A DNA stretch of 64,000 bases from a plasmid. Below, piece after piece: positions 1 through 64,000 of the stretch; position 1 is the first letter of the stretch, and each line of letters begins with the position of its first letter. A model generated the notes under the pieces. That model saw only the letters and a program-made list of their open reading frames with translations, was not told the origin of the DNA and did not search any database. The stretch lies in the sequence record NZ_CP035506.1; one strand, written 5' to 3'. The position numbers and the translations under genes were made by a program.

Positions 1-94
1 TTCATGTACCGCGTTTTGTGATATGTGTTAAAAAAAGCGATACATTGGTGGATAACCGCCGCGCGAAAGGGGCAGGTGCAGACCTGCCGGAGGG

Positions 95-1489
95 ATGCAG
101 ATGAGCACGGGACCGGAGGCCGATCCTCCCTATTTCAACATCTCGCCCGATGCGGCGCTAGCGGAACTGGGCGCCCCGGTGACCAGCCGCGGCTTTGCCG
201 AGATCGCCGCCGCCTGTGCCCGCGGGCGGGAGGATCTGGTGGGCCGGGGTCTCGATGCGCAGGGGCAGAAACGGCTCCGGCTCTTCTCCACCTGGGAGAT
301 CACCAGATACCTGATCCCCGTCGCGCCCCAGCATTTCCGCCGGGTGCTGCGCCAGAATCCCGAGCTGCCGCAGGGCGCCTCGGAGACGGAGGGTGGCGCC
401 AAGTGGTTCACGCTGGACGAGGTGCTCAGGCTGCGCGCCCATTTCGCCGCCGAAGGCTCCCGCGCGAAGGAATACCAGCCCTACCGGCCAAAGGGTCAGC
501 CCGCCAAGATCGTCGCGGTCGCGAACTTCAAGGGCGGGGTCGGCAAGACCTCCACCGCCGCGCATCTGGCCATGTCGGCGGCGCTCGACGGCTACCGGGT
601 GCTGGTGGTCGATCTGGACAGCCAGGGGTCGATGACCTCGATCTTCGGCGGTCAGGTGGCGGATGAATGGGGCACGGTCTTTCCGCTGCTCGCCCGCCAC
701 TATGCCCGCCACCTGCGCGTCTCCAATGCCGGGCGGATCGACCGGGGGGAGGCGCCGATCCCGATCGACGACACGCTGAACGAGGCGCTGAAGGTCACGG
801 CGGAAGAGCTGATCCGCCCGACCCACTGGCCGAATATCGACCTGATCGGCGCGCAGCTCAACCTCTACTGGGCCGAGTTCCAGATCCCCGTCTGGCGCAT
901 GGCCGCGCGCGGCTGGAAGCTCTGGGACGCGCTCTCCGAAAGCCTCGCCGAAGACGGGGTGCTGGAGAAATACGATCTCGTCTTTCTCGATACGCCCCCC
1001 GCGCTCGGCTACCTGACGATCAACGGGCTGTCGGCGGCGGATATCCTGCTCGTCCCGATGGGGGCCTCCTTCCTGGAGTTCGATTCCACGGGGCGGTTCT
1101 TCGACATGTTGCATTCCACCTTCGCCTCCATCGAGGAGGGGGAGAATGTGGCGGCCCGCGCGCTGGGGCGGCCGGAGCTTTCCTTCGAATGGGATGCGGT
1201 ACGCGCATTGGTCACCCGTTACGACGGCGCGCAGCAGGCGGAGCTGGCGGGGCTGATGCAGGCCTATCTGGGCCGTACCCTCTCCCCCTCCCGCCAGGGG
1301 TTCACCGCGCTGATCGGCCAGGCGGGGGAGCAGGTCGCCGGCATCTACGAGGCCGATTACCGCGACTTCAACCGCGACACCTATATCCGCGGGCGGGAGA
1401 CATTCGACGCGACCTATGCGGTGTTCAAGAAGCTGCTGCTGGGCTGCTGGCGGCGGGATGAACTGGCGTCGCGGGAGGCGGCCGAGTGA
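95..1489 (+). CDS. repA: ParA-family partition ATPase with long N-terminal extension (RepA-like)
   Basis: Walker A KGGVGKTSTAAHLA plus a roughly 150-aa N-terminal extension typical of RepA of repABC-type replicons. Stop TGA at 1487-1489 abuts the first palindrome. Confidence 0.85.
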   Translation: MQMSTGPEADPPYFNISPDAALAELGAPVTSRGFAEIAAACARGREDLVGRGLDAQGQKRLRLFSTWEITRYLIPVAPQHFRRVLRQNPELPQGASETEGGAKWFTLDEVLRLRAHFAAEGSRAKEYQPYRPKGQPAKIVAVANFKGGVGKTSTAAHLAMSAALDGYRVLVVDLDSQGSMTSIFGGQVADEWGTVFPLLARHYARHLRVSNAGRIDRGEAPIPIDDTLNEALKVTAEELIRPTHWPNIDLIGAQLNLYWAEFQIPVWRMAARGWKLWDALSESLAEDGVLEKYDLVFLDTPPALGYLTINGLSAADILLVPMGASFLEFDSTGRFFDMLHSTFASIEEGENVAARALGRPELSFEWDAVRALVTRYDGAQQAELAGLMQAYLGRTLSPSRQGFTALIGQAGEQVAGIYEADYRDFNRDTYIRGRETFDATYAVFKKLLLGCWRRDELASREAAE

Positions 1490-1508
1490 TGTTTCGCGCG
1501 CGAAACAT
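1489..1508. promoter_or_regulatory. parS-like perfect palindrome ATGTTTCGCGCGCGAAACAT (copy 1)
   Basis: 20-bp perfect inverted repeat immediately after the repA stop. The same 18-mer core recurs at 1806, 2985, 3079 and 13703. Confidence 0.7.
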
Positions 1509-1521
1509 CTCGGGTCGTCCA

Positions 1522-1557
1522 GAGCTTTTGCAGGGGCTTTTACAGGGGCTTTTGCAG
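1522..1557. repeat. 3 x 12-bp tandem repeat (GAGCTTTTGCAG / GGGCTTTTACAG / GGGCTTTTGCAG)
   Basis: Read directly in the repA-repB intergenic region, just downstream of palindrome 1. Confidence 0.6.
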
Positions 1558-1804
1558 ACCAAGGCAAGCGGCGTGATCCCGGAGCTGGCCCGCCCCGATG
1601 CGGCCCGGATGGCGGCCCATGGTGGCTTGCTGCCGGATGTCGCGGCGGCCGGGTGGGGCAAACCCCGGTGCCGGCAGAAGCCGACCAGGGCCGGCGGGGA
1701 TGTCCTCATGTCCTGCCGTCCCGCCAGCTGGCCCGCCAGCAGGGCCTGTCCCGCTTGGTCTGCCCCGCGTGGTCTGCCTGCCCTGGTGGCCCAACCAAAT
1801 CCTG

Positions 1805-1824
1805 ATGTTTCGCGCGCGAAACAT
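1805..1824. promoter_or_regulatory. parS-like palindrome ATGTTTCGCGCGCGAAACAT (copy 2)
   Basis: Identical 20-bp palindrome 20 bp upstream of the repB start. Confidence 0.7.
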
Positions 1825-1844
1825 TCCTGACCCGGAGGAGTCTC

Positions 1845-2984
1845 ATGGCCCGCAAGCGCCTCACCCTGCCCTTCGCCGCCGAGCCTGACCCGGCCGATAT
1901 GCCGGAGGGCCCGCTGGAGACGAAATCCATGCCCTTCGGCCCGGCCTCCCGGGCTGTTTCGCCCGTCCCGCCCGCCGCCCCCGCGCCGCGCCCGCCCCCC
2001 ATCTCCCGCATCGCAGCGGAGACGGCGGCCACCGCCGCGCTGGAGGCGCTGGCGGGAGAGGTGGCGGAGGCCCGCGCCACGGGACGGATGGTGGAGGCGC
2101 TGCCTCTCGACACCATCGACACCGGCCATCTGGTGCGCGACCGGGTGAGTTTCGATGGCGAGGATTTCGACGCGCTGGTGGAAAGCCTGCGCCTCCATGG
2201 CCAGCGCGCCCCGGTGGAGGTGATCGACCTCGGCCAAGGCTTCCGCTCAGATCTGCACCTCAGTTCTGCAGACGGCGAGACCCGGGGCAGGGTGATGGGA
2301 CAAGGCGATGCCGCGCGCGATGCCGCTCCCGAAACTGGGCGCCGCTACGGCCTGATCTCCGGCTGGCGGCGGCTCTCCGCGCTCCGGCGGCTCCATGCGG
2401 AAACGGGGGAGGCGCGGTTCGCAACCGTGCTGGCGCTGCTGCGGACACCCGAAAGCTCGGGCGCCGCCTATGTCGCCATGGTGGAGGAGAACGAGATCCG
2501 CGCGGGCCTGAGCTATTACGAGCGGGCCCGCATCGCCGCCAAGGCGGTGGAGGCGGGCGCCTTCGCCGATCGGGGAGAAGCGCTCCGCAGCCTTTACGCC
2601 ACGGCGAGCCGGGCCAAGCGGTCGAAGATCGGCTCCTTCCTCAACCTCTACGACGCGCTGGATGGCAGTCTCCGCTTCCCGGCAGCAATCGGTGAGCGGC
2701 TGGGGCTGCAACTGGCGCAACGGCTGGCGGAGGAGCCGGAGGCGGGGGCGGCTCTGGCCCGCCTTCTGAGCAGCGGGGAGAGCGCGGATCCGGCCATGGA
2801 ACTGGCCACTCTTGCCCGGTGGGCCGAAGCACCGCGATCCGCCCTCCGGCAGAAGACCGCCGCACAGGAGATCCTGCCCGGCATTGCCATGACGGGTGGC
2901 GCAAGGCGCATCGTCCTCAGCGGCCCGGCAGTGACCCCGGCGCTCCGCGACCGGCTCGCGGAATGGCTGCGTCTGCAGGGCTGA
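1845..2984 (+). CDS. repB: ParB/RepB-family partition protein
   Basis: ParB-like N-terminal domain with motif GLISGWRRLSALRRL, directly downstream of the ParA homologue. Confidence 0.85.
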   Translation: MARKRLTLPFAAEPDPADMPEGPLETKSMPFGPASRAVSPVPPAAPAPRPPPISRIAAETAATAALEALAGEVAEARATGRMVEALPLDTIDTGHLVRDRVSFDGEDFDALVESLRLHGQRAPVEVIDLGQGFRSDLHLSSADGETRGRVMGQGDAARDAAPETGRRYGLISGWRRLSALRRLHAETGEARFATVLALLRTPESSGAAYVAMVEENEIRAGLSYYERARIAAKAVEAGAFADRGEALRSLYATASRAKRSKIGSFLNLYDALDGSLRFPAAIGERLGLQLAQRLAEEPEAGAALARLLSSGESADPAMELATLARWAEAPRSALRQKTAAQEILPGIAMTGGARRIVLSGPAVTPALRDRLAEWLRLQG

Positions 2985-3001
2985 CGTTTCGCGCGCGAAA
3001 C
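2985..3001. promoter_or_regulatory. parS-like palindrome GTTTCGCGCGCGAAAC(A) (copy 3)
   Basis: 16-17 bp palindrome starting one base after the repB stop. Confidence 0.65.
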
Positions 3002-3077
3002 ACGGGGGAGCTCGTGTTCGCCTTCGGGGCCAGGCGAAACACGTGGGGAGGCCGAGCGTGTCGCCTGAGGGAGCTGA

Positions 3078-3097
3078 ATGTTTCGCGCGCGAAACAT
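3078..3097. promoter_or_regulatory. parS-like palindrome ATGTTTCGCGCGCGAAACAT (copy 4)
   Basis: Identical 20-bp palindrome about 90 bp downstream of copy 3. Confidence 0.7.
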
Positions 3098-3340
3098 GGC
3101 CGGAGAGGGAAGCGGCCCCGAATAGCGGTGACGGATCGGGTGAAACAGGATGGTCCTCCACATCTGCCCTTCCGGCCGCTCCCCCGGGGGTGCCGGCAGC
3201 AGACAGGCGCGCGGCCCCTGCGCAGGGCCAGAGCTCTGGACGGGATCGGAAAGTGATTTGCATTGCCGTCCCAAGGCGTCAGTCTCAGACGGACGGGCCT
3301 GCCGCTCCCCGCCGGGCCGCCAGATGCGGACGCTGACGCC

Positions 3341-5215
3341 ATGATCCTCCCTGCCTTCCCCTGCCGCCGGGCGACGATCCATGCCCTTTCCCGGGCGAGG
3401 CACCGCTCGCCGCCGGGAAAACGGGGCGCCTCGGCCCTCCGCCTGCTTCCGGCGACCTTGCTATGCGCCCTGCTGGCCACCGCCTTCGTCGCGCTGCCGG
3501 TGACGCGTCCCGCGGCCGCCTCCCCCCCTTCCGGGCAGGTCGTGACGCCGGAGCCGACGGAGACCTTCACCGTCAGCTCGTCCGACGGGACGGTCCGGAT
3601 ATCGGGTCTGATGCCGGAAGGATCGCAGATCGGCTATACGTCGGACCCGCAGCGCCAGGCCGTCATCGTGCCGCCTGCGGGCGGTATCGTGCGCATCGTG
3701 TCGCGCAGCCCTGCGACGACGACCGATGCCTATGGCCGGACGATCCACGGCGCCACGCTCAATCCGGGGCCGGAGCGCCGCGGATATGATCAGCGGGCCA
3801 AGTCCCAGGACGGCCGTATCAACGCCATGCATCAGCCCGAGGCGGTGGCGCAGTTCCCGCTCGAGATGCGGCGGGGGGACATCCTGGTGGCGGCCCGGTC
3901 GCATATCCGCCGCGCCGGAGACTCGGGCACGTCGCTGGTGGACGAATATTTCGGCCTGATGATCGGCGACACGCTGCCCGGGCCCAACGACTTCGCGCCC
4001 CCCGTGAACCGGGCGGCGGTGGCGCCCATCGTTCTGGAGCGGGTGGATGTGGATCACATCCTGCGCGTCCTTCCGCGCCGCTCCGCCGCCGGCACCCGCC
4101 CGCCGCGCGACCTTGAGGCTTATCTGGCGCGGGCGGAGATGTTTCAGGCCTCGCTCGGCACGAACACCATTCCGGGAAACGGCGCGGAGCAGGGCGGTTA
4201 CCGGGAATACATGCCCTATGGCACGGGGGTGATGGACAGCAACTACGGGCGGGAGGTCGCGGCGATGCAGGCCGCGATCCTGCCCCTCCTGTGGACCGAT
4301 GCCGGCAGCCCCGAGCAGGTCAGGCGCGCGGTGAAGGCGGTGATTTCATGGGGCATTCAGGTCCGCGGTCTCGATCTCGGCCCGAACGGGGGGCTGTGGT
4401 CCTTCATGTTCCCCATGGTCTATCTCGAGCAGCACTGGGCGGGGGCGGATCTCTCAGGGTTCATCATCGGGGACCGGGGGCAAAGCTCCCCCGCGGGCGG
4501 CAACATCCTCGGCCAGTATTACGTGGAGACGGAAGAAAGCCTCGCGCGGTACCGCACCCCGCATGAAAGCCTCGACCTGCCGTTGATCACCCGCATCCGC
4601 ACCGTTGTCAGCGTGGCGGGGCCGAAGGTCACCATCTCCAACAGCGAGACGGAACGGCCGAACAGCAACATGAGCAAGGGGGGGCTGGCGGGCCTGCTGC
4701 TGAAATCCGTCGACGGTGCCAAAAGCGCCCGTATCTCCCAGCCGCGGGGGGGCAATGTGAGGGGGGATATCACCCTGACCCTCATGGGAGGCAACCCGTT
4801 CCGTCCCGGGGATCGGGTCTTCATGTCGGAGGACGGGACGCTGAAACCCGGCGATCCGAACTGGGCGATCCGCTGGGGCACCGATACGCGCAGCGCGCGT
4901 CAGGCGGACAATCCCTCGCCCTTTGCGGATTACCGGGTGATCGCGACGGGGCTGGAATTCGTGATGGCGGCGCAGGCGCTGGGGATCGTCCAGCCGTCCT
5001 GGAAGGCGAGCCTTGTGGAATATGCCCGCCGCACCGTTCCCCCCACGGGGCGGGAGTTCGGCGATTATCCCTCTGCGCAATGGCCCTATCCGCATATCTC
5101 CGAGGACGAGGTGACCGGGCACAACAATCCCCGCGACACATGGGGCCTGCGCCTGTGGCGCAAGCATTGGCCAGAGCTGGCCGAAATCCCGCAGAGACCC
5201 GCTTCGGCGCCGTGA
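3341..5215 (+). CDS. Hypothetical secreted protein (about 620 aa), function unknown
   Basis: Long ORF with high coding potential. Signal-peptide-like segment LRLLPATLLCALLATAFVALPVTRPAAA. Start placed at the internal ATG at 3341; the ORF could begin as far upstream as 3263. No family recognised by eye. Confidence 0.5.
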   Translation: MILPAFPCRRATIHALSRARHRSPPGKRGASALRLLPATLLCALLATAFVALPVTRPAAASPPSGQVVTPEPTETFTVSSSDGTVRISGLMPEGSQIGYTSDPQRQAVIVPPAGGIVRIVSRSPATTTDAYGRTIHGATLNPGPERRGYDQRAKSQDGRINAMHQPEAVAQFPLEMRRGDILVAARSHIRRAGDSGTSLVDEYFGLMIGDTLPGPNDFAPPVNRAAVAPIVLERVDVDHILRVLPRRSAAGTRPPRDLEAYLARAEMFQASLGTNTIPGNGAEQGGYREYMPYGTGVMDSNYGREVAAMQAAILPLLWTDAGSPEQVRRAVKAVISWGIQVRGLDLGPNGGLWSFMFPMVYLEQHWAGADLSGFIIGDRGQSSPAGGNILGQYYVETEESLARYRTPHESLDLPLITRIRTVVSVAGPKVTISNSETERPNSNMSKGGLAGLLLKSVDGAKSARISQPRGGNVRGDITLTLMGGNPFRPGDRVFMSEDGTLKPGDPNWAIRWGTDTRSARQADNPSPFADYRVIATGLEFVMAAQALGIVQPSWKASLVEYARRTVPPTGREFGDYPSAQWPYPHISEDEVTGHNNPRDTWGLRLWRKHWPELAEIPQRPASAP

Positions 5216-5269
5216 ACGGGTTCTGCGGGGCAGGGTCGTGATGGGCTGAGGGCCGATTGCCCGCCAAGG

Positions 5270-6307
5270 TCAGCGCCAGCGTCCCTCGCCATCCGGGGTG
5301 ACATCGAGTTGGCTCGGGGCACGCAACGCGCCGATCCGCGCCCCGAAATGCTCCATCAGGCCCTTTGGCGCGCGGAACAGCCAGGGGGCAAAGCGATCCG
5401 TGATCCGGCGCAGCGCAATGGCCAGAGCGACACAGGCGAGCGTCACCGCCGGTACGGCCCAGAGGGCGCTGTGGGAATAGCCCTTGGCCATCTTCAGAAA
5501 CGGGCCCACCATTGCGAAATGCAGCACGAAGATCTCAAGCGACCGGCTCCCGACGAAGGTGAAAGCGTGCTGCACGGCGACAAGGTGTTCGGAAATCAGG
5601 ATCGACGCCGAAAGGATCAGCATCACGCCCGACAAGGACAGAAGGAAGACGAGGTCCAACCGGGAGGCGAGCAGAGCGGCCATCAACGCGGCCGCCAGAG
5701 CGATCCACGGCCAGCGGCACAGCGCGGACACCATCTGCCGACCATACCAGACCGCGAAGAAGAAGAATGCTCCGTATCTGACAACGCTGCGCTGGTGGGT
5801 GGACAGGCTGCTCCAGAAATCCTGCGGCAGATCGTGGTACACAAGCAGCGACAGGGTGAGAGACAGCGCGAGGGCCAGCGTCTTGTGCCTGCGCAACAGA
5901 TAGGAAAGGAGCCGGTAGATGATCAGCCCCCAGAGGAACCAAAGGTGGATCTCCGGCCTGTACCAGGATGTGAGGATATAGCTTGTCGGGCGGCCCTGAA
6001 CCACGGTGTAGATCACCGTCCACAGCCCGCATATCCACAGCAGGTCCAGAAGCTTCCGGTTGAAGAAGTCTTTCCATGGACCGGACAGGGAATGGGCAAC
6101 GACGACGCCGGACACGAAGAAGAACAGCGGCATCCGCATGGAGAGCAGCGGCGCGTTCACGGCAAAATAAACCGGATGAGGCGTGAACCCGACCGATGAG
6201 GACACCATCAGAACATGCCAGAACACCACGAGAATGACAGAAATGCCCTTGGCGGTATCCAGAGCATGAAGACGCATGCCGCTGTGTGCGGCTGGCTTTC
6301 CAGTCAC
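5270..6307 (-). CDS. Acyltransferase_3 family membrane O-acyltransferase (OafA/ExoZ-like)
   Basis: Multi-pass membrane protein with N-terminal motif LDTAKGISVILVVFWHV typical of the Acyltransferase 3 family. Confidence 0.75.
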   Translation of the reverse strand: MTGKPAAHSGMRLHALDTAKGISVILVVFWHVLMVSSSVGFTPHPVYFAVNAPLLSMRMPLFFFVSGVVVAHSLSGPWKDFFNRKLLDLLWICGLWTVIYTVVQGRPTSYILTSWYRPEIHLWFLWGLIIYRLLSYLLRRHKTLALALSLTLSLLVYHDLPQDFWSSLSTHQRSVVRYGAFFFFAVWYGRQMVSALCRWPWIALAAALMAALLASRLDLVFLLSLSGVMLILSASILISEHLVAVQHAFTFVGSRSLEIFVLHFAMVGPFLKMAKGYSHSALWAVPAVTLACVALAIALRRITDRFAPWLFRAPKGLMEHFGARIGALRAPSQLDVTPDGEGRWR

Positions 6308-6349
6308 AGCGTTTATCCCTTTATTTGAGGTGGTGCTTTTCCGGCGCGG

Positions 6350-7312
6350 CTAGCGGAGCCATTTCCCGATCTGGGGAAGCTGCATGACCAGCGCCGCACC
6401 CAGGCTCAGCAGGCAGATCATGATGCCGCCGGCGAAAGTATGGGTGGCAATGCCGAGAATGGCGCCGGCCACGCTCAGCATCAGGATATGCACAAGATAG
6501 ATATCCATCGAGAGCTGTCCCAGTTTGCGCGTCCAGCCGAATTCCGGCGTCCGCACCATCAGCGACAGCACCATGATCGGGGGCGCAAGGATCAACTGCT
6601 GCGTGCCATCCATCCCCGCGGCCCGCAACACAAGCCCGAACAGGCAGATGATGGCTGTCACGAAAATCAGGATCCAGCCGGAGTTCCGCACGGCGAAAAG
6701 CAGCATTCCGACGCCCACGGAAGGCAGGTACAGCACCGACAGCCGGAGGATCAGGGGCAGCTCCTGCCATGACCAGACCTCCAGGCAGGCGATGGTGGCC
6801 AGGGCAAAGAGCACCAGCCAGAACAGGAGCGGCCGCCAGCTGGAAATCTGGAATGTCGTCTTTTGTGCCAGAAGGATAAGGACAGCGCTGACGGCCAGTG
6901 CCCAGGGCAGGAACCACAATTGCCCGAAGCTTCCGACCGGCGGGTGCCACGCCTGAAGCTCTTCGATGAGGCTGCCGCCCGTCATTACGGATTGTGCGAC
7001 CTTTGCAAGGATCTGCAGGACACCCCAGATGAGGAATGGGTAGAGCAGTCGCCGGCCCCGCATCGCGATTGCCGCGCCCACCGGTTCCTTGCGTCGCTGC
7101 AGCCCATTCAGAGTGAACCAGATCATCGCGAGGATGAAGAACCCGACAGCCCCCTGTCCGATGACGTTCAGCGGCGCGCGGGCATGGAACTGAACGATGA
7201 CCAGCGCCGCGAGAAAGCGGATATAATCGACGGTGGGATTATAGCCGAGAGATATGCGGGGACCACGGCCTTCAAAAACGACCGGAGCTTGGGCAGTGTT
7301 CGGTGTGGTCAT
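6350..7312 (-). CDS. Acyltransferase_3 family membrane O-acyltransferase
   Basis: VDYIRFLAALVIVQFHA N-terminal motif and about 10 predicted TM helices. Start placed at ATG 7312 (MTTPNTAQ), which has a GAGG-like RBS; the longer ORF to 7414 is less likely. Confidence 0.7.
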   Translation of the reverse strand: MTTPNTAQAPVVFEGRGPRISLGYNPTVDYIRFLAALVIVQFHARAPLNVIGQGAVGFFILAMIWFTLNGLQRRKEPVGAAIAMRGRRLLYPFLIWGVLQILAKVAQSVMTGGSLIEELQAWHPPVGSFGQLWFLPWALAVSAVLILLAQKTTFQISSWRPLLFWLVLFALATIACLEVWSWQELPLILRLSVLYLPSVGVGMLLFAVRNSGWILIFVTAIICLFGLVLRAAGMDGTQQLILAPPIMVLSLMVRTPEFGWTRKLGQLSMDIYLVHILMLSVAGAILGIATHTFAGGIMICLLSLGAALVMQLPQIGKWLR

Positions 7313-8235
7313 TATTCTTGCCTCTATTTTGCTCCTAGGGGAGCGCGGGTTCAAATTCGATGTCCACGCCGGGAAACTGGGTATCATGCAACTGTATAAA
7401 TGTTGCAGAAGCAAGCCTGTTGCCGGGTGGTTTAATAAGGCAATTCTGTAAGTTTATCAGAGAAATGTCCAACATTTTCTGACGATATATCCGATGTTTT
7501 TCGACATCAGGGCGGCTGTATCAATTGCTGTATAATTTTGCAGGACAGGGTGCGATCTGCCAAAGCGTTCGGCAGCAGCGGAATTGTCATATGAAGATGA
7601 CATGAAAGGCATGGGATGCGCGGGAGTGGCGGGGGGTGAAGGATCGATTCAGGGCAGATATCCGTCACGTGAGCAGGACTTCTCCGAATGATATTAGATG
7701 CATCTTGATGGACCGGAATTGGCAACAGTCCCGGAGAATTAGCCACCCGGTTCACACGAAAGAAACACAGCGGGCGTGTTCATGGCAGAGCGGGCGGAAA
7801 GATGGAGCTCATGATGAAAGGTTCCCTGCTTTTCCATTTGGTCTCCGCCATGATCTTGATGGGCCGTGAGCTCGATCGACCGCGATCGGGCCGCTCCTTG
7901 ATCGGGCGAGGCCGCAGACTTCGCAAACAGCAGGCAGGGCTGCCTGCCTTGCCGTCCGGCCCGGACGATTGCCGCCTGTCGCCGGCAAATCGTATTCCCG
8001 TCCGATGCTTCCCGCCCGATGCGGTTTGCGAAACGGCGGCCCGCGCTGTCATGCGGAAGGGCCGCCGCTCCACCGTCAGGCCGGCCCGACAAGGCGGCCG
8101 TCTGGGCCGGCCCTGCACGGGGCGGTTCGAAGAGTCCCGTCAGGTGAAACCCGAACTCTGCATATCGATGGATTTTCCGGCGTGATCCTCGGCCGGAAGC
8201 GTCCTAGAGTCGCATGACATAAGGGGCCGGCGATC

Positions 8236-9414
8236 ATGCGCATCCTTCATCTGTCCGCGGATTATCCCGACCCGATCAACCCCCGGAAGCCGCGCGCCAT
8301 CGCCAATCTCGTGGCGCTTGGCGGCGCGGCAGAGACCTTCGTGATCTCGCTCAACCGTGGGGGAGGGCTGGCGCGCCTCGCTATTCGGGACTTCGCCGAT
8401 GCGGCGGGCGGGGATCAGCGGGCGGTGATCTACCGGGGCTGGCCGAAGGGGATCGGCCTGCGGCGGGATCTCCTCGCTCTGGCCGACCGGCTGGTCGCCG
8501 ATTGCGGGGCGCGGGGGCTCAGGCCGGATGTCATTCATGCGCACAAGCTGACGGTGGAGGGGATCGTCGGCTGGCGGATGGCGCAGCGCTGGGGCGTGCC
8601 CTTCGTGCTGTCGGTGCAGGGCAATACCGATCTGCGGATCCTGCGGGCGAAACCCCTGCTCCGCCCGCTCCTGCGCCGGGTCTGGCAGGAGGCGGCCATC
8701 GCCTTCCCCTATGCGCCCTGGGCGGCGGAGGGGGTCGTGGCGCATCTCGGGCCGAGACCGGCCCCCACCGTTCTGCTCCCCTGTCCGGGGCCGGCGGATG
8801 CGCTGATTGCCCCCGTCCTGCGGGGGCCGCGACTGGTCACGGCGTTTCAACTGGCCGATCACCGGCGCAAGAACCTTTCGCGGCTGGTGGCGGCGGCGGC
8901 CCTTGCGGCGCGGGATATGCCCGGCCTCACGCTGGATATCCTGGGCGACGGGCCGGAGGAGGTGCGCCGGTCGCTCGCCCGGATGATCGCGGCCCGCGCG
9001 CCGGGTGTGGCGCGGCTCGCCGGACCGGTGGCGAACGGGGCGGTTCAGCAGGAGTTCAACGCCGCCGCGGCCTTCGTGCTCGTCTCGCGGGCCGAAAGCT
9101 TCGGGATGGTGTTTGCCGAGTCGCTGCTGGCCGGTACGCCCTGCCTCTATCCGCGCGGTCAGGCGATCGGGGGATATTTCCGTGAGGGCGATTTCACCCT
9201 GTCCGCCGATCCCCGGGATACCCGCGCCATCGCGGCGGCCATGCTGCGGATGGTGCGGGAGCAGGGGGAGATGAAGGCCCGCCTTGCAGATGCGCAAGGC
9301 AGCGGAGCGCTCGATTTCCTCCGCCAGGAAGACATCGGCGCCCGCTATCGCGGAGGGCTGGCCGATGCGCTGCAGAATCAATCGACAGAGGTGAGGCAAT
9401 ATCTTACCTTATAG
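8236..9414 (+). CDS. Glycosyltransferase family 1 (GT4-like)
   Basis: GT-B fold signature with the C-terminal EX7E-like region (SRAESFGMVFAESLLAGTPCL). Confidence 0.8.
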   Translation: MRILHLSADYPDPINPRKPRAIANLVALGGAAETFVISLNRGGGLARLAIRDFADAAGGDQRAVIYRGWPKGIGLRRDLLALADRLVADCGARGLRPDVIHAHKLTVEGIVGWRMAQRWGVPFVLSVQGNTDLRILRAKPLLRPLLRRVWQEAAIAFPYAPWAAEGVVAHLGPRPAPTVLLPCPGPADALIAPVLRGPRLVTAFQLADHRRKNLSRLVAAAALAARDMPGLTLDILGDGPEEVRRSLARMIAARAPGVARLAGPVANGAVQQEFNAAAAFVLVSRAESFGMVFAESLLAGTPCLYPRGQAIGGYFREGDFTLSADPRDTRAIAAAMLRMVREQGEMKARLADAQGSGALDFLRQEDIGARYRGGLADALQNQSTEVRQYLTL

Positions 9415-9456
9415 ATAGTTAATTGTTCAAAAACATAATTTTCCTCTGGAGAGGCC

Positions 9457-10437
9457 ATGCGCGTTCTGATCACCGGCGGGGTGGGACTGATCGGCTCTCA
9501 CCTGACACGACGGCTCCTGGACGAGGGGCACGAAATCCTCGTGCTCGACGATTTCACCTTCAGCTATTCGGCGGATCTCTCGCCGCGCATACAGACCGAC
9601 ATCGCCTACCGGACCAGTGTGCTGATGAAGGGCGCGCGGATCGAACGCTGCTCGACGATGGAGAAATCGCGCCTGCGCGCCCTGCTGACCGGCTTCGGCC
9701 CGGACTGCGTCGTCCATCTGGCGGCCATCCCGCTCGTCACCGTCGTCTCGCGGCAGGTGGAGGCGGCCGCCCGCTCCCTCTCGGAGGGCATGATAAACCT
9801 GCTGGAGGTGTTGCGCGAAGCTTCCGGGGTGCGGCGGTTCGTCTATGCCTCCTCCTCCATGGTCTATGGCGACTTCCAGCAGGATCCGATGCCGGAGGAG
9901 GGTCCCTGCAATCCCGTGAACGTCTATGGCGGGCTGAAGCTCGCGGGGGAGGTGCTCGCGCGCTCCTATCTGAAGCCCACGGGGATGGAGACGGTGATCG
10001 TGCGCCCCTCCGCGGTCTATGGCCCGACCGATCAGCATCGCCGGGTGGTGCAGAAATTCTGCGAGGCGGCGCTGCAGGGCGGGTCGGTCATGCTCAGCGC
10101 GAAGGACCACACGATGGACTTCACCTATGTCGATGACATTGCCGAGGGGTTCCGGCTGGCCGCGACCCATCCGGCCGCAGCGGGGGAGACCTTCAACATG
10201 ACCTATGGCCAGGCCAGGCGCCTGATCGACCTTGTGGACGTGATCCGCAACTTCCACCCGGCTCTCGCCCTCGGTTCGGATACTCTCGACGATCACGACC
10301 GGCCGACGCGGGGCACGCTCTCCATTGCGAAGGCCAGGCGGCTTCTGGGCTATACGCCGCGCTATCCGCTGGAGGCAGGCATCCCGGCCTATCTCGCGCA
10401 TCTTGCGGGGCGCGACTGGCGGATGGCGGCGGAATGA
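9457..10437 (+). CDS. NAD-dependent nucleotide-sugar epimerase/dehydratase (SDR extended family)
   Basis: N-terminal VLITGGVGLIGSHL Rossmann motif, YxxxK context, 326 aa. Confidence 0.85.
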   Translation: MRVLITGGVGLIGSHLTRRLLDEGHEILVLDDFTFSYSADLSPRIQTDIAYRTSVLMKGARIERCSTMEKSRLRALLTGFGPDCVVHLAAIPLVTVVSRQVEAAARSLSEGMINLLEVLREASGVRRFVYASSSMVYGDFQQDPMPEEGPCNPVNVYGGLKLAGEVLARSYLKPTGMETVIVRPSAVYGPTDQHRRVVQKFCEAALQGGSVMLSAKDHTMDFTYVDDIAEGFRLAATHPAAAGETFNMTYGQARRLIDLVDVIRNFHPALALGSDTLDDHDRPTRGTLSIAKARRLLGYTPRYPLEAGIPAYLAHLAGRDWRMAAE

Positions 10438-11600
10438 CGGTGCAATCCCGCCCGACGGCATCCGAAACAGCCAGCGGCACGCCGGAACCGGTGCCCTTCT
10501 TCGGTATCGCGCGCGAGAATACCGCGCTGGAGGCCGAGCTGCTGCCCGAGATCTCGCGCATCCTGCGGGCGGGAGAGATGGTCAACAATGCCGATGTGCG
10601 CGCCTTCGAGGCAGGGGTGGCGGAGACGGCGGGACGGACCCATGCCATCGCGACCACCTCGGGCACGGATGCGCTGGCCTTCGCGCTGATGGCGCTCGGC
10701 ATCGGGCCGGGGGACGAGGTGATCGTGCCGGATTTCACCTTCATCGCCTCCGCCTCGGCGATCCTGCGCACCGGGGCGCGGCCGGTCTTCGCCGATATCG
10801 GAATGGGGGAGGCGGAGCGGGAGGAGGCGCCCTGCACCCTCGACCTCTCCGATGCCGAACGGCGGCTGACGCCGGCCACGCGGGCCATGGTCTGGGTCGG
10901 CCTGTTCGGCGGTATGGGCGACCCCGCTCCGGTGGAGGATTTCGCCCGCCGCCACGGGCTTTTGCTGGTCGAGGATGCCTCGCAGAACTTCGGCGCCGCC
11001 TGGCGGAACCGCCCTGCCGGGGGGATGGGGGATATCTCCAGCTTCAGCTTCGACCGGTTCAAGGTGCTCTCCGCGCTCGGCACCGGGGGGGCTGTCGTCA
11101 CCGATGACGGGGAGGTCGCGGCGCGGCTCCGCGCGTTGCGCTATCACGGGATGCACGAGGGGCAATCCCGCATGCTCGGCTTCAATTCGCAGATGCCCGC
11201 CATCACCGCCGCGGCGCTGAACGTCAAGCTCGGCCACCATGCGCGGTGGGTCGCGGAGCGGGCGGCCATTGCCGCGGCCTATGACGCGGGGCTTGCCGGC
11301 CTGCCGGTCACGCGGCTGTCCTGGCCGCGGGACTGCCACCATGTCTGGCACAAATACGTGCTGCTCGCCCCCGACCCGGATGCGCTGGCCGGTCACCTTG
11401 CCGCCCGCGGCATCGCCACCCGCCGCCATTATGCCCGCCCGCTCCACCGCGAGCCGGTCTTTGCCGCCTTTGCCGACGGGGCCGGTTATCCCGCGGCGGA
11501 GCGGCTGGCCGATGAGGTGCTGTCTCTGCCGATGCATGCCCAGCTCACCGGGGAGGAAGTCGCGCGGGTGATCGACGCGGTGACCGGCTTTTATGCCTGA
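10434..11600 (+). CDS. DegT/DnrJ/EryC1/StrS-family PLP-dependent sugar aminotransferase
   Basis: Motif HAIATTSGTDALAFALMALGIGPGDEVIVPDFTFIASA. The ATGA stop/start overlap with the upstream epimerase suggests translational coupling. Confidence 0.85.
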   Translation: MTVQSRPTASETASGTPEPVPFFGIARENTALEAELLPEISRILRAGEMVNNADVRAFEAGVAETAGRTHAIATTSGTDALAFALMALGIGPGDEVIVPDFTFIASASAILRTGARPVFADIGMGEAEREEAPCTLDLSDAERRLTPATRAMVWVGLFGGMGDPAPVEDFARRHGLLLVEDASQNFGAAWRNRPAGGMGDISSFSFDRFKVLSALGTGGAVVTDDGEVAARLRALRYHGMHEGQSRMLGFNSQMPAITAAALNVKLGHHARWVAERAAIAAAYDAGLAGLPVTRLSWPRDCHHVWHKYVLLAPDPDALAGHLAARGIATRRHYARPLHREPVFAAFADGAGYPAAERLADEVLSLPMHAQLTGEEVARVIDAVTGFYA

Positions 11601-11748
11601 CACCGGTATATCTGACACCGGTATCCCTGAGGCCGGGCCGGATCGGGGGCAGGACGCCAAGGCGGCCCGCCCCTGGGCCGGGGCAGAATTCGGCGCAGAA
11701 TGCGGGGCCGAATCCGGCGCAGAAGCGGGGCCGATCCACGACGCGCTG

Positions 11749-12807
11749 ATGATCGGCACCGGCCCGCCGATGCTGTTCCAGGCGATCGTGCTTGCCGAAG
11801 CCGGGCAGCGGGTGATCCTCGTCGATGCCGCATCGCGCCCGGGCGGGTCGTGGCACCTGCCCGAGGTGCTGGGCTACCGCTCGGTCGAGGTCGGTGTGCA
11901 TCTGATGGAGAACCGCGCCCATATCCACCGGGTGATCGAGAACCTGCTGCCGGAGGAGGAGATCCTCCGCGACACGCCGGATTTCGGCCTCTGGCGCGGG
12001 CGGCGCATTCCGATGCGGCTCACGCGGGTGCTGCTCCACGGGCTGGTGGCGGGGAAGTCCGCGCTCCGGGGAAAGCCGGAGAAGGCAGGCCATGCGTTCG
12101 CCAATGCCGGGCTGGCGCTGCGCCATCTCGGCCTGCCGATCCTTTATCCCCGGGGGGGATACAGCGCGGTCATGGCGGCGGCCCTGGCGCGGCTGGAGGC
12201 AGCGGGCGCGAGGGTGGTGCAGGACTGCCGGATCAAACGGATCCGTATCGGCCCGGCGGGCGTGCTGGCCGAAACCGCACGAGGCCCGGTCCGGGCGCGG
12301 AGGCTCGTCATGTCATCGCGCGCCCATGCGCCGATCGCGGGGATGGAGCCGCTCTGGCAGGATTGCCTGCGCCTCCGCACCTTCAGCGCCGTCCTGCATC
12401 TGGAGGGGCCGCCCCCCGGTTTCGCGGGTTATGTGGAGGTGATCGGGCACGGGGTGGTGAAGCGCGCCCGGAACGTCACCGCCTTTGCCGTGCCGGCCGT
12501 CGCGGCGGGCCGGTCGCTGGTCACGGTCCAGTTCCGCGATGATCCCCGGATTGCCGATCCCGCCACGCTGGGCGAAGAGGCGCGCGACTGGCTGGTGCGG
12601 CTCGGGCTTCTGGCGGCGGAAAGCCGGGTCATCGGCACGCACCGGGATGATTTCGATCTGGCGACCCTGCCCGCACGGGCGCTGGCCGCGATCGAGGCAC
12701 GTCACCCGGACCGGGTCACCGTGCTCAGGACGGTCGATCTCGGGGATCAGGGCTATGCCGTGGCGCCTGCTCCCGCCCGCCTGCCGGTTGCCCGCGCGCT
12801 TCCCTGA
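11749..12807 (+). CDS. FAD/NAD(P)-binding oxidoreductase (function unassigned)
   Basis: Dinucleotide-binding motif MIGTGPPMLFQAIVLAEAGQRVILVDAASRPGGSW. The ORF could instead start at 11593; that alternative N-terminus is low-complexity and includes a 13-bp direct repeat. Confidence 0.55.
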   Translation: MIGTGPPMLFQAIVLAEAGQRVILVDAASRPGGSWHLPEVLGYRSVEVGVHLMENRAHIHRVIENLLPEEEILRDTPDFGLWRGRRIPMRLTRVLLHGLVAGKSALRGKPEKAGHAFANAGLALRHLGLPILYPRGGYSAVMAAALARLEAAGARVVQDCRIKRIRIGPAGVLAETARGPVRARRLVMSSRAHAPIAGMEPLWQDCLRLRTFSAVLHLEGPPPGFAGYVEVIGHGVVKRARNVTAFAVPAVAAGRSLVTVQFRDDPRIADPATLGEEARDWLVRLGLLAAESRVIGTHRDDFDLATLPARALAAIEARHPDRVTVLRTVDLGDQGYAVAPAPARLPVARALP

Positions 12808-13357
12808 GGGCCCGTCCTCCGCGCCACAGCGCGAACCCCGTCATCACCCCCGCGAAGTTCATGATCAGGTCGTCCACGTCGAACAGCCGGTAGGGGCAGG
12901 GATAGAGGCCCCAGTTGCCGGTGATCTGGGTGAGTTCGATCCCCAGGGTGAGCGTGGCGGCAAATCCCGCCGCCAGCAGCCACCGCCCCGTCACGCCCGC
13001 GAGAGCGAGGCCGATCACCATGCAGACCAGATAGTTCATGATCGTGGAGGCCACGGTGAGATTGGTCACCCAGGCGGAAAACGGCGCGCCGTTTTCGATC
13101 AGCCGGGTGAAAGCGGGCAGGAAGTGAAAGGGCTGAAACTGGGTATGCACCTCGTCCGGCACACAGGTGAATGTCGCCCGGTCGGGAAAGGGATAGAGGG
13201 CGAGGGTGATCATGAACAGCGTCGAGAGCAGCAAAAGCAGCCCGCTCCCGCCGATCCGCCGTCCCACGATCCGCAGCCCCAGAGCCGCGCCCGCGGTCAT
13301 CAGGGCCGCATAGACAAGGGCCATTGCCAGATAGGTGGCGATCTGGAGGGAGGTCAT
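12725..13357 (-). CDS. VanZ-like small membrane protein
   Basis: About 210 aa with 4-5 TM helices and a LGIELTQ motif reminiscent of the VanZ family. Weak call. Confidence 0.45.
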   Translation of the reverse strand: MTSLQIATYLAMALVYAALMTAGAALGLRIVGRRIGGSGLLLLLSTLFMITLALYPFPDRATFTCVPDEVHTQFQPFHFLPAFTRLIENGAPFSAWVTNLTVASTIMNYLVCMVIGLALAGVTGRWLLAAGFAATLTLGIELTQITGNWGLYPCPYRLFDVDDLIMNFAGVMTGFALWRGGRALREARGQPAGGREQAPRHSPDPRDRPS

Positions 13358-13702
13358 GGTTTCTTGGCTTTCCGGTCTGTCTGAGGGCCCAGGGGTCTTT
13401 GGGTTTGGGTCTTTCGGGAGTGGACCTTTTGAGGGCGGACCTTTTGGGGAAGGCAGGCGCGCCGCCCAGCATATCGCCGCGCGCCGCCGCCGTCAGCGGG
13501 CGCGCGCGCGACTTCAGCGGGCTCGCGCGCGACTATCGGTCACGACATGTCCCCTGCGGCGTTGCCGCGGAAGACCTGCCCGACCGCCCGTCAGACAGCC
13601 TGATGTTGCACCCCTCCGCCAGCGGGGACGCATCCCGCGTCCCGCTCGTCAGAGCACGACTGCCGCCGTGCCGGAACCTGGGGCCTGCAGTCGGAGCCGC
13701 CC

Positions 13703-13720
13703 TGTTTCGCGCGCGAAACG
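13703..13720. promoter_or_regulatory. Orphan fifth copy of the parS-like palindrome (TGTTTCGCGCGCGAAACG)
   Basis: 16-bp perfect palindrome GTTTCGCGCGCGAAAC at 13704-13719, identical to the core of the four sites beside repAB. Lies in the 3'-intergenic spacer next to the SDR gene. Confidence 0.6.
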
Positions 13721-14464
13721 TCAGGCCGTGGAGCCGCCGTCCACGGTGATGACGGTGCCGGAGACCTTGCCGCCGTCGGGGCCGAGCAGATACATCACCG
13801 CGACCGCCGCATCGTCCGGATCGGGCAGGCCGAGGGGGGCGCGGCGCTTGATCGAGTCCATCTTGTCCGACGGAATGCCGAGGCTCATCTCCGTGACCAT
13901 GTAGCCCGGCGCCACGCAGTTGACCGTGATCCCCCGCTTGCCGAGTTCGCGCGAGAGCGAGCGGGTGAACCCCTCCAGCCCCGCCTTGGTCGCCGCATAG
14001 GCGGCCAGCCCGTTGAACCCGGTGGAGGCGATGATCGAGGAGATCGAGATGATCCGCCCCGCCCGTGCCGAGAGCATGGAGCGGGAGGCGTATTTCGCGA
14101 AGACGATGGCGGAGGTGAGGTTCACGTCGATCATGTACTGGATGTCGGTCAGGTGCTGGGTGGCGAGCACCCCGTCCTTGCCGATGCCGGCATTGTTGAC
14201 CACGCCCCAGATCGGCCCGTGCCGGTCCACCGTCTCGCGGATGAAGGGGGGGATCGCGTCCAGATTGCTCACGTCGAACGGGTGGAACTCCACCTTGTCC
14301 GCGCCGTATTCGGCGATCAGCGCCTCATAGGCCGGGGTCAGCTTCCGCGACAGGCCGACGAGCCGGTAGGACGGATCCGCCGCCACCCGGCGGGCGATGG
14401 CAAGGCCCAGGCCTTGCGAGACACCGGTGACGATGACGGTCTTCAGGTTCGGCGGGGTCGTCAT
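13721..14464 (-). CDS. Short-chain dehydrogenase/reductase (3-oxoacyl-ACP reductase FabG-like)
   Basis: TGxxxGxG-type N-terminus (VIVTGVSQGLGLAIA), NNAG, catalytic YAATKAG. Confidence 0.85.
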   Translation of the reverse strand: MTTPPNLKTVIVTGVSQGLGLAIARRVAADPSYRLVGLSRKLTPAYEALIAEYGADKVEFHPFDVSNLDAIPPFIRETVDRHGPIWGVVNNAGIGKDGVLATQHLTDIQYMIDVNLTSAIVFAKYASRSMLSARAGRIISISSIIASTGFNGLAAYAATKAGLEGFTRSLSRELGKRGITVNCVAPGYMVTEMSLGIPSDKMDSIKRRAPLGLPDPDDAAVAVMYLLGPDGGKVSGTVITVDGGSTA

Positions 14465-14470
14465 GGGGGA

Positions 14471-16378
14471 TCAGGCCTTTGCTTGGGAACGGACGATCTT
14501 GCCGGCGGCATTCGTCTCCAGATGATCGGCGAAACGCCACATGGCGGGCACGGCCTCCCGTTCGAGATGGGCCTGTGCATGGGCCATGAGCTCCCGCTTC
14601 AGCGCCGCGCGGTCGGCGGCGGGGTCGGCGGGGACGATGGTGGCGACGAGCAGGTTGCCGGTGATCGGGCTGGATTTCGCCGTGACCTGGGCAAGGCTCA
14701 CCCGCGGATCGGCGGTCAGCACCGCCTCCACCCGTTCGGGATAGACCTTCACGCCGCCGACATTCACCACACCGCTGTCGCGGCCGAGGAAATGCACCCG
14801 CGCGCCCTCCGTATCGGGGCGGATCTCCACCTGGTCGCCGGTGCGGACATAGCCCTCCGCATCCATGTCGAGCTGGTTGTCCCCCAGATAGCGGGTCCGG
14901 TGCGCTTCGGGGGGACGGAGCCAGAGCATCCCCTCCTCCACCCGCATGGCAAGGCCGGCGGGGGCCTCGGCGGAGAGGTAGCTTTCGGGGAAGCCCGCCC
15001 GGCCGTCGTTTACGGCAAAGCCCACGCCGATCTCGGTCGAGGCATAGATATGGGTGACGCGGGCCTTGGGGAACCGCGCGCGGATCGCATCCAGCACCGG
15101 CTGTTCGGCGATCTCGCCGCCCAGCGTGATCTGGCGGAGGGACAGCCCCTCCACCCCCGGCGCCATGAGCAGCCGCCGCCAGAGCGTCGGCGTGGCGGAG
15201 AGATGGGTGACACCTGCCGCCGCCATCTCCGCGACCTGCTCCCCAAGGGCGGCGTCGCGGTCGATCGCGGCCAGCGTGCCGTGGCCGGTCATCGCCTGCA
15301 GCCCCACCTGCATCCCGGCAAAGCGGGTCATGTCGTAGAGCAGCCCCCAGACCGGCAGAGCCTCCGGCCGCGTTCCCCGAACGGACCGGGTGAGCGAGGC
15401 CACGCTATGGGTGACGATCTTCGGCACGCCGGTCGTACCCGAAGTGGTCATGAGCCAGGTTGTGGCGACGGGCGCTGTGGCGCCTGCCGGGCCACGCGCC
15501 GCCTCCGGGGTGAGGGTGGGGAGGGCGCCTCCGCTCCGGCCGGGAGCCGCGCCGGCCGGTGCCGATTGCGGGTGGCCGGACTGCGGAGAGCCGGACTGTG
15601 TAGGGTCGGATTGTGGGGATTCAGACTGCGGAGAGCCGGACTGCGGAGAGCCGGACTGCGGGGAGCCAGATTGCGGGGAGCCGGACTGTAAGGCGGAAGC
15701 CGCGGCAGTCGCGGTTGCGTTGACCGCTGATGCCGCTTCGGCGCTTGCCGCTCCGGGTGAGGGGGCAGCGGCGCTCGCCCTGCTCCCCTGCGCCGTTTCG
15801 GACGCCTCGGCGGCGGTTGTCCCGACGGTCAGCCCAAGAGTTGGCCCAGTGGTTGGCCCAGTGGTTGGCCCATTATTTGGCCCATTATTTGGTTCAGTAG
15901 TTGGCCCAGGGGTCAGCCCAGTGGTTGGCCCAGTGGTCACCCCCGTGGTTGGCCCCGTGGTCGCCGCAGCGGCTGGTCTGGCGCCACCGCCCGATACGGC
16001 GTCTTCCGGTGCGGCGTCTTCCAATGCGGAGGGAGCGGGCCGTGCTGCGAGAAGCTCCTCCCGGTCGGTAACGATATGGGTGATCCCCGCCACCCCCGCC
16101 AACGCCTCGACCACTTCGGGCGAGAAGCTGTAGGAGGCGAGCAGCAGCGCCTCCACCCCCCCGTCCAGCGCGACGAGCGTGCGCGCCAGCGCCCCTGTGT
16201 CGTGGATGGAGAGCAGAACGCGGGCCGAGGGCGGAAGCCCTTTCGGCCCCTCCGCCAGCGCCTCGGCGACGGTGATGTCGCGCGCGTTTTCCCGGATCAG
16301 CACATCCGTTCCCGGACGTGCCGCCAGCCGTTCCCTGAGTGTGGCCATTACTGCCCCGGCAAACCGTTCAGAAATCAT
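14471..16378 (-). CDS. ANL-superfamily acyl-CoA/acyl-ACP ligase (adenylating enzyme) with a large low-complexity insertion
   Basis: P-loop TSGTTGVPK, YASTEIG, linker YVRTGD and C-terminal lysine GKIVRS. About 190 aa of Gly/Pro/Thr/Ser-rich repeats lie between the N-terminal region and the P-loop. Confidence 0.8.
   Translation of the reverse strand: MISERFAGAVMATLRERLAARPGTDVLIRENARDITVAEALAEGPKGLPPSARVLLSIHDTGALARTLVALDGGVEALLLASYSFSPEVVEALAGVAGITHIVTDREELLAARPAPSALEDAAPEDAVSGGGARPAAAATTGPTTGVTTGPTTGLTPGPTTEPNNGPNNGPTTGPTTGPTLGLTVGTTAAEASETAQGSRASAAAPSPGAASAEAASAVNATATAAASALQSGSPQSGSPQSGSPQSGSPQSESPQSDPTQSGSPQSGHPQSAPAGAAPGRSGGALPTLTPEAARGPAGATAPVATTWLMTTSGTTGVPKIVTHSVASLTRSVRGTRPEALPVWGLLYDMTRFAGMQVGLQAMTGHGTLAAIDRDAALGEQVAEMAAAGVTHLSATPTLWRRLLMAPGVEGLSLRQITLGGEIAEQPVLDAIRARFPKARVTHIYASTEIGVGFAVNDGRAGFPESYLSAEAPAGLAMRVEEGMLWLRPPEAHRTRYLGDNQLDMDAEGYVRTGDQVEIRPDTEGARVHFLGRDSGVVNVGGVKVYPERVEAVLTADPRVSLAQVTAKSSPITGNLLVATIVPADPAADRAALKRELMAHAQAHLEREAVPAMWRFADHLETNAAGKIVRSQAKA
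15590..15690. repeat. About 7 imperfect copies of a 15-bp tandem repeat (GGACTGCGGAGAGCC), in-frame within the ligase gene
   Basis: Read directly in the sequence. Encodes (SGSPQ)n on the minus strand. Confidence 0.7.
15830..15960. repeat. About 10 imperfect copies of a 12-bp tandem repeat (GTGGTTGGCCCA), in-frame within the ligase gene
   Basis: Read directly in the sequence. Encodes (GPTT)n-like repeats on the minus strand. Confidence 0.7.
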
Positions 16379-16410
16379 GCAGCCGGCAATCCGCCAGCCT
16401 GCCCGCCCGC

Positions 16411-16692
16411 TCAGACGGCGGGGCGGTACTTGTCGTAGAAGGCCACGAATTCCCCGAAGGTGCGGGGATAATAGGCATCCTCCGCGATGGTGAACGGGTC
16501 GTAGCCCAGCTCTTCCTCCAGGGTGGAGACGAAGATGGCGAAGCCCAGGCTGTCCAGCCCGCTTTCCAGCAGGACCGTATCGTCGTTCAGCTCCGGCGCG
16601 GGCTGGCCCGGCACTTCCACGTCCCAGACGTCATTGAAGACCTTGCGGATGGCGGAATTCAGGTCGGCATCCTTGTCCAAGATGGCGTTCAT
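16411..16692 (-). CDS. Acyl carrier protein
   Basis: 93 aa, acidic, with phosphopantetheine attachment motif LESGLDSLGF. Confidence 0.8.
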   Translation of the reverse strand: MNAILDKDADLNSAIRKVFNDVWDVEVPGQPAPELNDDTVLLESGLDSLGFAIFVSTLEEELGYDPFTIAEDAYYPRTFGEFVAFYDKYRPAV

Positions 16693-16737
16693 GTTGTTCT
16701 CCTTGGGAAGCCGGGGGAGGTCCGGCCGGTTGATAGA

Positions 16738-17193
16738 TCAGTGGGCGACGGGGCTGTCGTTGCCCTTGTCGAGACGGATGCCCCATTTGCTGGTGACGAT
16801 GTTCTGTTCCACGACCTTGCCCGGATTGCCCATCACGACGCTGTTCGGCGGCACATCGCGGACAACCACGGTGTTGGGAGAGATGATGCAGCCATCCCCC
16901 ACCTTCACTCCGGCAAGAATGATAGCGTTGAAGCCTAGAAAGCAATTGCTGCCCACGTAAGTGTCCTTCCACGTGCGGGTGACGAAGTCATGGGTCAGAA
17001 TTGCTGCACCGCCCGTAATCGCGGTGTAATCCCCGATATGCACACCCTTCGGGTTGGTCCGGTCCAGCCGCGCACCGCGCGAGATGCGGACATGCTCTCC
17101 CAGATCCATGCCATAGAGGTGGCGGTATTTGAATTCGGTGATTTTGACGAGGATCTTGAAGAGGCGGGTTCTGATTTGACTGAAACCTGACAC
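16738..17193 (-). CDS. Hexapeptide-repeat (LbH) acyl/acetyltransferase, WcaF-like
   Basis: Hexapeptide repeats (IGDYTAITGGAAIL, ILAGVKVGDGCIISPNTVV). Start uncertain: a GTG at 17193 matches WcaF-like length, but the ORF is open to 17340. Confidence 0.65.
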   Translation of the reverse strand: MSGFSQIRTRLFKILVKITEFKYRHLYGMDLGEHVRISRGARLDRTNPKGVHIGDYTAITGGAAILTHDFVTRTWKDTYVGSNCFLGFNAIILAGVKVGDGCIISPNTVVVRDVPPNSVVMGNPGKVVEQNIVTSKWGIRLDKGNDSPVAH

Positions 17194-17774
17194 GGGGGCG
17201 GCACTCTCAAAAAACAATGACTTGAGTCTGCCTAAACTTGGCAAAGTATACAAGGCACCTCTCCGCCTGAGAGGGTTGTATAGGCGGCAACGAGCCGTTT
17301 CCGGGGGGCGGAATGCCCGGAAAATTGTCTCGCATTCCATCCTTCCGGTTGCATTCCGCAGCGGGCAGCCTGCCGCGGTTTCCCTCCGGTGGGTCCCGGG
17401 GGATATCTGCCCCGTCCCCCTTCGCCGCGCCGATTCTGTTGCTGCAGTGCGGCATTAGCAGGCTTTTCGTGACGGGAGGAGGGAGAGACATCCCGTCCGC
17501 CGTGCTGGCTCTCCTGACTTGCCGGGCCGCCTCGAGCAGGCCGTTGCCGCAACGGGGGGAGGAGCGTACGCCCTGCCAACGCCTTGCTTACCCCGGAAGA
17601 GGTAGCTTGCCCGCTCATTGCACCGGATCCCGGTTTTCCGGGGTCCGCATCTGGGCAGGAGATGGAAATGGGACGGCAGCGGAAGCGAATCGCCCCCTGG
17701 CCGGGGATCACCCCGGCAGGCGGATATCCGAGGAAAACCACCCCGCGGCACGGGAAGCGGAGGCTCGGAACGGC

Positions 17775-20276
17775 ATGATCCATATCGGAACCTCCCTTAC
17801 CCGCCTGATCGGCGCCGGTCGCGGCGGCAGAAGCGTCACTCCCCCCGCAGAGCCGGAATTCTACCCGGACGTGCCGCCCGTTCCGCTGGCGGCGGCGGGA
17901 GGCTCGCTGAAATTCCCCGAAGGTAACTGGAACATGCATGCCGGGCGGGCGGGCCTGACCGGATGGAAGGGCCTGCTCCATCAGGGCTGGAGTGAGGTCT
18001 TTACCGGCTCCGGCACGCCCTCCGCGCTTTTCGCCATGGTGCGCCTGCCGGTGGACAAGCGGGACGGGCCTTATACAAAGGCAATCCTGGGGCGCGAGGG
18101 CAGCGGCGGAAACCGCATCCGGCTTGCCTATGGCAATCCGAACAACTCCTCCTCCGCCTCCCGCAACCGCTTTCAGGGCTATCAGTACGGCGCGGGGGGC
18201 GCGAGCGTGAACCTGCGCAGCGCTCCCTGGACGGAGGATGCGGCGCTGGTCGTCTTCTGGCATGACGGGACGGACCGGTGGGGGGTGGACTGGTACTCGC
18301 TCCTCGATGGGACGCACCATGCGGGGGAGGTCTCCAGCCTCACCGGGGTGAACCCCTCCGGTGCGGCCCTGTCGGGCTTTACCGTCGGGGGCGCGCAGAA
18401 CATGACGGCCTTCGCCACGGATACGAACCCGCTTGTCGAGGAGTTGTGGGATGGTGAAATTGCGCTCGTCGGCTATCTGAACGGCACGGTCGCTCCGGCG
18501 GAATGGGCCGCACTGGCCCGCGGCGCCCGTCCGCAGGATGTGCTGCCGGTCCCGGCCGTCCGCTGGATACGGGAGCTCGACGGCACGGCGGCCAGCCTTG
18601 CCGCCCCTGCCTGGGCCACGGCAGACCGGACCCGGCCCGCGGTGCCCGTCGCCGATGCCTCCCCCTCTGCCGGGGGGACGATGCTCCTTCCCGGATCGAC
18701 GCTCCGCCCGCAGTCGGCCACGCGCTTCGTCACCTTCGACCAGAGGTCGGCGGGCATGGTCTTCGGGCTGAAGCCGGGGGAGACCGTGGCATCGGTGCCC
18801 TTTGCGGGGCGCGCCTCCGGGCCGGTGGAGATCCGCGTGTTCGAGGCGGAGACCGGCAGGATCGTCCGCGACTGGGTGCCGATGCCCCTTCCGGCGGCCC
18901 CGGAGACCGGCATCTGGAGCGGGCGGGTATCGCTGCCGGAAAGCGCGAACGGCTGGCTTTTCGCCGATGCGCGGCTGGTGGGCGCCCCCGAGGTGGTGGC
19001 CCATGCGCGCAGCGAATTCGGCGTGGGCTACAAGTTCATGATCATGGGGCAGAGCCAGACGGCGATGCCCATGGTGAACATGACGACACGGCTCGCGCTG
19101 GAACCGGGGGCGGCGATGAGCGGCTCTGTCGCGACGCTGGTCAATCTCGGCCTGCGGCGGATCCTCGGCGCGGAGGCGCGGCGTCCGGTGATGGGGCGGA
19201 TCGGCACGGGCGTGGGATATGCGCCGAGCGATGGTTTCGTGACCTTCCTGAACCAGTTCCGCCGGTTGAAGCCGAAGACCCCGGTCATGATCCTCAACGA
19301 GGCGGTCTCCGGTACTTCCATGCGCGCGCTTCTGGCGGGAGAGGTCGATACGGCCACCGACCGGCAATGGGCCGACATCACCGACAAGCTGGATCTCTGG
19401 GGACGGGATGTGACGGCGGTGCTGTGGAACTGGCTGATGAACGAGGGTGCGATGAACGGCAGCAATGTCGTGCCGCTCATGTCGGCGATGTTCCTGCCCG
19501 GTCACGCAGGCGACATGGCCCATTCGCTGGTGCAGGATCTGGAGCCGGGCTGGACGCTCGGCGTGCTGGGCGGCGACCGGGAAAGCCGGATCATCGGGCG
19601 GGAGGGGATGCGCGCGGCCCGCACCGCCTTTGCCCATGACAACGGTTTCACGCTGGGGCCGGTCGTTTCCGATTACCGGATCGAGAATGCAGGCGGCCCG
19701 CATCCGGGCAAGCAGTTCACCAATCCCGGCATCCTGGGCTATACGCCCCCCGAAACCTTCGATCACGGCATCCCCCGCTTCATGCAGCGCATGGGGGTGA
19801 TGGCGCTCCAGACGATCGGCGGGCTTTCCGATGTGGAAGTGCATCCCTGCTACGCCAATCCCCGGTTCAGCGCCGATCGGAGGAAGATCCTCATCGACGT
19901 GGTGGCGGTGAACGGGGGCCGGATCTACAGCCCCGCGCCCACTGCGCTCAGATCGTGGTATGTGAAGGAGGAAGGCGATCTTTCCTTCGTCAGTACGGGG
20001 GAGAAAGGCGCCCAGGCCGTGCTCAACACCTCTGTCAGCCCGCCGCAGGTGGAGATCACCCGCGCCTCCGGGACCTGGGCGCCGGGCGTTGTCGTGCAGC
20101 GCATGGACGATGGTGAGAAGCGGGCCGACAACGATGGCGCGGCCGAGGATACGATCCATGCGGGCGGCCTCTATGAAGCCTGGGCGCAGGATCCGCTGGG
20201 ATTCGGCTTCCCCGTGGTGGGCATGCGGGATGACAGCGGTCTCTGGCGCAATCTGTTTGAAAGTATTGTTTCCTAA
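17775..20276 (+). CDS. Large protein, paralogue A: ConA/LamG-like N-terminal region plus putative SGNH/SASA-like esterase core (GQSQ motif)
   Basis: Shares long conserved blocks with ORF 26714..29203 (GVGYKFMIMGQSQT, VTAVLWNWLMNEGAMNG, MSAMFLPGHAGDMAHSL, HAGGLYEAWAQDPLGFGFPVVGM). First ATG at 17775; the ORF is open upstream to 17313. No clear signal peptide. Confidence 0.6.
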   Translation: MIHIGTSLTRLIGAGRGGRSVTPPAEPEFYPDVPPVPLAAAGGSLKFPEGNWNMHAGRAGLTGWKGLLHQGWSEVFTGSGTPSALFAMVRLPVDKRDGPYTKAILGREGSGGNRIRLAYGNPNNSSSASRNRFQGYQYGAGGASVNLRSAPWTEDAALVVFWHDGTDRWGVDWYSLLDGTHHAGEVSSLTGVNPSGAALSGFTVGGAQNMTAFATDTNPLVEELWDGEIALVGYLNGTVAPAEWAALARGARPQDVLPVPAVRWIRELDGTAASLAAPAWATADRTRPAVPVADASPSAGGTMLLPGSTLRPQSATRFVTFDQRSAGMVFGLKPGETVASVPFAGRASGPVEIRVFEAETGRIVRDWVPMPLPAAPETGIWSGRVSLPESANGWLFADARLVGAPEVVAHARSEFGVGYKFMIMGQSQTAMPMVNMTTRLALEPGAAMSGSVATLVNLGLRRILGAEARRPVMGRIGTGVGYAPSDGFVTFLNQFRRLKPKTPVMILNEAVSGTSMRALLAGEVDTATDRQWADITDKLDLWGRDVTAVLWNWLMNEGAMNGSNVVPLMSAMFLPGHAGDMAHSLVQDLEPGWTLGVLGGDRESRIIGREGMRAARTAFAHDNGFTLGPVVSDYRIENAGGPHPGKQFTNPGILGYTPPETFDHGIPRFMQRMGVMALQTIGGLSDVEVHPCYANPRFSADRRKILIDVVAVNGGRIYSPAPTALRSWYVKEEGDLSFVSTGEKGAQAVLNTSVSPPQVEITRASGTWAPGVVVQRMDDGEKRADNDGAAEDTIHAGGLYEAWAQDPLGFGFPVVGMRDDSGLWRNLFESIVS

Positions 20277-20887
20277 AAGAATACAATAACCGGGATGCTC
20301 CGGGGCAATCCTGATGCGCGTGCAGAAAGACGAAACCCGCCGGCTTGGCGATCTTTCGCCCATGTGAGGAAGGGATTCGGTGCCTGAGAGCGCGCCGCCC
20401 GCTCAGGCAGCCCTTTGGCCGATTCCCGGAAATCCGCCCGCCGTCTTGCAGCGGGCGGATTTCAGCCGCCGTTCTGGGCCAAAGCAGGACTTTCCAAGTG
20501 CTTTCCGGGCGCTCCTGCCGATGCCGCGCCGAATCCGGTGTTCCTTCCCGCCTGTCTCCATGAAGACAGGCAATCTTAATCTTTCTCCCGTACGGAGAAT
20601 CACGCGCCTTAATGCAAGTCTCGGGCGAAACTGGCGAAATATCCCGAATGCCCGCTTTGGCAGTGGGACAGCCCGATGAAAAGGGTTCCACAAGATGGAA
20701 AGCAATGCGCGAGAAAACGCTTACCGAGTGACCGTTTCGCGAAATATTGCCCAATCTTCCGCAGATGAGCCATTCTGCATTGCAGAACATGTCTCGCTTA
20801 TTATTTTTGTTGTGGAAATAAAACCGTAAGTTGTTCACCATGGTTTGATACAGCCATAGATAGAACTACGGAGCATGCGGAGACGAT

Positions 20888-23101
20888 ATGGCGATCAAAC
20901 TTGTAGATTCGGTTGATGATTTGCTTTCGGCTCTTCGCGTCGTGAAGGGCGGAGATACGATCCTTCTGGAAGATGGAGATTATGGATATCTCTACCTTTC
21001 CAGTGGCTTGAAAGGGCAGCTTCCGGAGTATGACAGTACCGTCACAATTGCGGCGCTCAATCCGGGAAAAGCGACCTTCTCCAAGATGGATGTGCGCGGA
21101 GCCAGCAATCTGGCTTTCGAGGGCCTCGATGTCTCCAACTCACTGCAGATCTGGTATAATTCCAGCAATGTGGCGGTCAGAAATTCCACCATCACCAACC
21201 TGACCGTTCGCGATACACAAGGTGCGGACATTTCCGGCAATACGATTGGCGGGGGGAGCTTCGGCCTTGTCCTGCAGGCGGCTTCCGATGTGTCTGTCCG
21301 GGGCAACTATATTCATGATGTGACCACCGATCTGGTTCGGATCGTCGGAAACAGCCATGACGTCGTGGTCGAGAACAACCTTATCTCCGATACGGTCGCC
21401 CGCCCGCCGACCCACCCCGATCTCATCCAGATGTTCGGCCTGAACGGGGCGACGCCGCATGACATCACGATCCGCGGCAATATCCTGCACGACGATCTCT
21501 CCACAGGATCGGTGAGACCTCAGGGCATCTTCATGAACGGCCCGATGGGGGCCACTGGGTTCCAGGATATCCTGATCGAACAGAACCTTATCTGGACGCA
21601 GCATATCAACACGATCTATATCAACGGGGCGGACGGGAATTTCGTCATCCGTGACAATTCCATGATCGCCACGCAGTGGAGCAACGGCGCCAATATCCGT
21701 CTCGCCGGCTGGAACAACGAAGGCATCAGCGTCACCGGCAACGTCTCCCGTGCCATCGGGGACGAGGGGAACGGGACGACGGCCTGGAACAACTACAATT
21801 TCGGGACCGGCAAGTGGTTCAACGCCACCGGCGATCAGACCGACATCTTCCAGAGCCCGCAGTATATCGGCTGGAAGAGCTTCCTGCCTGTCGCCGGATC
21901 GGCCATTGATTTTGGCAGCGGCTACGGCGCTCAGGGAAGGCTGAAGGAACTGCTGGCGGGCGTGGACAACGACTTCGGTGTGACACGCCTGGTAATGGAG
22001 GAAACGGATAACCTCAGCCTCAAGGGGCACAGCAAATCCTGGTTCCGCTTCGCCGACGGCGGCACGCTCGACCTCGACGAGGCGACGGTTTCGCTGACCT
22101 TCTCGGCCAATTCCGCCTCTGGAGCGCGCACCATCCTGTCAAAGGATTCCGCCGGTCTCGATCATGGTTTCTCGGCGACGGTGAACAGCGGAACGCTCAC
22201 CCTCCGCTTTGAGGATGACAGCGGGATCAAGACCATCGTCCATGACGGGATTGCCGCGAAAACCGATTACAATCTCGTCATGTCCTTTGACGATGGCAAG
22301 GCGACGGCCTGGCTGAACGGCCAATCCATCGGGCAGGTGGAGACCGGGATGGACTGGTCCAAGAACGGCTCCGATCTGATCCTCGGCGCCGATGGAGGGC
22401 TTTCAAAATACGGGCCGAGGTCGTTCTTTTCAGGCACCGTCGGAGATCTGCGCATCTATGACCAGGGAATGACGTACAGTCAGCTTTCGGCCCATGTCGA
22501 TGCGCGGGAAAGCTATCTCGCGGCGGTGGAGGCGGCCAAGGACACCTCGCATACGGTATTTTATCACGGCGGGATCACCGACTTCAAAAACACGGTGAGG
22601 GATGCCATCGTCACCGAGACGGATGACAAGTTCTCCACGACGGAAGGAACCGTGGCGCTGAACTTCCGTCCCGAACTGGTCAATGGCGGAAGGGGCCTCG
22701 TCTCACGGGATTCCACCGGGCTGGGGGATGGATTCCACATCGCCATCAGCAACGGCAGCCTCGTCGTCAAATTCGAGGATGACGACGGCACGCAAGCGCT
22801 CCGGTACGAAGGCATCGAACGCTACAAGGATTATTCCGTCGTGGCGAGCTTTGGAAATGGTGTCGCGGATGTGTGGGTGAACAACACGCATCTCGGCCAG
22901 GTCGAGACCAATATGGACTGGACCGACAATTCCGACAGCCTCATTCTGGGAGCGTTGAACTCCAACAGTGCGGCCGGGACGACCTCTGCGATGCACGGGG
23001 CATATTTCGGCGCGCTCAACGGGGTTCTGGTCGTGGACGAAAGCATGACGCCACAGGAGCTGGCAGCCTATATCGACGCCCATCCCCTCATTCTCGTCTG
23101 A
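20888..23101 (+). CDS. Right-handed parallel beta-helix (pectate-lyase-fold) protein with two C-terminal LamG-like domains; candidate secreted EPS glycanase/lyase
   Basis: N-terminal repeats (NSTITNLTVRDTQGADISGNTIGGG, VRGNYIHD, VVENNLISD) typical of beta-helix CAZymes. Two divergent concanavalin-like repeats at the C-terminus. No N-terminal signal peptide. Paralogue of ORF 29300..31594. Confidence 0.75.
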   Translation: MAIKLVDSVDDLLSALRVVKGGDTILLEDGDYGYLYLSSGLKGQLPEYDSTVTIAALNPGKATFSKMDVRGASNLAFEGLDVSNSLQIWYNSSNVAVRNSTITNLTVRDTQGADISGNTIGGGSFGLVLQAASDVSVRGNYIHDVTTDLVRIVGNSHDVVVENNLISDTVARPPTHPDLIQMFGLNGATPHDITIRGNILHDDLSTGSVRPQGIFMNGPMGATGFQDILIEQNLIWTQHINTIYINGADGNFVIRDNSMIATQWSNGANIRLAGWNNEGISVTGNVSRAIGDEGNGTTAWNNYNFGTGKWFNATGDQTDIFQSPQYIGWKSFLPVAGSAIDFGSGYGAQGRLKELLAGVDNDFGVTRLVMEETDNLSLKGHSKSWFRFADGGTLDLDEATVSLTFSANSASGARTILSKDSAGLDHGFSATVNSGTLTLRFEDDSGIKTIVHDGIAAKTDYNLVMSFDDGKATAWLNGQSIGQVETGMDWSKNGSDLILGADGGLSKYGPRSFFSGTVGDLRIYDQGMTYSQLSAHVDARESYLAAVEAAKDTSHTVFYHGGITDFKNTVRDAIVTETDDKFSTTEGTVALNFRPELVNGGRGLVSRDSTGLGDGFHIAISNGSLVVKFEDDDGTQALRYEGIERYKDYSVVASFGNGVADVWVNNTHLGQVETNMDWTDNSDSLILGALNSNSAAGTTSAMHGAYFGALNGVLVVDESMTPQELAAYIDAHPLILV

Positions 23102-23307
23102 AGCGGTTCCCCCATGATGCAGCGGTATTCTGGGGGATCATTCCGGGGGACGAACCAAGCAATGCCTGTTCCCAGGGGAATGCGGCCGATGCAGTTGCCG
23201 CAAGTGATATATTCGCATTCCTTCCGGCAGATAAGGCCGGCGGGTTTGACGGGTCTGCGGTTTTAAAGCGGCAGATCCCGGTCCTGACAGTATCGGAACG
23301 ATAGGTG

Positions 23308-23535
23308 TCAGAGATCGATCAGTATCCTGCCCCGCAATTCGGGCGGACAGCCCCGTCCACAGACCGAATTCTCAGGCCGATATGCACTGGCGTCCGGGCC
23401 CATCATGAGGCCCCCTATGACAAAGGCGATGAGCAGCCAGATGGTGGCTATCTTGTCCTGTCGCTCGAATTTGGTGAGCGAGGTGATGAACACAATCACA
23501 AGCCCTGCAAGCAGAAGTGAAACGACCGCCATCAT
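23308..23535 (-). CDS. Small two-TM membrane protein (possibly PLDc_N-like)
   Basis: 75 aa, two hydrophobic helices, isolated in an intergenic region. Weak call. Confidence 0.35.
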   Translation of the reverse strand: MMAVVSLLLAGLVIVFITSLTKFERQDKIATIWLLIAFVIGGLMMGPDASAYRPENSVCGRGCPPELRGRILIDL

Positions 23536-24111
23536 TTTCCGATCACCTTTGCCAAGACAGCTTCCCGAAGCCCCGGTTGCCGTAATACCGGTGCCCCGTG
23601 AGGGGCGCCCGTCCGCGCCATCGTTCGTGCCTGACCTCGGCCCCTGCGGGGGCCGGAGCCTCTGTCGTGCTGCGCGGATACCGCTCTGTTTCCGCTGAAT
23701 TTCACGTCCTGCACGCCATCCTTGCGGTCCTGAGGAGTCCGGCCCAGTCCGGTCCAGTCCCGCCCGAAAACCGCCGGACGGCTGTCGGGCAGGTCGGGGG
23801 ACAGGCCCGGCTTCTGTCTATCATGAGAGCGCCTTTTGCGCCAGCAGGCAATACCTGACCGCACCTGCCAAAGAAGGATCCGGGGTGGGATAGGCCGGCC
23901 TCATTCGCGCGGCCTGGAAATCGCCGGTCGAAGCCACGCTGCAGGGCAGGCATGGCCGTGAACTGCCGAAGAAGGCGGCGCTTTTCCCATGGGGTGTTGT
24001 CGGGACAGCCTGTATCCGCCACCTGTAGTTGTGGCGATTGATCTTGTGCGGCAGCCTGATATTCAGAACGAGGCCGGACATCCAGACCGGCAGGATGAAG
24101 GAACCGACCCA

Positions 24112-24723
24112 GTGCCGGCAGATAACAGCTCCTCTTCTTCCCAGGGTGCCCACAAGAAGCGCACCTCGAAACCGAAGCGCCTTCTGCGCCTCATCCTGAG
24201 CACCTTCGATCCGCGCGCCTGGGTGCATATGCTGAAGGTGGTCAATTACTACAACTACACCCATGTCACGCCCATGCGGACCCTGCGGGGGCGGATCGGC
24301 CCGCGTCCCGAGATCGCGCCGAACGCCTCCATTGCCAATCCCGAGAACATCACCGCCGGAAAGGTGCTGCATCTCGGCTCCGGCACCTTTCTCTGGGCCG
24401 GCCCCTCGGAGAAGGGGCGTGTGGTCATCGGAGACGACGTGACCTTCGGCCCGCGGGTCATGCTGACGGCCGCGAACTACCGTTTCAACGATGGCCAGCC
24501 CGTGCGGTCCAATGCCATGGACGAAAAGGAGATTTTCATAGGCGATGATGCCTGGATCGGCGCCTATGCGATCATCCTGCCGGGCGCCCGGATCGGCAAG
24601 GGTGCGGTGGTGGGGGCAGGTTCCGTTGTCACCGGCGACATCCCCGACTGGGCCATTGCGGTCGGTGCGCCGGCCAAGGTCGTGGGTCAGCGCCGGATCG
24701 CCGCCGTCAGGCCGCCTGCGTGA
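24112..24723 (+). CDS. Hexapeptide-repeat acetyltransferase (WcaF/Mac-like)
   Basis: LbH repeats ([44 protein letters not shown]). GTG start at 24112 with AGGA RBS chosen by analogy to its paralogues; the first ATG is at 24229. Confidence 0.65.
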   Translation: MPADNSSSSSQGAHKKRTSKPKRLLRLILSTFDPRAWVHMLKVVNYYNYTHVTPMRTLRGRIGPRPEIAPNASIANPENITAGKVLHLGSGTFLWAGPSEKGRVVIGDDVTFGPRVMLTAANYRFNDGQPVRSNAMDEKEIFIGDDAWIGAYAIILPGARIGKGAVVGAGSVVTGDIPDWAIAVGAPAKVVGQRRIAAVRPPA

Positions 24724-25017
24724 CTTACGGGTCGGTGTGCTTCAGGGGGCGTCCTTCAAGGGGCGTGGCGCGAGGTTGTGTGACGCGGGCCAGCATGCCT
24801 TCGGGGACCCGTCATCACAGGGTCTGCTGGACGCTTTCCCCCGCCTTGCCATTATGGCCGCGCTACCGCATGACTGTGCGACCTTCGCCTCGAAAAGCCG
24901 GCCCCTCGCAATACTGACCGCCAGGACGCAATGACCTGGCCAAGTCGTATTCCGGCCCGGCCCCTCTTCCTGCCGCTTGCCTTTCCGGCTGGCCTCATTC
25001 CGATCAAGGGTTTCTGC

Positions 25018-26445
25018 ATGATCACTCCCGTCCTGCTCTGTGGTGGTTCCGGCACGCGTCTGTGGCCCTTGTCGCGCAAGTCGTTCCCCAAGCAGTTCGC
25101 CCCCCTGATCGGGGAGACATCGCTCTTTCAGGCTTCGGTGACCCGTCTTTCGGGAACGGAGTTCACGCCCCCCGTGGTGGTCACGGGATCCGACTTCCGC
25201 TTCATCGTCACCGAGCAGATGGATGCGATCGGCGTGAAGCCGCGCGCCATCCTGATCGAACCGGCGGCGCGCAACACCGCCCCCGCCATTCTGGCCGCCG
25301 CGCTCTGGCTGGCCAGAACCGACCCCGATCAGCCGATGCTGGTGGCGCCCTCGGACCATGTGATCCCGGATGCGAAGGCCTTCACCGCCGCCGTGGCCCG
25401 CGGGATGGGGCCGGCGCGGGCGGGGCAGCTCGTCACCTTCGGGATCCGGCCCACCCATGCCGAGACGGGTTACGGCTGGCTCGAACTGGCCGAAAGTTCA
25501 GCCGAAGCGCCCGTGGCGCTCTCCCGCTTCGTCGAGAAGCCGGACCGCGAACGGGCAGAGGAAATGCTGGCCGCGGGCAACTTCCTGTGGAACGCGGGCA
25601 TCTTCCTGTTCACCCCCGCCACGCTGATCGCGGCTTTCGAGGCCCATGCCCCCGCCGTGCTCGCCCCGGTGCGCGCGGCACTTGAGGGCGCGAAGACCGA
25701 CCTTGCCTTCCTGCGGCTGGGGCCGGAAGATTTCGGCGATGCGCCCGACATCTCCATCGACTACGCGGTGATGGAGAAGGCGCAGAACCTGACCGTGGTG
25801 CCCTTTGCGGCCGGCTGGTCGGATCTGGGCGGCTGGGACGCGGTCTGGCGCGAGATGGGGCCGGATGCGGCGGGCGTCGCCACCGGGGGCGACGCGCTCG
25901 CCATCGACTGCGAGAACACGCTGCTGCGGTCCGAGACGCAGGGGCTCGAACTGGTGGGCATCGGGCTCAAGGACACGATCGTCGTCTCCATGCAGGACGC
26001 GGTGCTGGTCGCCGACCGCTCCCGCGCGCAGGAGGTCAAGCAGGCCGTGGCCGCGCTGAAGAAGAAGGGCGCCAAGCAGGCCGAGAGCTTCCCGCGCGAC
26101 CACCGCCCCTGGGGCTGGTTCGAGACGCTGGTTCTGGGCGACCGCTTCCAGGTGAAGCGGATCGTGGTCCATCCCGGCGCGGCGCTTTCGCTGCAGAGCC
26201 ATTTCCACCGCTCCGAACACTGGATCGTCGTCTCCGGCACGGCACAGGTGACGGTCGACAACGAGGTGAAGCTGGTGACGGAGAACCAGTCGGTCTACAT
26301 CCCGCTGGGCGCCGTGCACCGGATGGAGAACCCCGGCAAGGTGCCGATGGTGCTGATCGAGGTGCAGACCGGCTCCTATCTCGGCGAGGATGACATCATC
26401 CGCTACGACGATGTCTATGCCCGCGGTCAGGGCGCCAAGGGCTGA
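25018..26445 (+). CDS. manC: Mannose-1-phosphate guanylyltransferase / mannose-6-phosphate isomerase (type II PMI-GMP)
   Basis: N-terminal nucleotidyltransferase motif LLCGGSGTRLWPLSRKSFPKQF and C-terminal cupin (HPGAALSLQSHFHRSEHWIVVSG). Confidence 0.9.
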   Translation: MITPVLLCGGSGTRLWPLSRKSFPKQFAPLIGETSLFQASVTRLSGTEFTPPVVVTGSDFRFIVTEQMDAIGVKPRAILIEPAARNTAPAILAAALWLARTDPDQPMLVAPSDHVIPDAKAFTAAVARGMGPARAGQLVTFGIRPTHAETGYGWLELAESSAEAPVALSRFVEKPDRERAEEMLAAGNFLWNAGIFLFTPATLIAAFEAHAPAVLAPVRAALEGAKTDLAFLRLGPEDFGDAPDISIDYAVMEKAQNLTVVPFAAGWSDLGGWDAVWREMGPDAAGVATGGDALAIDCENTLLRSETQGLELVGIGLKDTIVVSMQDAVLVADRSRAQEVKQAVAALKKKGAKQAESFPRDHRPWGWFETLVLGDRFQVKRIVVHPGAALSLQSHFHRSEHWIVVSGTAQVTVDNEVKLVTENQSVYIPLGAVHRMENPGKVPMVLIEVQTGSYLGEDDIIRYDDVYARGQGAKG

Positions 26446-26713
26446 ACCGGCAGGGGGCGCCGATAAGCGGACGGCCCCCGACCGTGCTGGCCTCCTCCCT
26501 GCTGCGACGCGGCCATGAGAAACGTGCCCGGGAAACGCACCGGGGAATGCCTGCGCTGCCTGAGGCAGGCGGCGGTTCTGCACCGTGATCGGCCCTTGGA
26601 CGACTGGCACAACGCCACGGGCCTGTCGCCGGAGCCTCCGGCCCGGGATGTGTCGGAGCCTGGATCGCCGGAGCCCGGATGCGTCGGAGATTGCGTCAGG
26701 GCCCCGGCTGGCA

Positions 26714-29203
26714 TCAGGGGGCTGCGAGACGCATCTCGAACAGCGGACGCCAGCGGCCCTTGCCGTCCTTCATGCCGACTACGGGAAATCCGAAGCCCAA
26801 CGGATCCTGTGACCAGCTTTCATAGATGCCGCCTGCGTGGATCGCATCTTCGGCCGCGCCATCCTTGTCGGGGCGCTTCTCGCCGTCGTCCATGCGGCGG
26901 ACGAGCGTGCCGGCGGGCCAGAGCCCGGTGGCCCGTGTGATCCTGACCTGCGGGGGGGTGACGGAGGTGTCGAGTTCGGCGATCGCCCCCAGCGCGATGG
27001 TGGGAACGAAGGCCGCGTCCTTCCCCGGCTCCTTCACATACCACGATCTGAGCGCAGTAGGCGCGGGGCTGTAGATCCGGCCCCCGTTCACCGCCACCAC
27101 GTCGATGAGGATATGTCTCCGGTCCCTGGTCAGGCGGGCATTGGCGTAATGGGGGTGCACGGCGGTATCCGGGATCTCGCCGATCGTCTGGAGCGCCATC
27201 ACCGCCAGCCGCTGCATGAAGCGGGCGCTGCCATGGTCGAATGTCTCCGGCGGGCCGTAACGGCCCTGTTCGGGAGTGTTGAACTGCGCCGGAGGATGCG
27301 CCCCGCCGCTGTCGCCGATCCGGTAGTCCGAAACGACCGGCCCCAGCGTGAAGCCGTGCTGCTGGGCAAAGGCCGCGCGGGCCGCGCGCATCCCCTCCCG
27401 CCCGTTGACGCGGCTTTCCCGGTCGCTGGCCAGCACGCCGAGCGTCCAGCCCGGCTCCAGCTCGGCCGTCAGCGAATGGGCCATGTCGCCTGCGTGACCG
27501 GGCAGGAACATCGCCGACATGAGCGGCGCCACGTTCTTGCCGTTCATCGCGCCCTCGTTCATCAGCCAGTTCCACAGCACCGCCGTCACATCCCGTCCCC
27601 AGAGGTCCAGCTTGTCGGTGATGTCGGCCCATTGCCGGTCGGCCCGGGTGGTTTCCCCCCCGAGCAGCCGTGCCATGGAGGTGCCGCCCACGGCCTCGTC
27701 GATCAGCATGAAGGGGGTGCCGGGTTTCAGGCGGCGGAACTGGTTCAGGAAGGCGACGACCCCGTCGCCCCCCGCCTGCGGGCCGGCCCCGATCCGGCCC
27801 ATGACGGGCCGGCGCGCCGCATCGCCCAGCTCCTCCCGCGCTCCCAGCGCAAGGAGCCGGGCCACGGAGCCTGACATGGGCGCGTCGGGGGTGAGCCGCC
27901 GGGTCGTGTTGTCGAGCGGATAGGACGTCTGGCTCTGTCCCATGACGAGGAACTTGTAGCCCACGCCGAATTCGCTGCGTGCATGGGCGATCACCCCGGG
28001 CGCTTCCGCCAGCCGCGCATCGGCAAAGAGCCAGCCGGCCTCGCTTTCGGGAAGCGGCAGGCTCCCCGACCAGCGGTTGCCCTGCAGCGGTCCCATCGGG
28101 GTCCAGTCCTGCACCACCTTGCCCGTGGCCGCCTCGATGACGCGAAGCTCCACCGGGCCGGAGGCCTCGCCCGAGAAGGGCACGTCTCTCTCGCGCTCTC
28201 CCCGGTGCAGGCCGAAGACCATCCCCGCCGATTTCTGCTCAAGGGTGACATATTCCGTCTCCGACTGGCGGCGGAGGGTCGAGCCGGGAGTCGTTGCTTC
28301 GGGAGCGGCGGCGGTTTCCGCCACGCTGGCGGTGGGTGCCGTGCCCTCTCCCGGAGCGGGGGAGAGGCTGCCGGGTGTTCCGTCGAATTCCCGCAGGAAG
28401 GTGAGGTCCGCGGCGGGCAGCACGGCCCGGAACGGCGCGCCGCGGGCGATGCGCGACCAGTCCTCCGGGGGGGGAAGCGGCCCGGTGACGATGCCGACGG
28501 CGCCGATTTCCCCGTCCCACAAAGGGTCACGCCCCGGATTGGCCGGCCCCCCGAAAGCGGTGAGGCTGCCCCAGCCGCCGATGTTGAAAGGCGCGATCTC
28601 CCCGCTGTCCGTGACCCCGGTATCCGTGAGGGGTGGCCCGGGATGGCGGTCGCCGGTCCGGGGGGAATACCAGTCGATCTGCCATGTGCCCGTCCCGTCG
28701 TGCCAGAAGACGACAAGGGCCGCCTCCTCGTCCCAGAGGGCGCTTGCCAGGTCCACGGCGCTGCCCCGCCCTCCCATCTGGGAGGCGGTGAAACGGTTGC
28801 GGAGTTCGGGGACGGAATGTCCGGGATTGCCCAGGCCCAGCCGGAACCGGTTCCCGCCCTTGCCCGCATGGCCCATGATCCCCTTCGTCAGCCGTCCGTC
28901 GCGCTTGTCGAGCGGCAGGCGCAGAAGGGCGAAGATCGCCTGCGGACGCCCCGATCCGGCCAGGGCGATGCCCTGCCCGGGCTGAAGCAGCAGGCCCCGC
29001 CCCGCCCGGTCGGATGTCCAGTTTCCTTCCGGGAAGCGGACCGATCCGCCGGGAGCGCCGGGATCGACGGCCGGAACCGGCGGATAGGGGGAGGCGGCGG
29101 AGAGCGAAGCCCCCCCGGCAAGGCCCATGAGCAGCGCGAGTGCAAGACACCGGCGGAAGCGGCGCAGAAAGGCGGAAGGCGTCATGAAGGCGGAGGGTGT
29201 CAT
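26714..29203 (-). CDS. Large secreted protein, paralogue B of 17775..20276 (SGNH/SASA-like core, GQSQ motif)
   Basis: Signal peptide LALALLMGLAGGASLSAASP. The same conserved blocks as paralogue A. The start region contains an 18-bp tandem duplication encoding MTPSAF twice. Confidence 0.65.
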   Translation of the reverse strand: MTPSAFMTPSAFLRRFRRCLALALLMGLAGGASLSAASPYPPVPAVDPGAPGGSVRFPEGNWTSDRAGRGLLLQPGQGIALAGSGRPQAIFALLRLPLDKRDGRLTKGIMGHAGKGGNRFRLGLGNPGHSVPELRNRFTASQMGGRGSAVDLASALWDEEAALVVFWHDGTGTWQIDWYSPRTGDRHPGPPLTDTGVTDSGEIAPFNIGGWGSLTAFGGPANPGRDPLWDGEIGAVGIVTGPLPPPEDWSRIARGAPFRAVLPAADLTFLREFDGTPGSLSPAPGEGTAPTASVAETAAAPEATTPGSTLRRQSETEYVTLEQKSAGMVFGLHRGERERDVPFSGEASGPVELRVIEAATGKVVQDWTPMGPLQGNRWSGSLPLPESEAGWLFADARLAEAPGVIAHARSEFGVGYKFLVMGQSQTSYPLDNTTRRLTPDAPMSGSVARLLALGAREELGDAARRPVMGRIGAGPQAGGDGVVAFLNQFRRLKPGTPFMLIDEAVGGTSMARLLGGETTRADRQWADITDKLDLWGRDVTAVLWNWLMNEGAMNGKNVAPLMSAMFLPGHAGDMAHSLTAELEPGWTLGVLASDRESRVNGREGMRAARAAFAQQHGFTLGPVVSDYRIGDSGGAHPPAQFNTPEQGRYGPPETFDHGSARFMQRLAVMALQTIGEIPDTAVHPHYANARLTRDRRHILIDVVAVNGGRIYSPAPTALRSWYVKEPGKDAAFVPTIALGAIAELDTSVTPPQVRITRATGLWPAGTLVRRMDDGEKRPDKDGAAEDAIHAGGIYESWSQDPLGFGFPVVGMKDGKGRWRPLFEMRLAAP

Positions 29204-29299
29204 GAAAACAGGCTCCTTTCCCAGCCTTTATGACGCAGCCTCACTCGCTTTCAAGGCGAATGAGGCTGAGTGTTTCACCTATCGCGAGATCGTGCGACG

Positions 29300-31594
29300 T
29301 CAGAGCAGCAGATGCGCCTCCGCGCCCAGCACATCGGCGAGTTCTGCGGGGGAGAGGCCGCGGTCATAGACGGCGAAGCCGGAGATCGCGCCGTCGAAGG
29401 CCCATCGCAGCGCATCCTGGGTTCCGGCGGTGCTGCGGGAATTGTCGGCCCCGACGATCAGGGCCTCGGAGTTCTGCTGCCAGTCGATGCCGGTCTGCAC
29501 CTGACCGATGAGCGCATTGTCGAGCCAGACCTGCCCGATGCCGCCGCCGAAGGCGATCTGCAGGGCGTGGCCGGTCCCGGCCTCTATGCCCTCGTGTCGG
29601 ATCATGGCGGTGGTGCGGCCATCCTCGAAGGCGATGTGCAGGGTGCCGCCGCTGATCCAGGCGCCAAGGCCGTGGCCGGTGCCTTCGGCATCCTTGGAGA
29701 AGAGCGCGCGGTTGCCGTCGACGCGGTCGGCGCTGAAGCCGAAGGCGATGGTCGCCTCTGGCAGGGCGAGGGCGGGGTCATGCGCAATGGCCGTGACCGG
29801 GTCCAGCCGCTGGGCCAGCTTCTCCGGCAGCACGAGGTTGCCCGACAGATCGAGATCGCGCAGCCCCGCAAGCCGGAGGGCGGGGCCGGCGCCGGAGCCG
29901 GGGGAGACGGGGATTTCTGCGCCCAGCACATCGGCGAGTTCTGCGGGGGAGAGGCCGCGGTCATAGACGGCGAAGTCGGAGATCGCGCCGTCGAAGGCCC
30001 ATCGCAGCGCATCCTGGGTTCCGGCGGTGCTGCGGGAATTGTCGGCCCCGACGATCAGGGCCTCGGAGTTGTGCTGCCAGTCGATGCCGGTCTGCACCTG
30101 ACCGATGAGCGCATTGTCGAGCCAGACCTGCCCGATGCCGCCGCCGAAGGCGATCTGCAGGGCGTGGCCGGTCCCGGCCTCTATGCCCTCGTGTCGGATC
30201 ATGGCGGTGGTGCGGCCATCCTCGAAGGCGATGTGCAGGGTGCCGCCGCTGATCCAGGCGCCAAGGCCGTGGCCGGTGCCTTCGGCATCCTTGGAGAAGA
30301 GCGCGCGGTTGCCGTCGACGCGGTCGGCGCTGAAGCCGAAGGCGATGGTCGCCTCTGGCAGGGCGAGGGCGGGGTCATGCGCAATGGCCGTGACCGGGTC
30401 CAGCCGCTGGGCCAGCTTCTCCGGCAGCACGAGGTTGCCCGACAGGTCGAGATCGCGCAGCCCCGCAAGCCGGAGGGCGGCCAGCAGCTCCCCCGGAAGG
30501 TCCCCCGGAAGGTCCCAGGGCGGGGACGTGATCCCTTCCCCGGCCAGAAGTTCCGCCAGCTTGTCGAGCGCACCGAAACCGGCGGCGGGCCCGTCGGGAT
30601 CGCGCAGAAGGAAATCCCGCCAGTCGCCGCCCGCCCCCTGAAAAAGCTCCGCGGCGGCCTTGTAGCCCTTGTAGAGATAGTTCTCCCCGATGGTGGAGGA
30701 TTTGGTTTCGTCCAGGATGGAACTGGCGAGGTTGCCCTCCACCGTCACACCGGAATTGTCGAAGCCATTCTTGAGGGTCAGGCGGATCACGCCGCCCTTG
30801 AAGACCTCCGGCCCGGCGATGAGGGAGTTGTTCAGAATGAAGACGTTCTCCTGCCCGCCGTCGATATAGATCGTGTTCGGGCTGCGGACGGAAACGAGGT
30901 TGTCCTCGATCAGGATGTTGCGGAACCCGGTCTCCTGCGGGCCGGACAGGAAGATGCCCTGCGCGATGATCAGGCCGGTCGCCGGATCGTCGTAAAGGTA
31001 GTTGCCCCGGATGATGATGTCATGGGGGGTCATGCCGTCATAGCCGTAGATCTGGATGAGGTCGGGGTGGATGTCGGGCGTGGCCGCCACGGTATCCCAC
31101 AGGACGTTGTTCTCGATCAGGCCGTTGTAGCTGTTGCGGCTGATCTGGATCAGGTCGGCGCCCGCGCGTTCAAAGACATTGTCCGCGATGGTGAAGTCCG
31201 ACACGGAGAAGAGGTTGAGGGTGTATTTGCCCTCCGAGACATGGTTGCCGGTGATCGTGGCGCCCGCCACGTCGCGGAAGTAGAGCGCGTGCCCCACACT
31301 GTTCGTCACCGCGATGTTGCTGGAGAAGGAGGCGCGGAATTCGCCCGTCATCGTCACCTGATCGAAGGTCAGGTTCTGGGCGTCCCGGATCGTCACCGTC
31401 TCGAAACGCGCGCCCCCCGGCGTGGCGGAGGTGATGGTGACGGGGCTGTCATAGGGCAGGACATTCGGTCCGTATCTGCCTTTCAGGTTGAGCGCGCCGT
31501 AATCGCCATCCGCAAGGACGATGGTGTCGCCTCCCGCTGCCGACTTCAGGGCGGCAAGAAGCCCCTCGGTATCGGATACATGGATCGTGGCCAT
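29300..31594 (-). CDS. Beta-helix protein with two near-identical C-terminal LamG-like domains; paralogue of 20888..23101
   Basis: N-terminus MATIHVSDTEGLLAALKSAAGGDTIVLADGDYG parallels MAIKLVDSVDDLLSALRVVKGGDTILLEDGDYG. The C-terminal 199-aa unit is repeated twice, nearly exactly. Confidence 0.75.
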   Translation of the reverse strand: MATIHVSDTEGLLAALKSAAGGDTIVLADGDYGALNLKGRYGPNVLPYDSPVTITSATPGGARFETVTIRDAQNLTFDQVTMTGEFRASFSSNIAVTNSVGHALYFRDVAGATITGNHVSEGKYTLNLFSVSDFTIADNVFERAGADLIQISRNSYNGLIENNVLWDTVAATPDIHPDLIQIYGYDGMTPHDIIIRGNYLYDDPATGLIIAQGIFLSGPQETGFRNILIEDNLVSVRSPNTIYIDGGQENVFILNNSLIAGPEVFKGGVIRLTLKNGFDNSGVTVEGNLASSILDETKSSTIGENYLYKGYKAAAELFQGAGGDWRDFLLRDPDGPAAGFGALDKLAELLAGEGITSPPWDLPGDLPGELLAALRLAGLRDLDLSGNLVLPEKLAQRLDPVTAIAHDPALALPEATIAFGFSADRVDGNRALFSKDAEGTGHGLGAWISGGTLHIAFEDGRTTAMIRHEGIEAGTGHALQIAFGGGIGQVWLDNALIGQVQTGIDWQHNSEALIVGADNSRSTAGTQDALRWAFDGAISDFAVYDRGLSPAELADVLGAEIPVSPGSGAGPALRLAGLRDLDLSGNLVLPEKLAQRLDPVTAIAHDPALALPEATIAFGFSADRVDGNRALFSKDAEGTGHGLGAWISGGTLHIAFEDGRTTAMIRHEGIEAGTGHALQIAFGGGIGQVWLDNALIGQVQTGIDWQQNSEALIVGADNSRSTAGTQDALRWAFDGAISGFAVYDRGLSPAELADVLGAEAHLLL
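29322..30480. repeat. Two near-identical 562-bp copies spaced 597 bp apart (29322-29883 and 29919-30480); in-frame tandem duplication inside the beta-helix gene
   Basis: The copies differ at only a few positions on direct comparison. Six-frame ORFs 29508..29966/30105..30641 and 29602..30012/30199..30573 are pairwise near-identical. Period 597 bp = 199 codons. Confidence 0.9.
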
Positions 31595-31672
31595 GGACTG
31601 TCTCCTTCGTTGAAGAAGACAGTCTGGGACCGAAATGAGGCTCCTTTGTGGCGGGAGCGATCTTGGACGAGA

Positions 31673-32803
31673 TCAGTTCTGCCGGGCGGGGCTGGCGGTG
31701 GTCCGGGTCCGCATCGGCTTGCCGTTCAGCAGGAATTCAAGGAGCGGCGACGGCTTGATGACATGGCGGTGCAGCGCGAAGACGATCACATAGGTAATGG
31801 CCGCGACGACGAAGAAGGTCGAATAGGGGCCGAGGCCGAGGGGGCGCAGCGCGAAGGCCACCGCATAGATGACCAGGAAGTGCATGATATAGACCGAATA
31901 GACATATCCTGCCGCCTTGGAGAGCCAGGTGGGACGATTCAGGAACCGCCGGAAGACGGCCATGAAGAGCGCCACCGCGGTTACGGTGCAGAAGGCCTTC
32001 GCCACGATCCGAACCACATCGCCCGCGGCGCCGGGCAGGCCGATCTTCACCCCCGCGACCGCCACCAGGATGCCGAGCACGAGGGCCGGAATGCTTACCG
32101 ACTGGAACCGGTCCGACAGCGCCGGATAGGCGAAAAGGATCATCCCCGTTATGTAGAAGGGCCAGTAATACATGGTCGTGGGGCCGATCCATGCGAGAGG
32201 CGTTGCTTCGAGCAGCGGGTCGAGGGCGACCTGATAGCCGACCCGGAGGGTCAGGCTGGCGGCCGCGATGGCAAGGGCGAGCAGCAGGATGACCGCCGTC
32301 GGCGGCAGCGATGCGAGCCGCGCGGCGATCCGTCCCCCCGGCTTCGAAAGACGCTGGCCAAGGGCGATGAGCGTGGGAGCCGTCGCCACGAAGAAGAAGA
32401 GGGTGAGCAGGAACCACAGATGCAGGTGCCAGACGCCCGGCCCCTTCAGGCGCGCGCTTTCCGGGTTCAGGATGGCGGACAGCGGGACCGGGCCATTGTG
32501 ATAGGTGGCCACGAGCCAGTTGGTGATCGGATTCAGCAAAACGAGGCCCGTTGCCAGAGGAACCAGAAGAGCAACCGACCGCCGCCGCAGGAAATCCCCC
32601 GCAGCATATCGCTGCAGCATCATTGCGGCGAAAAATCCTGAAACCAGGAAGAAAAGGCTCATCCGGAAATATCCCGATGTCACCGCGATCCAGCGCAGCC
32701 CTTCGGGCCGGTCGAGCGTCGTGACATGGACGAGAATGCCGTAGAGCATCGCGAAGGCACGCAAAGCGTCGAGGTAGTAGAGCCGGCCGGGGGAAGAGCT
32801 CAT
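31673..32803 (-). CDS. Acyltransferase_3 family membrane O-acyltransferase
   Basis: N-terminal motif YYLDALRAFAMLYGILVHV, multi-pass membrane protein. Confidence 0.75.
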   Translation of the reverse strand: MSSSPGRLYYLDALRAFAMLYGILVHVTTLDRPEGLRWIAVTSGYFRMSLFFLVSGFFAAMMLQRYAAGDFLRRRSVALLVPLATGLVLLNPITNWLVATYHNGPVPLSAILNPESARLKGPGVWHLHLWFLLTLFFFVATAPTLIALGQRLSKPGGRIAARLASLPPTAVILLLALAIAAASLTLRVGYQVALDPLLEATPLAWIGPTTMYYWPFYITGMILFAYPALSDRFQSVSIPALVLGILVAVAGVKIGLPGAAGDVVRIVAKAFCTVTAVALFMAVFRRFLNRPTWLSKAAGYVYSVYIMHFLVIYAVAFALRPLGLGPYSTFFVVAAITYVIVFALHRHVIKPSPLLEFLLNGKPMRTRTTASPARQN

Positions 32804-32913
32804 GTGACCTCCTGAGGAAATGCGGCGGCCGAAAATGGTTAATAATTTTCAACCACAGGTAGAATTCACTAAATCTCTAATAAGGTAAAGCGTAATCCCG
32901 CCCGCCCCCCGGT

Positions 32914-34347
32914 TCAAGCGGGATTTTGCCTGCGCCCCCTTTGCAGCTGCCATCGGCCGAGGAGCCAGCCCCGGAGGCTGACCATCCCCAGAAGGGAGGC
33001 CGCCACCAGGGCGACGAGCGGGATCTGCACCCAGTTGAAGTTGCCGAATACCACGGGCACCGGCGGCAGCAGCCAGGTGTCGAGCGCCAGCGCCCCGAGG
33101 GCCAGCGCCCACCACAGGAACGGCCCCGTCAGCTTGCGAAGCGGCACCCGCAGCCAGCTGCGCAGGATCCACAGGGAAAGCGCCAGCCCCATCAGTTCGC
33201 CGATCACCGCCGTGACCACCACGAAGACGAGCCCGTAGCCATGGTCGAGCGCATACCACACGAAGGGAAACATCAGCACCCTCGGCAGGTTGCCGAGGAA
33301 CATGTTCTTGGTCTCGCCCCGCGCCAATGCGACGACGGAAACGCCGGTCTTGGCCAGCCGGATGCCCTGAACCAGCGCCAGCCAGACGAGGATGTCCAGC
33401 GCCTCGGCATATTTCGTCCCGAACAGCAGCAGCACCAGATCGTTGCCGAAGAGCGAGAAGCCGAGCACGACCAGCACACCCATCGCCATGCCGAGCTCGG
33501 TCGTGACATGGGCGAGGCGGATGAAGGCCTGTTCCTGATCCTGCACCGCGGAAAGCCGGGGCAGAAGCAGGCGCTGCACGCTCTGCATCAGGACGTTGCT
33601 GGCCGTCAGCGTCAGCATGAAGACGACGGAGAACTGGCCGAGCGCCTCGATGCCGAGCTGGTTGGCGATGATGACCCTGTCGCCCTGGAACACGATGAAC
33701 AGCATCATCGCGGCAAGGAACAGCGGCCAGCCGAAGGACATGGCCCGCCGGAAAATGCCCCAGTCCCAGGCCAGCCGGTAGGGACGGGTCGCCGTCGCAT
33801 GGGAGATGACGCAGCGCAGCACCTGCTGGAACACCAGCGTCCAGAGGGCCATCCGATAATCCCCGAACAGATAGTACATCGGGAAGATGGCCAGCAGCGC
33901 CCCCAGTTCCGACCCAAGCATCACCCAGATGACGGGGCCGAAGCGGTAGGAGCGCTCCGCGCGCGCCATGTCGAGATGCCAGAACCCCTGGATCAGCGGC
34001 ATGACCGCCATCACCTGAAAGCCCCAGCCGACCTCGGGCACGCCCATCAGATCGGCAAGCGGCTGCGCGGTGAGGAACAGCAGCAGCGCCAGCAGGATAC
34101 CGCGGACCACCTGAACGGCCTGGAGGACCGCCTGCATCCGGGGCGTGTCGCCGTTCTTGTCCTGCACGAGCAGCCGGTCGAGACCGAGATAGCCGATCAT
34201 CTCGATCAGCGCGAAGATCACCGCAAAGGTATTCGCCGTCCCGTAATCCGAGACGGTCAGCATCCGCGCAAGGGCGATGTTACGCAGGAACTTGAGCACG
34301 GCGATGCCCATGTTGCTGCCCAGAACGGCAATGGCGGAGCGGATCAT
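32914..34347 (-). CDS. Polysaccharide biosynthesis protein / Wzx-type oligosaccharide flippase (MOP superfamily)
   Basis: 477 aa, about 12-14 TM helices, N-terminal LGSNMGIAVLKFLRNIALARML typical of Wzx/RfbX. Confidence 0.8.
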   Translation of the reverse strand: MIRSAIAVLGSNMGIAVLKFLRNIALARMLTVSDYGTANTFAVIFALIEMIGYLGLDRLLVQDKNGDTPRMQAVLQAVQVVRGILLALLLFLTAQPLADLMGVPEVGWGFQVMAVMPLIQGFWHLDMARAERSYRFGPVIWVMLGSELGALLAIFPMYYLFGDYRMALWTLVFQQVLRCVISHATATRPYRLAWDWGIFRRAMSFGWPLFLAAMMLFIVFQGDRVIIANQLGIEALGQFSVVFMLTLTASNVLMQSVQRLLLPRLSAVQDQEQAFIRLAHVTTELGMAMGVLVVLGFSLFGNDLVLLLFGTKYAEALDILVWLALVQGIRLAKTGVSVVALARGETKNMFLGNLPRVLMFPFVWYALDHGYGLVFVVVTAVIGELMGLALSLWILRSWLRVPLRKLTGPFLWWALALGALALDTWLLPPVPVVFGNFNWVQIPLVALVAASLLGMVSLRGWLLGRWQLQRGRRQNPA

Positions 34348-35522
34348 CGACGTTTGGCGCTCGCCTCGGTGAGCAGGTCGCGCAGCGTCGCCTCATAGAC
34401 CTTGAGGCGGGCATCGGCATTGCCGAAGGCCGCGGCCACTTCGCCGGCAAGCGCCTCGCGGCCCTCATATCCCTCGCGGATCCGGGCCAGCACGGTTTCG
34501 TTGTCGAGCGCCTTGAGATCGACCGTCCGGTCGTAGCCCAGCGTGCCGAACAGGCCCGCGAACTTCCGGCTGTAGGCCATGGGGATCACCGGCACGCCGC
34601 TGGAGAAGGCGGCGATGGTGGCATGCATCCGGGCGCCCATGAAGAAATCGAGCCCGGAGATGTAGCTTTTCGCCTCCGAGGGGCTGCGGAATTCCGGGGC
34701 CAGGATGAGCTCTGGAAATTCGGCGGCGATTTCCCGGTTCGTATGGGCGTCATCCTCGGCCGAGCGGTCTCCCGGCAGGACATGGGCCACGAGATGCAAC
34801 TCCACCTCCGGCCGGGCCTGGAAATCGGTGATGATGCTGCGGATGAGCGCGGGATAGTCCACCGTCAGGCCGAACATGTTCTTGCCCGTGTAGCCGCCGC
34901 GCATGAGCAGGCCGGAGACGTTCAACCCGACCTTCACCTTGCCGCCCGGCGCCCGTTCGGGCCGGGTATAGGGCAGGCGCATGGCGACGTCGGTTGCCTC
35001 GCCGATCGTGCCCTTGAACCCCGCCTCGCGCAGGAAGTCGGTCGAGAGCTTGTCGCGGGTGAAGACTGCGCGCGACTGGCGGACCGAGGCCATGGCGAAG
35101 TCGCGCGTGCGCCCCGGTTCGAACGGGCCCATGGTCTGCGGGCTGAGCACGAGGGGCTTGCGCGCCGCATGGATGACGAATTTGGAGGTCAGCATCCGCC
35201 GGATCCGGCCGGGGCCGTAGATGTCGGCGAAGCTGTCGCCCGCCCCGATATCGAGGATGAAGTCGCATTTCATCACGCGTGCGAGCAGGCGGTCCGGCCG
35301 CACGAGATCCACGGTCCGCATCCCGAAGAGCTCGACATTGTCGCCTTGGATGTAATGCGGGAAATTGTCCTTCGCGGTCATGATGATGTAGCGGACCGAC
35401 AGGCCGAGGTCGCGGGCCAGGCTGTCGACGATATGCATCTGCGAGACGGTCAGTGCGCCGACGCCGAGGTTCGGGGAGTTGGACGAATGCCAAATCAGTC
35501 CAACCGTAATGTTCTTCTTCAC
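34344..35522 (-). CDS. Polysaccharide pyruvyl transferase (WcaK/ExoV/PssM family)
   Basis: 392 aa with PS_pyruv_trans-like organisation (GLIWHSSNSPNLGVGAL N-terminus, central FMGARMHATIAA motif). 4-bp overlap with the wzx start. Confidence 0.8.
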   Translation of the reverse strand: MKKNITVGLIWHSSNSPNLGVGALTVSQMHIVDSLARDLGLSVRYIIMTAKDNFPHYIQGDNVELFGMRTVDLVRPDRLLARVMKCDFILDIGAGDSFADIYGPGRIRRMLTSKFVIHAARKPLVLSPQTMGPFEPGRTRDFAMASVRQSRAVFTRDKLSTDFLREAGFKGTIGEATDVAMRLPYTRPERAPGGKVKVGLNVSGLLMRGGYTGKNMFGLTVDYPALIRSIITDFQARPEVELHLVAHVLPGDRSAEDDAHTNREIAAEFPELILAPEFRSPSEAKSYISGLDFFMGARMHATIAAFSSGVPVIPMAYSRKFAGLFGTLGYDRTVDLKALDNETVLARIREGYEGREALAGEVAAAFGNADARLKVYEATLRDLLTEASAKRR

Positions 35523-35589
35523 TGTTGTCCTTTCCGCGCCGGGGGGAACGCAGCCTTGTTTTTATGGGGTATGGGGGAAGAGGGACCGG

Positions 35590-36645
35590 TTATTTCAGGG
35601 CACGTGGTTCCCGGCGGACACTTGCCGGGGTGCTGGCAGCCGCCCCGAGGGCGTCCGGCTGCGGTTTCGGCTGTGGAGGCGGGGCCGAACGGCGCAGGTC
35701 GAGCGCAGGTTTCTCGACGAACTTCCATGACAGGACGGCGCAGACCAGCGTGATCGGCAGAGCGATGGCGATGTTGACGAAGGGATCCCGGACCCCCCAG
35801 TGCGCCACCACCTGCTGGATGGGAAAGGCATAGATATATGTGCCGTAGGAATAGTCCCCGAGCAGGTTGTACTCCCGCAGCCGCCCGAGATTCAGGTGGC
35901 CGATATAGAAGGTGCAGTAGACGAGCGCCGGAATGAAGACGACGTTGAACCAGGGGGTGAACCGGGCCAGCACGGAAAGCAGGATAGCCGCCACGCAGAT
36001 CAGCCAGTGCAGCCGCATGAGCCGCGGGTGATACCATTCGGGCGGCGGAAAGGCGTGTATCAGGAAAAGTCCCGTGACCAGCAGGAGCAGAAAGTCGCGC
36101 CGCAAAAGCCCCACGATGCCAAGGGCGAGAACGCCCATGTAGCACAGGAATTCGTAAAACAGCGTCCAGAGGGAGCCGTTGACCGCCGGTCCGAAGGGAT
36201 TGTCCTCGAACACGCCGGGCAGCGGCTGCATCGGCAGGGCGAGGCTCAGGGTGCGCAGCACGTATTTCACCGCCGCGGGCCAGTACTGCGACGCGGGAGC
36301 GGTGGTGAGCGCGACCCCGGCGACAATCACGGTCAAGACCGCCACCACCGCGAGAGCCGGGAACAGCCGCAGAAGCCGGGCCTGAATGAACACCATCCGG
36401 TCGCCCCGGCTGTTCTGAAAGCTCGCCGTGATGAAATAGCCCGACAGGCCGAAGAAGATCGCCACGGCTATGGAGCCGAGCGATATCGTCCCCAGAACAT
36501 GTTCCAGCGGCGCCGCGGCCTGCGGCCCGAGGCTCAGCGGCCAGGCATGCGAGACGAGGACAGCCGTGGCCGCGATCATGCGGATCAGGTTGAAGTTGTT
36601 GTTCCGACCCCTCAGGGCCCCGTCGGCGAGAGTGATGTGCTGCAT
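35590..36645 (-). CDS. Acyltransferase_3 family membrane O-acyltransferase
   Basis: NFNLIRMIAATAVLVSHAW N-terminal motif. Start placed at ATG 36645 (MQHITLADG) rather than the longer ORF to 36735. Confidence 0.75.
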   Translation of the reverse strand: MQHITLADGALRGRNNNFNLIRMIAATAVLVSHAWPLSLGPQAAAPLEHVLGTISLGSIAVAIFFGLSGYFITASFQNSRGDRMVFIQARLLRLFPALAVVAVLTVIVAGVALTTAPASQYWPAAVKYVLRTLSLALPMQPLPGVFEDNPFGPAVNGSLWTLFYEFLCYMGVLALGIVGLLRRDFLLLLVTGLFLIHAFPPPEWYHPRLMRLHWLICVAAILLSVLARFTPWFNVVFIPALVYCTFYIGHLNLGRLREYNLLGDYSYGTYIYAFPIQQVVAHWGVRDPFVNIAIALPITLVCAVLSWKFVEKPALDLRRSAPPPQPKPQPDALGAAASTPASVRREPRALK

Positions 36646-36989
36646 GCTCCCAATGCTCCCGGCTTGGCCCCGAGGGGCGGGCCGCGCTTTCGCGATGCCT
36701 TGAGAGCAGGAGTATCCACGCATCTTGCCGGACACTCAATCCGCAATCACCTTTTCCGCCGCATTGCAGCATCACAATCTTTGCGCAGATAGCAAACGGT
36801 GCAGTGCCGGGCCGGGAGGGCATGCGGGAGTGACCTGCGGGTTGCGGGTAAAGAGGGCGGGTTAATATTCTTTGAGTTGTGCCGTCCAACCGCTCTCAAC
36901 CCTGTTGCATATTCAGAAAGGTGTACTAAGAATAGCAATAATCGCTATAGTTGCAAAACACTCTCTTAAAGCTATCGGAGATTGCACTG

Positions 36990-37514
36990 ATGACCGATAT
37001 TACCCCCAGTATCCTCGATGTGCCCTCCCAACCTGCCAAGGTGCGGCGGCGCGGCCTGAACAAGCTTTCCGGCCTGCGCAATGTTCTCGTGGGCCTGCGT
37101 CGCGCCTGGCTGGCGCGGATGTGGGGCATGGACCTTCACCCGACCGTGCAGATGTCGCTCTCCGCAAAGCTCGACCGGACTTTCCCGATCGGCGTCCATG
37201 TCGGGGAATATTCCTATCTCGCCTTCGAAAGCCGTATCCTGACCCATGACCGGACACGGGGGCTTTACCTGCATACCCGCATCGGGCGGAACTGCTTCAT
37301 CGGCGGGCGGAGCATGATCATGCCGGGGGTGGAGATCGGCGACAACTGCGTGGTGGGCGCCGGATCGGTGGTGACGAAATCGATCCCCGCCAATTCCGTC
37401 GTGGCCGGCAACCCGGCCCGCATTCTCCATTCCAACATCGACGTCGGTCCCTATGGCCGCTTCAGCACGGCGGATGCGATGGAAGATGCGCTTGCCCGGA
37501 GCGGCCAGGCCTGA
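36990..37514 (+). CDS. Hexapeptide-repeat acetyltransferase (third WcaF-like paralogue)
   Basis: LbH repeats ([31 protein letters not shown]). Conserved MWGMDL/LDRT N-terminal block shared with 16738..17193. AT-rich promoter-like region upstream. Confidence 0.7.
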
Positions 37515-37716
37515 TGGGCCAAGCCTGATGGTGAGCAGTCCGGGCCATGGGAAAAGCCTGAACACGCCTGCTGCTGGTCACGCTCTTCGCCCCGGCCTGG
37601 CCCATCTGGGGCAAGGTGCTGGTCGCCGCGGGCTTTGCCGCGGCGGGCACATGGCGCTTCCTCCGGCTGCTCCCCTGGAGGGGCGGGGGGCCCCGGGGGC
37701 TCCCGCCGCCGCGTGA

Positions 37717-38916
37717 TCAGTAGCCGCGCAACCAGTCTCCGCGGCTTTGCCACATCTCGTCCCACATGCTCTTGCGGCTCCGGGATTTCTCGCTGGGGCG
37801 GAGCTTGTTCATGACCGTGGCCGCCAGAAGCCGCTGCGCGGTCGAGAACCAGAAAAGCCCCAGACCAAGCGGAACCTGCCAGCGGGGCCAGTGATCCCGC
37901 ATCAGCGTGACCCGCGCCTTGGTAAGCGGGATGCGCTTCCGCGCGAGGCTGTTGGACGCCGCGCCGACGATATGCATGATCTCCGAATCCGGCGTGACCA
38001 TCGGCTGGTAGCCCATCGCCCGCGCCCGGGCGCAGAGATCGGCCTCCTCGCCATACATGAAATAACGCAGGTCGAAGCCGCCGAGCTTGTTCCAGAGTTC
38101 GCGCCGAATCATCAGCAGGCAGCCGACGACGATGTCCACCTCGCGCACGCTGTCGCGTTTCCAGTCTGGCATGGCCTCGGGATTGAACAGGCTGGATTTC
38201 GGGAAGGCGGCGGTCAGCCCGACCGAGGCGCAGAACAGCGACCAGAGCGTCATGCGCCGCCAGCAGGAGGCGATGTTGAGCCGCCCGTCGGGGAAGACGG
38301 TGCGCCCGCCGGTGATCCCGGCTTCGGGATGCGCGCGGGAGAAATCCATCAGGTTGTCGATCGCCCCCGGATGGCATTCCGTGTCGGGGTTCAGCAGCAG
38401 CAGCCATTCGGTGCCGGCATCAGCCGCCACCACGTTGTTCGCGCGTGCGAAGCCCAGGTTGTCGGTCGACGCGATCAGCTCGACCTGCGGGAATTCGGCC
38501 GCGATCGCCTCGACCGACCCGTCCTTCGAATCGTTGTCGTAGACCACCGTGTGGAAGCGGGTCCGTTTCGTCGTCTCGTAGAGCGTGCGGAGGGCGGCCA
38601 GCGTCAGGTCACGGGTATTGTAGCTGACCATGATGACGGTGAGTTCGGCAGGCAGCGTCCCCGTATCCGGTCCCTCGCCCGCGTTGGACGGCGTGGCGGA
38701 TGTCGCGTTGGAGGCCGCGGGGGTCTGGGTCAGCTGGTTCAACCTGCCTTTTCCTTCTTTCGGAACAGCGACCGGAAGCCGGACCTGTCGCCAGAGATCG
38801 CGCTGCGATGCAGCATCACGAATTCCGGGAGGGATTTCAAGGCCGTCCCGGCGGTGGTCCCGCACATCCTGCCGGAGCGGGCGGGCAAAGGGCAAGTCTC
38901 CGCGTGGCGGAGGGAA
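37717..38916 (-). CDS. Glycosyltransferase family 2
   Basis: VIMVSYNTRDLTLAALRTL ... VVYDNDSKDGS ... DNLGFARANN, the classic GT2 DxD region. Start uncertain: the ORF is open to 39057 but then overlaps the upstream gene, so a non-ATG start between 38640 and 38916 is likely. Confidence 0.65.
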   Translation of the reverse strand, partial: FPPPRGDLPFARPLRQDVRDHRRDGLEIPPGIRDAASQRDLWRQVRLPVAVPKEGKGRLNQLTQTPAASNATSATPSNAGEGPDTGTLPAELTVIMVSYNTRDLTLAALRTLYETTKRTRFHTVVYDNDSKDGSVEAIAAEFPQVELIASTDNLGFARANNVVAADAGTEWLLLLNPDTECHPGAIDNLMDFSRAHPEAGITGGRTVFPDGRLNIASCWRRMTLWSLFCASVGLTAAFPKSSLFNPEAMPDWKRDSVREVDIVVGCLLMIRRELWNKLGGFDLRYFMYGEEADLCARARAMGYQPMVTPDSEIMHIVGAASNSLARKRIPLTKARVTLMRDHWPRWQVPLGLGLFWFSTAQRLLAATVMNKLRPSEKSRSRKSMWDEMWQSRGDWLRGY

Positions 38917-38918
38917 TG

Positions 38919-40193
38919 TCAGGACGCCCGCTTGCCACGCCCCTTGAGTGTGCGGCGCAGCGTGCCGAGGAAGTTCTTCAGGTTGCGCGAGGCCGGGTTC
39001 TGCCGGGCGGCCTGCCACAGCAGCAGGCCGCGGTAATCGGGAACCGGGCGCAGGCACAGGCGCAGCGCCGCCAGCCGGGCAAGGAGCGCGCGCCGGCGTT
39101 CGCGCTGCCCGGGCTGGATCCCGGCGAGCGTGCTCACGTCGAAGGGCCCCGCCTCGACATGGCCGCTTTTCACCGCCGCCTCGACGATTTCGCGTCCGAA
39201 GGCATTGCGCGCCACGATCAGGCTGGTGCCCGAGCCTTCGGTGAACAGCGGATAGCCGCGCTCGTCGCTTTCCCAGGCATCGGCGCAGACGATGTCGGCG
39301 GCGATCCCGGTGCCGTCGGCGCAGATCTTGCAGCGGTGCTGAACATGCTTGGAAAGCACCTTCCCCCAGCTGTCATGGTAGCTCATCTTGCGTTCGGTTC
39401 CGTCGCGCAGCACCGCCGTCGCAAAGCCCGGCCAGCCGTTGCCGCGGTAGCGGAAACCCACGACCTCCGCGGGGTCGGCATCGAGCGCCTTCAGCACCGC
39501 CCGCCCGCCCGTCTGCGAGGGCACGCCCGCGCAGAAGAAGGACAGGATCACCGGAAAGCTCGCGCGGACGCGGGGATCGGCCTCCTGCCAGGCGCGCATC
39601 GCCACCGCGTCGCAGGGCTTGCCCACGAAGGCGTAGCGCTTGCCGTTCTCCAGGAACCGGTTCAGCCCGGCGAGCGGCGCGGAGGGCGCGTAGCGCGACC
39701 CGGCCGCCGCCTGCACCTCGGCCTCGGTGACGGAGATGGTGGCGATATTGCCGATCGGCTGTTCCGGATCGGCCGTGGTCTGCACCACCGCGTCGATCTG
39801 GCCCGTCTCCAGCAGATGCACGAGCACCGCCGAAAGCACTCCGCCCGAGGAGCCGGAGAAGCGCAGCGCCTCGTCCCGGGCATGACCGATCCGCATGGTG
39901 TCATAGGGGCCCCAGAGCGGATCATCGATGCGGCCTGCCGCCTCCACCCGTTCGCCAAGGCCGGGGCAGACGCGCGCGATCATCGCATCCTGTCCCGCAC
40001 TGACCGGCCCCTGCTGAACCGGGCGCAGCCAGCCGGGGGGGGTCATGCGCATGGTGACGGAGCCGGGCGCGATCGCGGCGCAGGCGCCGCAGCCGGCACA
40101 GAGATCGCCCTTGCGGACGCGGGCAAGGCTCGCGGCTTCCGCGAATGCGGCGGGCGGGGGGGCGCCCACAGGGTCCATCTTCATGATCCGCAT
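38919..40193 (-). CDS. Coenzyme F420 hydrogenase/dehydrogenase beta-subunit (FrhB)-like protein of EPS clusters
   Basis: N-terminal Cys cluster CAGCGACAAIAP and C-terminal CKICADGTGIAADIVCADAWE, as in FrhB-family proteins that accompany pyruvyl transferases. Confidence 0.65.
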   Translation of the reverse strand: MRIMKMDPVGAPPPAAFAEAASLARVRKGDLCAGCGACAAIAPGSVTMRMTPPGWLRPVQQGPVSAGQDAMIARVCPGLGERVEAAGRIDDPLWGPYDTMRIGHARDEALRFSGSSGGVLSAVLVHLLETGQIDAVVQTTADPEQPIGNIATISVTEAEVQAAAGSRYAPSAPLAGLNRFLENGKRYAFVGKPCDAVAMRAWQEADPRVRASFPVILSFFCAGVPSQTGGRAVLKALDADPAEVVGFRYRGNGWPGFATAVLRDGTERKMSYHDSWGKVLSKHVQHRCKICADGTGIAADIVCADAWESDERGYPLFTEGSGTSLIVARNAFGREIVEAAVKSGHVEAGPFDVSTLAGIQPGQRERRRALLARLAALRLCLRPVPDYRGLLLWQAARQNPASRNLKNFLGTLRRTLKGRGKRAS

Positions 40194-40551
40194 TCCTCAG
40201 CCATGGTGCTGCTACGTCTTGCTTAATACGTGAATCGCCTCAGGGGAAGTCCGTGAGACAGTTTCGTGCTGCATTGCGGCATTACGATCCGGGATCTGTC
40301 TATTCCATGAGCATGTTTCCGCAAAACAGGCAGGCTCGAACGGGAACTGCGATGGCGCGTCCTGTCGAGCATGATAAGGCAGGCAGGACTGCCGTTTCTA
40401 CAATCAGGACGGGATTCATAATACGGTAGGGTTTCGGCAGCAGACTGGCGGCCTGACGGACATCCGGTCCGAAATCGCTCCGGAAATCGTTCCGGCGCGG
40501 CATGACATCCGGAGGCACGGTGACAGCAGACGGGATCAGCGGGACAGCAGA

Positions 40552-42342
40552 ATGAGCGACGGGACTACATCTCCTCAGGCCCCTTCGGGAAGCAACGCCT
40601 ATCGCGCAGCGCTCCGCAGATTGCGGGGCACCTTTCTGATGACGGGCTTCTTCAGCGCGGTGATCAACATCCTGATGCTGACGGGGCCGCTCTACATGCT
40701 TCAGGTCTATGACCGGGTGCTGGGTTCGGGATCGATCGCGACCCTGCAGGGGCTCTTCCTGATCGTGGTGATCCTCTACGCCTTCATGGGGCTTTACGAA
40801 TTCCTCCGTTCGCGGCTGCTCGGCCGGGCGGCGATCCGGCTCGATCAGGAGGTGGGACCGACCGCCTTCCGCGCCTGGCTCCGTTCGGGCGGGCAGCAGG
40901 CCACACGGAAACCGGGCGCATCGCCCCTGCCGCTGGCCGATCTGGGTACGGTTCGCGGGTTTCTCTCCTCACCCGCGATGGGGTCGATCTTCGATGTGCC
41001 GTGGATCCCGCTCTATCTCGGCCTGCTGTTTCTCATCCATCCCTGGCTCGGCTGGCTGACGCTGGCGGGGGCGGCCATCGTGGCGCTGGTGGCGGTGCTG
41101 GGCCGGCGCCTGACCCGCGCCCCGCAGGAGGCTTCTGCCGTGATAGAGGGGGAGGCGCGCGCTTTCTCCGAACAGGGCAGGCGCAATGCCGAGCTGATCG
41201 AGGCGATGGGCATGGAGCGCGGCGTGACGGAGCGCTGGCAGCAGGACCATGCCCGTGCGCTGGCGACGGGCCAGGGGGCGAGCAATGTGTCGGAGGTGAC
41301 GGGCGCCTTCTCCAAATCCTTCCGCATGCTGCTGCAGTCGGCCATGCTGACGGTGGGGGCGCTGCTTGTCCTGCGCCATGAGATGACGGCGGGGATGATC
41401 ATCGCCACCTCCATCCTCTCGGGGCGGGCGCTGGCGCCGGTGGACCAGATCATCGCCCAGTGGCGGATCATCGGGGCGGCGAGCCTTGCCCACAAGCGGC
41501 TCATCGCCTTCTTCGAAAAAGCTCCGCAGGAGCCGCGTCCCATCGGCCTTCCGCAGCCCACCGGCAAGGTGGTGGCGAACCGGCTGACATGCCTCGGCCC
41601 CGTGCCTGGAGCGGGGGGGGAGCGGCCGCGGATGCTGAACCAGGTCAGCTTCGCGCTGGAGCCGGGCGACGGGCTGGGCGTCATCGGCAATTCCGCGGCC
41701 GGCAAATCCACCCTCGCACGGCTGATCGTCGGTGCCTGGAAACCCGATGGCGGCGATATCCGCTTTGACGGTGCGACCCGCGACCAATGGGATCCGGAGG
41801 TTCTGGGACGCGCGGTCGGCTACCTGCCGCAGACGGTGGAACTGCTTCCCGGAACCATCCGCGACAACATCACCCGCTTTGACCCGGCGGCCCGGGACAA
41901 CGACATGATCGCGGCCGCCAGGCTGGCCGGTGTGCATGACATGATCCTCGCGCTGCCCGAAGGATATGGCACGAAGGTGGGCATCCCCGGCCAGCCGCTT
42001 TCCGGCGGCCAGGTACAGCGGCTCGGCCTCGCACGGGCGGTGTTCGGCGGGCCGCGGCTCATCGTTCTGGACGAGCCGAATTCCAACCTCGACGCGGCGG
42101 GAGAGGCGGCGCTTGCCCAGGCGATCCATGCCCTCCGCGCCGGCGGCGCCACGGTGATCCTGATGACCCATCGTACCAGCGCGCTGGCCGAGGTGAACAA
42201 GATCATGCTGCTGTCCGCCGGCAATGTCGTGAAGTTCGGTGACCGGGACGAGGTGCTGCGTGGCCTGTTGCTGCGCCCGGTTCCCGACACCGGGACTGGC
42301 GGTAACCAGATGCCCGGCATCACCGCGGGAGGCCAGCAATGA
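40552..42342 (+). CDS. prsD: Type I secretion system ABC transporter (PrtD/PrsD family, permease + ATPase)
   Basis: 6-TM N-terminal domain, Walker A GNSAAGKST, ABC signature LSGGQVQRLGLAR, Walker B LIVLDEP. Confidence 0.85.
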   Translation: MSDGTTSPQAPSGSNAYRAALRRLRGTFLMTGFFSAVINILMLTGPLYMLQVYDRVLGSGSIATLQGLFLIVVILYAFMGLYEFLRSRLLGRAAIRLDQEVGPTAFRAWLRSGGQQATRKPGASPLPLADLGTVRGFLSSPAMGSIFDVPWIPLYLGLLFLIHPWLGWLTLAGAAIVALVAVLGRRLTRAPQEASAVIEGEARAFSEQGRRNAELIEAMGMERGVTERWQQDHARALATGQGASNVSEVTGAFSKSFRMLLQSAMLTVGALLVLRHEMTAGMIIATSILSGRALAPVDQIIAQWRIIGAASLAHKRLIAFFEKAPQEPRPIGLPQPTGKVVANRLTCLGPVPGAGGERPRMLNQVSFALEPGDGLGVIGNSAAGKSTLARLIVGAWKPDGGDIRFDGATRDQWDPEVLGRAVGYLPQTVELLPGTIRDNITRFDPAARDNDMIAAARLAGVHDMILALPEGYGTKVGIPGQPLSGGQVQRLGLARAVFGGPRLIVLDEPNSNLDAAGEAALAQAIHALRAGGATVILMTHRTSALAEVNKIMLLSAGNVVKFGDRDEVLRGLLLRPVPDTGTGGNQMPGITAGGQQ

Positions 42343-43700
42343 CCATGACACCGATGCTGCCCGGTTCCGTGCCGGTCCATGCCGCATCCGATCCTGTCCG
42401 GCCCGAAACCGGTCTGCGCCTGACAGGCCGCGTCGGCGTGGTGGCGGCGGTGGCGCTGCTCGCCGTCTTTGGCTTTTGGGCCTATGCGACGGAGATCGAC
42501 AGCGCGGTGGCCACGCAGGGCCAGGTCGTGGTGCGCGGCAAGCCCAAGACGGTGCAGAGCCTCGACGGCGGGGTGGTGGAGGAGATCCTCGTCCACAACG
42601 GCGACCGGGTGGAGGAGGGGCAGCTGCTCATGCGGCTCGATCCGACGCTGATCCGGGTGAATCTCGACATCGCCCGGACCCGGCTCGCCGAGGCCTCCGC
42701 CCGCAAGGCGCGGCTGGAGGCGGAGGATCGGGGCCTTGCCGCGCCGGTCTTCACCTATCCCCCCCTGCCCTTCGAGCGGCCGCCCATGGCGGAGCCGGAG
42801 GCAGGCCAGATGCGGGTCTTCGAGGCCCGCCAGCATCTCAATACCGGTCGGCGGGCGCAGCTTGGCGAGAAGCTCGAACAGTTCCGCCGCCAGATCGACG
42901 GGCTGGAGGCCTCCATTACCGCCAAGGCCGAGCAGCTTGGCTATATCGAGCAGGAACTGGCCAACAGCCGGAAGCTCTTCGATCAGGGCCTGATGCGCGA
43001 GCCGCAGATCCTGCAGCTTCAGCGCGCCCGCGCCGAGATGAAGGGCACGCTGGCCGAGGCGGAGGCCGACCGTGCCCGCGTCGGCAATGCCATGCAGGAT
43101 GCGATCATCGAGGTGGATCAGGCCGAGCGGCAGTTCCGAGAGGACGTGGTGACCGATCTGCGCAGCACCCAGACCGAGATCGAGGAATCCACGATCCAGA
43201 TCGTCACCCTGTCGCGCCAGCTGGAACGGGTCGACATCCGCGCGCCCTCGACCGGCATCGTGCACGAGATGCAGGTGACCACGCTGGGCGGTGTCGTGCC
43301 GCCGAACGGCACGATCCTGCAGGTGATCCCGGTGGATGACGGGGTGGAGCTCGAACTGATGCTGGAGCCGCGCGAGATCGACCGGGTGCATCCCGGCCAG
43401 AAGGCGGAGGTGCTCTTCACCGCCTTCGACCATCGCGCCACACCCCGGCTGGAGGCGCATGTCACCCAGATTTCCCCCACCGTCGTTTCCACCGGGACGC
43501 AGGGCGGAACGGAGCGCAACTTCTATCGCCTGGGGCTGGAACTGGAGCCGGGGCAACTGGAGCGGCTGAACGAGAAAAGCTCGGCCATTGTGCCCGGGAT
43601 GCCGATCGAGGCCTTCCTCGAGACAGGGGAGCATACGGTGATGAGCTATCTCGTCCAGCCGCTGGTCAGCCAGATCATGCACGCCTTCCGGGAACGCTGA
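42339..43700 (+). CDS. prsE: Type I secretion membrane fusion protein (HlyD/PrtE/PrsE family)
   Basis: Single N-terminal TM, long coiled-coil region, C-terminal beta-barrel domain. ATGA overlap with prsD. Confidence 0.85.
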   Translation: MTMTPMLPGSVPVHAASDPVRPETGLRLTGRVGVVAAVALLAVFGFWAYATEIDSAVATQGQVVVRGKPKTVQSLDGGVVEEILVHNGDRVEEGQLLMRLDPTLIRVNLDIARTRLAEASARKARLEAEDRGLAAPVFTYPPLPFERPPMAEPEAGQMRVFEARQHLNTGRRAQLGEKLEQFRRQIDGLEASITAKAEQLGYIEQELANSRKLFDQGLMREPQILQLQRARAEMKGTLAEAEADRARVGNAMQDAIIEVDQAERQFREDVVTDLRSTQTEIEESTIQIVTLSRQLERVDIRAPSTGIVHEMQVTTLGGVVPPNGTILQVIPVDDGVELELMLEPREIDRVHPGQKAEVLFTAFDHRATPRLEAHVTQISPTVVSTGTQGGTERNFYRLGLELEPGQLERLNEKSSAIVPGMPIEAFLETGEHTVMSYLVQPLVSQIMHAFRER

Positions 43701-43871
43701 AGCTTCCTTGCCCGGGTCCTCGGCGTCGCTCCCCGCCCGCCGCTCGCCCGCCCTGCGTGTCGTATCGTGGAGCGGGAGCGGGCTGCCTGCAGGCGGTGCG
43801 CAGGCCCTGTGAAGCCGGGCGGGGCAGTAGCCGAGGGCTGCAGGGGGCACCCTGCCGCTCCCGCCAGAACC

Positions 43872-45344
43872 TCAGCCCGAGCGCGACAGGGTCGGCTTGT
43901 TTCTCTCCGGTCCCGGCTCCCGTCCCTGTTCTGCAGCAGGCTGGCGGCGAAGGGGCAGGCTTTCCCCGCGTGCATTGGACGCTTCCGCCCGCGCGCTCAC
44001 GACGGGCTGCTCCGGCCGCTGTCGCATCGCGCCGATGGCTTCCGGCCCGAACCGGGAGAAGACCGGCCCGCGCCGCACGGGTTCGGCGGCTTTCTCGGTC
44101 GGGGTTTCTTCCTCCGGCCGGTAGCAATTGGCCAGCGCCGCGCCGAAGCCGATGAAGAAGGAGAAAAGCGGTTGCAGCTTGCCGAAGAAGGCCACCGTTG
44201 CCCCGGTGAGCAGGAGCGCCATGATCGCCATTCCCCAGCCGTTCCGCAGCCGGACGACCAGTTCGTTCTTGTTCCCGAGACGACAGGCGGCCAGCCAGAT
44301 GAGCAGCAGGGCGAGGAACAGGAATACCAGTGCCGGGATCCCTGACCGCATCATGATGAGCAGCCAGTAGTTGTCGACGCTCGCCCCCAGCCAGTTCGGA
44401 CGCGAATAGGTTATGGGATCGAACCCGAAGAACGGGTGGCGCATGACGTCATCGATACCGAATTGCCAGATCGCACGCCGGTTCCAGGCTGTTGCGGGGT
44501 TCAGCGAGATCATGGTGATGATGCCGAGCACGCCGCGCCCGGTAAAGGTATCCAGCATCAGGAGCACGACCCCGATCGAACTGCTGACGACCAGGAGCCG
44601 GTTCTTGACGGTCCGCGTGAACCGCTCGATCATCAGCAGCCAGATCTGCAGCGTAAAGATCATCAGGGGGGCCGAGGAGGCGGAGAAGAAGGTGGCGACG
44701 CCGATGAGCGGCGCTCTCCACGTCCTTTGTTCCGGCGTGCTCGCGAACCAGACCATCGTCAGCGTCGACGCACAGAACACCCCGTAGAGGATTTCGTGTT
44801 CGAAGAAGGACTTGGCCCGGAAGATCCCCATGCGCGTCTCATGGTTCAGCGGGTAGTAGTTCCCCGTCATGGCGCGCGCGATCTCATGGGCGATCGGTTT
44901 GCCCGTCAGCCCTTCCGGGATCGCGAAGGCGGCTGATATGACCACCATGACGAACAGGACGTTGATGGTTGCCTTCAGTTGCCCCGGAGTGCGCAGGTAG
45001 ACGCGCGCGACCAGATAGACCACAAGGAATTCAAGCAGATAGAAGCCGGAAGACTGGATGCCGCTCGCCGTGCCGTAAAGAAGGATAAGCGCGGCCGCTG
45101 TCCAGAAGGCATGGGCGACGATAAGCCAGTCATAGGGCTTCATCTTGAGGGACGGCAGTTTCGGCAGGATGACGAGGGTCATGACGATCATGCAGAGTTT
45201 CGACGTGGTCAGGAACATCCCTGCCATGCGGAAACTGAACTCGATCGGCACCATGATGACGCAGATGAGCATCACGACGATGGGCCAGGGGGCCCGCTCC
45301 TTCGTCGCTCCGATGGCCTGATCGCCCGCCGTCCGCGCCGTCAT
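43872..45344 (-). CDS. O-antigen ligase / Wzy-like polysaccharide polymerase family membrane protein
   Basis: About 10-12 TM helices with a central periplasmic loop, plus a roughly 90-aa hydrophilic C-terminal tail. Sits in the operon with the PCP, kinase and GT2 genes. Confidence 0.65.
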   Translation of the reverse strand: MTARTAGDQAIGATKERAPWPIVVMLICVIMVPIEFSFRMAGMFLTTSKLCMIVMTLVILPKLPSLKMKPYDWLIVAHAFWTAAALILLYGTASGIQSSGFYLLEFLVVYLVARVYLRTPGQLKATINVLFVMVVISAAFAIPEGLTGKPIAHEIARAMTGNYYPLNHETRMGIFRAKSFFEHEILYGVFCASTLTMVWFASTPEQRTWRAPLIGVATFFSASSAPLMIFTLQIWLLMIERFTRTVKNRLLVVSSSIGVVLLMLDTFTGRGVLGIITMISLNPATAWNRRAIWQFGIDDVMRHPFFGFDPITYSRPNWLGASVDNYWLLIMMRSGIPALVFLFLALLLIWLAACRLGNKNELVVRLRNGWGMAIMALLLTGATVAFFGKLQPLFSFFIGFGAALANCYRPEEETPTEKAAEPVRRGPVFSRFGPEAIGAMRQRPEQPVVSARAEASNARGESLPLRRQPAAEQGREPGPERNKPTLSRSG

Positions 45345-46273
45345 ATCGTTCCGCCTCCTGCCTGGCGCAGCATCCAGACCATACGTTGCAGCCGCAGGCG
45401 GAACAGCGTGCCCGCGGCCCGGATCCGCTCACCCGGCCCGGTAAGCTGGGTACTGGTCATCACCTTGGGAAGGTGGGCGACAGCACTGGCCGGCATGGCC
45501 AGCGCCTTTACCGCCCATTTGGCGTGTGACCCGGCCCCTTCGAATTCATAGGCCTCGCGCGTCATCCGGTTCCACTTCTTGCGAAGCGCCGCCCAGTCGG
45601 AGCGCGAGGGATGCGACACGCGCAGCTCCGGCGCGGCGCCAAGACGCCAGCCCTTGGATGTCGCCCGACGGCACCATTCGAGATCCTCGGACAGCCCGTT
45701 TCTGAGCGGCCCGGTGTGGAGAAAGACCTCCCGCCGCGTGACGAGATTGGCCGTGACCGAAAAGCCCTTCTTCTCGATATAGCCCTTCCAGTCGAAGGCG
45801 AAGACCGCTTCGAAGGCTTCCGCACCCGTACGGGGAGGCGGGGTTTCGTCGAAAATGTCGATGCGCCCGCCGAAGAGGTCGCCGTCCTGCCGTCCGCCGG
45901 TGGCCCGCGCCTGCGCGATCCAGTCGTCCGCGGGCAGGCAGTCGGCATCGAGAAAGGCCAGCACCGGCGCGGTCGTTTCCTTCACCCCGCGGTTGCGGGC
46001 GGGGCCTGCTCCCTTTTCGGCCTCGGTCACGAAGCGGGCGAAGGGAAAGGCCTCTGCGATGGGGGCCAGCGGCTCGGTGGAACCGTTGTCCACGACCACC
46101 ACCTCCACCCCCCTCAGATCCTGAGAAGCGAGTGCGGACAGGCAGCGCCGCAGGCGGGTGGTGTCGTTGTAATGGGGAATGATGACCGCCAGATCGGGAG
46201 CGGCGGTGCCGGGAGCCATCCCGCCGCCGCCTGCTGCCGGCTCAGTAGCCTGAATAGTCGTAGGAATAGTCAT
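45341..46273 (-). CDS. Glycosyltransferase family 2
   Basis: AVIIPHYNDTTRLRRCLSAL ... VVVDNGSTE ... FLDADC motifs. Confidence 0.8.
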   Translation of the reverse strand: MTIPTTIQATEPAAGGGGMAPGTAAPDLAVIIPHYNDTTRLRRCLSALASQDLRGVEVVVVDNGSTEPLAPIAEAFPFARFVTEAEKGAGPARNRGVKETTAPVLAFLDADCLPADDWIAQARATGGRQDGDLFGGRIDIFDETPPPRTGAEAFEAVFAFDWKGYIEKKGFSVTANLVTRREVFLHTGPLRNGLSEDLEWCRRATSKGWRLGAAPELRVSHPSRSDWAALRKKWNRMTREAYEFEGAGSHAKWAVKALAMPASAVAHLPKVMTSTQLTGPGERIRAAGTLFRLRLQRMVWMLRQAGGGTI

Positions 46274-47096
46274 CGCTCGTGATCCGGCATTTGTTCAGCA
46301 CCACGCCCATGACCTGTGTAAGCTCCGACACCTGGCGTTCGGCGGTGTCGATCTGGGACATCGGGGTTTCCTCGGCTGCGACCACGATCAGCGCACAGTC
46401 GACATTGCGCAGGAAGCCGATGGAATCGTCCCCCGTGAACAAGGGCGGAAGGTCGAAGATGGTGAAGTTCGGCTTGTACTGCGCCTCGATCTCCGCAAGC
46501 GCGGTCTTGGTGCGCTGGCTCTGCAGGAGTTCGGCCGGATGGCGCACCGTCTGGCCGTTCAGCCCGAAGGCCACGTTGTCGCCATAGCGCAGCGCGTGTT
46601 CCGAAAACGGCACCCGCCCTTCGATCACGTCTTCCATCGTGTGGCTGACCTTCTGATCCAGAGCATGGGCCAGGGTCACGCGCCGAAGGTCGAAGTCGAT
46701 GACAAGACTGCGGTAATCGCTCTGCCGGGCAAGGCTGAAGGCGAGATTGGCCACAGTCGTCGTCTTTCCCGCGGCGGCCCCGGCCGAGATGACGGCGATT
46801 CGCCGCCAGCCATGGGTTTCGGCCTGCTGGACGAGCCGCGTGCGCAGGATGTCATAGGCCGCCCCGGGCCCGCCGGGATGCAGGGCGATGAGATCGCCCT
46901 GTTTCGAATAGGCCGGCCGCGACGTGTCGAGCGGCCGCAGGGCGGCCCAGGCCGCATCGACCCCATTGCCCTCCACGGCGCTCCCCACCGCGGAAGCCGT
47001 GCCCTGCTGCTGCATGGGCGGCGGCGGAGTGTACTCCGGCCGTGTATCCTCCCGCTGGGCCCGGGCCTTTTCGATCGCTGCCTGCAAGCGTTCCAT
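46242..47096 (-). CDS. Bacterial tyrosine (BY) autokinase catalytic domain (Wzc/ExoP C-terminal-like, EpsG-like)
   Basis: Walker A SAGAAAGKTTTVANLA, Walker A-prime VIDFDLRR, Walker B, and a C-terminal tyrosine cluster DDYSYDYSGY. Start placed at ATG 47096, which has a GGAG RBS. Confidence 0.8.
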   Translation of the reverse strand: MERLQAAIEKARAQREDTRPEYTPPPPMQQQGTASAVGSAVEGNGVDAAWAALRPLDTSRPAYSKQGDLIALHPGGPGAAYDILRTRLVQQAETHGWRRIAVISAGAAAGKTTTVANLAFSLARQSDYRSLVIDFDLRRVTLAHALDQKVSHTMEDVIEGRVPFSEHALRYGDNVAFGLNGQTVRHPAELLQSQRTKTALAEIEAQYKPNFTIFDLPPLFTGDDSIGFLRNVDCALIVVAAEETPMSQIDTAERQVSELTQVMGVVLNKCRITSDDYSYDYSGY

Positions 47097-47130
47097 CAGA
47101 ATGTCTCCGTCACGATCGTTTCCCGGCCTG

Positions 47131-48642
47131 TCAGAGGCCGATCTGTTCCTTGACCTGCTCGGCGAGAACGTCGAGCGGCTGATAATAGGTATGGATGCTC
47201 CAGACGATGGCCGGAACACAGATGAGAATGAGCAGGATCAGCGCCGCCTTGAGGCTCCGGTGCACCACGGCCTCCCGCGAGGAGCGGATGTAGGGAATCG
47301 TGGCGATCGGCATGATCCCGAGTTTCTTGACGATATCCTCCGGCCGGCGCGGCGAGCGGTTCAGGAGATCCATCAGCAGCACGAGAGCCAGACCGGCGAG
47401 AATGCCGGCGCCGAGACCCCCGCCCGCGATCAGAATCCGGTTGGGCTTGGCTGCGTTGCTGGGCACCACCGGCTGTTGCAGGATGGTGATGCGCTGCCCG
47501 CGCGCCTGGCGTTCGATCCTTTCGCCCGTGGAGGCGTCGAAAAGACGATTCTGGATCGAGGAATACTGGCTCTGGATATTGTCATAGTCACGCTGCAATG
47601 CAGCGAGAGCGACATTGTTCACCGAAGCGCGGCTGATCGCATCCTGAATGCGGCTGATTTCGCCCTGAAGCTGCTCTTCCTGCGCCTTGAGGGTACCGAT
47701 CCGTCCGTCGATCTCGGCCATCTGGGCCTTGAGCGGGTCGCTCTGGTCCGGCTGGGCCGTGCCGGCGATGGTGGCTTCAAGCTGGGCGATCTGGCTTTTC
47801 AGGATACGGATGCGGGGATTGTCGGGGGCATAGACGGCCAGCGCCTGGTTCAGCTGGTTCCGCATCTGGGCAAGCTGCTGTTGCTGGGGGCTCGCATTCT
47901 GCGAGGTGACCGCCTGGATCTGCCCGGTGGACTGGAAGACCTGAATGACGCGGGCCCGTTGTTCGGTCAGGCTCGAGATGTCCCGCCCAAGCTGGTCGTG
48001 CCGCGCCTGCATGGTGATGAGCTGTTGCTGGCGATAGGACTGATCTTCCGGGAGCGCGTCGGCATTCTCCGCCTTGAAGCGGAGGATCTTGGCGCTCTGC
48101 TCGTTCAGCGCGGTCGAGAGCCGTTCGACTTCCTGCTGGAAGAAGTCGTAGGTCTGGCCTGCCATGCCGGTGCGGGATTCCACGTCGTCCCGCTGGATGA
48201 CGCTCAGATATTCGTTGACCACGGCGGCCGCCAGCTGGGGCGTGGGCGCGTCGAAAGAGATGGTCATCTGCCTTGCGCCTTCGCGCGGGGCGATGATCTT
48301 CGTCGTCGTCCGGCTGTTCATGTAGCTCGCGATGTCGTCGGCGCTCATCTGCGCGATACCGGGAATGTTGACCCGGCGCGCCACGTCGATGACATTGGAG
48401 CGGGAGATCAGCCGCTGTTCGATGATTTGCAACCGTTCGAGCGGCGATGTCGTTACCGTGGGAGCGGCAAGACGCGATGGGATCTGCGGCTCTTCGACCA
48501 CGAAGCGGGTCGCGGAGACATAGGTCGGCGGCAGGGTCATCGCGATGATGATACCGATGGCGGTGATCGCCACGGCCGGGATCAGGAACCAGTGCAGCCG
48601 CCGCAGAAAGACGGAGGTGTAATATTTGAGAGTGGCCTTCAC
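47131..48642 (-). CDS. Polysaccharide co-polymerase (GumC/Wzz/ExoP N-terminal-like chain-length determinant, EpsF-like)
   Basis: N-terminal TM, a long periplasmic coiled-coil rich in Q/A/L, and a second C-terminal TM (GGGLGAGILAGLALVLLMD). Confidence 0.8.
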   Translation of the reverse strand: MKATLKYYTSVFLRRLHWFLIPAVAITAIGIIIAMTLPPTYVSATRFVVEEPQIPSRLAAPTVTTSPLERLQIIEQRLISRSNVIDVARRVNIPGIAQMSADDIASYMNSRTTTKIIAPREGARQMTISFDAPTPQLAAAVVNEYLSVIQRDDVESRTGMAGQTYDFFQQEVERLSTALNEQSAKILRFKAENADALPEDQSYRQQQLITMQARHDQLGRDISSLTEQRARVIQVFQSTGQIQAVTSQNASPQQQQLAQMRNQLNQALAVYAPDNPRIRILKSQIAQLEATIAGTAQPDQSDPLKAQMAEIDGRIGTLKAQEEQLQGEISRIQDAISRASVNNVALAALQRDYDNIQSQYSSIQNRLFDASTGERIERQARGQRITILQQPVVPSNAAKPNRILIAGGGLGAGILAGLALVLLMDLLNRSPRRPEDIVKKLGIMPIATIPYIRSSREAVVHRSLKAALILLILICVPAIVWSIHTYYQPLDVLAEQVKEQIGL

Positions 48643-49502
48643 GCCGTCGTCTCCTCTTCTTCCGGGCCAAGCGCGTTGGCACCGAAGAATACCTGATCTT
48701 CAATAACGTTCTGAACGGTTTCTTCCGTGACCTGTGGGGTTTCGCTGCTCCAGGCGTAAAGCATGCAGAAATCGCACAGTTGGTTGACGAGCCGCGGCAC
48801 GCCGCGCGTGGCGGCATGAATGGCGGTGGCCGCCCCGGGGGTGAATTCCGTCCCCGTGCCCCCGGCCTTCACCAGCCGATGGGCGATGTATCCGGCGACC
48901 GCATCGGCATCCATCGCGTTCAGATGGAAGGAGGCCGCCACCCGCTGCGCGAGCTGGCGCATGTTGGGATGCAGCACCATCGCCTTCAGCTCGGGCTGGC
49001 CGACGAGGATGAGCTGGATCAGCTCGTCCTTGCCGGAGTTGATGTTGGTGAGCAGCCGGAGTTCCTCCAGCCCCTCGATGGAGAGGTTCTGCGCCTCGTC
49101 GAAGATCAGGATCACCCGCCGCCCGGCGGCATATTCGGTGATCAGGAACTCCTGCAGCTTCTGGAACATCTGCACATAGGTCTCGCCCGGCGTGATCGGC
49201 ACGGCGAGCGCGTTCAGCACCCATTGCAGAAGCTCCCCCCGCCCGCCCTGCGCGTTGGAGACGAGACCGATGGTCACGTCCTCCTCCAGCCGGTTCAGCA
49301 GCTCGCGCAGCAGCGTCGTCTTGCCAGAGCCGATCTCGCCGGTGATGAGCGTGATCGGCGCGCGGGACAGGATGCCGAATTCCAGAACCGAGAAGGCGCG
49401 GCGATGCTGGGCCGACCAGTAGAGAAAGGAAGGATCCGGCAGCAGCGTGAAGGGACGCTCCCGAAGGCCGAAGAATTCCGCGTAAAGCTGCTGTGGGGCC
49501 AT
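48639..49502 (-). CDS. ExeA-like AAA ATPase (exosortase/PEP-CTERM-locus secretion ATPase type)
   Basis: Walker A GEIGSGKTTLLREL and Walker B VILIFDEAQNL. First gene of a tightly coupled minus-strand operon. Confidence 0.75.
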   Translation of the reverse strand: MAPQQLYAEFFGLRERPFTLLPDPSFLYWSAQHRRAFSVLEFGILSRAPITLITGEIGSGKTTLLRELLNRLEEDVTIGLVSNAQGGRGELLQWVLNALAVPITPGETYVQMFQKLQEFLITEYAAGRRVILIFDEAQNLSIEGLEELRLLTNINSGKDELIQLILVGQPELKAMVLHPNMRQLAQRVAASFHLNAMDADAVAGYIAHRLVKAGGTGTEFTPGAATAIHAATRGVPRLVNQLCDFCMLYAWSSETPQVTEETVQNVIEDQVFFGANALGPEEEETTA

Positions 49503-50070
49503 GAATTGCCTTCAGTTACTCTCGTCCGGACCTGGTCGGTCCCTTGCGGGATGCCTATAGCACTCCGCTCTCAAACAATCACCCTGCAACCGGGGGACGA
49601 AACCCCTCTGTGCAGATCTCTCCAATTTGCGGCAGGATGGGCACAATCCTCCGCCCCGTCGATTATGCCCGCTGCCTGACCGGAGGCCGAGAGTCCAGTT
49701 TCGTCGGTCCGGGGACGACAAGGCAAGAGGCGGTGGGGCATGTTCACGATTATGTTGAAGTCCCTTCGGCGGTTTAGCCGCTTCCGCGGCGACGCTTCAC
49801 CCTGATCTGCGAACAATGTGCGGCAAAGTGAAACAATTCGCAATGCTGCAACTGCACAATCAATGTGCACGTGTGAGAAAAACTGTATTTTCATGTTGTT
49901 GGGGGGTGGACGATTAACATTAATGCCCAAACTCCCTTTGCGGGCGCGAGAAAGAATGGTAAGCATTCTGTTAACGCACCGGCACCGCATATATTGGCAC
50001 GGCAGAATCGTGTTGCTCCACGCTGCAGGCTCTTCCTCCCCCCTGGGAGCCTCGGAAACGGGAACGGACT

Positions 50071-50758
50071 TATGACTGTACATTTCAATTCCGCTTCGCA
50101 GACAGGCCTTTCTTCCTCCCTCGATCAGGACAATCCCCTCGCCACCCCTTCGGGCATTTACCGGAATGGCGCGAAACGGACGATCGACATCCTCCTCATC
50201 GTCCTGGCGCTTCCCTTCGTCCTTCCCGTGCTTGCCATCATGGCGGGCTTCGTGATGATGGACGGGCATTCCCCCTTCTACCGTCAGGAGCGCGTGGGCC
50301 GCGGCGGGCGTCACTTCAGCCTGCTGAAGATCCGCACCATGGTTCCAAACGCCAAGGAGAAGCTCGAGGAATATCTCGCCTCCGACCCGGCCGCCCGCGC
50401 CGAATGGGACGAGACGCAGAAACTCAAGTCCGACCCCCGCATCACCTTTGCGGGCCGCATCCTGCGCAAGACCTCGCTCGACGAACTGCCGCAGCTCTGG
50501 AACGTGCTCAAGGGCGACATGTCCCTCATCGGGCCGCGCCCCATGATGCCGGAACAGCGCGCGCTCTATCCCGGCCAGGCCTATTATGAGCTGCGTCCCG
50601 GCATTACCGGATCGTGGCAGGTGTCGGACCGCAACGAAGGCTCTTTCGCGGGCCGCGCAAAATTTGATCTCGATTATTACAACTCCCTGTCTTTCGTAAA
50701 GGATTTGTCAATTCTCCTGCGTACAGTGGCTGTTGTTGTGCGGGGGACGGGATACTAA
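50071..50758 (+). CDS. Polyprenyl-phosphate sugar phosphotransferase (ExoY/WbaP C-terminal-domain type priming transferase)
   Basis: Single TM followed by the bacterial sugar transferase domain (PFYRQERVGRGGRHFSLLKIRTM ... DELPQLWNVLKGDMSLIGPRP). Confidence 0.85.
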
Positions 50759-50800
50759 CCTCGTCTCTGGAAAAATGCGTCCGGGATTGGTCCGGGCGCC

Positions 50801-53296
50801 ATGGACGAAGGTGAGGATGTGACGGGCAAGAAGGTTCTTCGGGGGCGGATCGGCCTCGGTATTGCGCTGGCGGCTGGTATCGGGCTGCTCGCGGGCTGCG
50901 AATCCTCCGAGGAAAAGGCGCAGAAACACTACGAATCCGGGCTTGCCCTGCTGGAGCAGGGCGATGTCAGCCGGGCGATGGTGGAATTCCGCAACGTCTT
51001 CTCTCTCGACGGAAATCACCAGGAGGCAAGGCAGACCTATGCGCGGCTCCTGCGGGAGCAGGGCAGCGTGCGGGAGGCCTACAGCCAGTATCTCCGCCTC
51101 GTCGAACAATATCCTGACAATGCAGAGGGCAACCGGGCGCTGGCGGAGATGGCGCTCGATGCGAGCAACTGGGACGATGCGGACCGTTACGGCCGCGTCG
51201 CGCTGCGTCTGGCGCCCGATGAGCCGGAGGTTCAGGGCATCGGCGCGATGATCGACTACCGGGCCGCGCTGATGAGCCGGGACGAGGCTGCCGGACAGGC
51301 GGCGCTGCAGCGTGCTCAGGCGCTGGTCGGGCAGCATCCCGAGCTTGTCGTCGCGCGGCGGGTGACGCTCGACAGTCTGGTGCGCAAGTCGGACTGGGAG
51401 GCCGTGCTGGCCTCGCTCGACGAAGGGTTGCAGCACGACCCCAACTCCTTCGAGTTTCAGCGGATGCGGGCCGCCGCGCTCTTCCAGCTTGGCCGGACCG
51501 ATGATCTTGAGGCGCAGCTGCGCCAGATGGCCCTTGCCAATCCCGAAGACACAGAGATCGAGAATTCGCTGCTCGGCCTGTTCATCAACCAGAAACGTCC
51601 CGAGGCGGCCGAGGAGTTTCTGCGCAGCCGCGTCGATCCGGCCTCCGCCGATCCGGCGGCGCGCCAGCGGCTGGTGTCCTTCATCGCCCAGACCCGCGGC
51701 ATGCCCGCCGCACGGCAGGAGATCGACCGCATCGTCGCCGGCAATCCGCCGAAGGTCGGTATCTACCGCACCATGCGCGCCGGGATCGATTTCGACGCCG
51801 GAAACCGCGATGGCGCCATGGCTGAAATGCAGTCGATCATCGACAGCAAGCCCGAACCGGATGTGCTGAACCAGGCGCGCGTGACGCTCGCGCGGATGAT
51901 GGCGCAGGTCGGCAACAAGGTTGGCGGCCGGGCTCTGGTGGAGGAGGTGCTCGCCTCCACGCCCAGCGATGTCGATGCGCTTAAACTCAAGGGCAACTGG
52001 CTGATCGACGACGACAGGACCGGCGATGCGCTGGTCGCGCTCCGCTCCGCCCTCGAATATGCCCCCCGCGATCCGCAGATCATGACGCTCATGGCCCGCG
52101 CGCATGAGCGGGACGGCAGCCGAGACCTGATGGGGGAGATGCTTTCCCAGGCGGTGGTCGCCTCCAGCCGGGCGCCGTCCGAATCGCTGCGGTATGCCGC
52201 CTTCCTCGAGCAGGACGGCAAGCACCTTCCGGCGGAGGATGCGCTGGTCAACGCGCTCCGGCTTCAGCCGCGCAACGTCGACCTGCTCTCCGCGCTGGGG
52301 CGCGTCTATGTCGCGATGAAGGACTGGCCGCGCGCCGATCATGTCGTGCGCACCCTGAAGGAGATCGGTACCGATCAGGCGGTCAACTCCGCCAATGAGA
52401 TCACGGCGAACCGGCTCGCCGCGCTGAACCAGGATCAGGAACTCGCCGCCTTCCTGCGCGGTCTGGCCGCGGAGGGGGACAGTGGTCCCGGCGTGGAGCT
52501 TGCCCTGATTCGCACCAGCCTGCTGCGCGGCGACACGCAGGAGGCCCTGCGCCAGGCCGATGCCCTGCTCGCCAAGACGCCCGACAATCCGACGGCCCTT
52601 TACCTCCATGCCGCCGTGCTGCTCTCTGCCGGGCAGAAGGAAGGGCTTGACGAGATGCGCGCCCTTACCCAATCGCATCCCGGTTTCGAGATGGGCTGGG
52701 CCGCGCTGCACAATGCGCTGCTCAGCACCGGCGACACGGAAGGCGCGGGCAAGGTGCTGGAGGCGGGTCTTGCCGCGATTCCGACGGCCCCCACGCTTTC
52801 CTGGATCAAGGCGGGCATTCTGGAGAAATCCGGCGATATCGACGGGGCGATCACTCTTTACGAGGCGATGTACGAGCGCGATTCGAATTCGCCGATCATT
52901 GCCAACAACCTCGCCAGCCTGCTGGCCGGTTACCGGAGTGACGACGCAAGCCTCGACAGGGCCTATACGGTCGCCCGGCGGCTTCGCGGAACGACGGTGC
53001 CTGCCTTCCAGGACACCTATGGCTGGATCGCCTACCGGCGCGGCAACTTTGACGAGGCGCTCAGCAATCTGGAGCCTGCCGCCCAGGGCCTGCCGCAGGA
53101 TGGGACGGTGCAGTATCACCTTGCCATGACCTATTCCGCGCTTGGGCGGAAGGATGAGGCGAAGCAGCTTCTCCTCCGGCTCGATGAGGGGGCCATTCCG
53201 CTTCCTGCCGATTATGCCGACCGGGTAAAGGCGGAGCTTGCCCGCCTTGCCGCGCCGGATGCGCCTGTGGTCTCGACACCCGAGGCGCGCAACTGA
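50801..53296 (+). CDS. TPR-repeat lipoprotein (PrsT-like, exosortase/PEP-CTERM system-associated)
   Basis: Lipobox LLAGC after a positively charged N-terminus, then about 800 aa of tetratricopeptide repeats. A GTG start just downstream of 50801 is possible. Confidence 0.75.
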   Translation: MDEGEDVTGKKVLRGRIGLGIALAAGIGLLAGCESSEEKAQKHYESGLALLEQGDVSRAMVEFRNVFSLDGNHQEARQTYARLLREQGSVREAYSQYLRLVEQYPDNAEGNRALAEMALDASNWDDADRYGRVALRLAPDEPEVQGIGAMIDYRAALMSRDEAAGQAALQRAQALVGQHPELVVARRVTLDSLVRKSDWEAVLASLDEGLQHDPNSFEFQRMRAAALFQLGRTDDLEAQLRQMALANPEDTEIENSLLGLFINQKRPEAAEEFLRSRVDPASADPAARQRLVSFIAQTRGMPAARQEIDRIVAGNPPKVGIYRTMRAGIDFDAGNRDGAMAEMQSIIDSKPEPDVLNQARVTLARMMAQVGNKVGGRALVEEVLASTPSDVDALKLKGNWLIDDDRTGDALVALRSALEYAPRDPQIMTLMARAHERDGSRDLMGEMLSQAVVASSRAPSESLRYAAFLEQDGKHLPAEDALVNALRLQPRNVDLLSALGRVYVAMKDWPRADHVVRTLKEIGTDQAVNSANEITANRLAALNQDQELAAFLRGLAAEGDSGPGVELALIRTSLLRGDTQEALRQADALLAKTPDNPTALYLHAAVLLSAGQKEGLDEMRALTQSHPGFEMGWAALHNALLSTGDTEGAGKVLEAGLAAIPTAPTLSWIKAGILEKSGDIDGAITLYEAMYERDSNSPIIANNLASLLAGYRSDDASLDRAYTVARRLRGTTVPAFQDTYGWIAYRRGNFDEALSNLEPAAQGLPQDGTVQYHLAMTYSALGRKDEAKQLLLRLDEGAIPLPADYADRVKAELARLAAPDAPVVSTPEARN

Positions 53297-53513
53297 GCAG
53301 CCGTTGCCGAAGATGGCCGCCGCAGAGGGCCACCGGAAAGGAATGACGGGCTTGCCCAGCGGAACTTTGCCGGGCAAGCCTTTTATTCCGGCGGATTTTT
53401 CTTCAGAACCGCGGCAGAAGTGTCGCAGTCCTCGCCTTTTGCGGAGCTCGGCTTTCCACCTGCCCGCAAACCTCCTATCCCTGATCGTAACCATTCCCCA
53501 ACGGGTGCGCCTG

Positions 53514-54167
53514 ATGTTCAGAACCTTGCTCGGGATCTTTGTTTCCCCCCTTTCACGTATCGCGGCGGTCGCCCTTGTGGCGGGCGGCGTCGCCGGCGGT
53601 TTCTCCGCGCCTGCCTCGGCCCAGAGCGGCTATCACCTGCGTCCGGGCGATGTGGTGCAGGTCGAGGTGCTCGACGATCCGAGCCTCAACCGTTCCGTGC
53701 TCGTCCTTCCCGATGGCAGCATCAGCTTCCCGCAGGCCGGAACGCTGCGCGCCAGCGGCCGGACGGTGGAGCAGCTGCGCTCCGCCCTGACGCAGGGCCT
53801 CTCGCCGAACTTCGCTGCGACGCCTACCGTCTATGTCACCGTGGGAAGCGTCGCGCCGCCGCAGTCCGCCGCCGCTGCCGCGGAAGGATTTCCCGTATAT
53901 GTGATGGGAGAAGTTAACGAACCCGGCCGCAAGGACATCAAGTCCGGCACCACGCTGCTGCAGTTCCTGGCCGAGGCCGGTCAGCTCAGCCGCTTTGCCG
54001 CGCGGAATCGGATCGAACTCCACCGTCAGGATCCCCGGACCAAGGCTGCGGCCGTCTATCTCTTCGACCTCGACCATGTGGGGGGTGGCCAGAACCGGAT
54101 CAGCGGCATGACCACCATCACCGAAGGCGATGTCATCATCGTCCCGCAGCGCCGGCTGTTCGAGTAA
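53514..54167 (+). CDS. Polysaccharide export protein, Wza-like (Poly_export + SLBB domains; EpsE-like)
   Basis: Signal peptide, then YHLRPGDVVQVEV ... PDGSISFPQAGTLRASGRTVEQLRSAL, the Poly_export motif. Start at ATG 53514. Confidence 0.75.
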   Translation: MFRTLLGIFVSPLSRIAAVALVAGGVAGGFSAPASAQSGYHLRPGDVVQVEVLDDPSLNRSVLVLPDGSISFPQAGTLRASGRTVEQLRSALTQGLSPNFAATPTVYVTVGSVAPPQSAAAAAEGFPVYVMGEVNEPGRKDIKSGTTLLQFLAEAGQLSRFAARNRIELHRQDPRTKAAAVYLFDLDHVGGGQNRISGMTTITEGDVIIVPQRRLFE

Positions 54168-54171
54168 GCAG

Positions 54172-55653
54172 ATGACCCCTGCCCGTTCCGCATGCCTCGC
54201 TTCCCTCAGCCGGGAGACCGGGCGGCCCCGTGCTGCGGCAGGCTTTCGCCGGCTGCCGCTCGCATTTCTTCTTCTCGCCGGAACGGCCCTTGTGCCTGTG
54301 GAGGCGCCGGCACAGGCAGCAGGCGATCTGCCGAACCCGCTGCTGACGTTCAGCTTTTCGTCCTCACTGCATGTGAGCGACAACTATGACCTGTCGGATG
54401 ATCCGTCAGGAACCACCACCTATGTCGATAACACACTCGGCCTCAGCTACCTGAGCGAGACGGATGTCCAGAAGCTCAGCCTCGCGGCGAGCGGGGTGCT
54501 GCGTCTGGCCGATTATCCGAGCGATGCGACGAACAGCGGCTACCAGACCGATTTCGACAACCAGACCCTCCGCTTCGGCTATACGCTGACGGGGGCGGAC
54601 AGCGAATTGACATCGTCGGCCTATTACAACCGCGCCGACATCGCCTTCTTCGATCCGTTCCAGCTCGTGCAGGAAAATATCGATCTCGAAGCGCAGGATC
54701 TTTCAACCAGCGACGGGTATCGGGAGATGATCCGCGCCAGTGTCGGCTTCCGCACCGGCATGTCCGGGCCGCTCAGCTTCAATGCGGGGCTGAGCGCCTA
54801 CAAGCGGAACTTCCTTGAGACGAGCGACACGAGCTTCGAAGACAACGAAACCTATACGGCGACGGCAGGTTTCGGCTTCCTGATCACGCCGACCACCCGG
54901 CTGACGCTGGACGGGTTGTATCGCGACTATTCCGCCGACGATACGGAGCAGACCGACCGGCAGACCCGCTCGCTCTCCACGGGTGCCGTGCATGAGGTCA
55001 GTACCGGGCTCACGCTCAATGGCTCCATAGGCTATCAGGAGATCGAGAGCGAGAAGACCGATCTCTCCGGCTACCGCGGAACAGAGCGGACGACCGGGGT
55101 CATCGGCACTCTCGGCGCCACGCAGGAGCTGACCAACGGCACGGTCGGAATCAGTTTCGACCAGAGCCAGAATACCTCCGGCAGCCGTTCCACCCTCCAG
55201 GTGTCCCGCGCAATGGACCTGCCGAGCGGCAGCCTTGCGCTCAGCCTCGGCGCCTCGCGGGGCGACAGCGGCAAGACGACCGCCATCGGGTCGATCACCT
55301 ACAATCATGACCTGGAGAATGGGAGCCTTTCCGCACGGCTGTCGCAATCGGTCAGCACCAACAGCGACGACGAAGAGGTGGAGGCGCGCAATTTCCTGCT
55401 CCGGCTATCGCATGAGCTGACCCCGGTTTCGGGTGTTTCGCTGAGCGTAAGCTATGCCGATCTCAACAACCTCCAGGATTCCGGGGGCGACCGGACGCGC
55501 AGTCAGATCCGCGCGGCCTATTCCCATGACCTGACCCGGGACTGGGAGCTTTCGGGCGGTTACGAATATACCCAGCTGGAGCGCCCCGCAGGAACGGCCA
55601 AGGAAAACGCCGTCTTCCTGACCATACAGCGCCAGTTCCTTTTCAGGCCCTGA
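54172..55653 (+). CDS. Predicted outer-membrane beta-barrel protein of the exosortase locus
   Basis: Signal peptide LPLAFLLLAGTALVPVEAPAQA. Alternating amphipathic beta-strand pattern rich in S/T/Y/G/N/D. Ends QRQFLFRP. Confidence 0.5.
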   Translation: MTPARSACLASLSRETGRPRAAAGFRRLPLAFLLLAGTALVPVEAPAQAAGDLPNPLLTFSFSSSLHVSDNYDLSDDPSGTTTYVDNTLGLSYLSETDVQKLSLAASGVLRLADYPSDATNSGYQTDFDNQTLRFGYTLTGADSELTSSAYYNRADIAFFDPFQLVQENIDLEAQDLSTSDGYREMIRASVGFRTGMSGPLSFNAGLSAYKRNFLETSDTSFEDNETYTATAGFGFLITPTTRLTLDGLYRDYSADDTEQTDRQTRSLSTGAVHEVSTGLTLNGSIGYQEIESEKTDLSGYRGTERTTGVIGTLGATQELTNGTVGISFDQSQNTSGSRSTLQVSRAMDLPSGSLALSLGASRGDSGKTTAIGSITYNHDLENGSLSARLSQSVSTNSDDEEVEARNFLLRLSHELTPVSGVSLSVSYADLNNLQDSGGDRTRSQIRAAYSHDLTRDWELSGGYEYTQLERPAGTAKENAVFLTIQRQFLFRP

Positions 55654-55847
55654 GCTCAGGACCTGAAAAGATCCGTGGGGCCGGGTGCGCTCTCACAACC
55701 ATGTGAATTTTCTGTACCATTCGCGGCCGGGTCATGGTTTTGCTTCGGTTTCCGCATGTGCAGCCTTATGTTATACAGGGACATACTTCCGGCGAATATG
55801 CCGGGCGCCCTGGGCTATCCCCGGCCACATTTGACTAGAGGATTTCC

Positions 55848-57452
55848 ATGACGGCCGCGAACGAGAATTCCCGCTCCTCCCTGGCGGCTGCGCTTCCCTC
55901 GGTGAACGCCCCCGGTTTCATGTGGTTCATTCTGCTTCTGGCCGGGTCGATCCCGATCTTCTGGATCGGCTTCGTCTCGTTGGCGAAGGCCTGGTCCACG
56001 CCGGAATACAGCCATGGGCCGCTCATTCCGCTGATCTCGCTCTACCTCTTCCTGCGGGAGCTGCGGCAGATGCCTCCGCCCGCGGCCGAGGTGCGGGACC
56101 GCTGGCCGGGGCTCCTCGTCATTCTGCTGGGCCTCGTGGTTGCGCTGTTCGGCAACCTCACCCGCATTCCCGACATCGTCACCTATGCGATGATCATCTG
56201 GGTGGGCGGTGTGGTCCTCACCGTCTTCGGCTGGGAGCGGGGCAAGCATCATCAGCTTCCTGTCCTGCACCTGATCTTCATGCTGCCGCTGCCGCAGTTC
56301 CTCTACTGGCACCTGACGATCTTCCTGCAGGGGATCTCGTCGGAGATCGGCGTGTGGTTCGTGCGCCTTGCCGGTGTGCCGGTCTATCTCGAAGGCAATG
56401 TGATCGACCTCGGGGTCTACAAGCTGCAGGTGGCGGAAGCCTGTTCGGGCCTGCGCTACCTGTTCCCGATCCTGAGCTTCACCTATCTCTTCGCCATCCT
56501 CTATCGCGGCCCCTTCTGGCACAAGGCTGTGCTGATGCTGTCGGCCGTGCCGCTCACCGTGCTGATGAACTCCTTCCGCATCGGGGTGATCGGGGTGCTG
56601 GTGAACTCCTATGGTATCGAGCATGCCGAAGGGTTCCTGCACTTCTTCGAAGGCTGGGTGATCTTCATCGCCTGTATCGGCATCCTGTTCCTGATGGCGA
56701 TGGGCCTGCAACGGCTGACGCGGAACCCGCTGCCGCTGGCGGAGGCGATCGACCTCGATACCCGCGGCATGGCGCCGCTCATGGGGCGCATCCTGTCGAT
56801 CCGCCCCTCGAAGGCGCTGGCGGCGGGGGCACTGCTGACGCTTGCCCTGTCGGCGGGCTGGGCGCTGCATGGCGGGCCGCAGGCCCAGCAGATGGACCGG
56901 GAGCCTTTCGCGCTCTTCCCCCGGCAGTTCGGGGAATGGTCGGGCGCGGCCTCCGGTCTCGACCCGGAGATCGAGCGGGTGCTGGCCGCGACCGATTACA
57001 TGAACGCCGCCTATACCGCACCGGGCGAGAAGGACTATGTGCATTTCTTCTCGGCCTATTACGAGAAGCAGACGGAAGGCGCCGGCATCCACTCGCCGGA
57101 AGTCTGTCTCCCGGTCGGGGGCTGGGAGATCTTCACCTTCCAGCCGCACGAGGTGAGCTTCCCGGGAACGCCCTACGGTACCTTCACCGTGAACCGGGCG
57201 GTAATCCAGAAAGGGTTGTCCAAACAGCTCGTCTATTACTGGTTCGAGCAGCGCGGCAAGCGGATGACCAACGATTATCTCGCCAAGGCCAGCGTCGTCT
57301 GGGACAGCCTGACCCGCGGCCGTACGGACGGGGCGCTGGTGCGCTATGTCACCCCGATCGGCACGAACGAGAGCGAGGCCGACGCCGATGCCCGCATTCA
57401 GCGGCTGATGGCGAAAAGCCTGAACGTCCTGCCCCGCTACATTCCGTTCTGA
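55848..57452 (+). CDS. Exosortase (EpsH/XrtA-like) fused to a C-terminal EpsI-family domain
   Basis: N-terminal 8-TM exosortase region ([30 protein letters not shown] with the conserved Cys, [10 protein letters not shown] with the conserved Arg). Then a roughly 230-aa periplasmic EpsI-like domain. 534 aa in total. Confidence 0.8.
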
Positions 57453-57475
57453 CTTGCTGAAGGCAAACTGAACAA

Positions 57476-57496
57476 CCCGGCTCCGGCCGGGTTTTC
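57476..57496 (+). terminator. Rho-independent terminator-like hairpin (CCCGGCTCCGGCCGGG + TTTTCT)
   Basis: GC-rich stem-loop followed by a T-run, 24 bp after the exosortase stop. Confidence 0.5.
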
Positions 57497-57784
57497 TGCG
57501 TTGCAGCATGTCGGGCGCAGCGAATCCCCCTTGTTCGGACACAACTTTCCAAAACGAAAGTATTCAACAGTTCACCTGCAAGCAGGTGGATGAAAGAGAA
57601 TTTTCAATCCTAAGACGAAGATGATTGCCTCTCCCATTTCGCGCCTCACGATAAAAGTTATTAAAAATAACACCTTTACGGCGAGCGCATCGGGCTATTC
57701 CAGCGAACAAGTTCAAGAAATTCCGATCTTTTGTGCCATATCGGGGACAAAGGCGCTCTCTTAGGGTCAGGACTCTTTCTCGGG

Positions 57785-58048
57785 TCATAGCCAGAACATG
57801 ACGGTTGCTGCGAGAGCGATGGCGGAAAGGAAGACCTTGGGGCACCTGTCGTAGCGGGTTGCGACGCGGCGCCAGTCCTTCAATCGCCCGAACATGATCT
57901 CAATCCTGTTGCGGCGTCTGTAGCGGCGCTTGTCATACTTGATGGGTATGCCGCGCGATTTCCGGCCGGGGATGCAGGGTTTTATCCCCTTGTCCTTCAA
58001 CGCTTCTCTGAACCAGTCGGCATCATAGCCGCGGTCCGCCAGCAGCCA
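57785..58048 (-). pseudogene. IS5-family DDE transposase, C-terminal fragment
   Basis: Translation LLADRGYDADWFREALKDKGIKPCIPGRKSR...RRRNRIEIMFGRLKDWRRVATRYDRCPKVFLSAIALAATVMFWL is typical of the IS5/IS427 group. The frame continues upstream across the Tn3 insertion. Confidence 0.75.
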
Positions 58049-58086
58049 GGGGGCTGATGCCGGAGGGGGCAGGATCCTACGTTAAG
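58049..58086. repeat. Tn3-family 38-bp terminal inverted repeat (left)
   Basis: GGGG...ACGTTAAG architecture. The tnpA stop codon lies inside the IR. Confidence 0.8.
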
Positions 58087-60967
58087 CCCTTTTCGGCCAC
58101 TTGTATTCGCCAGTGAGCAGGACATGGGCCCAACCGAGGGGCGAGATGTGCGCCAGAAGGTTCGGCGAACAGTCCAGGCCTTCGCGGCGGCGGCTGGCGA
58201 CGGCCTGGCCGAGATGCTTGGTGTTCCAGTAGATGACGATCGCGGCAAGAAGGTTCAGCCCGGCCATGCGGAAGTGCTGGGCTTCGGAGGTGCGGTCCCT
58301 GATCTCGCCCTGGCGGCCGATGCGGAGAGCGTTCTTCAGCGCGTGGTGGGCTTCGCCCTTGTTCAGGCCGATCTGGGCGCGGCGCTGCATGCCGGCATCA
58401 AGCAGCCAGTCGATGATGAAGAGCGTCCGTTCGACCCGTCCGATTTCCCGCAAGGCGACCGCCAGTTCATGTTGCCTCGGGTAGGACGCGAACTTCCGCA
58501 GGAGTTGGCTCGGCGGGATGGCTCCTGACGCCATGGTCGCCACGCTGCGCAGGATATCGGGCCAGTTCGCGGCGATGAGGGACTGCCTGATCTTGCCGCC
58601 GATCAGCCCTTTCAGCTCTTTCGGGCAGGCGGCCGGATCGAAGAGGTAGAGGCGCTTGGATGGCAGGTCGCGGATGCGGGGGATGAACTGGAAGCCCAGC
58701 AGGGCGGTGACGGCGAAGACGTGGTCGGTGAAGCCGCCAGTATCGGCATATTGCTCCCGGATCTTCTGCCCGGCGCTGGTCATCAGCAGGCCATCGAGGA
58801 TGTAGGGCGCTTCGTTCACGGTAGCCGGGATGGTCTGTGTGGCGAAGGGACCGAACTGGTCGGAGACATGGGTGTAGGCTTTCAGCCCGGGCTCATGGCC
58901 GTACTTGGCGTTGATCAGATTCATCGCCTCGCCCTGGCGTGTCGTCGGGAAGAACTGCCCGTCGCTCGATGCGGTCTGTCCGGCGCCCCAGAACTGCGCC
59001 ATCGGCAGTGCCGACTGCCCGTCGATCACCATGGCCAGGGCGCGGGCCATCGCCTCGCTTTCGACATGCCAGCGCGACAGGCGGGAAAGCTGGAAGAAGT
59101 CGTGCGTGTTCGTGGCCCCGGCCATCTTGCTGAGGCCGAGATTCAGCCCCTCGGCAAGCAACACGTTCAGCAGGCCGATCCGGTCCCTGCACGGCGCGCC
59201 GGTGCGCAGATGCGTAAAGGCCTCGGTGAAGCCAACCTCCGCATCCACTTCGAGCAGGAGATCGGTGACCCTGACTTCCGGCAGGCGGCCATAGAGGTCG
59301 AGCACCAAGGCGTCGGCTTCCTCGGGAACCGCCGCAGCCAGCCGGTCGATTTTCAAGGTGCCGTCCTCGATGGAGCCTCCCGGCATGGTCCCGGCCCTAG
59401 CCGCACGCGCCAGGCGATGCAGGGCGTCAGCCATTCGGGCTTTGCGGTCGGCCAGCCAGGTTTCCGGCTCGAACGGCATGGCCAGCCTCGGCGTGGCGCG
59501 GGCGACGTCGACCGGGACCAGCGCTTCCTTCAGGTCGCCATACCTGCGCGAATGCGCCAGCCAGATATCACCGGAACGGAAGGCTTCGCGCAGATGGAAC
59601 AGGACCGCGACCTCCCATATCCGGTGCTCATCTTCGCCATCCAGGTGGCGGTGCCACTTCGAGGCGCGGCGCAGAAAGGTCAGCGGCCGGACGTCTGGTG
59701 TCGCCGTGCCCGCGATGACCGCGCTTGCCGCCAGCAGCGGCTCCGCCACGGGCGCGGCACAGATGTCGAGTACCCGCAGCATGCGCGGCGCATAACGCCG
59801 GAAGCGATGATATCCGTGACCGACATGCGCCAGCGGATCAGCGGCAAACGTGTCGGTCAGTTGAGCGGCCGTGGCGACAAGCCCCTTGAGGGATATCCAG
59901 CCGCCGGCATTGCCGACGGCCTCTTCGAGAGAGGCCCGATCCTCATGCGCTTCCAGGAGCGCCGCTCCCAATGTCCTGAAGGATTGCAGGGTGTCCTTCA
60001 GCGCCGATCTGGCATCGTCCATCCGGGCGTCACATCGTGACTTCGCCTCGCGCCAGGTCTTGCCCACGATGCGGTCATGGGTCTCGACGACAGCGTCAGC
60101 AATGGCGCAGCGCCATTCCAGCGCGCAGACCGCAAGGATGGCGAGGCGGCGGTCACCCGAGATATCCCTCAGATCGCCTGCGAAGTATCGCTCTCCCTGC
60201 CGACGAAGGCGGGCAACGCGGTGTGGCGGCACATCCGCCAGAATGCCCCGGTCCAGCGCCAGCGCGCGCAGGTATTCCAGCCGGTCCAGAAGGCGGTTCA
60301 TGTCGGCCGAATTCTGCCCGGTTTCGAACTGGCGCAGCCAGACGAACCGCGTGACCGAGCCGCCCGCATCTTCGGTCAGGAGGGCATCGAGACGTGCTCG
60401 CATGGCATCGTCCAGCCGGCCACCGATCCGGGCGTCGATCCGGCGCTCGGCCGCGACAAGCGCCTCCGCGCAAAGCCGCTCGATGACCGTGATCCCCGGG
60501 AAGATGGTCTGGGTTGCCCGGCACTGCTCGACGAAGCGCCGTGCCAGATCCTCGTTCGACCGGGCGGCTTCGGCGGCATCCTCAAGCCATATTTTCAGGT
60601 CACGTGCCCCACGGCCCGCGAACATCTTGTAGCCATAGATCTCGCGCAAGGCGGCCAGGTGCTCATGCCGGGTCTCTTCCCGGGTCGCATACCCGGCCAG
60701 ATCGTCAGGCCTCATCCCGAGCTGCGCTGCCAGAAAGCGCGTGACCGCCAGCGGAATGACCTCGCCCGGCGCCAGCAGCCGCCCCGGATACCGAAGCGCG
60801 CAGAGCTGCAGGGCGAAACCGAAGCGGTTGTGCGGACGACGACGGGCGCGGACGATCTCCAGATCGTCGTCTGCCAGCGTGTAGTGGCGCAGCATCGACG
60901 CGTCATCGGTCGGCAGGTCGAACAATGCCGCCCTTTGCCGGGCGGTCAGGATGCTGCGTCTTGGCAT
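58082..60967 (-). CDS. tnpA: Tn3-family transposase TnpA
   Basis: 961 aa. N-terminus MPRRSILTARQRAALFDLPTDD (DUF4158-like) and a large C-terminal DDE domain typical of Tn3 TnpA. Confidence 0.9.
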   Translation of the reverse strand: MPRRSILTARQRAALFDLPTDDASMLRHYTLADDDLEIVRARRRPHNRFGFALQLCALRYPGRLLAPGEVIPLAVTRFLAAQLGMRPDDLAGYATREETRHEHLAALREIYGYKMFAGRGARDLKIWLEDAAEAARSNEDLARRFVEQCRATQTIFPGITVIERLCAEALVAAERRIDARIGGRLDDAMRARLDALLTEDAGGSVTRFVWLRQFETGQNSADMNRLLDRLEYLRALALDRGILADVPPHRVARLRRQGERYFAGDLRDISGDRRLAILAVCALEWRCAIADAVVETHDRIVGKTWREAKSRCDARMDDARSALKDTLQSFRTLGAALLEAHEDRASLEEAVGNAGGWISLKGLVATAAQLTDTFAADPLAHVGHGYHRFRRYAPRMLRVLDICAAPVAEPLLAASAVIAGTATPDVRPLTFLRRASKWHRHLDGEDEHRIWEVAVLFHLREAFRSGDIWLAHSRRYGDLKEALVPVDVARATPRLAMPFEPETWLADRKARMADALHRLARAARAGTMPGGSIEDGTLKIDRLAAAVPEEADALVLDLYGRLPEVRVTDLLLEVDAEVGFTEAFTHLRTGAPCRDRIGLLNVLLAEGLNLGLSKMAGATNTHDFFQLSRLSRWHVESEAMARALAMVIDGQSALPMAQFWGAGQTASSDGQFFPTTRQGEAMNLINAKYGHEPGLKAYTHVSDQFGPFATQTIPATVNEAPYILDGLLMTSAGQKIREQYADTGGFTDHVFAVTALLGFQFIPRIRDLPSKRLYLFDPAACPKELKGLIGGKIRQSLIAANWPDILRSVATMASGAIPPSQLLRKFASYPRQHELAVALREIGRVERTLFIIDWLLDAGMQRRAQIGLNKGEAHHALKNALRIGRQGEIRDRTSEAQHFRMAGLNLLAAIVIYWNTKHLGQAVASRRREGLDCSPNLLAHISPLGWAHVLLTGEYKWPKRA

Positions 60968-61132
60968 GGCGATCTTTCAGGAAATCGTGATGGACGACCG
61001 TCCGTAAGGGGATCGGTGAGCGGACATGTGTCGAGAGGGTTGGGAGCGGTAAGGAAACCGCACTCCATCCTATCTCGTATAGATGGTACGATTTGATTCG
61101 CACATGCCGCCCCTTATCCGTACACTCGCTAC
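60968..61132. promoter_or_regulatory. Putative res site / divergent promoter region between tnpA and tnpR
   Basis: Position between divergently transcribed tnpA and tnpR, as in Tn3-family elements. Sub-sites not resolved by eye. Confidence 0.4.
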
Positions 61133-61720
61133 ATGACCGTGACCAAAATTGGCTATGCCCGCTGCTCCACCGACCGTCAGGACCTGACAGCGCAACGTGC
61201 TGCCCTTGCAGAGCTTGGGGTCACCGTAGACCGCATCTACACGGACCATGGCCTGACCGGCACGAACCGCGCCCGCCCCGGTCTCGACCAAGCGCTTGCT
61301 GCTGTGCGAGAAGGCGACGTGCTGGTCGTGCCGAAACTCGATCGCCTTGCGCGCTCGGTCCCGGACGCACGGGCCATCGCGGATCAGTTGGAAAAGAAGG
61401 GCGTCAAGCTTGCCCTCGGCGCATCGGTCTACGATCCGACCGACCCGATGGGAAAGATGTTCTTCAACATCCTCGCCACCTTCGCCGAGTTCGAGGCCGA
61501 CCTCATCCGCATGCGTACCCGCGAAGGTATGGCCATCGCCCGAGCCAGGGGCAAGCTTCGGGGAAAGCAGCCGAAACTCTCGGAAAAACAACAAAAAGAA
61601 CTGAGCCGGATGCACGCCTCCGGCGAATATTCCATCAGCGATCTCGCTGAGCTCTTTGCCGTCTCAAGACCGACCGTCTACAGGACGCTGCAGCGAAATC
61701 CGGCCAAAACTCAGCCTTAG
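61133..61720 (+). CDS. tnpR: Serine recombinase / resolvase TnpR
   Basis: N-terminal catalytic motif IGYARCSTDRQDLTAQ and C-terminal HTH. The stop codon lies within IR-R. Confidence 0.9.
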   Translation: MTVTKIGYARCSTDRQDLTAQRAALAELGVTVDRIYTDHGLTGTNRARPGLDQALAAVREGDVLVVPKLDRLARSVPDARAIADQLEKKGVKLALGASVYDPTDPMGKMFFNILATFAEFEADLIRMRTREGMAIARARGKLRGKQPKLSEKQQKELSRMHASGEYSISDLAELFAVSRPTVYRTLQRNPAKTQP

Positions 61721-61753
61721 CGTAGGATTCTGCCCCCTCCGGCATCAGACCCC
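61716..61753. repeat. Tn3-family 38-bp terminal inverted repeat (right)
   Basis: The reverse complement matches IR-L at 34 of 38 positions. Confidence 0.8.
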
Positions 61754-62264
61754 AGCCAGTCCGCCTTTGGCAAGCTGCCCAGAAGTGCTGCGGCACCCGT
61801 GTAGTCACTGACCTGACCTGCGGTCACGAAGAAGCGGATTGGCCGGCCATCAGCATCGGTGACGGCGTGCAACTTGGTGTTCATGCCGCCCTTGGTTCGG
61901 CCGATCAATCGGCCCCTCTGATCGTTGGCTCCCCCTTTTTCGCTCGCAGGCTGGTCGCCGTGCGATGCGCCTTGAGATAGGTCGCGTCGATCATCACCGT
62001 CTCCGGAACTGCCGACTCTGCCGCCAGGCCGAGCATCATCCGGGCGAAGACACCCCTGTCGCTCCACCGCTTCCAACGGTTGTAGAGCGTCTTCGACGGG
62101 CCATACTCCTTGGGAGCGTCGCGCCATCGCAAACCATTGCGATTAATGAAGATAATGCCGCTGAGAACGCGCCGGTCATCAACACGCGGCTTGCCATGGC
62201 TCTTGGGAAAGAAGGGCTCCAGGCGCGACATCTGCGCCTCCGTCAGCCAAAAGAGGTTGCTCAT
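61754..62264 (-). pseudogene. IS5-family transposase, N-terminal two-thirds (orfA + start of orfB, with a putative -1 frameshift site)
   Basis: orfA MSNLFWLTEAQMSRLEPFFP... and orfB ...GMNTKLHAVTDADGRPIRFFVTAGQVSDYTGAAALLGSLPKADWL. The reverse strand has a GAAAAAGGGGG slippery-like motif near 61931-61942. The frame joins fragment 57785-58048 exactly once the TSD is removed. Confidence 0.7.
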
Positions 62265-62474
62265 TCATCGGTCTCCTTGCGGAGCCTGAATCATGCTGAA
62301 AGCGCAAGATCAATGGGTCCTGACCCTAAGCGCAAGCAGCTGAGTTTTATTAATAAACTAGGAAATATTAAAAAAACCACTGTCACGCCGCATCGCAACA
62401 TGTTAATAATTGACATAAGCGTGATGAACTCGGCTCCGGCCCCTGAGCCGATTGGCAGAATTATGGAGAGAAAC

Positions 62475-63026
62475 ATGTTGAAGAAGGTTGTTACGGCTGC
62501 CCTCATCGCCGCGGCCTCCGCTGCCTCGGCAAATGCTGCTGTCATTTATGCAAGCAGCGTGGTTTCGGCTAAACAGAAGGGCTATGTTGCGCCGGTGCGC
62601 AGCAACCCGATCGCAGCAACGGGTGCCGAGGATGGGAGCTTCTACTCCCTCGGCTTCGGTGGCAGCATCGTGCTCGGCTTCTCGAGCCTGGTGAGCGGCG
62701 CTGGGAAGGTGTTCGAAGTCACCAACCTCCCGCGGGAAACCTATATCGAGAGCGCGATCTTCTCGGTCAGCCTCGACGGAAAATCCTGGACCACTCTGGG
62801 AGAATACTCCAACCAGGTCAGCTCGCTCTATTCGGCGACGCCGTTCCTCTTCCTCAAGGTGGAGGATACCAGCCCGGTGATCGCCGGCCATGGCCGTGAC
62901 GGCTATGACATCGACGCCATCGGCTTCGAAGAATATGTCGCCGCGGTTCCGCTTCCGGCGGCGGGCCTGCTGCTGATCGGTGGTCTGGCCGGCCTGGGTG
63001 CCATGAAGCGCCGCAAAGCGGCCTGA
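62475..63026 (+). CDS. Secreted protein with C-terminal VPLPA-CTERM (PEP-CTERM-variant) sorting signal; candidate exosortase substrate
   Basis: Signal peptide MLKKVVTAALIAAASAASANA. C-terminus VPLPAAGLLLIGGLAGLGAMKRRKAA is a VPLPA motif followed by a TM helix and a basic tail. GGAGAG RBS 4 nt upstream. An AT-rich promoter region precedes it. Confidence 0.7.
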   Translation: MLKKVVTAALIAAASAASANAAVIYASSVVSAKQKGYVAPVRSNPIAATGAEDGSFYSLGFGGSIVLGFSSLVSGAGKVFEVTNLPRETYIESAIFSVSLDGKSWTTLGEYSNQVSSLYSATPFLFLKVEDTSPVIAGHGRDGYDIDAIGFEEYVAAVPLPAAGLLLIGGLAGLGAMKRRKAA

Positions 63027-63216
63027 GCCTCAAGAAACGATTTTCGGAACGCCGGTGCGATTGCGCCGGCGTTTTGCTTTCCGGGTTGCTTCCAAGGTTT
63101 CCCTTGCATCCTGGGCGTTGCTGGATCACCTCTCAGGCATCATGCGGCCCGACAAACCCCTTCCCGCCCGTCAGCGTCCCCGCTTCCCGCGGCGGGAGGG
63201 CATTCTGACAGACCGA

Positions 63217-63828
63217 ATGCGCGCCATGCCGGTGGTGCTCGTGCTGTTCGTGGCCTGCCTGATCCCGGAACTCATTCTTTCCGGAGCTGATTACGGGCTT
63301 TGGGGCGATCCCGGCTGGCGGCTCTGGGCCTGGCAGCATGGCGGCTTCTGGACGGGGCTTCTGGGCAACTGGCGGCCCAACTATGCCGCGCAACCCTGGC
63401 TCATGTTCCTGACCTACGGCTTCCTGCACGGGGGGGTGATCCATTTCGGGGTGAACATGCTCACCCTGTTCTCTCTTGCGCCACCGCTGGTGGAGCGGAT
63501 GGGACAGGGACGGTTCCTGCTGCTCTACATGGCATCCATGATCGGTGGCGGTCTGGGCTTTGCGCTGCTGTCCCAGTCTCCGCAGCCGATGGTGGGGGCG
63601 TCGGGGGCGCTGTTCGGGCTGGCGGGCGCGGTCATGGCGCTGAGCTGGCAATATCTGCGGGCACGGGGGGAGAGCCTCAGGCCGGTGATCCGGTCCCTTC
63701 TGTGGCTTGCCGGGCTGAACCTGGTCCTCTGGTGGGCGATGAGCGGGATGTTGGCCTGGGAAACCCATCTGGGTGGTTTCGTCGTCGGCTGGCTCATGGG
63801 CCTGTGGCTGGTGAGGGATGGGCGATAG
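63217..63828 (+). CDS. Rhomboid-family intramembrane serine protease
   Basis: Six TM helices, catalytic GASGALFGL (GxSG) and a downstream His in ETHLGGFVVGW. Start placed at ATG 63217; the ORF is open to 63055. Confidence 0.7.
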   Translation: MRAMPVVLVLFVACLIPELILSGADYGLWGDPGWRLWAWQHGGFWTGLLGNWRPNYAAQPWLMFLTYGFLHGGVIHFGVNMLTLFSLAPPLVERMGQGRFLLLYMASMIGGGLGFALLSQSPQPMVGASGALFGLAGAVMALSWQYLRARGESLRPVIRSLLWLAGLNLVLWWAMSGMLAWETHLGGFVVGWLMGLWLVRDGR

Positions 63829-63898
63829 CTGCATTGCAGCGACTTGTCATGCTCCGGCTCTGCTGGCAGGCTGCCATGACGACTTCGGAGAGATATCT

Positions 63899-64000
63899 TT
63901 GACGAAACATGTATTGGTCACTGGCGGAGCAGGGTATATCGGCTCCCATGCCTGCAAGGCATTACAGCGCGCCGGCTATGTGCCCGTCACCTACGATAGC
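63899..64000 (+). CDS. galE: UDP-glucose 4-epimerase (GalE) N-terminus, truncated by the window end
   Basis: Translation (L)TKHVLVTGGAGYIGSHACKALQRAGYVPVTYDS is the GalE Rossmann N-terminus. Probable TTG start with a GGAGAG RBS. Confidence 0.55.
   Translation, partial: MTKHVLVTGGAGYIGSHACKALQRAGYVPVTYDS

Follow-up and report, generated by a model that had tools for sequence, protein, structure and literature searches.

The window analysed here, a 64,000-nucleotide stretch of a plasmid (sequence record NZ_CP035506.1), holds a minus-strand gene whose product joins a β-helix module to two LamG domains. The gene sits in an exopolysaccharide (EPS) cluster with a type I secretion pair, and a second gene of the same architecture lies in the same window. 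The features to which we refer are the following.

29300–31594, minus strand: whole gene, 764 amino acids plus stop, encoding β-helix, linker, LamG A, linker, LamG B and a short hydrophobic tail (ORF list, GC3 of 0.87, translation, Pfam)
30530–31594, minus strand: N-terminal right-handed β-helix module, amino acids 1–355, the presumed catalytic part
30481–30529, minus strand: upstream linker, Pro/Gly-rich, disordered and not homogenised (pLDDT <50 at amino acids 356–371; TRF; indels)
29919–30480, minus strand: repeat copy A, LamG domain 1, amino acids 373–559 (559/562 against copy B; Laminin_G_3 stretch 408–554; AlphaFold2 jelly-roll; Foldseek laminin LG4-5 pairs, E 4e-15)
29884–29918, minus strand: 35-bp mid-linker, the duplication junction, encoding IPVSPGSGAGP (9/35 against the upstream linker; common to H. 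missouriensis)
29322–29883, minus strand: repeat copy B, LamG domain 2, amino acids 572–758 (offset identity, Pfam, AlphaFold2)
29300–29321, minus strand: C-terminal tail, (…E)AHLLL plus stop, unique and outside the repeat (translation), possibly a type I secretion signal
20888–23101, plus strand: older paralogue, 737 amino acids, same architecture, LamG domains 35% identical (Pfam; domain tree)
40552–43700, plus strand: type I secretion pair, an ABC transporter at 40552–42342 (Pfam ABC_membrane and ABC_tran) and a HlyD-family membrane-fusion protein at 42339–43700 (HlyD_3/HlyD_D23)

The coding-type GC3 fits the minus-strand frame 29300–31594. A plus-strand ORF at 29270–32641 (1123 aa) was rejected as a high-GC antisense artefact, since the GC3 phase fits the minus strand only. 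Pfam finds Beta_helix at amino acids 92–257 and two Laminin_G_3 stretches (PF13385; 38.7 bits, above the gathering cut-off of 27.6). The AlphaFold2 model (mean pLDDT 88.8, pTM 0.53) has jelly-roll domains at amino acids 375–559 and 574–762 with disordered linkers between, the domains mostly above 90 in pLDDT and the linkers below 50. Both results agree with the β-helix plus twin-LamG architecture proposed in the first-pass annotation. For the LamG part, the best Foldseek matches are the laminin α2 LG4-5 pair (1dyk, E 4e-15) and neurexin LNS pairs.

The Pfam match and the fold together make the N-terminal module a right-handed parallel β-helix (pectin-lyase fold), whose closest folds are the AlgE4 epimerase and PL6 lyases. 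The PL6 model PF14592 (Chondroitinas_B) reaches 18.8 bits, below its cut-off of 24, over the N-terminal 60 residues only, and the family profile finds the PL6 lyase 7o77 at E 9e-8, but over only ~110 N-terminal residues. Pfam detects neither RTX repeats (PF00353) nor an anchor domain in the window protein, NCBIfam has no family for it and a single-sequence PDB search returned nothing meaningful. From the family and the genomic context, we infer that the two LamG domains are glycan-binding modules.

The two LamG domains are encoded by two 562-bp copies that match at 559 of 562 bases when the sequence is compared with itself at an offset of 597 bp. This spacing equals 199 codons, so the copies are in frame, and the coordinates, spacing and reading frame reported earlier were all reproduced. 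The three mismatches (29379/29976, 29474/30071 and 29849/30446) comprise one synonymous and two non-synonymous differences (H508/Q707 and D540/G739). Identity falls abruptly to ~25% outside the copies, with 13/60 matches in the sequence that borders the repeat on the left and 9/35 within the linker 29884–29918; the edges of the repeat are thus sharp and the match between the copies is far above chance. The upstream linker contains a 12-bp tandem repeat (2.3 copies, 30489–30516, TRF) and differs by indels both from the mid-linker and from the upstream linker of H. missouriensis.

A repeat this long can fragment or mislead a short-read assembly, and the draft type-strain contigs do stop 28–52 nt inside the repeat, so an assembler might have written a single domain twice or merged two diverged domains into one consensus. 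The window protein, however, is 100% identical to QBJ22798.1 of Haematobacter massiliensis (P0063 in our set), which is carried on a contig of 118,868 bp; this length matches the size published for plasmid pOT1-6 of strain OT1. That strain was assembled with PacBio RSII/HGAP from a >20-kb library at 233x coverage (PMC6498234). An identical two-copy protein on a contig of the size of the PacBio-assembled pOT1-6 makes an artefact very unlikely, and the concern over an assembly error raised in the first-pass annotation is largely allayed. The three copy-specific SNPs and the unique junction are reproduced in independent assemblies (P0062/P0066 and L028), and repeat-only contigs of 451 bp and 559 bp exist. 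Both such contigs and breaks at the edges of the repeat are expected from a real multi-copy repeat. Taken together, we regard an assembly error as barely credible. A search of PLSDB gave no match, an exact look-up of the window protein sequence likewise returned none, and a metagenome scan for the junction recovered one contig only, which was already among the compared loci.

The orthologous syntenic loci of Haematobacter missouriensis (L001–L003) have a gene for 758 aa with two LamG domains, encoded by copies that match at 559 of 559 positions; L001 matches the contig of H. missouriensis CCUG 52307 at 100% identity over 1060 nt. The repeat boundaries of the two species agree within 3 nt, and their mid-linkers are identical at 29/29 nt apart from one 6-bp indel, while this linker is unalignable with the upstream linker, its presumed source. 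A shared junction of this kind suggests one old duplication.

Within a genome, copies A and B differ at 3/552 sites in the window and 0/552 in L001, yet each copy differs between the species at 53–55 of 552 sites (~10%). Fifty-two of the variable sites are species-specific with A equal to B in each species, ~31 of these substitutions being synonymous, and three are otherwise. With the single-domain relative L004 taken as outgroup, at least 19 and 26 of the species-specific changes can be placed on the massiliensis and missouriensis branches, respectively, and they are distributed over repeat positions 36–546; L004 is a MEGAHIT assembly and may itself be collapsed, so how old the duplication is relative to the L004 lineage, and its polarity, are uncertain. 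The interspecies dS of the repeat (0.257–0.261) equals, in effect, that of the single-copy helix part (0.248), whereas the two copies of one genome are separated by a dS of 0.007 (window) or 0 (L001). In the domain tree, the copies group by genome.

The same junction linker and the species-specific substitutions common to both copies place the duplication before the species split (dS ~0.25). We conclude from these comparisons that the LamG unit underwent a single tandem duplication no later than the last common ancestor of H. massiliensis and H. missouriensis, and that the near-identity of the copies, as read from the sequences, is concerted evolution, in which the ancestral duplication has been homogenised by gene conversion or unequal exchange. 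The assemblies of H. missouriensis and the other metagenome assemblies are short-read, and the '100% identical' copies may conceal a few real A/B differences, since SNP bubbles formed by the copies can be popped in De Bruijn assembly. Popping cannot, however, conceal the ~50 differences expected without homogenisation.

The first-pass annotation had offered a very recent duplication or ongoing gene conversion as the meaning of the near-identity. Homogenisation bears out the second of these, while the shared junction and the 52 shared substitutions speak against the first. With just three differences in 562 bp, copies that had no time to diverge are a natural first thought, and a single LamG domain is the usual state in the clade, the twins pair together in the tree, and at least three lineages of the family contain near-identical pairs (spacings of 597/591, 558 and 594 bp), showing that new duplications do happen. 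Recent origin would nevertheless have to be independent in the two species, and two independent non-homologous events would not recreate a 29-nt junction with boundaries common to both within 3 nt. Moreover, the mid-linker can no longer be aligned with the upstream linker, although the domain DNA beside it is still 99.5–100% identical. We therefore hold recent duplication to be highly improbable. Strong purifying selection alone, without recombination, fares worse still. Both domains are presumably functional and belong to one protein, but selection on the protein cannot explain the identity of the copies because their synonymous sites are homogenised too: the dS of 0.007 or 0 between copies compares with 0.26 between species, and the ~31 interspecies synonymous substitutions occur in both copies. 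Constraint is also weaker in the LamG domains than in the helix (dN/dS 0.21–0.24 vs 0.048). We give this explanation virtually no weight.

A closer competitor keeps recombination and changes its form. Cycles of copy number (two to three to two, or two to one followed by re-expansion) driven by unequal sister-chromatid crossing-over would homogenise the copies in place of gene conversion. Direct repeats of 560 bp suit RecA well as substrates, the route through three copies would keep the shared mid-linker, and records lacking one unit do exist with differing crossover points. These short records (P0064, P0067, P0068 and P0071) are shorter than the gene by exactly one unit (561 and 565 aa vs 758 and 764 aa), and P0068 carries copy-B markers while P0071 carries copy-A markers. 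However, they track the type of assembler. Most of the one-copy records derive from MEGAHIT (k127/k141), Logan or low-coverage (2.4x) contigs, whereas those with two copies are mainly PacBio or SPAdes-style (NODE_ or scaffold) assemblies. The one-copy variants may be collapses, and as proof of copy-number polymorphism they were rejected. Re-expansion from one copy would make a new junction, and the three-copy form is absent among the 58 homologues and 17 cluster members. Copy-number cycling as the homogenising process thus appears unlikely, though it keeps more weight than the readings above, and copy-number variation at the repeat is plausible. Sequence alone cannot distinguish conversion from unequal exchange, and no conversion event was directly observed.

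Our preferred explanation remains an old duplication with recombinational homogenisation. Homologous recombination between the copies, as non-reciprocal gene conversion and/or unequal sister-chromatid exchange, would erase their differences; homogenisation ends exactly where homology does, at the indel-rich disordered linkers. Together with the export, EPS activity and bivalent LamG binding that we propose below, we consider this account probable as a whole. Double SNPs at the strain level were not relied on as proof of ongoing conversion, as short-read bubble collapse could mimic them; the window and L028 differ in both copies at repeat positions 165, 279, 285, 300 and 305, whereas L001 and L029 differ in both copies at positions 423 and 502 and at no other site of the gene. 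GC-biased conversion was likewise set aside, as there is no signal in the GC3 of the LamG vs the helix part in the window (0.875–0.88 vs 0.865), L001 (0.815 vs 0.815) or L004 (0.918 vs 0.894), and the LamG part of the single-copy L004 has a GC3 no lower than in two-copy genes.

The paralogue at 20888–23101, reported earlier as diverged, is genuine. It lies ~6 kb from the homogenised gene, its orthologue is P0011 in the syntenic locus L004, and in the domain tree its first domain groups with first domains and its second with second domains. Two further lineages of the family also have LamG pairs that are nearly identical, and the identities of the twins are graded across it (100, 99, 97, 81, 74, 57, 51, 46 and 35%). 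The pair P0005/P0008 was rejected as a second dated case, since its synonymous sites are saturated and a shared duplication cannot be shown. RTX repeats (PF00353) are present in the relatives P0046, P0049, P0050 and P0052. Several homologues come from Rhodobacterales (Ruegeria, Roseovarius, Neotabrizicola, Tropicimonas and a Paracoccaceae MAG), and two related loci adjoin plasmid replication/partition genes. The family also includes proteins from human-skin-associated opportunists of the genus Haematobacter.

Concerted evolution in bacteria is classically known from tufA/tufB and the rRNA operons. It is defined operationally by paralogues that are more similar than orthologues (PMC2720389). 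The LamG repeat resembles such cases in that the copies are 99.5–100% identical within a genome and ~10% diverged between species, with homogenisation that extends to synonymous sites and has sharp borders at the end of homology. Unlike tufA/tufB and the rRNA operons, the copies here are two domains in one reading frame, 35 bp apart, and the homogenised tract coincides with a folded protein domain. A second parallel is with the Periscope Proteins and other bacterial surface proteins built of highly identical tandem domains (SasG, Rib and Sgo0707), in which near-100% DNA identity is argued to enable intragenic recombination and changes in repeat number, while neighbouring domains are normally <50% identical and near-100% identity is unusual (PMC8201768). 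The window protein shares with them tandem folded domains of high DNA identity (99.5% over 562 bp). It differs in having two copies only, disordered linkers (pLDDT <50) instead of a rigid rod-like stalk, no cell-wall anchor and, as the repeated unit, a C-terminal enzyme module that putatively binds a ligand; for the LamG repeat, variation in copy number between strains is not established.

The gene neighbourhood suggests where the protein may act. The EPS cluster represents the Wzx/Wzy type of heteropolysaccharide locus rather than an alginate operon, and it contains no identified alginate genes; the ABC gene is present also in the syntenic locus L004. A literature search on Haematobacter EPS found nothing specific. 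The first β-strand of the window protein begins at residue 3 (translation, AlphaFold2), which leaves no Sec-type N-terminus, and every complete family protein that we read has a hydrophobic extreme C-terminus, which follows the last LamG domain only in all two-domain members. The protein would leave the cell without an N-terminal signal peptide through the neighbouring type I system, using its unique hydrophobic C-terminal tail. Outside, it may act as a lyase or epimerase on the exopolysaccharide that the surrounding cluster makes, with the two LamG copies giving bivalent binding to the polymer. The gene product is probably a secreted enzyme that modifies slime (exopolysaccharide).

Several known enzyme groups help to place it. 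The AlgE-type mannuronan C-5 epimerases/lyases of Azotobacter are secreted and combine A-modules with variable numbers of R-modules (PMC12269086, PMC7385640). The β-helix module of the window protein has the A-module fold, but its accessory modules are LamG jelly-rolls where those of AlgE are RTX R-modules, and it is remote in sequence with no AlgE-specific family match. It also stands apart from the PL6 lyases (chondroitinase B and alginate lyases), the PL6 model being sub-threshold and the match covering ~110 residues only. PlyA and PlyB of Rhizobium leguminosarum, two EPS glycanases, leave the cell through the PrsDE type I system (PMC2275737, PMC9298526). The likeness to them is in concept only, a putative EPS enzyme without a Sec signal near EPS genes and a type I exporter, and it concerns the logic of the system and not membership. 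PlyA and PlyB are not known to carry LamG twins.

The process seen here is textbook concerted evolution, and the protein family is unstudied. The locus is a clear bacterial case of concerted evolution within a gene, with its controls alongside: the helix part reports neutral divergence, the paralogue at 20888–23101 represents copies that have escaped, and the related lineages represent intermediate stages. The near-identity of tandem copies is thus no clock for the age of a duplication, which in this case is at least as old as the two named species. As the repeat breaks or collapses short-read assemblies, the one-LamG proteins of this family in databases may be wrong.

A bolder proposal is that, in this Paracoccaceae family, the LamG module of a secreted EPS-processing enzyme may act as a recombinational tuning locus, with recurrent duplication, identity held by conversion and RecA-dependent shifts between one, two and three copies in populations, which would change the valency for the cell's own polymer and hence the chain length or modification pattern of the biofilm matrix. 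We regard it as speculative and doubtful, less probable even than homogenisation by copy-number cycles. If true, it would bring the variable-length principle of the Periscope Proteins to the binding modules of an enzyme and not the stalk of an adhesin, and the graded identities of the twins would trace the life cycle of a module through birth, concerted evolution, escape and specialisation. Our analysis draws attention to an uncharacterised family that combines an AlgE/PL6-like β-helix with LamG modules and is linked to EPS clusters. The window protein is a candidate matrix-remodelling enzyme, and its binding valency may be evolvable.

Third-position G+C helped to delimit the gene, as the 65% G+C of the window gives rise to long open reading frames in many frames. 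Values typical of a real gene were found only in the minus-strand frame (0.87 for 29300-31594), which encodes a protein of 764 aa. In this protein, Pfam detected Beta_helix at aa 92-257 (39.3 bits) and Laminin_G_3 in two stretches (38.7 bits), with a Chondroitinase B match under threshold. An AlphaFold2 model built from 38 family sequences (mean pLDDT 88.8) contains the following parts.

Parts of the protein in the AlphaFold2 model
aa 3-300 plus cap: beta-helix and helical cap
aa 356-371: disordered linker 1
aa 375-559: jelly-roll domain 1
aa 560-569: disordered linker 2
aa 574-762: jelly-roll domain 2
C-terminus: floppy end of four residues

The top PDB matches of the protein in Foldseek were laminin LG4-5 and neurexin LNS domain pairs. 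Self-comparison of the window at an offset of 597 bp showed that 29322-29883 (copy B) and 29919-30480 (copy A) are identical at 559 of 562 bases, with mismatches at 29379/29976, 29474/30071, and 29849/30446. The first-pass annotation was therefore right about the coordinates, length, spacing, and small number of differences. Outside the copies, identity at this offset falls to random level: 13/60 beyond one end and 9/35 within the 35-bp spacer (29884-29918). The identical DNA encodes aa 373-559 and 572-758, matching the folded domains, and the linkers and the AHLLL tail are unique.

The protein is identical to QBJ22798.1/WP_131389019.1 from Haematobacter massiliensis, and CP035506 is plasmid pOT1-6 (118,868 bp) of strain OT1 (PMC6498234). 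Since HGAP/Quiver built the OT1 genome from PacBio RSII reads of a >20-kb library, at 233-fold coverage (PMC6498234), the long-read confirmation that the first-pass annotation had proposed is in effect available for OT1, and both copies are upheld. In the drafts of H. massiliensis CCUG 47968 and H. missouriensis CCUG 52307, contigs end 52 and 28 nt into the repeat, respectively, and other contigs (451 and 559 bp) consist of the repeat alone, as expected when a genuine exact repeat is assembled from short reads.

To date the duplication, we compared it with the nearest homologue outside the species, P0001 from H. missouriensis (93% identical, 758 aa), whose loci L001-L003 have the gene order of the window; L001 matches the H. 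missouriensis type-strain contig with 100% identity over 1060 nt. The P0001 gene, too, has two C-terminal LamG domains, whose 559-bp copies are identical to each other at a spacing of 591 bp. Its copies differ from those of the window at 53-55 of 552 aligned sites, and 52 of 55 variable sites carry one base in both copies of each species and a different base between species. When the single-domain relative L004 serves as outgroup, the H. massiliensis lineage accounts for at least 19 of these shared-copy substitutions and that of H. missouriensis for 26, scattered over repeat positions 36-546. Nei–Gojobori dS between species is 0.248 in the helix part and 0.257-0.261 in the LamG part, compared with copy-to-copy values of 0 (L001) and 0.007 (window); the repeat thus diverges between species at the usual neutral rate but stays identical within each genome, including at synonymous sites. 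The mid-linkers (35 bp in the window, 29 bp in H. missouriensis) differ by a single 6-bp indel and are otherwise identical; the ends of the repeats also agree within 3 nt. As two independent illegitimate events would not recreate the same junction, a single duplication explains both species. The first-pass annotation had read the near-identity as a very recent duplication; this interpretation needs correcting, since the junction is common to both species and the duplication is old, with homogenised copies.

The linkers have a different history from the domains. The mid-linker resembles a decayed version of the upstream one (…AE-I-P-V-S-P-G… vs …EG-I-T-S-P-P…), although the two are now unalignable, partly because the upstream linker gained a 12-bp microrepeat at 30489-30516 (TCCCCCGGAAGG x 2.3 on the plus strand, encoding DLPGDLPGEL). 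This microrepeat is one unit shorter in H. missouriensis, so linker length itself varies by slippage. The age of the duplication, the decay of the linkers, and the intact, sharply bounded domain copies together argue for concerted evolution of the two LamG copies, a reading well supported by the sequence comparisons. The copies would be homogenised by homologous recombination, with the tract stopping where homology stops. The route could be non-reciprocal conversion or unequal sister-chromatid exchange (2-3-2 cycles); the sequence fits both, as the junction survives under either. Purifying selection alone as the cause of copy likeness was ruled out: dN/dS between species is 0.21-0.24 in the LamG part, and two of the three copy differences are amino-acid changes (H/Q, D/G). 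With a dN/dS of 0.048 for the helix, the LamG modules are the faster-evolving part of the protein. Altogether, it is well supported that the duplication is real, old and homogenised rather than recent, and an instance of the already known process of concerted evolution, whose standard definition (PMC2720389) describes the LamG twins. Periscope Proteins (PMC8201768) share the DNA-identical tandem domains, but their defining long anchored stalk is not a feature of the window protein, and length variation, demonstrated for them and also a defining feature, is only plausible here.

A tree of LamG domains delimited in 48 family proteins revealed two regimes. In old two-domain clades (P0013, P0016, P0010, P0037, P0039, P0031, and also the paralogue at 20888-23101 with its orthologue P0011), first domains cluster with firsts and seconds with seconds, and the two domains of one protein share 33-51% identity. 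Twins in an otherwise single-domain clade, by contrast, cluster within their own protein in at least five places.

Identity between twin LamG domains
window protein and P0001: 98.7% and 100%
P0005: 100%
P0006: 97%
P0008: 81%
P0012: 74%
P0003: 57%

This spread indicates that LamG duplication is recurrent, with pairs at every stage from identity to full divergence. The DNA repeats of P0005 (489 bp at 98.2%) and P0006 (488 bp at 98.6%) have different spacings and linkers, and copy-to-copy dS is ~0.035 in both genes. The P0005 and P0006 genes have plasmid replication and partition genes nearby (L013:860-1879 and L014:587-1609, with ParA-type genes where the loci start): a replication initiator (PF10134 RPA) and a ParA gene are a few kb away, so the family is plasmid-borne there too. 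Downstream, both loci also encode a GDSL lipase and another, shorter beta-helix protein.

Among strains, L028 (another assembly of H. massiliensis type) departs from the window at five repeat positions that form a cluster, each in both copies, and the H. missouriensis assemblies L001 and L029 differ at two repeat positions only, again in both copies. These double differences match the prediction of ongoing conversion but are only suggestive, because SNP-bubble collapse between copies in short-read assemblies would look alike. Proteins of 561 and 565 aa (P0064, P0067, P0068, P0071) correspond to the gene minus exactly one unit. Most of them stem from MEGAHIT, Logan, or 2.4x-coverage contigs, and two-copy forms mainly from SPAdes-style and PacBio assemblies, so copy-number polymorphism of the LamG unit is plausible but unproven; the single-domain state of the more distant L004, from a MEGAHIT contig, is likewise provisional. 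In P0062/P0066 (Haematobacter genomosp. 1, 59,213-nt contig), both LamG copies are present with the A/B marker differences of the window, and an unrelated 24-residue start (MGVSSPGDYAAFKFPPLPRHDPN…) in place of the first ~98 codons points to a 5′ rearrangement or truncation. P0048 (421 aa, 1485-nt ENA contig) matches the N-terminus of the window protein over its first ~149 residues, with one substitution near the fusion point, and continues as unrelated PF11843 (DUF3363)-type sequence; it is either a strain insertion/rearrangement or a chimeric contig.

The gene is surrounded by an EPS cluster with ManC, a Wzx flippase, a pyruvyl transferase, three acyltransferases, several glycosyltransferases, a Wzy-like protein, and Wzz/tyrosine-kinase-like proteins.

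Further genes of the window
95-1489: ParA/RepA-like partition ATPase, first gene of the window
40552-43700: type I secretion pair (ABC transporter and HlyD-family protein)
50801-53296: large TPR protein, 831 aa, EPS cluster
55848-57452: exosortase EpsH fused to DUF3485 (EpsI-like), EPS cluster
58082-60967: complete Tn3-family transposase (DDE_Tnp_Tn3 and DUF4158, 961 aa), near the other window end

The TPR protein and EpsH fusion indicate an EPS locus of the PEP-CTERM/exosortase type, and the ParA/RepA-like and transposase genes are consistent with an origin in the 118.9-kb pOT1-6; PLSDB gave no match to window 26700-32800. An FrhB/FdhB-like (F420 hydrogenase beta-type) protein (38919-40193) and a polysaccharide pyruvyl transferase (34344-35522) lie a few kb apart, a pair kept in L004. 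Two large ORFs with coding-type GC3 inside the cluster, 17313-20276 (+, 987 aa) and 26714-29203 (-, 829 aa), have no match in Pfam or NCBIfam, and their products are candidates for new polysaccharide-related functions. The 829-aa gene, downstream of the beta-helix gene, is its neighbour in all Haematobacter loci (831 aa in L001, 816 aa in L004) and carries at its 5′ end an 18-bp in-frame tandem repeat (2.1 copies, 29169-29206) encoding MTPSAF-MTPSAF. G+C is low at the paralogue and its surroundings (20200-23800; 0.51-0.61 vs 0.65-0.72 nearby, GC3 0.73-0.76), which suggests a different history, possibly horizontal acquisition, despite the orthologue P0011 in syntenic L004.

The putative enzyme is similar to AlgE-type and PL6 beta-helix enzymes but is assigned to neither: unlike AlgE-type enzymes, the window protein lacks RTX modules, and its score against the PL6 HMM falls short of the threshold; the family sequence profile reaches PL6 lyases (E 9e-8), but solely within the N-terminal 110 residues. 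In the model, the first beta-strand begins at residue 3, leaving no Sec signal. Every complete family protein read has a short hydrophobic C-terminal tail, present only after the last LamG domain, some relatives carry RTX repeats in place of LamG, and the closest relative by structure is a modular epimerase secreted by a type I system. Together with the nearby ABC/HlyD pair, these features lead us to expect type I export and action on the cluster polysaccharide. From sequence and model, we give an even chance to the full proposal, in which the protein would leave through the type I system and act as a lyase or epimerase on the polysaccharide of its own cluster, and the LamG domains would be glycan-binding modules whose duplication may provide bivalent attachment.

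Follow-up and report, generated by a model that had tools for sequence, protein, structure and literature searches.

A plasmid-borne XrtD/VPLPA-CTERM sorting and exopolysaccharide-export locus with a cluster-linked rhomboid protease

Fusions of EpsH to EpsI were already reported in 2006 (PMC1569441). This architecture defines the exosortase family XrtD, because the family model, TIGR04152 (486 positions), itself spans the EpsI domain. An XrtD/VPLPA-CTERM system together with an exopolysaccharide (EPS)-export cluster is an ordinary, already catalogued kind of locus: there are 373 relatives among species-representative genomes, and PGAP has annotated xrtD on 20 or more plasmids of Rhodobacterales. 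Experiments on XrtD or VPLPA-CTERM did not turn up in a literature search, in keeping with a preliminary description of the locus analyzed here, which had called such systems of Rhodobacterales essentially uncharacterized by experiment.

The XrtD exosortase and its replicon

The DNA analyzed is a stretch of 64,000 nucleotides from sequence record NZ_CP035506.1, hereafter the window. At its start lie two plus-strand partition genes, parA/repA-like (95-1489; TIGR03453, E 4e-59) and parB/repB-like (1845-2984; TIGR03454, E 1e-13), which mark the replicon as extrachromosomal. The ParA shares 79% identity with its counterpart on R. denitrificans pTB2 and 80-84% with those on plasmids from D. shibae and C. 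sphaeroides, and NCBI labels the protein identical to the rhomboid protease discussed below as a plasmid protein of Haematobacter massiliensis, on a record of 118,868 bp. The initial description of the locus as plasmid-borne is right. The host replicon would be a plasmid of approximately 119 kb from H. massiliensis or a very close relative. The region of interest is very probably one end of a large EPS island that includes Wzx/Wzy-type components, namely the part for protein sorting and export, organized as a standard XrtD/VPLPA-CTERM system.

At its center, xrtD (55848-57452, plus strand) encodes a 534-aa exosortase specific for VPLPA-CTERM, to whose C-terminus an EpsI domain is fused. The protein scores 710 bits against TIGR04152 (cut-off 400), with model positions 1-486 of 486 aligned, and Pfam places Exosortase_EpsH at residues 33-284 and DUF3485/EpsI at residues 327-531. 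Cys199/Arg203, Asn241/Arg244, the His motifs and HFFEGW are invariant across 78 relatives, which bears out the conserved Cys and Arg noted earlier. The fusion is likewise real, although it is no peculiarity of this protein. The preliminary framing of the locus as special finds no support, since the fusion defines XrtD, plasmid copies of xrtD are routinely annotated by automatic pipelines, and the substrate already carries its name at NCBI, where a 99%-identical protein in H. massiliensis is called 'VPLPA-CTERM sorting domain-containing protein'.

The polysaccharide-export machinery

The export machinery is arranged as two divergent operons. The first gene of the minus-strand operon encodes an ExeA-like AAA ATPase (48639-49502; Pfam AAA_22; TIGR03015, E 1.3e-82, 277 bits against a cut-off of 324.5), and this operon also comprises a GumC/Wzz-like polysaccharide co-polymerase or chain-length determinant (PCP; 47131-48642; TIGR03007, E 1.9e-53, 181 bits, cut-off 279), a stand-alone BY-kinase or tyrosine autokinase (46242-47219; TIGR03018, E 1.5e-26, 93 bits, cut-off 230.65; TIGR01007, E 1.8e-23) and glycosyltransferases. 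Its distal genes, with GC3 values of 0.84 and 0.78 respectively, encode a 490-aa polytopic membrane protein (within 43872-46273) and a glycosyltransferase recognized by GT2 family matches (45341-46273). No Pfam or NCBIfam match was found for the 490-aa protein, which is possibly Wzy-like.

The plus-strand operon runs from a small priming polyprenyl-phosphate sugar-phosphate transferase through to XrtD. The transferase (49994-50758; Pfam Bac_transf, E 1e-58), whose true start is likely the ATG at 50072, matches TIGR03022 and TIGR03025 in its C-terminal domain only. A PrsT-like TPR lipoprotein follows (50801-53296), with the lipobox GLLAGC, many TPR matches in Pfam and 229.5 bits against TIGR02917 (E 6e-68, cut-off 312). 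The third gene (53238-54167) encodes a short, Wza-like periplasmic OPX protein with Poly_export and SLBB domains (PF02563, PF10531, PF22461); these are its only Pfam matches, Wza_C being absent, and TIGR03027 (E 3e-26) and EpsY NF041843 (E 3e-17) each match below cut-off. Its true start is likely 53514, which would give it a Sec signal peptide without a lipobox.

The adjoining gene (54130-55653, plus strand) encodes a 507-aa outer-membrane (OM) beta-barrel. Its AlphaFold2 model (pLDDT 82.6, pTM 0.75) has 22 predicted strands, and Foldseek against the PDB returns OM barrels exclusively, the best being 22-strand TonB-dependent receptor barrels at a TMq of ~0.53. The protein is 28% identical (E 8e-28) to a Jannaschia protein that PGAP names 'outer membrane beta-barrel protein', and the identical UniRef entry is named as a TIGR03016-family PEP-CTERM-associated OMP. 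The barrel is likely the partner of the short OPX protein, which matches Class 3 OPX (PMC9603273), and the pair matches the composite translocon arrangement (PMC9601211). The characterized EpsX-type partner barrels have 18 strands, in contrast to the 22 predicted here.

Collectively, the accessory proteins are homologous to XrtA-system families at E values of 1e-26 to 1e-82; because their scores lie below the XrtA-system equivalog cut-offs, function is transferred at the level of homology only. In the profile searches proposed as a check on the locus, XrtD (TIGR04152) and TIGR03370 pass their cut-offs, whereas the accessory XrtA-system models match below theirs. All genes of the set previously listed are present as high-GC3 frames, but those for the PCP and BY-kinase (46242-48642) lie to the left of the interval 48639-63828 assigned to it. 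Nor is the supposed compactness of the locus borne out. A Wzx-type flippase, pyruvyl- and acyl-transferases, glycosyltransferases and ManC are encoded upstream within the window, and EPS genes span from ~8 kb to the window end and beyond.

Comparison of relatives, suggested at the outset, reveals a conserved gene order. In 38 of 60 loci xrtD is immediately preceded by the TPR, OPX and barrel genes, and 36 of these 38 also carry the PGT gene and the divergent ATPase gene. H. missouriensis and Falsirhodobacter flavus retain the succession of xrtD, client and rhomboid.

The VPLPA-CTERM client and the insertion upstream of it

The client is a small secreted protein of 183 aa (62475-63026, plus strand) that ends in VPLPAAGLLLIGGLAGLGAMKRRKAA and scores 39.7 bits against TIGR03370 (cut-off 25.35). 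The locus was correctly identified at the outset as one for exosortase sorting and EPS export that has a VPLPA-CTERM client. A clear signal peptide (...ASANA/AV) is followed by a predicted CBM32/discoidin-like beta-sandwich of ~130 aa and then by VPLPA, a TM helix and KRRK. The AlphaFold2 model (pLDDT 86.2) finds CBM32 modules as its best PDB matches (2jda, E 3e-5; 7d29, E 1.6e-4); at these moderate scores (TM about 0.5-0.6, E 3e-5) the client is a predicted sugar-binding module resembling CBM32. No further VPLPA-type tail turned up when the six frames of the window were scanned with a regex, in agreement with the preliminary description. Its formula of one exosortase and one target holds for the window only, since the same position in a sister strain holds a second gene of VPLPA type.

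The gene identities, motifs, mobile-element anatomy, empty site, synteny and predicted folds are direct results of the analysis; the export route and the rhomboid's role are inferred, as are cleavage, acceptor and final location, these three by analogy with other exosortases. After Sec export, the C-terminal helix would keep the client tethered in the inner membrane, where XrtD would cut at the VPLPA motif through its conserved Cys/Arg/His site. The enzyme would then probably hand the sugar-binding domain to an acceptor, and thereby deliver it to the cell surface or the EPS matrix.

The 5-kb gap between xrtD and the client, given earlier as a feature of the locus, is real in this strain but is an artefact of insertion. 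An IS5-family (IS427-type) element on the minus strand (57764-62326; terminal inverted repeats 57760-57778 and 62312-62330; 'TA' target duplication at 57762-57763 and 62327-62328) is interrupted by a minus-strand Tn3-family transposon (58049-61753; NF033527, 1063 bits; Resolvase, E 9e-42). The transposon carries tnpA (58082-60967, minus strand) and tnpR (61133-61720, plus strand), and is bounded by 38-bp inverted repeats (58049-58086 and 61716-61753, 92% complementary) and a 5-bp target duplication, AGCCA. Taking it out restores an 853-bp IS with a continuous orfA/orfB transposase, the split fragments of which match NF033580 (E 2e-31 and 4e-16). The IS entered the spacer first, and the transposon afterwards entered the IS. 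Three H. massiliensis plasmids carry copies that match the Tn3-family element at 100% identity, and copies on Salipiger plasmids match it at 99.9%. Some 4.6 kb (4,563 bp) of the interval first described is mobile DNA, which that description did not mention.

The empty site, CTCTTAAGCG, is preserved in H. massiliensis CCUG 47968, where the client gene follows xrtD by ~460 bp, the ancestral spacing. An IS element and a transposon do flank the client gene on one side, as would be expected if it were an unrelated passenger delivered by them, whose proximity to xrtD is coincidental. Yet the gene lies outside the inverted repeats and target duplications of both elements, a VPLPA-type gene occurs within 10 kb of xrtD in 42 of 80 loci, and H. 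missouriensis shows the same order, as does Falsirhodobacter with 51% protein identity. A passenger origin, to which we assign almost no credence, is effectively refuted by the empty site together with the synteny across genera.

It is improbable, though less remote, that the insertion has cut off upstream regulatory DNA and left the client/rhomboid unit functionally uncoupled or silenced, in which case the locus would be decaying and would serve poorly as a model. The mobile DNA sits between the halves of an AT-rich spacer and ends 147 bp upstream of the client start codon, and in strain H2240 the same spacer holds a different insertion (an IS1380-like transposase and an extra gene), which indicates that this spacer takes insertions repeatedly. 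However, all ORFs are intact and their proteins are 99-100% identical to those of insertion-free strains, and the 147 bp retained is native DNA that includes AT-rich, promoter-like sequence. Moreover, directly after the xrtD stop a GC-rich hairpin followed by TTTTCTG (57474-57493, plus strand; a terminator scan reported the hairpin on the opposite strand) is a possible, weakly indicated terminator, suggesting that the client had a transcription unit of its own even before the insertion. Against the reading of a standard XrtD/VPLPA-CTERM system, the insertion may nonetheless alter client expression in the strain studied.

The cluster-linked rhomboid protease

The rhomboid protease previously placed after the client is indeed there (63055-63828, plus strand; Pfam Rhomboid, E 2e-28), with a likely true start near 63217. 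The motifs H-x4-H-x3-N, GASGALFG and AWETHLGG are conserved and the catalytic Ser/His invariant. Its score against the rhombosortase model is well below threshold (TIGR03902, 31.6 bits against a cut-off of 84). By sequence, it represents a distinct, catalytically intact subfamily tied to XrtD/VPLPA-CTERM clusters. At 40 of 73 loci the gene is found no more than 3.5 kb downstream of xrtD, and at 48 of 80 no more than 10 kb away. Among the 72,556 plasmids of PLSDB a homologue occurs on 16 only, 14 of which also carry xrtD, and metagenome contigs seeded on the subfamily have cluster genes nearby in ~33 of 37 cases, versus 0 of 27 for generic rhomboids.

Rhomboid substrates usually present an N-out/C-in helix rich in Gly and Pro, and the VPLPA helix would have this topology and character. 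Possibly the rhomboid, and not XrtD alone, processes the VPLPA-CTERM helix, either as the releasing enzyme or by cutting a second time to clear the membrane stub left by XrtD; we rate this below an even chance, as a tentative alternative. A releasing role would parallel that of rhombosortase for GlyGly-CTERM. In addition to the tight linkage and the invariant catalytic residues, gene placement argues for such a role: on plasmids with xrtD elsewhere the operon still ends with the barrel and then the rhomboid, and at six loci with the rhomboid gene displaced from xrtD, that gene adjoins VPLPA-CTERM genes. Exosortases have also been paired with intramembrane proteases before, XrtE being annotated 'exosortase E/protease' and EpsH-CAAX protease fusions providing a second precedent (PMC1569441). 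On the other hand, the rhomboid is absent within 10 kb at about 40% of xrtD loci, it falls short of the rhombosortase model, and the curated families TIGR04152 and TIGR03370, by their names, couple VPLPA-CTERM to XrtD; the linkage could instead reflect EPS-machinery quality control or processing of another component.

Cleavage by XrtD remains our preferred reading of a known system, in which the membership of the rhomboid in such clusters is the one under-appreciated feature. If the rhomboid does act on the VPLPA-CTERM helix, the system would become a two-enzyme intramembrane processing pathway.

An XrtD exosortase and its VPLPA-CTERM client

The 534-aa protein encoded at 55848-57452(+) matches the model TIGR04152, 'VPLPA-CTERM-specific exosortase XrtD', with 710 bits against a cut-off of 400, and the alignment pairs residues 45-533 with model positions 1-486 of 486. 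The N-terminal polytopic portion (residues 33-284) corresponds to the Pfam exosortase domain PF09721, and the EpsI portion is recognized by TIGR02914 (residues 355-531, E 1e-39) and by PF11984 (DUF3485; residues 327-531, E 4e-56). The motifs ACSGLR (C199, R203), NSFR (R244) and HFFEGW are at least 97% conserved across 78 sequences. Given that TIGR04152 is matched from end to end, the model itself already includes the EpsI domain. The preliminary description had singled out the exosortase-EpsI fusion as a special feature; the fused protein is indeed present, but the fusion, judged from this alignment, is a defining trait of XrtD and no oddity of the locus in hand. EpsH-EpsI fusions were reported in 2006 by Haft et al. 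(PMC1569441).

Scanning a single genome for each species recovered 373 relatives, the best 80 of which are nearly all from Rhodobacterales and share 65-100% identity with the query. XrtD is 100% identical in H. massiliensis CCUG 47968 and in Haematobacter genomosp. 1 H2240. More than 20 plasmids, among them ones from Jannaschia sp. CCS1, Roseobacter denitrificans and R. litoralis, carry a homologue that PGAP names 'xrtD'. A gene with a VPLPA-type tail lies within 10 kb in 42 of the 80 xrtD loci; the window holds one such client.

That client, a 183-aa product encoded at 62475-63026(+), is the VPLPA-CTERM protein that the preliminary description took it to be. Its tail, VPLPAAGLLLIGGLAGLGAMKRRKAA, scores 39.7 bits against TIGR03370 (cut-off 25.35) over residues 158-181, and the C-terminal end combines motif, hydrophobic helix and basic cluster as the TIGR03370 domain requires. 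A Sec signal peptide, MLKKVVTAALIAAASAASANA/AV, was read by eye from the sequence and is kept in 46 homologues. The searches that had been proposed with exosortase, EpsI and VPLPA-CTERM models thus all return matches, TIGR04152 and TIGR03370 over their cut-offs and TIGR02914 with the strong E value of its EpsI alignment. A 99%-identical protein is already called 'VPLPA-CTERM sorting domain-containing protein [Haematobacter massiliensis]' by NCBI. A regex scan of the whole window in six frames yields no second VPLPA-type tail, which bears out, for this stretch, the earlier statement that this is the sole recognizable client.

Members of the client family are approximately 180-200 aa long, and all but one of the displayed members of a 46-sequence alignment, the window protein included, carry the VPLPA tail. 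An AlphaFold2 model built on this alignment (pLDDT 86.2) adopts a beta-sandwich; in the PDB it comes closest to family-32 carbohydrate-binding modules and F5/8-type-C domains (2jda, E 3e-5; AlyQ CBM32, E 1.6e-4), and one client homologue carries a precomputed Pfam match to F5_F8_type_C. At these moderate scores, the client is predicted to be a small, CBM32-like sugar-binding module. It resembles the protein of flocculation-type PEP-CTERM systems (PepA, NF033554; PMC9850573) in being a small secreted protein with an exosortase signal among EPS genes, but it matches NF033554 weakly (E 0.007, 16 bits against a cut-off of 80) and its predicted fold is CBM32-like.

Set against the XrtD/VPLPA-CTERM system as already modeled, the window shows the same full-length, above-cut-off match with EpsI, the same client tail model, a Rhodobacterales host and a similar EPS-gene neighborhood, and nothing that differs in kind. 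Two points distinguish this copy: a nested IS5::Tn3 insertion has moved the client gene away from xrtD, and the conserved rhomboid partner of the locus is absent from the annotation names seen. The locus is a known, automatically annotated system that two mobile elements, one nested in the other, interrupt in this strain. The first interpretation therefore had the identity right and overstated the novelty, since XrtD, the EpsI fusion and VPLPA-CTERM are all covered by curated models and automatic naming. The system was reportedly defined by Haft, Payne and Selengut (J Bacteriol, 2012). The accompanying remark that VPLPA-CTERM systems are experimentally uncharacterized agrees with the literature searched on XrtD, VPLPA-CTERM and exosortases in Rhodobacterales, which gave nothing on this system.

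A nested insertion between xrtD and the client gene

The client gene had been described as lying 5 kb downstream of the exosortase gene. The distance is correct, but the native spacing is about 460 bp, and the nested IS5::Tn3 insertion that accounts for the difference had been missed. A Tn3-family element occupies 58049-61753, with 38-nt terminal inverted repeats and the 5-bp target duplication AGCCA on both sides. It encodes a Tn3-family transposase (58082-60967(-); NF033527, 1063 bits) and a serine resolvase (61133-61720(+); Resolvase, E 9e-42); three H. massiliensis plasmids carry copies that match it at 100% identity. This element sits within an IS5-family (IS427-type) element at 57764-62326, with terminal repeats at 57760-57778 and 62312-62330 and transposase fragments matching NF033580. 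When the Tn3 element is excised in silico, the IS is intact again, at 853 bp and with frameshifted orfA/orfB. An ORF at 57564-57845(-) was considered and set aside; it has no family match, and the missing C-terminus of the IS5 transposase was recovered by joining the two IS halves.

The corresponding empty site in H. massiliensis CCUG 47968 reads CTCTTAAGCG, and the window reads CTCTTA-[IS]-TAAGCG at the IS ends, that is, with a duplicated 'TA'. Without the insertion, the client start codon would fall approximately 460 bp past the xrtD stop codon. H. missouriensis and Falsirhodobacter flavus have xrtD, client and rhomboid in this order as well, and the client is therefore a native neighbor of the exosortase gene. 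The alternative, that the client arrived as a transposon passenger, would fit its position directly beyond the insertion in this strain but is rejected in view of the empty site and the cross-genus gene order. The IS5::Tn3-bearing strain and the empty-site strain offer two naturally occurring, near-isogenic arrangements of the locus.

The sister strain H2240 carries different extra DNA between xrtD and client (L001:11600-15100, its counterpart of the window spacer 57453-62474). One ORF in that spacer ends in a VPLPA-like tail (…AAVPVPAALPLLGAGLGALAFLRRRRARA), and a 451-aa ORF was guessed, by eye and not by family scan, to encode an IS1380-type transposase. At least two clients are present at the H2240 locus. 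The xrtD-client spacer seems to take insertions repeatedly.

Accessory operons, export and the plasmid setting

Gene frames were chosen by third-position GC (window GC 61-71%), followed by NCBIfam and Pfam scans, and every gene named in the preliminary description was found. Its interval, 48639-63828, encloses most of them, but the polysaccharide co-polymerase and BY-kinase genes lie to the left of its start. The leftward genes encode an ExeA-like ATPase (48639-49502(-); TIGR03015, E 1e-82, 277 bits against a cut-off of 324.5), the co-polymerase or chain-length determinant (PCP; 47131-48642(-); TIGR03007, E 2e-53, 181 against 279), the BY-kinase (46242-47219(-); TIGR03018, E 1.5e-26, 93 against 231), a GT2 glycosyltransferase (45341-46273(-)) and a polytopic 490-aa protein with no family match (43872-45344(-)). 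The ORF at 49571-50314(-) might be mistaken for a kinase gene, but its GC3 is low, no family matches it, and it was treated as spurious. The rightward genes begin with a small priming transferase (49994-50758(+); Bac_transf), a PrsT-like TPR protein with the lipobox LLAGC (50801-53296(+); TIGR02917, E 6e-68, 229.5 bits against 312), a Wza-like OPX protein with Poly_export and SLBB domains (53238-54167(+); TIGR03027, 92 against 180) and a 507-aa outer-membrane barrel recognized from its AlphaFold2 model and PDB matches (54130-55653(+)), and continue with xrtD.

The expected homology to TIGR03015, TIGR02917, TIGR03018 and TIGR03027 is thus present, but these scores, like that of TIGR03007, all fall under the curated cut-offs of what are five XrtA-system equivalog models. 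By their sequences, the accessory proteins are homologous to those of XrtA systems and would work alike, yet are not XrtA-system equivalogs. The XrtA/PEP-CTERM system (EpsH; PrsT; PMC1569441) shares with the window a homologous ATPase, chain-length determinant, tyrosine kinase, TPR lipoprotein, short exporter and barrel, as well as an exosortase embedded among EPS genes. It differs in its sorting signal (PEP there, VPLPA here) and in its separate rather than fused EpsI, whereas the window has accessory proteins that all score under the XrtA-system cut-offs and a rhomboid. The PrsK/PrsR regulator pair, a trait of XrtA systems, was not seen adjoining the window locus.

The exporter invites comparison with the composite OPX/beta-barrel translocon, EpsY/EpsX, of Myxococcus xanthus (PMC9601211, PMC9603273, PMC12819527), in which a short OPX gene likewise stands immediately before a barrel gene. 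Counted from position 53514, where it probably starts, the OPX protein has some 217 aa and a plain signal peptide, and it matches the EpsY model weakly (E 3e-17). Its only Pfam domains are PF02563, PF10531 and PF22461, and the outer-membrane-spanning Wza_C domain is lacking. Class 3 OPX proteins comprise Poly_export and SLBB only (PMC9603273), a domain definition into which the window protein falls. The confident barrel model (pLDDT 82.6, pTM 0.75) has 22 beta strands and no plug; every PDB match is an outer-membrane barrel, with 22-strand TonB-dependent receptor barrels the best (TMq ~0.53), and the protein is homologous to a Jannaschia protein that PGAP names 'outer membrane beta-barrel protein'. 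EpsX-type partners have 18 strands, and the window barrel, with 22 predicted, would be larger than the EpsX/AlgE type. The pair may correspond to the composite translocon arrangement, its adjacent barrel being modeled with 22 strands and not 18.

From the gene identities, motifs, synteny and folds observed here, four steps from EPS priming to client transfer can be proposed by homology. The small transferase would prime EPS repeat units, which would then be flipped and polymerized under control of the PCP and BY-kinase. The polymer would leave through the OPX/barrel pair, aided by the TPR lipoprotein and ATPase in the accessory roles they have in XrtA systems. The client would cross the inner membrane by Sec and be held there by its C-terminal helix. 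Finally, XrtD would cut at VPLPA and pass the CBM32-like domain to an acceptor, and the domain would decorate or bind the polymer at the cell surface.

The window starts with parA and parB, ParA shares 79-84% identity with its counterparts on Rhodobacterales plasmids, and the NCBI entry for an identical rhomboid protein reads '(plasmid) [Haematobacter massiliensis]' on a 118,868-bp record; together these support a plasmid origin. A search of the 20-kb locus against PLSDB gave a high-identity match for the Tn3 element only, and the plasmid is therefore absent from that collection. A 650-aa ORF with high GC3 next to parAB (3263-5215(+)) was considered as a replication marker and proved unusable, as neither Pfam nor NCBIfam matches it and tblastn against 72,556 plasmids finds nothing.

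The locus had also been called compact, a term that does not fit it. EPS genes fill approximately 8-45 kb of the window, with glycosyltransferases, acyl- and pyruvyl-transferases, a Wzx-type flippase, ManC and beta-helix proteins, and a second Wza/Wzb/Wzc cluster lies past the window end. In the locus that continues past the right end (L165:1608-11618), an epimerase/dehydratase gene and then this second, classical polysaccharide cluster follow the rhomboid gene, with a 358-aa Wza, the LMW phosphatase Wzb, a 725-aa Wzc, a WecA-like transferase, GT1 and EpsG. The plasmid thus encodes two export systems side by side.

Several other features of the island were observed. The genes at 17313-20276(+) and 26714-29203(-) encode a paralogous pair of 987 and 829 aa without Pfam or NCBIfam match, sharing a C-terminal ...IHAGG.YE.W.QDPLGFGFPVVGM.D..G.WR.LFE motif. 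A second pair, at 20888-23101(+) and 29300-31594(-), comprises 737- and 764-aa Beta_helix proteins, one also with Laminin_G_3, that have no obvious signal peptide. These two large pairs may be secreted polysaccharide-modifying enzymes. GC content drops to 0.57-0.60 at 6001-8000 and 20001-24000, compared with 0.64-0.71 in most of the window, which suggests mosaic, horizontally acquired pieces of the EPS island. An ABC exporter gene lies at 40552-42342; its 3' end is overlapped by about 500 bp by a 676-aa ORF (41820-43850(-)) with high GC3, no family match and a product rich in Arg, Ala and Ser, which is unlikely to be a genuine gene along its whole length.

A rhomboid protease linked to the XrtD cluster

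The rhomboid gene at 63055-63828(+) (PF01694, E 2e-28) is the only part of the locus that goes past standard annotation. The protein keeps the catalytic motifs FLHGGVIHFGVNM, GASGALFG and AWETHLGG. In the subfamily alignment A2, whose numbering is used here, S126 (GxSG), H181 (TM6) and H68/H73/N77 (the H-x4-H-x3-N of TM2) are invariant in 21 diverse members, and the loop NWRPNY..QP is specific to the subfamily. The source names seen are all generic: 'rhomboid family intramembrane serine protease', 'GluP' and 'peptidase S54'.

Linkage to the cluster is seen from both directions. A rhomboid homologue lies within 10 kb of xrtD in 48 of 80 loci, and within 3.5 kb downstream on the same strand in 40 of 73, being directly adjacent in 23 of those; rhomboids displaced from xrtD adjoin VPLPA-CTERM genes. 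Three plasmids, R. denitrificans pTB2, Jannaschia p1 and Rhodovulum pRGUI04, carry xrtD away from the operon, which still reads TPR-OPX-barrel-rhomboid and is preceded by a visible priming transferase gene in the Jannaschia locus only. Among the 72,556 plasmids of PLSDB, just 16 carry a rhomboid homologue; 14 of these also carry xrtD, and for a fifteenth the strain's xrtD is on a sister plasmid. In the reverse test, metagenome contigs were seeded from the rhomboid alignment, giving 37 subfamily members with enough flanking DNA. XrtD, barrel, OPX or TPR genes occur near approximately 33 of these and near none of 27 generic rhomboids.

A rhomboid gene beside one for a protein with motif, TM helix and basic tail recalls the rhombosortase/GlyGly-CTERM system (TIGR03902; PMC3237569). 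The window differs in that the client tail is VPLPA and not GlyGly, an exosortase is already there as the presumed sorting enzyme, and the rhomboid, with its own NWRPNY..QP loop, scores 31.6 bits against the rhombosortase cut-off of 84. No rhomboid is tied to any exosortase system in the literature searched, whose coverage excludes the 2012 XrtD-defining paper, which may mention one.

We raise the idea, at rather less than even confidence, that a dedicated rhomboid is a core third component of the XrtD/VPLPA-CTERM system and acts on the exosortase's own C-terminal anchor target, the two enzymes forming a two-protease intramembrane pathway. The substrate is conjectural: the rhomboid might clear the stub helix left by XrtD cleavage, or might offer an alternative route by which clients are shed. 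Such a two-protease pathway would, by analogy, give the rhomboid the role of the CPBP-type protease domain fused to XrtE. Cleavage of the helix linking exosortase and EpsI was also considered and ranked low, by the reasoning that this helix has the opposite (N-in) topology.

On pRGUI04 of Rhodovulum sp. P5 (L084:9349-10923), an xrtE labeled 'exosortase E/protease, VPEID-CTERM system' follows the TPR-OPX-barrel-rhomboid operon within 3 kb. That plasmid therefore has two exosortase types, with xrtD elsewhere, and one export operon.

The locus has practical value in pairing an exosortase class free of experimental study in the literature searched with a small client of predicted sugar-binding fold. 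Its residual interest lies in that XrtD and in the conserved rhomboid partner, and the rhomboid is the part worth pursuing. To our knowledge, most bacterial rhomboids have no known substrate. If this rhomboid acts on VPLPA-CTERM anchors, the view of exosortase sorting would change, and bacterial rhomboids would gain a defined substrate class.

Follow-up and report, generated by a model that had tools for sequence, protein, structure and literature searches.

We analysed a 64,000-nucleotide stretch of plasmid DNA (the window) and focused on the spacer that separates an exosortase gene from the gene of its predicted substrate. The exosortase, XrtD, matches TIGR04152 at 710 bits (cut-off 400), and the C-terminus of the protein encoded downstream matches TIGR03370 at 39.6 bits (cut-off 25.35). 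Both components of an XrtD/VPLPA-CTERM sorting system are thus present, and the placement of the insertion between exosortase and target in a first-pass annotation of this DNA stands. The substrate gene has a start codon and an SD sequence, and its counterpart in another strain (L091) was called as a 183-aa gene. The two genes are also neighbours in Falsirhodobacter and in Haematobacter massiliensis CCUG 47968. The spacer holds an insertion sequence (IS) of the IS5 family, IS427 group, which is itself interrupted by a Tn3-type element. The features are as follows.

55848 to 57452, plus strand: xrtD, intact, encoding an exosortase specific for VPLPA-CTERM with a fused EpsI domain (TIGR04152; Pfam Exosortase_EpsH and DUF3485/EpsI)
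57762 to 57763: TA target-site duplication of the IS, xrtD side (from the empty site in L011)
57764 to 58048, minus strand: 3' part of the IS, IS positions 569-853 in the transposase sense (100% identical to L090, L093 and L094)
58044 to 58048: left-hand AGCCA, from the 5-bp target duplication of the Tn3-type element
58049 to 58086: tnpA-proximal 38-bp inverted repeat (IR) of the Tn3-type element, with GGGG start and ACGTTAAG end (35/38 against the other IR)
58082 to 60967, minus strand: tnpA, Tn3-family DDE transposase, intact, 961 aa (NF033527; Pfam DUF4158 and DDE_Tnp_Tn3)
60968 to 61132: tnpA-tnpR spacer, divergent promoter region and candidate res site (position as in Tn3/Tn3434)
61133 to 61720, plus strand: tnpR, serine resolvase, intact, 195 aa (Pfam Resolvase, 143 bits, and HTH_7)
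61716 to 61753: tnpR-proximal 38-bp IR of the Tn3-type element, with the tnpR stop codon inside it
61754 to 61758: right-hand AGCCA, from the same 5-bp target duplication
61759 to 62326, minus strand: 5' part of the IS, IS positions 1-568 (100% identical to intact copies)
61931 to 61940, minus strand: slippery run AAAAAGGGGG in the orfA/orfB overlap, with a predicted -1 shift joining orfA and orfB
62327 to 62328: TA target-site duplication of the IS, VPLPA side (from the empty site in L011)
62475 to 63026, plus strand: VPLPA-CTERM protein gene, predicted XrtD substrate, intact (TIGR03370 at the C-terminus)

The Tn3-type element spans window positions 58049-61753 (3705 bp), exactly where the first-pass annotation had put it. 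Its terminal IRs, GGGGGCTGATGCCGGAGGGGGCAGGATCCTACGTTAAG and GGGGTCTGATGCCGGAGGGGGCAGAATCCTACGCTAAG, follow the pattern GGGG...ACG(T/C)TAAG that is typical of the Tn3 family. Their length of 38 bp was given correctly before, while the earlier identity of 34/38 has to be replaced by 35/38. The two AGCCA copies reported earlier are found directly outside these repeats. The only genes inside are tnpA and tnpR, and the tnpA stop codon lies within the tnpA-proximal IR. Non-coding bases amount to 33 + 165 + 33, leaving no space for cargo, in agreement with the earlier description of a cargo-free element. A profile search matched TnpA to NF033527 along its full length (profile positions 2-954 of 954) with a score of 1062.7 bits (cut-off 500), and there are Pfam matches to PF01526 and PF13700. 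TnpA also aligns end to end with the Tn4430 transposase (PDB 7QD4/7QD8), and D669, D742 and E872 fall opposite its acidic triad. TnpR has the catalytic-serine motif YARCSTDRQ. Transposase, IRs of about 38 bp and a 5-bp target-site duplication (TSD) all fit the Tn3 family, to which we assign the element.

A three-way alignment of the tnpA-tnpR spacer with relatives from Pseudosulfitobacter and Cereibacter showed four blocks common to all: GTCCGTAAGGGGA, GCGGACA, TCTCGTATAGATGGTACGA and TTATCCGTACACTC. The third of these is the inverted motif TCGTA-N7-TACGA. Position and conserved blocks together suggest a res site between tnpA and tnpR. Its subsites could not be defined, as a repeat search of the spacer detected no inverted repeats and a single direct repeat of 9 nt.

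We then considered the host IS. Deleting the Tn3-type element and one AGCCA copy in silico leaves an IS of 853 bp and joins ...LPKADWL to LADRGYDADW... in a single frame, which bears out the earlier claim that excision restores a contiguous transposase gene. Three unrelated contigs (L090, L093 and L094) carry uninterrupted copies, and the reconstructed IS agrees with each of them at 100% from end to end. Its 5' part contains orfA (61905-62264), the start of orfB and a terminal IR at 62312-62326; its 3' part contains the C-terminal part of orfB and the other terminal IR at 57764-57778. These IRs, GGGTCAGGAC, are perfect over 10/10 positions and match at 13/15 on extension. The product of orfA matches DUF4096 in Pfam, and the domains of the whole transposase are PF13340 and PF01609/PF13586. 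Fused OrfAB (...SLRAKKGGANDQ...) matches NF033580 in one stretch at 279.9 bits (cut-off 110 bits) over profile positions 3-258 of 258, so the IS5/IS427 assignment made earlier was sound. A programmed -1 frameshift is predicted to produce this fusion, and two-ORF frameshifting has been described for the IS427 group (PMC3281130).

The ends of the IS differ from those first proposed. An earlier reading gave 16-bp IRs at 57760-57775 and 62314-62329, but these are one base off register and include bases of the palindromic CTTAAG target. Comparison with the empty site in CCUG 47968 (L011), which reads CTCTCTTA followed directly by AGCGC and is otherwise identical, has a 2-bp TA overlap and sets the true ends at 57764 and 62326; the IS length and IR coordinates given before were therefore wrong. 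The TA duplication is seen again at the copies on L090 and L093. Transposase type, two overlapping ORFs, length, IRs and TA duplication are all as expected of the IS427 group. Named Paracoccus members of the group (IS1248, ISPaes1 and ISPak1) are of like size, 832-853 bp, and likewise make a 2-bp duplication; they are multi-copy, with IRs of 14-21 bp and two overlapping ORFs with a frameshift motif (PMC3281130). The best DNA matches of the host IS in PLSDB were at 87% (Thioclava) and 84% (Paracoccus yeei), and it would probably merit its own name under the ISfinder convention.

Next, we compared empty and occupied sites. In CCUG 47968 the IS is absent, and in H. missouriensis (L012) neither the IS nor the transposon lies between the same flanks, where the spacer has diverged. 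In strain L091 this locus carries the same IS at identical TA junctions, with an uninterrupted AGCCA site and no Tn3-type element. It follows that the IS came first and the Tn3-type element second, which upholds the two-step history proposed from the window. The window alone does not order the two events at this locus. With the IS ends intact, and with intact copies in related genomes able to supply transposase, a 4.56-kb composite of IS and transposon might have entered the spacer as a unit, moved in trans by their transposase. We regard this as highly improbable: L091 shows that a close relative had the IS alone at the very same TA junctions, and no second composite was present among 20 TnpA-carrying or 24 OrfA-carrying contigs. 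There is still less to recommend an assembly artefact from collapsed repeats, whose likelihood we consider negligible. Both elements are indeed multi-copy repeats at which short-read contigs break, but target duplications are clean at both junction pairs and in silico excision gives back the exact known IS. Furthermore, two independent metagenome contigs from one sample (L009 and L095) both end exactly at the IS/Tn3 junctions.

The copies of the Tn3-type element elsewhere bear on its activity. Copies of 3705 bp with 100% identity occur at no fewer than five sites with different flanking duplications, and on this basis we judge that the element, which is intact, has been active recently and very probably remains so, in line with the earlier suggestion that it may still be active. 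The TSD is ACGCT on pOT1-7, GGGGT on pOT1-9 and on many metagenome contigs, and TTCAT on L105. At the pOT1-8 copy the flanking repeat is 19 bp long instead of 5 bp, a length not accounted for by the standard mechanism; a search for the empty site of this copy returned only pOT1-8 itself. A copy at 99.9% identity is found in Salipiger profundus plasmids, and a related transposon at 89% in Pseudosulfitobacter. The H. massiliensis OT1 plasmids have one copy per replicon, a distribution consistent with Tn3-type target immunity. Window positions 52000-57759 had no Haematobacter match in PLSDB, which covers eight of the nine OT1 plasmids (pOT1-6 is left out). Supposing that the window comes from strain OT1, it would have to belong to the chromosome or to pOT1-6, and several copies would lie within one genome.

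Identical copies could also arise if the element were an inert relic spread by recent duplication or plasmid recombination. One contig (L108) joins the left flank of one site to a different right flank, which could be the product of homologous recombination between two copies or of chimeric assembly. Nevertheless, four sites with unrelated flanks have distinct 5-bp direct repeats directly outside perfect IRs, both ORFs run their full length and encode the catalytic residues, and a near-identical copy exists in another genus. An inert relic is therefore very unlikely.

The closest named relative, judged from sequence identity, is Tn3434a. Tn3434 and Tn3434a (Paracoccus pantotrophus and P. aminophilus; Dziewit et al. 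2012, PMC3281130) have the same cargo-free plan, with IR, tnpA pointing away from res, tnpR pointing the other way and a second IR, at 3695-3699 bp against 3705 bp here. The Tn3434a IR matches the tnpR-side IR of our element at 36/38 positions and the tnpA-side IR at 33/38. Among isoforms of Tn3434 the DNA varies by about 2% and the resolvase is identical. We considered whether the window element is the same as Tn3434 and rejected this, as against Tn3434a on pAMI1 its tnpA DNA is 79% identical, TnpA 84.9% and TnpR 40.5% (195 aa here, 203 aa there). It is a relative, not an isoform, and the low TnpR identity indicates a resolvase/res module of a different type. This module is common to elements in Pseudosulfitobacter (TnpR 92.8%) and Cereibacter (84.6%). 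The Tn3434a copy on pAMI1 has a 5-bp duplication (ATCAT), as has the window element, whereas published Paracoccus relatives are reported to make 6-bp duplications (PMC3281130). Tn3434 is multi-copy on plasmids (PMC3281130), and the cryptic tnpA-res-tnpR transposons Tn3434a (3695 bp, 38-bp IRs) and Tn6122 were captured as functional in Paracoccus (PMC3281130; PMC3925955).

Tn6122 (P. halophilus) was compared through its homologue on pSD20 of Ruegeria sp. PR1b, which has the same gene organisation and a similar size. It is more distant, with TnpA at 75%, TnpR at 34% and tnpA DNA at 72%, and its 39-bp IRs have an internal sequence unlike that of our element. Tn3 and gamma-delta (Tn1000) have 38-bp IRs, a serine resolvase and a 5-bp duplication, with tnpA and tnpR diverging from res. 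Like those of the window element, their IRs start with GGGGTCTGA and end with ACG(T/C)TAAG. The window element differs from them in having no bla or other passenger gene, and the proteins are only distantly related.

Taken together, we favour two successive transpositions in a Haematobacter massiliensis-like genome, an IS into the xrtD-VPLPA spacer and then a cryptic, still probably active Tn3-type element into the IS, and put the probability of this history at about 0.92. In the first step, the 853-bp IS would have entered the AT-rich spacer and duplicated the TA of a CTTAAG target. In the second, the 3705-bp cryptic transposon of the Tn3434 lineage (IR, divergent tnpA and tnpR around res, IR; no cargo) would have entered the IS transposase gene and duplicated AGCCA. 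By analogy with characterised family members, this may have been replicative "copy-in" transposition via a cointegrate, which TnpR would resolve at res between tnpA and tnpR. The host IS copy has thereby lost its own transposase with both ends kept, and could presumably move only with transposase provided in trans by an intact copy.

The insertion is intergenic: xrtD ends 311 bp before it, and the substrate gene begins 148 bp beyond it. As both flanking genes are intact, the "functionally coupled locus" carries no demonstrated functional consequence. It is conceivable, if doubtful, that the insertion is not neutral and that the spacer is a recurrent hot spot, with insertions retained for their effect on expression of the exosortase substrate. 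At least three different occupants of this spacer occur in close relatives, and the IS ends just 148 bp from the VPLPA-CTERM start codon. The first occupant is the IS427-type IS, which bears the Tn3-type element in the window and a site-specific IS110 element in L091. The second is a sequence in L004 that begins at the very same TA; its 27-nt tail past the TA site had no match among the sequences compared. The third is a 3.3-kb unit in H2240, an IS1380 together with a second VPLPA-CTERM gene. Against this, the GC content of the spacer is 46%, compared with 65% for the genome, so that it is probably no more than a preferred, harmless target, and a promoter/terminator scan located no sigma-70-like promoter in the native spacer of L011. 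This null scan says nothing on how the insertion affects the VPLPA-CTERM gene. We likewise think it unlikely that the AT-rich spacer is a recurrent landing site where mobile elements import or rewire exosortase-substrate genes and so vary a surface protein between strains; if it were, the nested IS and transposon would count among the alternative states of a variable switch region and not as neutral junk.

On the preferred two-step history, the locus is an ordinary, textbook example of nested mobile DNA. Its significance beyond annotation is small, and no new mechanism is involved. The region does give a clean, datable series, from empty site to IS to IS with the transposon inside, and the Tn3-type element could be used as a strain marker. 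A cargo-free transposon of the Tn3434 lineage with a swapped resolvase module circulates on plasmids of Haematobacter, Salipiger and Pseudosulfitobacter (89%), and it could offer a natural case of how Tn3-family elements exchange their transposition and resolution modules.

What lies between the exosortase gene xrtD and the gene for its VPLPA-CTERM substrate is a nested insertion of an ordinary sort, involving two elements of known kinds: a Tn3-family transposon, referred to here as the Tn3-type element, inside an 853-bp host insertion sequence (IS) of the IS5 family, IS427 group. Both already carry generic annotation in public genomes. The first-pass annotation of this region was essentially right, and the corrections are small, concerning the match count in the inverted repeats (IRs) of the transposon (35/38) and the ends, IRs, and TA duplication of the host IS.

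Features of the locus (window coordinates)
55848-57452: xrtD, intact (TIGR04152, 710 bits)
58044-58048 and 61754-61758: AGCCA direct repeats abutting both ends of the Tn3-type element
58049-61753: Tn3-type element, 3705 bp, both ends read in the sequence
58082-60967, minus strand: tnpA, Tn3-family transposase, 961 aa
61133-61720, plus strand: tnpR, serine resolvase, 195 aa
62475-63026: VPLPA-CTERM protein gene, intact, with a C-terminal TIGR03370 domain

The Tn3-type element contains only tnpA and tnpR, separated by a 165-bp spacer, and there is no space for cargo, as the stop codons of both genes lie inside the IRs. TnpA is a full-length Tn3-family transposase (NF033527, 1062.7 bits; DUF4158 and DDE_Tnp_Tn3), and TnpR is a serine resolvase with an HTH_7 domain, both by Pfam and NCBIfam profiles. 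Gene content and profile matches thus bear out the earlier description of a minimal element. TnpA can be aligned over its entire length with the Tn4430 transposase, whose structure is solved, and D669, D742, and E872 fall opposite the residues we take to be the Tn4430 acidic triad. The IRs are 38 bp long as first described, with 35 rather than 34 matching positions, and the perfect 5-bp AGCCA duplication is present.

Excising the Tn3-type element and one AGCCA in silico joins the separated parts of an IS5-family transposase gene in frame. Three unrelated metagenome contigs (L090, L093, and L094) carry uninterrupted copies to which the reconstructed IS is 100% identical over its full length; we regard this match as a stronger test of the reconstruction than the in-frame join. 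The proposal that removal restores a contiguous IS5/IS427-type reading frame therefore stands. The host IS has two overlapping ORFs, and a predicted -1 shift at AAAAAGGGGG (61931-61940, minus strand) would give a 256-aa product matching positions 3-258 of 258 in NF033580. In H. massiliensis CCUG 47968 (L011), the two IS flanks adjoin directly and share a TA; H. missouriensis (L012) has the same flanks without the IS, in a diverged spacer lacking the TA overlap. These relatives place the IS ends at 57764 and 62326, with a 2-bp TA duplication. The terminal IRs are GGGTCAGGAC, with 13/15 matches on extension. The 16-bp IRs originally assigned to the IS did not hold up, as the palindromic target CTTAAG accounts for their surplus matches and the two ranges were out of register by one base. 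Length, IR size, 2-bp duplication, and frameshift all agree with the IS427 group as described in Paracoccus (PMC3281130). No plasmid in PLSDB matched the host IS at more than 87%.

The empty site in a relative identifies the host IS as a gain at this locus. Contig L091, which comes from a different sample, carries the same IS with identical TA junctions and the same two genes on either side, and its AGCCA site is uninterrupted, with a 1386-bp IS110-family element 50 bp away; the IS was therefore at this site before the Tn3-type element. Arrival of the IS and transposon as a pre-formed composite is unlikely given this unbroken copy. Two contigs from one sample (L009 and L095) terminate exactly at the two IS/Tn3 junctions, which is expected assembly-graph behavior where interrupted and intact copies diverge. 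The split IS has zero differences from intact copies, indicating that the Tn3 insertion is recent. The recent two-step history first proposed is thus supported at each stage.

In other samples, the same IS110-family element (NF033542, 342 aa) splits the IS (L091 2350-3735, L092, L098, and L099), always at CAGGTCAG^AGTGACTACA (IS positions 518/519, window ~61808-61809). Split copies are present at two loci, xrtD and aquaporin; the aquaporin locus of a further sample carries the IS uninterrupted, so one position was hit independently in two or more IS copies. Relatives in Alloyangia and Paracoccus alcaliphilus, 95% identical, are surrounded by similar sequence (..GGTCAG^AGCGAYTACA). The IS110-family element is plausibly RNA-guided, with a conserved segment of IS427-group transposase genes as its natural target.

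The TIGR04152 and TIGR03370 matches confirm the neighbors named in the first-pass annotation. The IS lies 311 bp past xrtD and 148 bp ahead of the substrate gene's start codon, in a spacer of 46% GC versus 65% for the window. A scan of the native spacer in L011 located no promoter. In Haematobacter genomosp. 1 H2240 (L010 11828-15279), the same spacer is occupied by a 3340-bp unit between perfect 112-bp direct repeats of spacer DNA. It encodes an IS1380-family transposase together with a choice-of-anchor-A protein that ends in VPLPA-CTERM and is a second substrate for XrtD, and the unit is reminiscent of the Paracoccus IS1380 "transposable modules." In L004 (11917-11943; Logan SRR27187793), unrelated sequence GCAACTGTATCTGTCAGGTGGCCGGGG straight after the identical TA target suggests a third insertion at this dinucleotide. 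Directly 3' of the VPLPA-CTERM gene is a rhomboid-family intramembrane protease gene (63055-63828), a placement kept in several relatives (L013, L018-L020, and L033); its product matches the rhombosortase profile weakly (31.6 bits, cut-off 84). L091 157-2349 is 96% identical to window 61808-64000, on the VPLPA-CTERM/rhomboid side, compared to 99.4% on the xrtD side, consistent with either faster divergence or recombination on the substrate side. Elsewhere in the window, a tandem 565-bp repeat (29319-29883 and 29916-30480; period 597 bp, 99.3% identity) lies inside a 1123-aa ORF (29270-32641).

Megablast against PLSDB found full-length, 100% identical copies of the Tn3-type element on three H. 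massiliensis OT1 plasmids, one each (genome described in PMC6498234), 99.9% copies in Salipiger profundus, and 89% relatives on ~144 Pseudosulfitobacter plasmids. PLSDB covers eight of the OT1 plasmids (pOT1-6 is the exception), and none of the eight carries the flank of the window. Flanks of the copies differ at each site. The flanking repeat is AGCCA in the window, ACGCT on pOT1-7, GGGGT on pOT1-9 and several metagenome contigs, and TTCAT on L105. The pOT1-8 copy, also 100% identical, has a 19-bp direct repeat, TTTTCAACGTGTGCTGAAA, in place of a 5-bp duplication (L002 4120-4138 and 7844-7862), and no empty site for it was found in PLSDB. The copies are identical, their 5-bp duplications differ, the genes are intact, and the element has spread across genera, so recent transposition appears to be the only economical reading, in keeping with the earlier suggestion that the element may still be active. 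Judging from its family, the element, whose anatomy, duplications, and multi-copy state were seen directly, would move by copy-in replicative transposition via a cointegrate, which TnpR would resolve at a candidate res in 60968-61132. Four blocks of this spacer are conserved in the Pseudosulfitobacter relative and, in a Cereibacter relative, 5' of tnpR; one block is an inverted TCGTA-N7-TACGA.

Cryptic tnpA-res-tnpR transposons are already established in this family of bacteria: PMC3281130 describes the capture of Tn3434/Tn3434a (3695 bp, 38-bp IRs) and Tn6122 as functional transposons, and P. aminophilus has Tn3434a in four plasmid copies (PMC3925955). We located Tn3434a on pAMI1 for direct comparison. 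Its TnpA is 84.9% identical to that of the Tn3-type element (tnpA DNA 79%) and its IR matches the tnpR-side IR at 36/38, but its TnpR is just 40.5% identical, and we rejected assignment as a Tn3434 isoform on these TnpA and TnpR values. The Tn6122-like element of Ruegeria PR1b is 75% identical in TnpA and 34% in TnpR. These identities make the Tn3-type element a Tn3434-lineage relative with a different resolvase module. In the relative on Cereibacter sphaeroides plasmid p.D (L112; TnpA 75%, TnpR 85%), two cargo genes, one for a MarR-family regulator and one hypothetical, separate tnpA from tnpR (4466-5414). They were inserted at the res-proximal position, and the backbone is minimal apart from them. 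This backbone is therefore able to acquire cargo.
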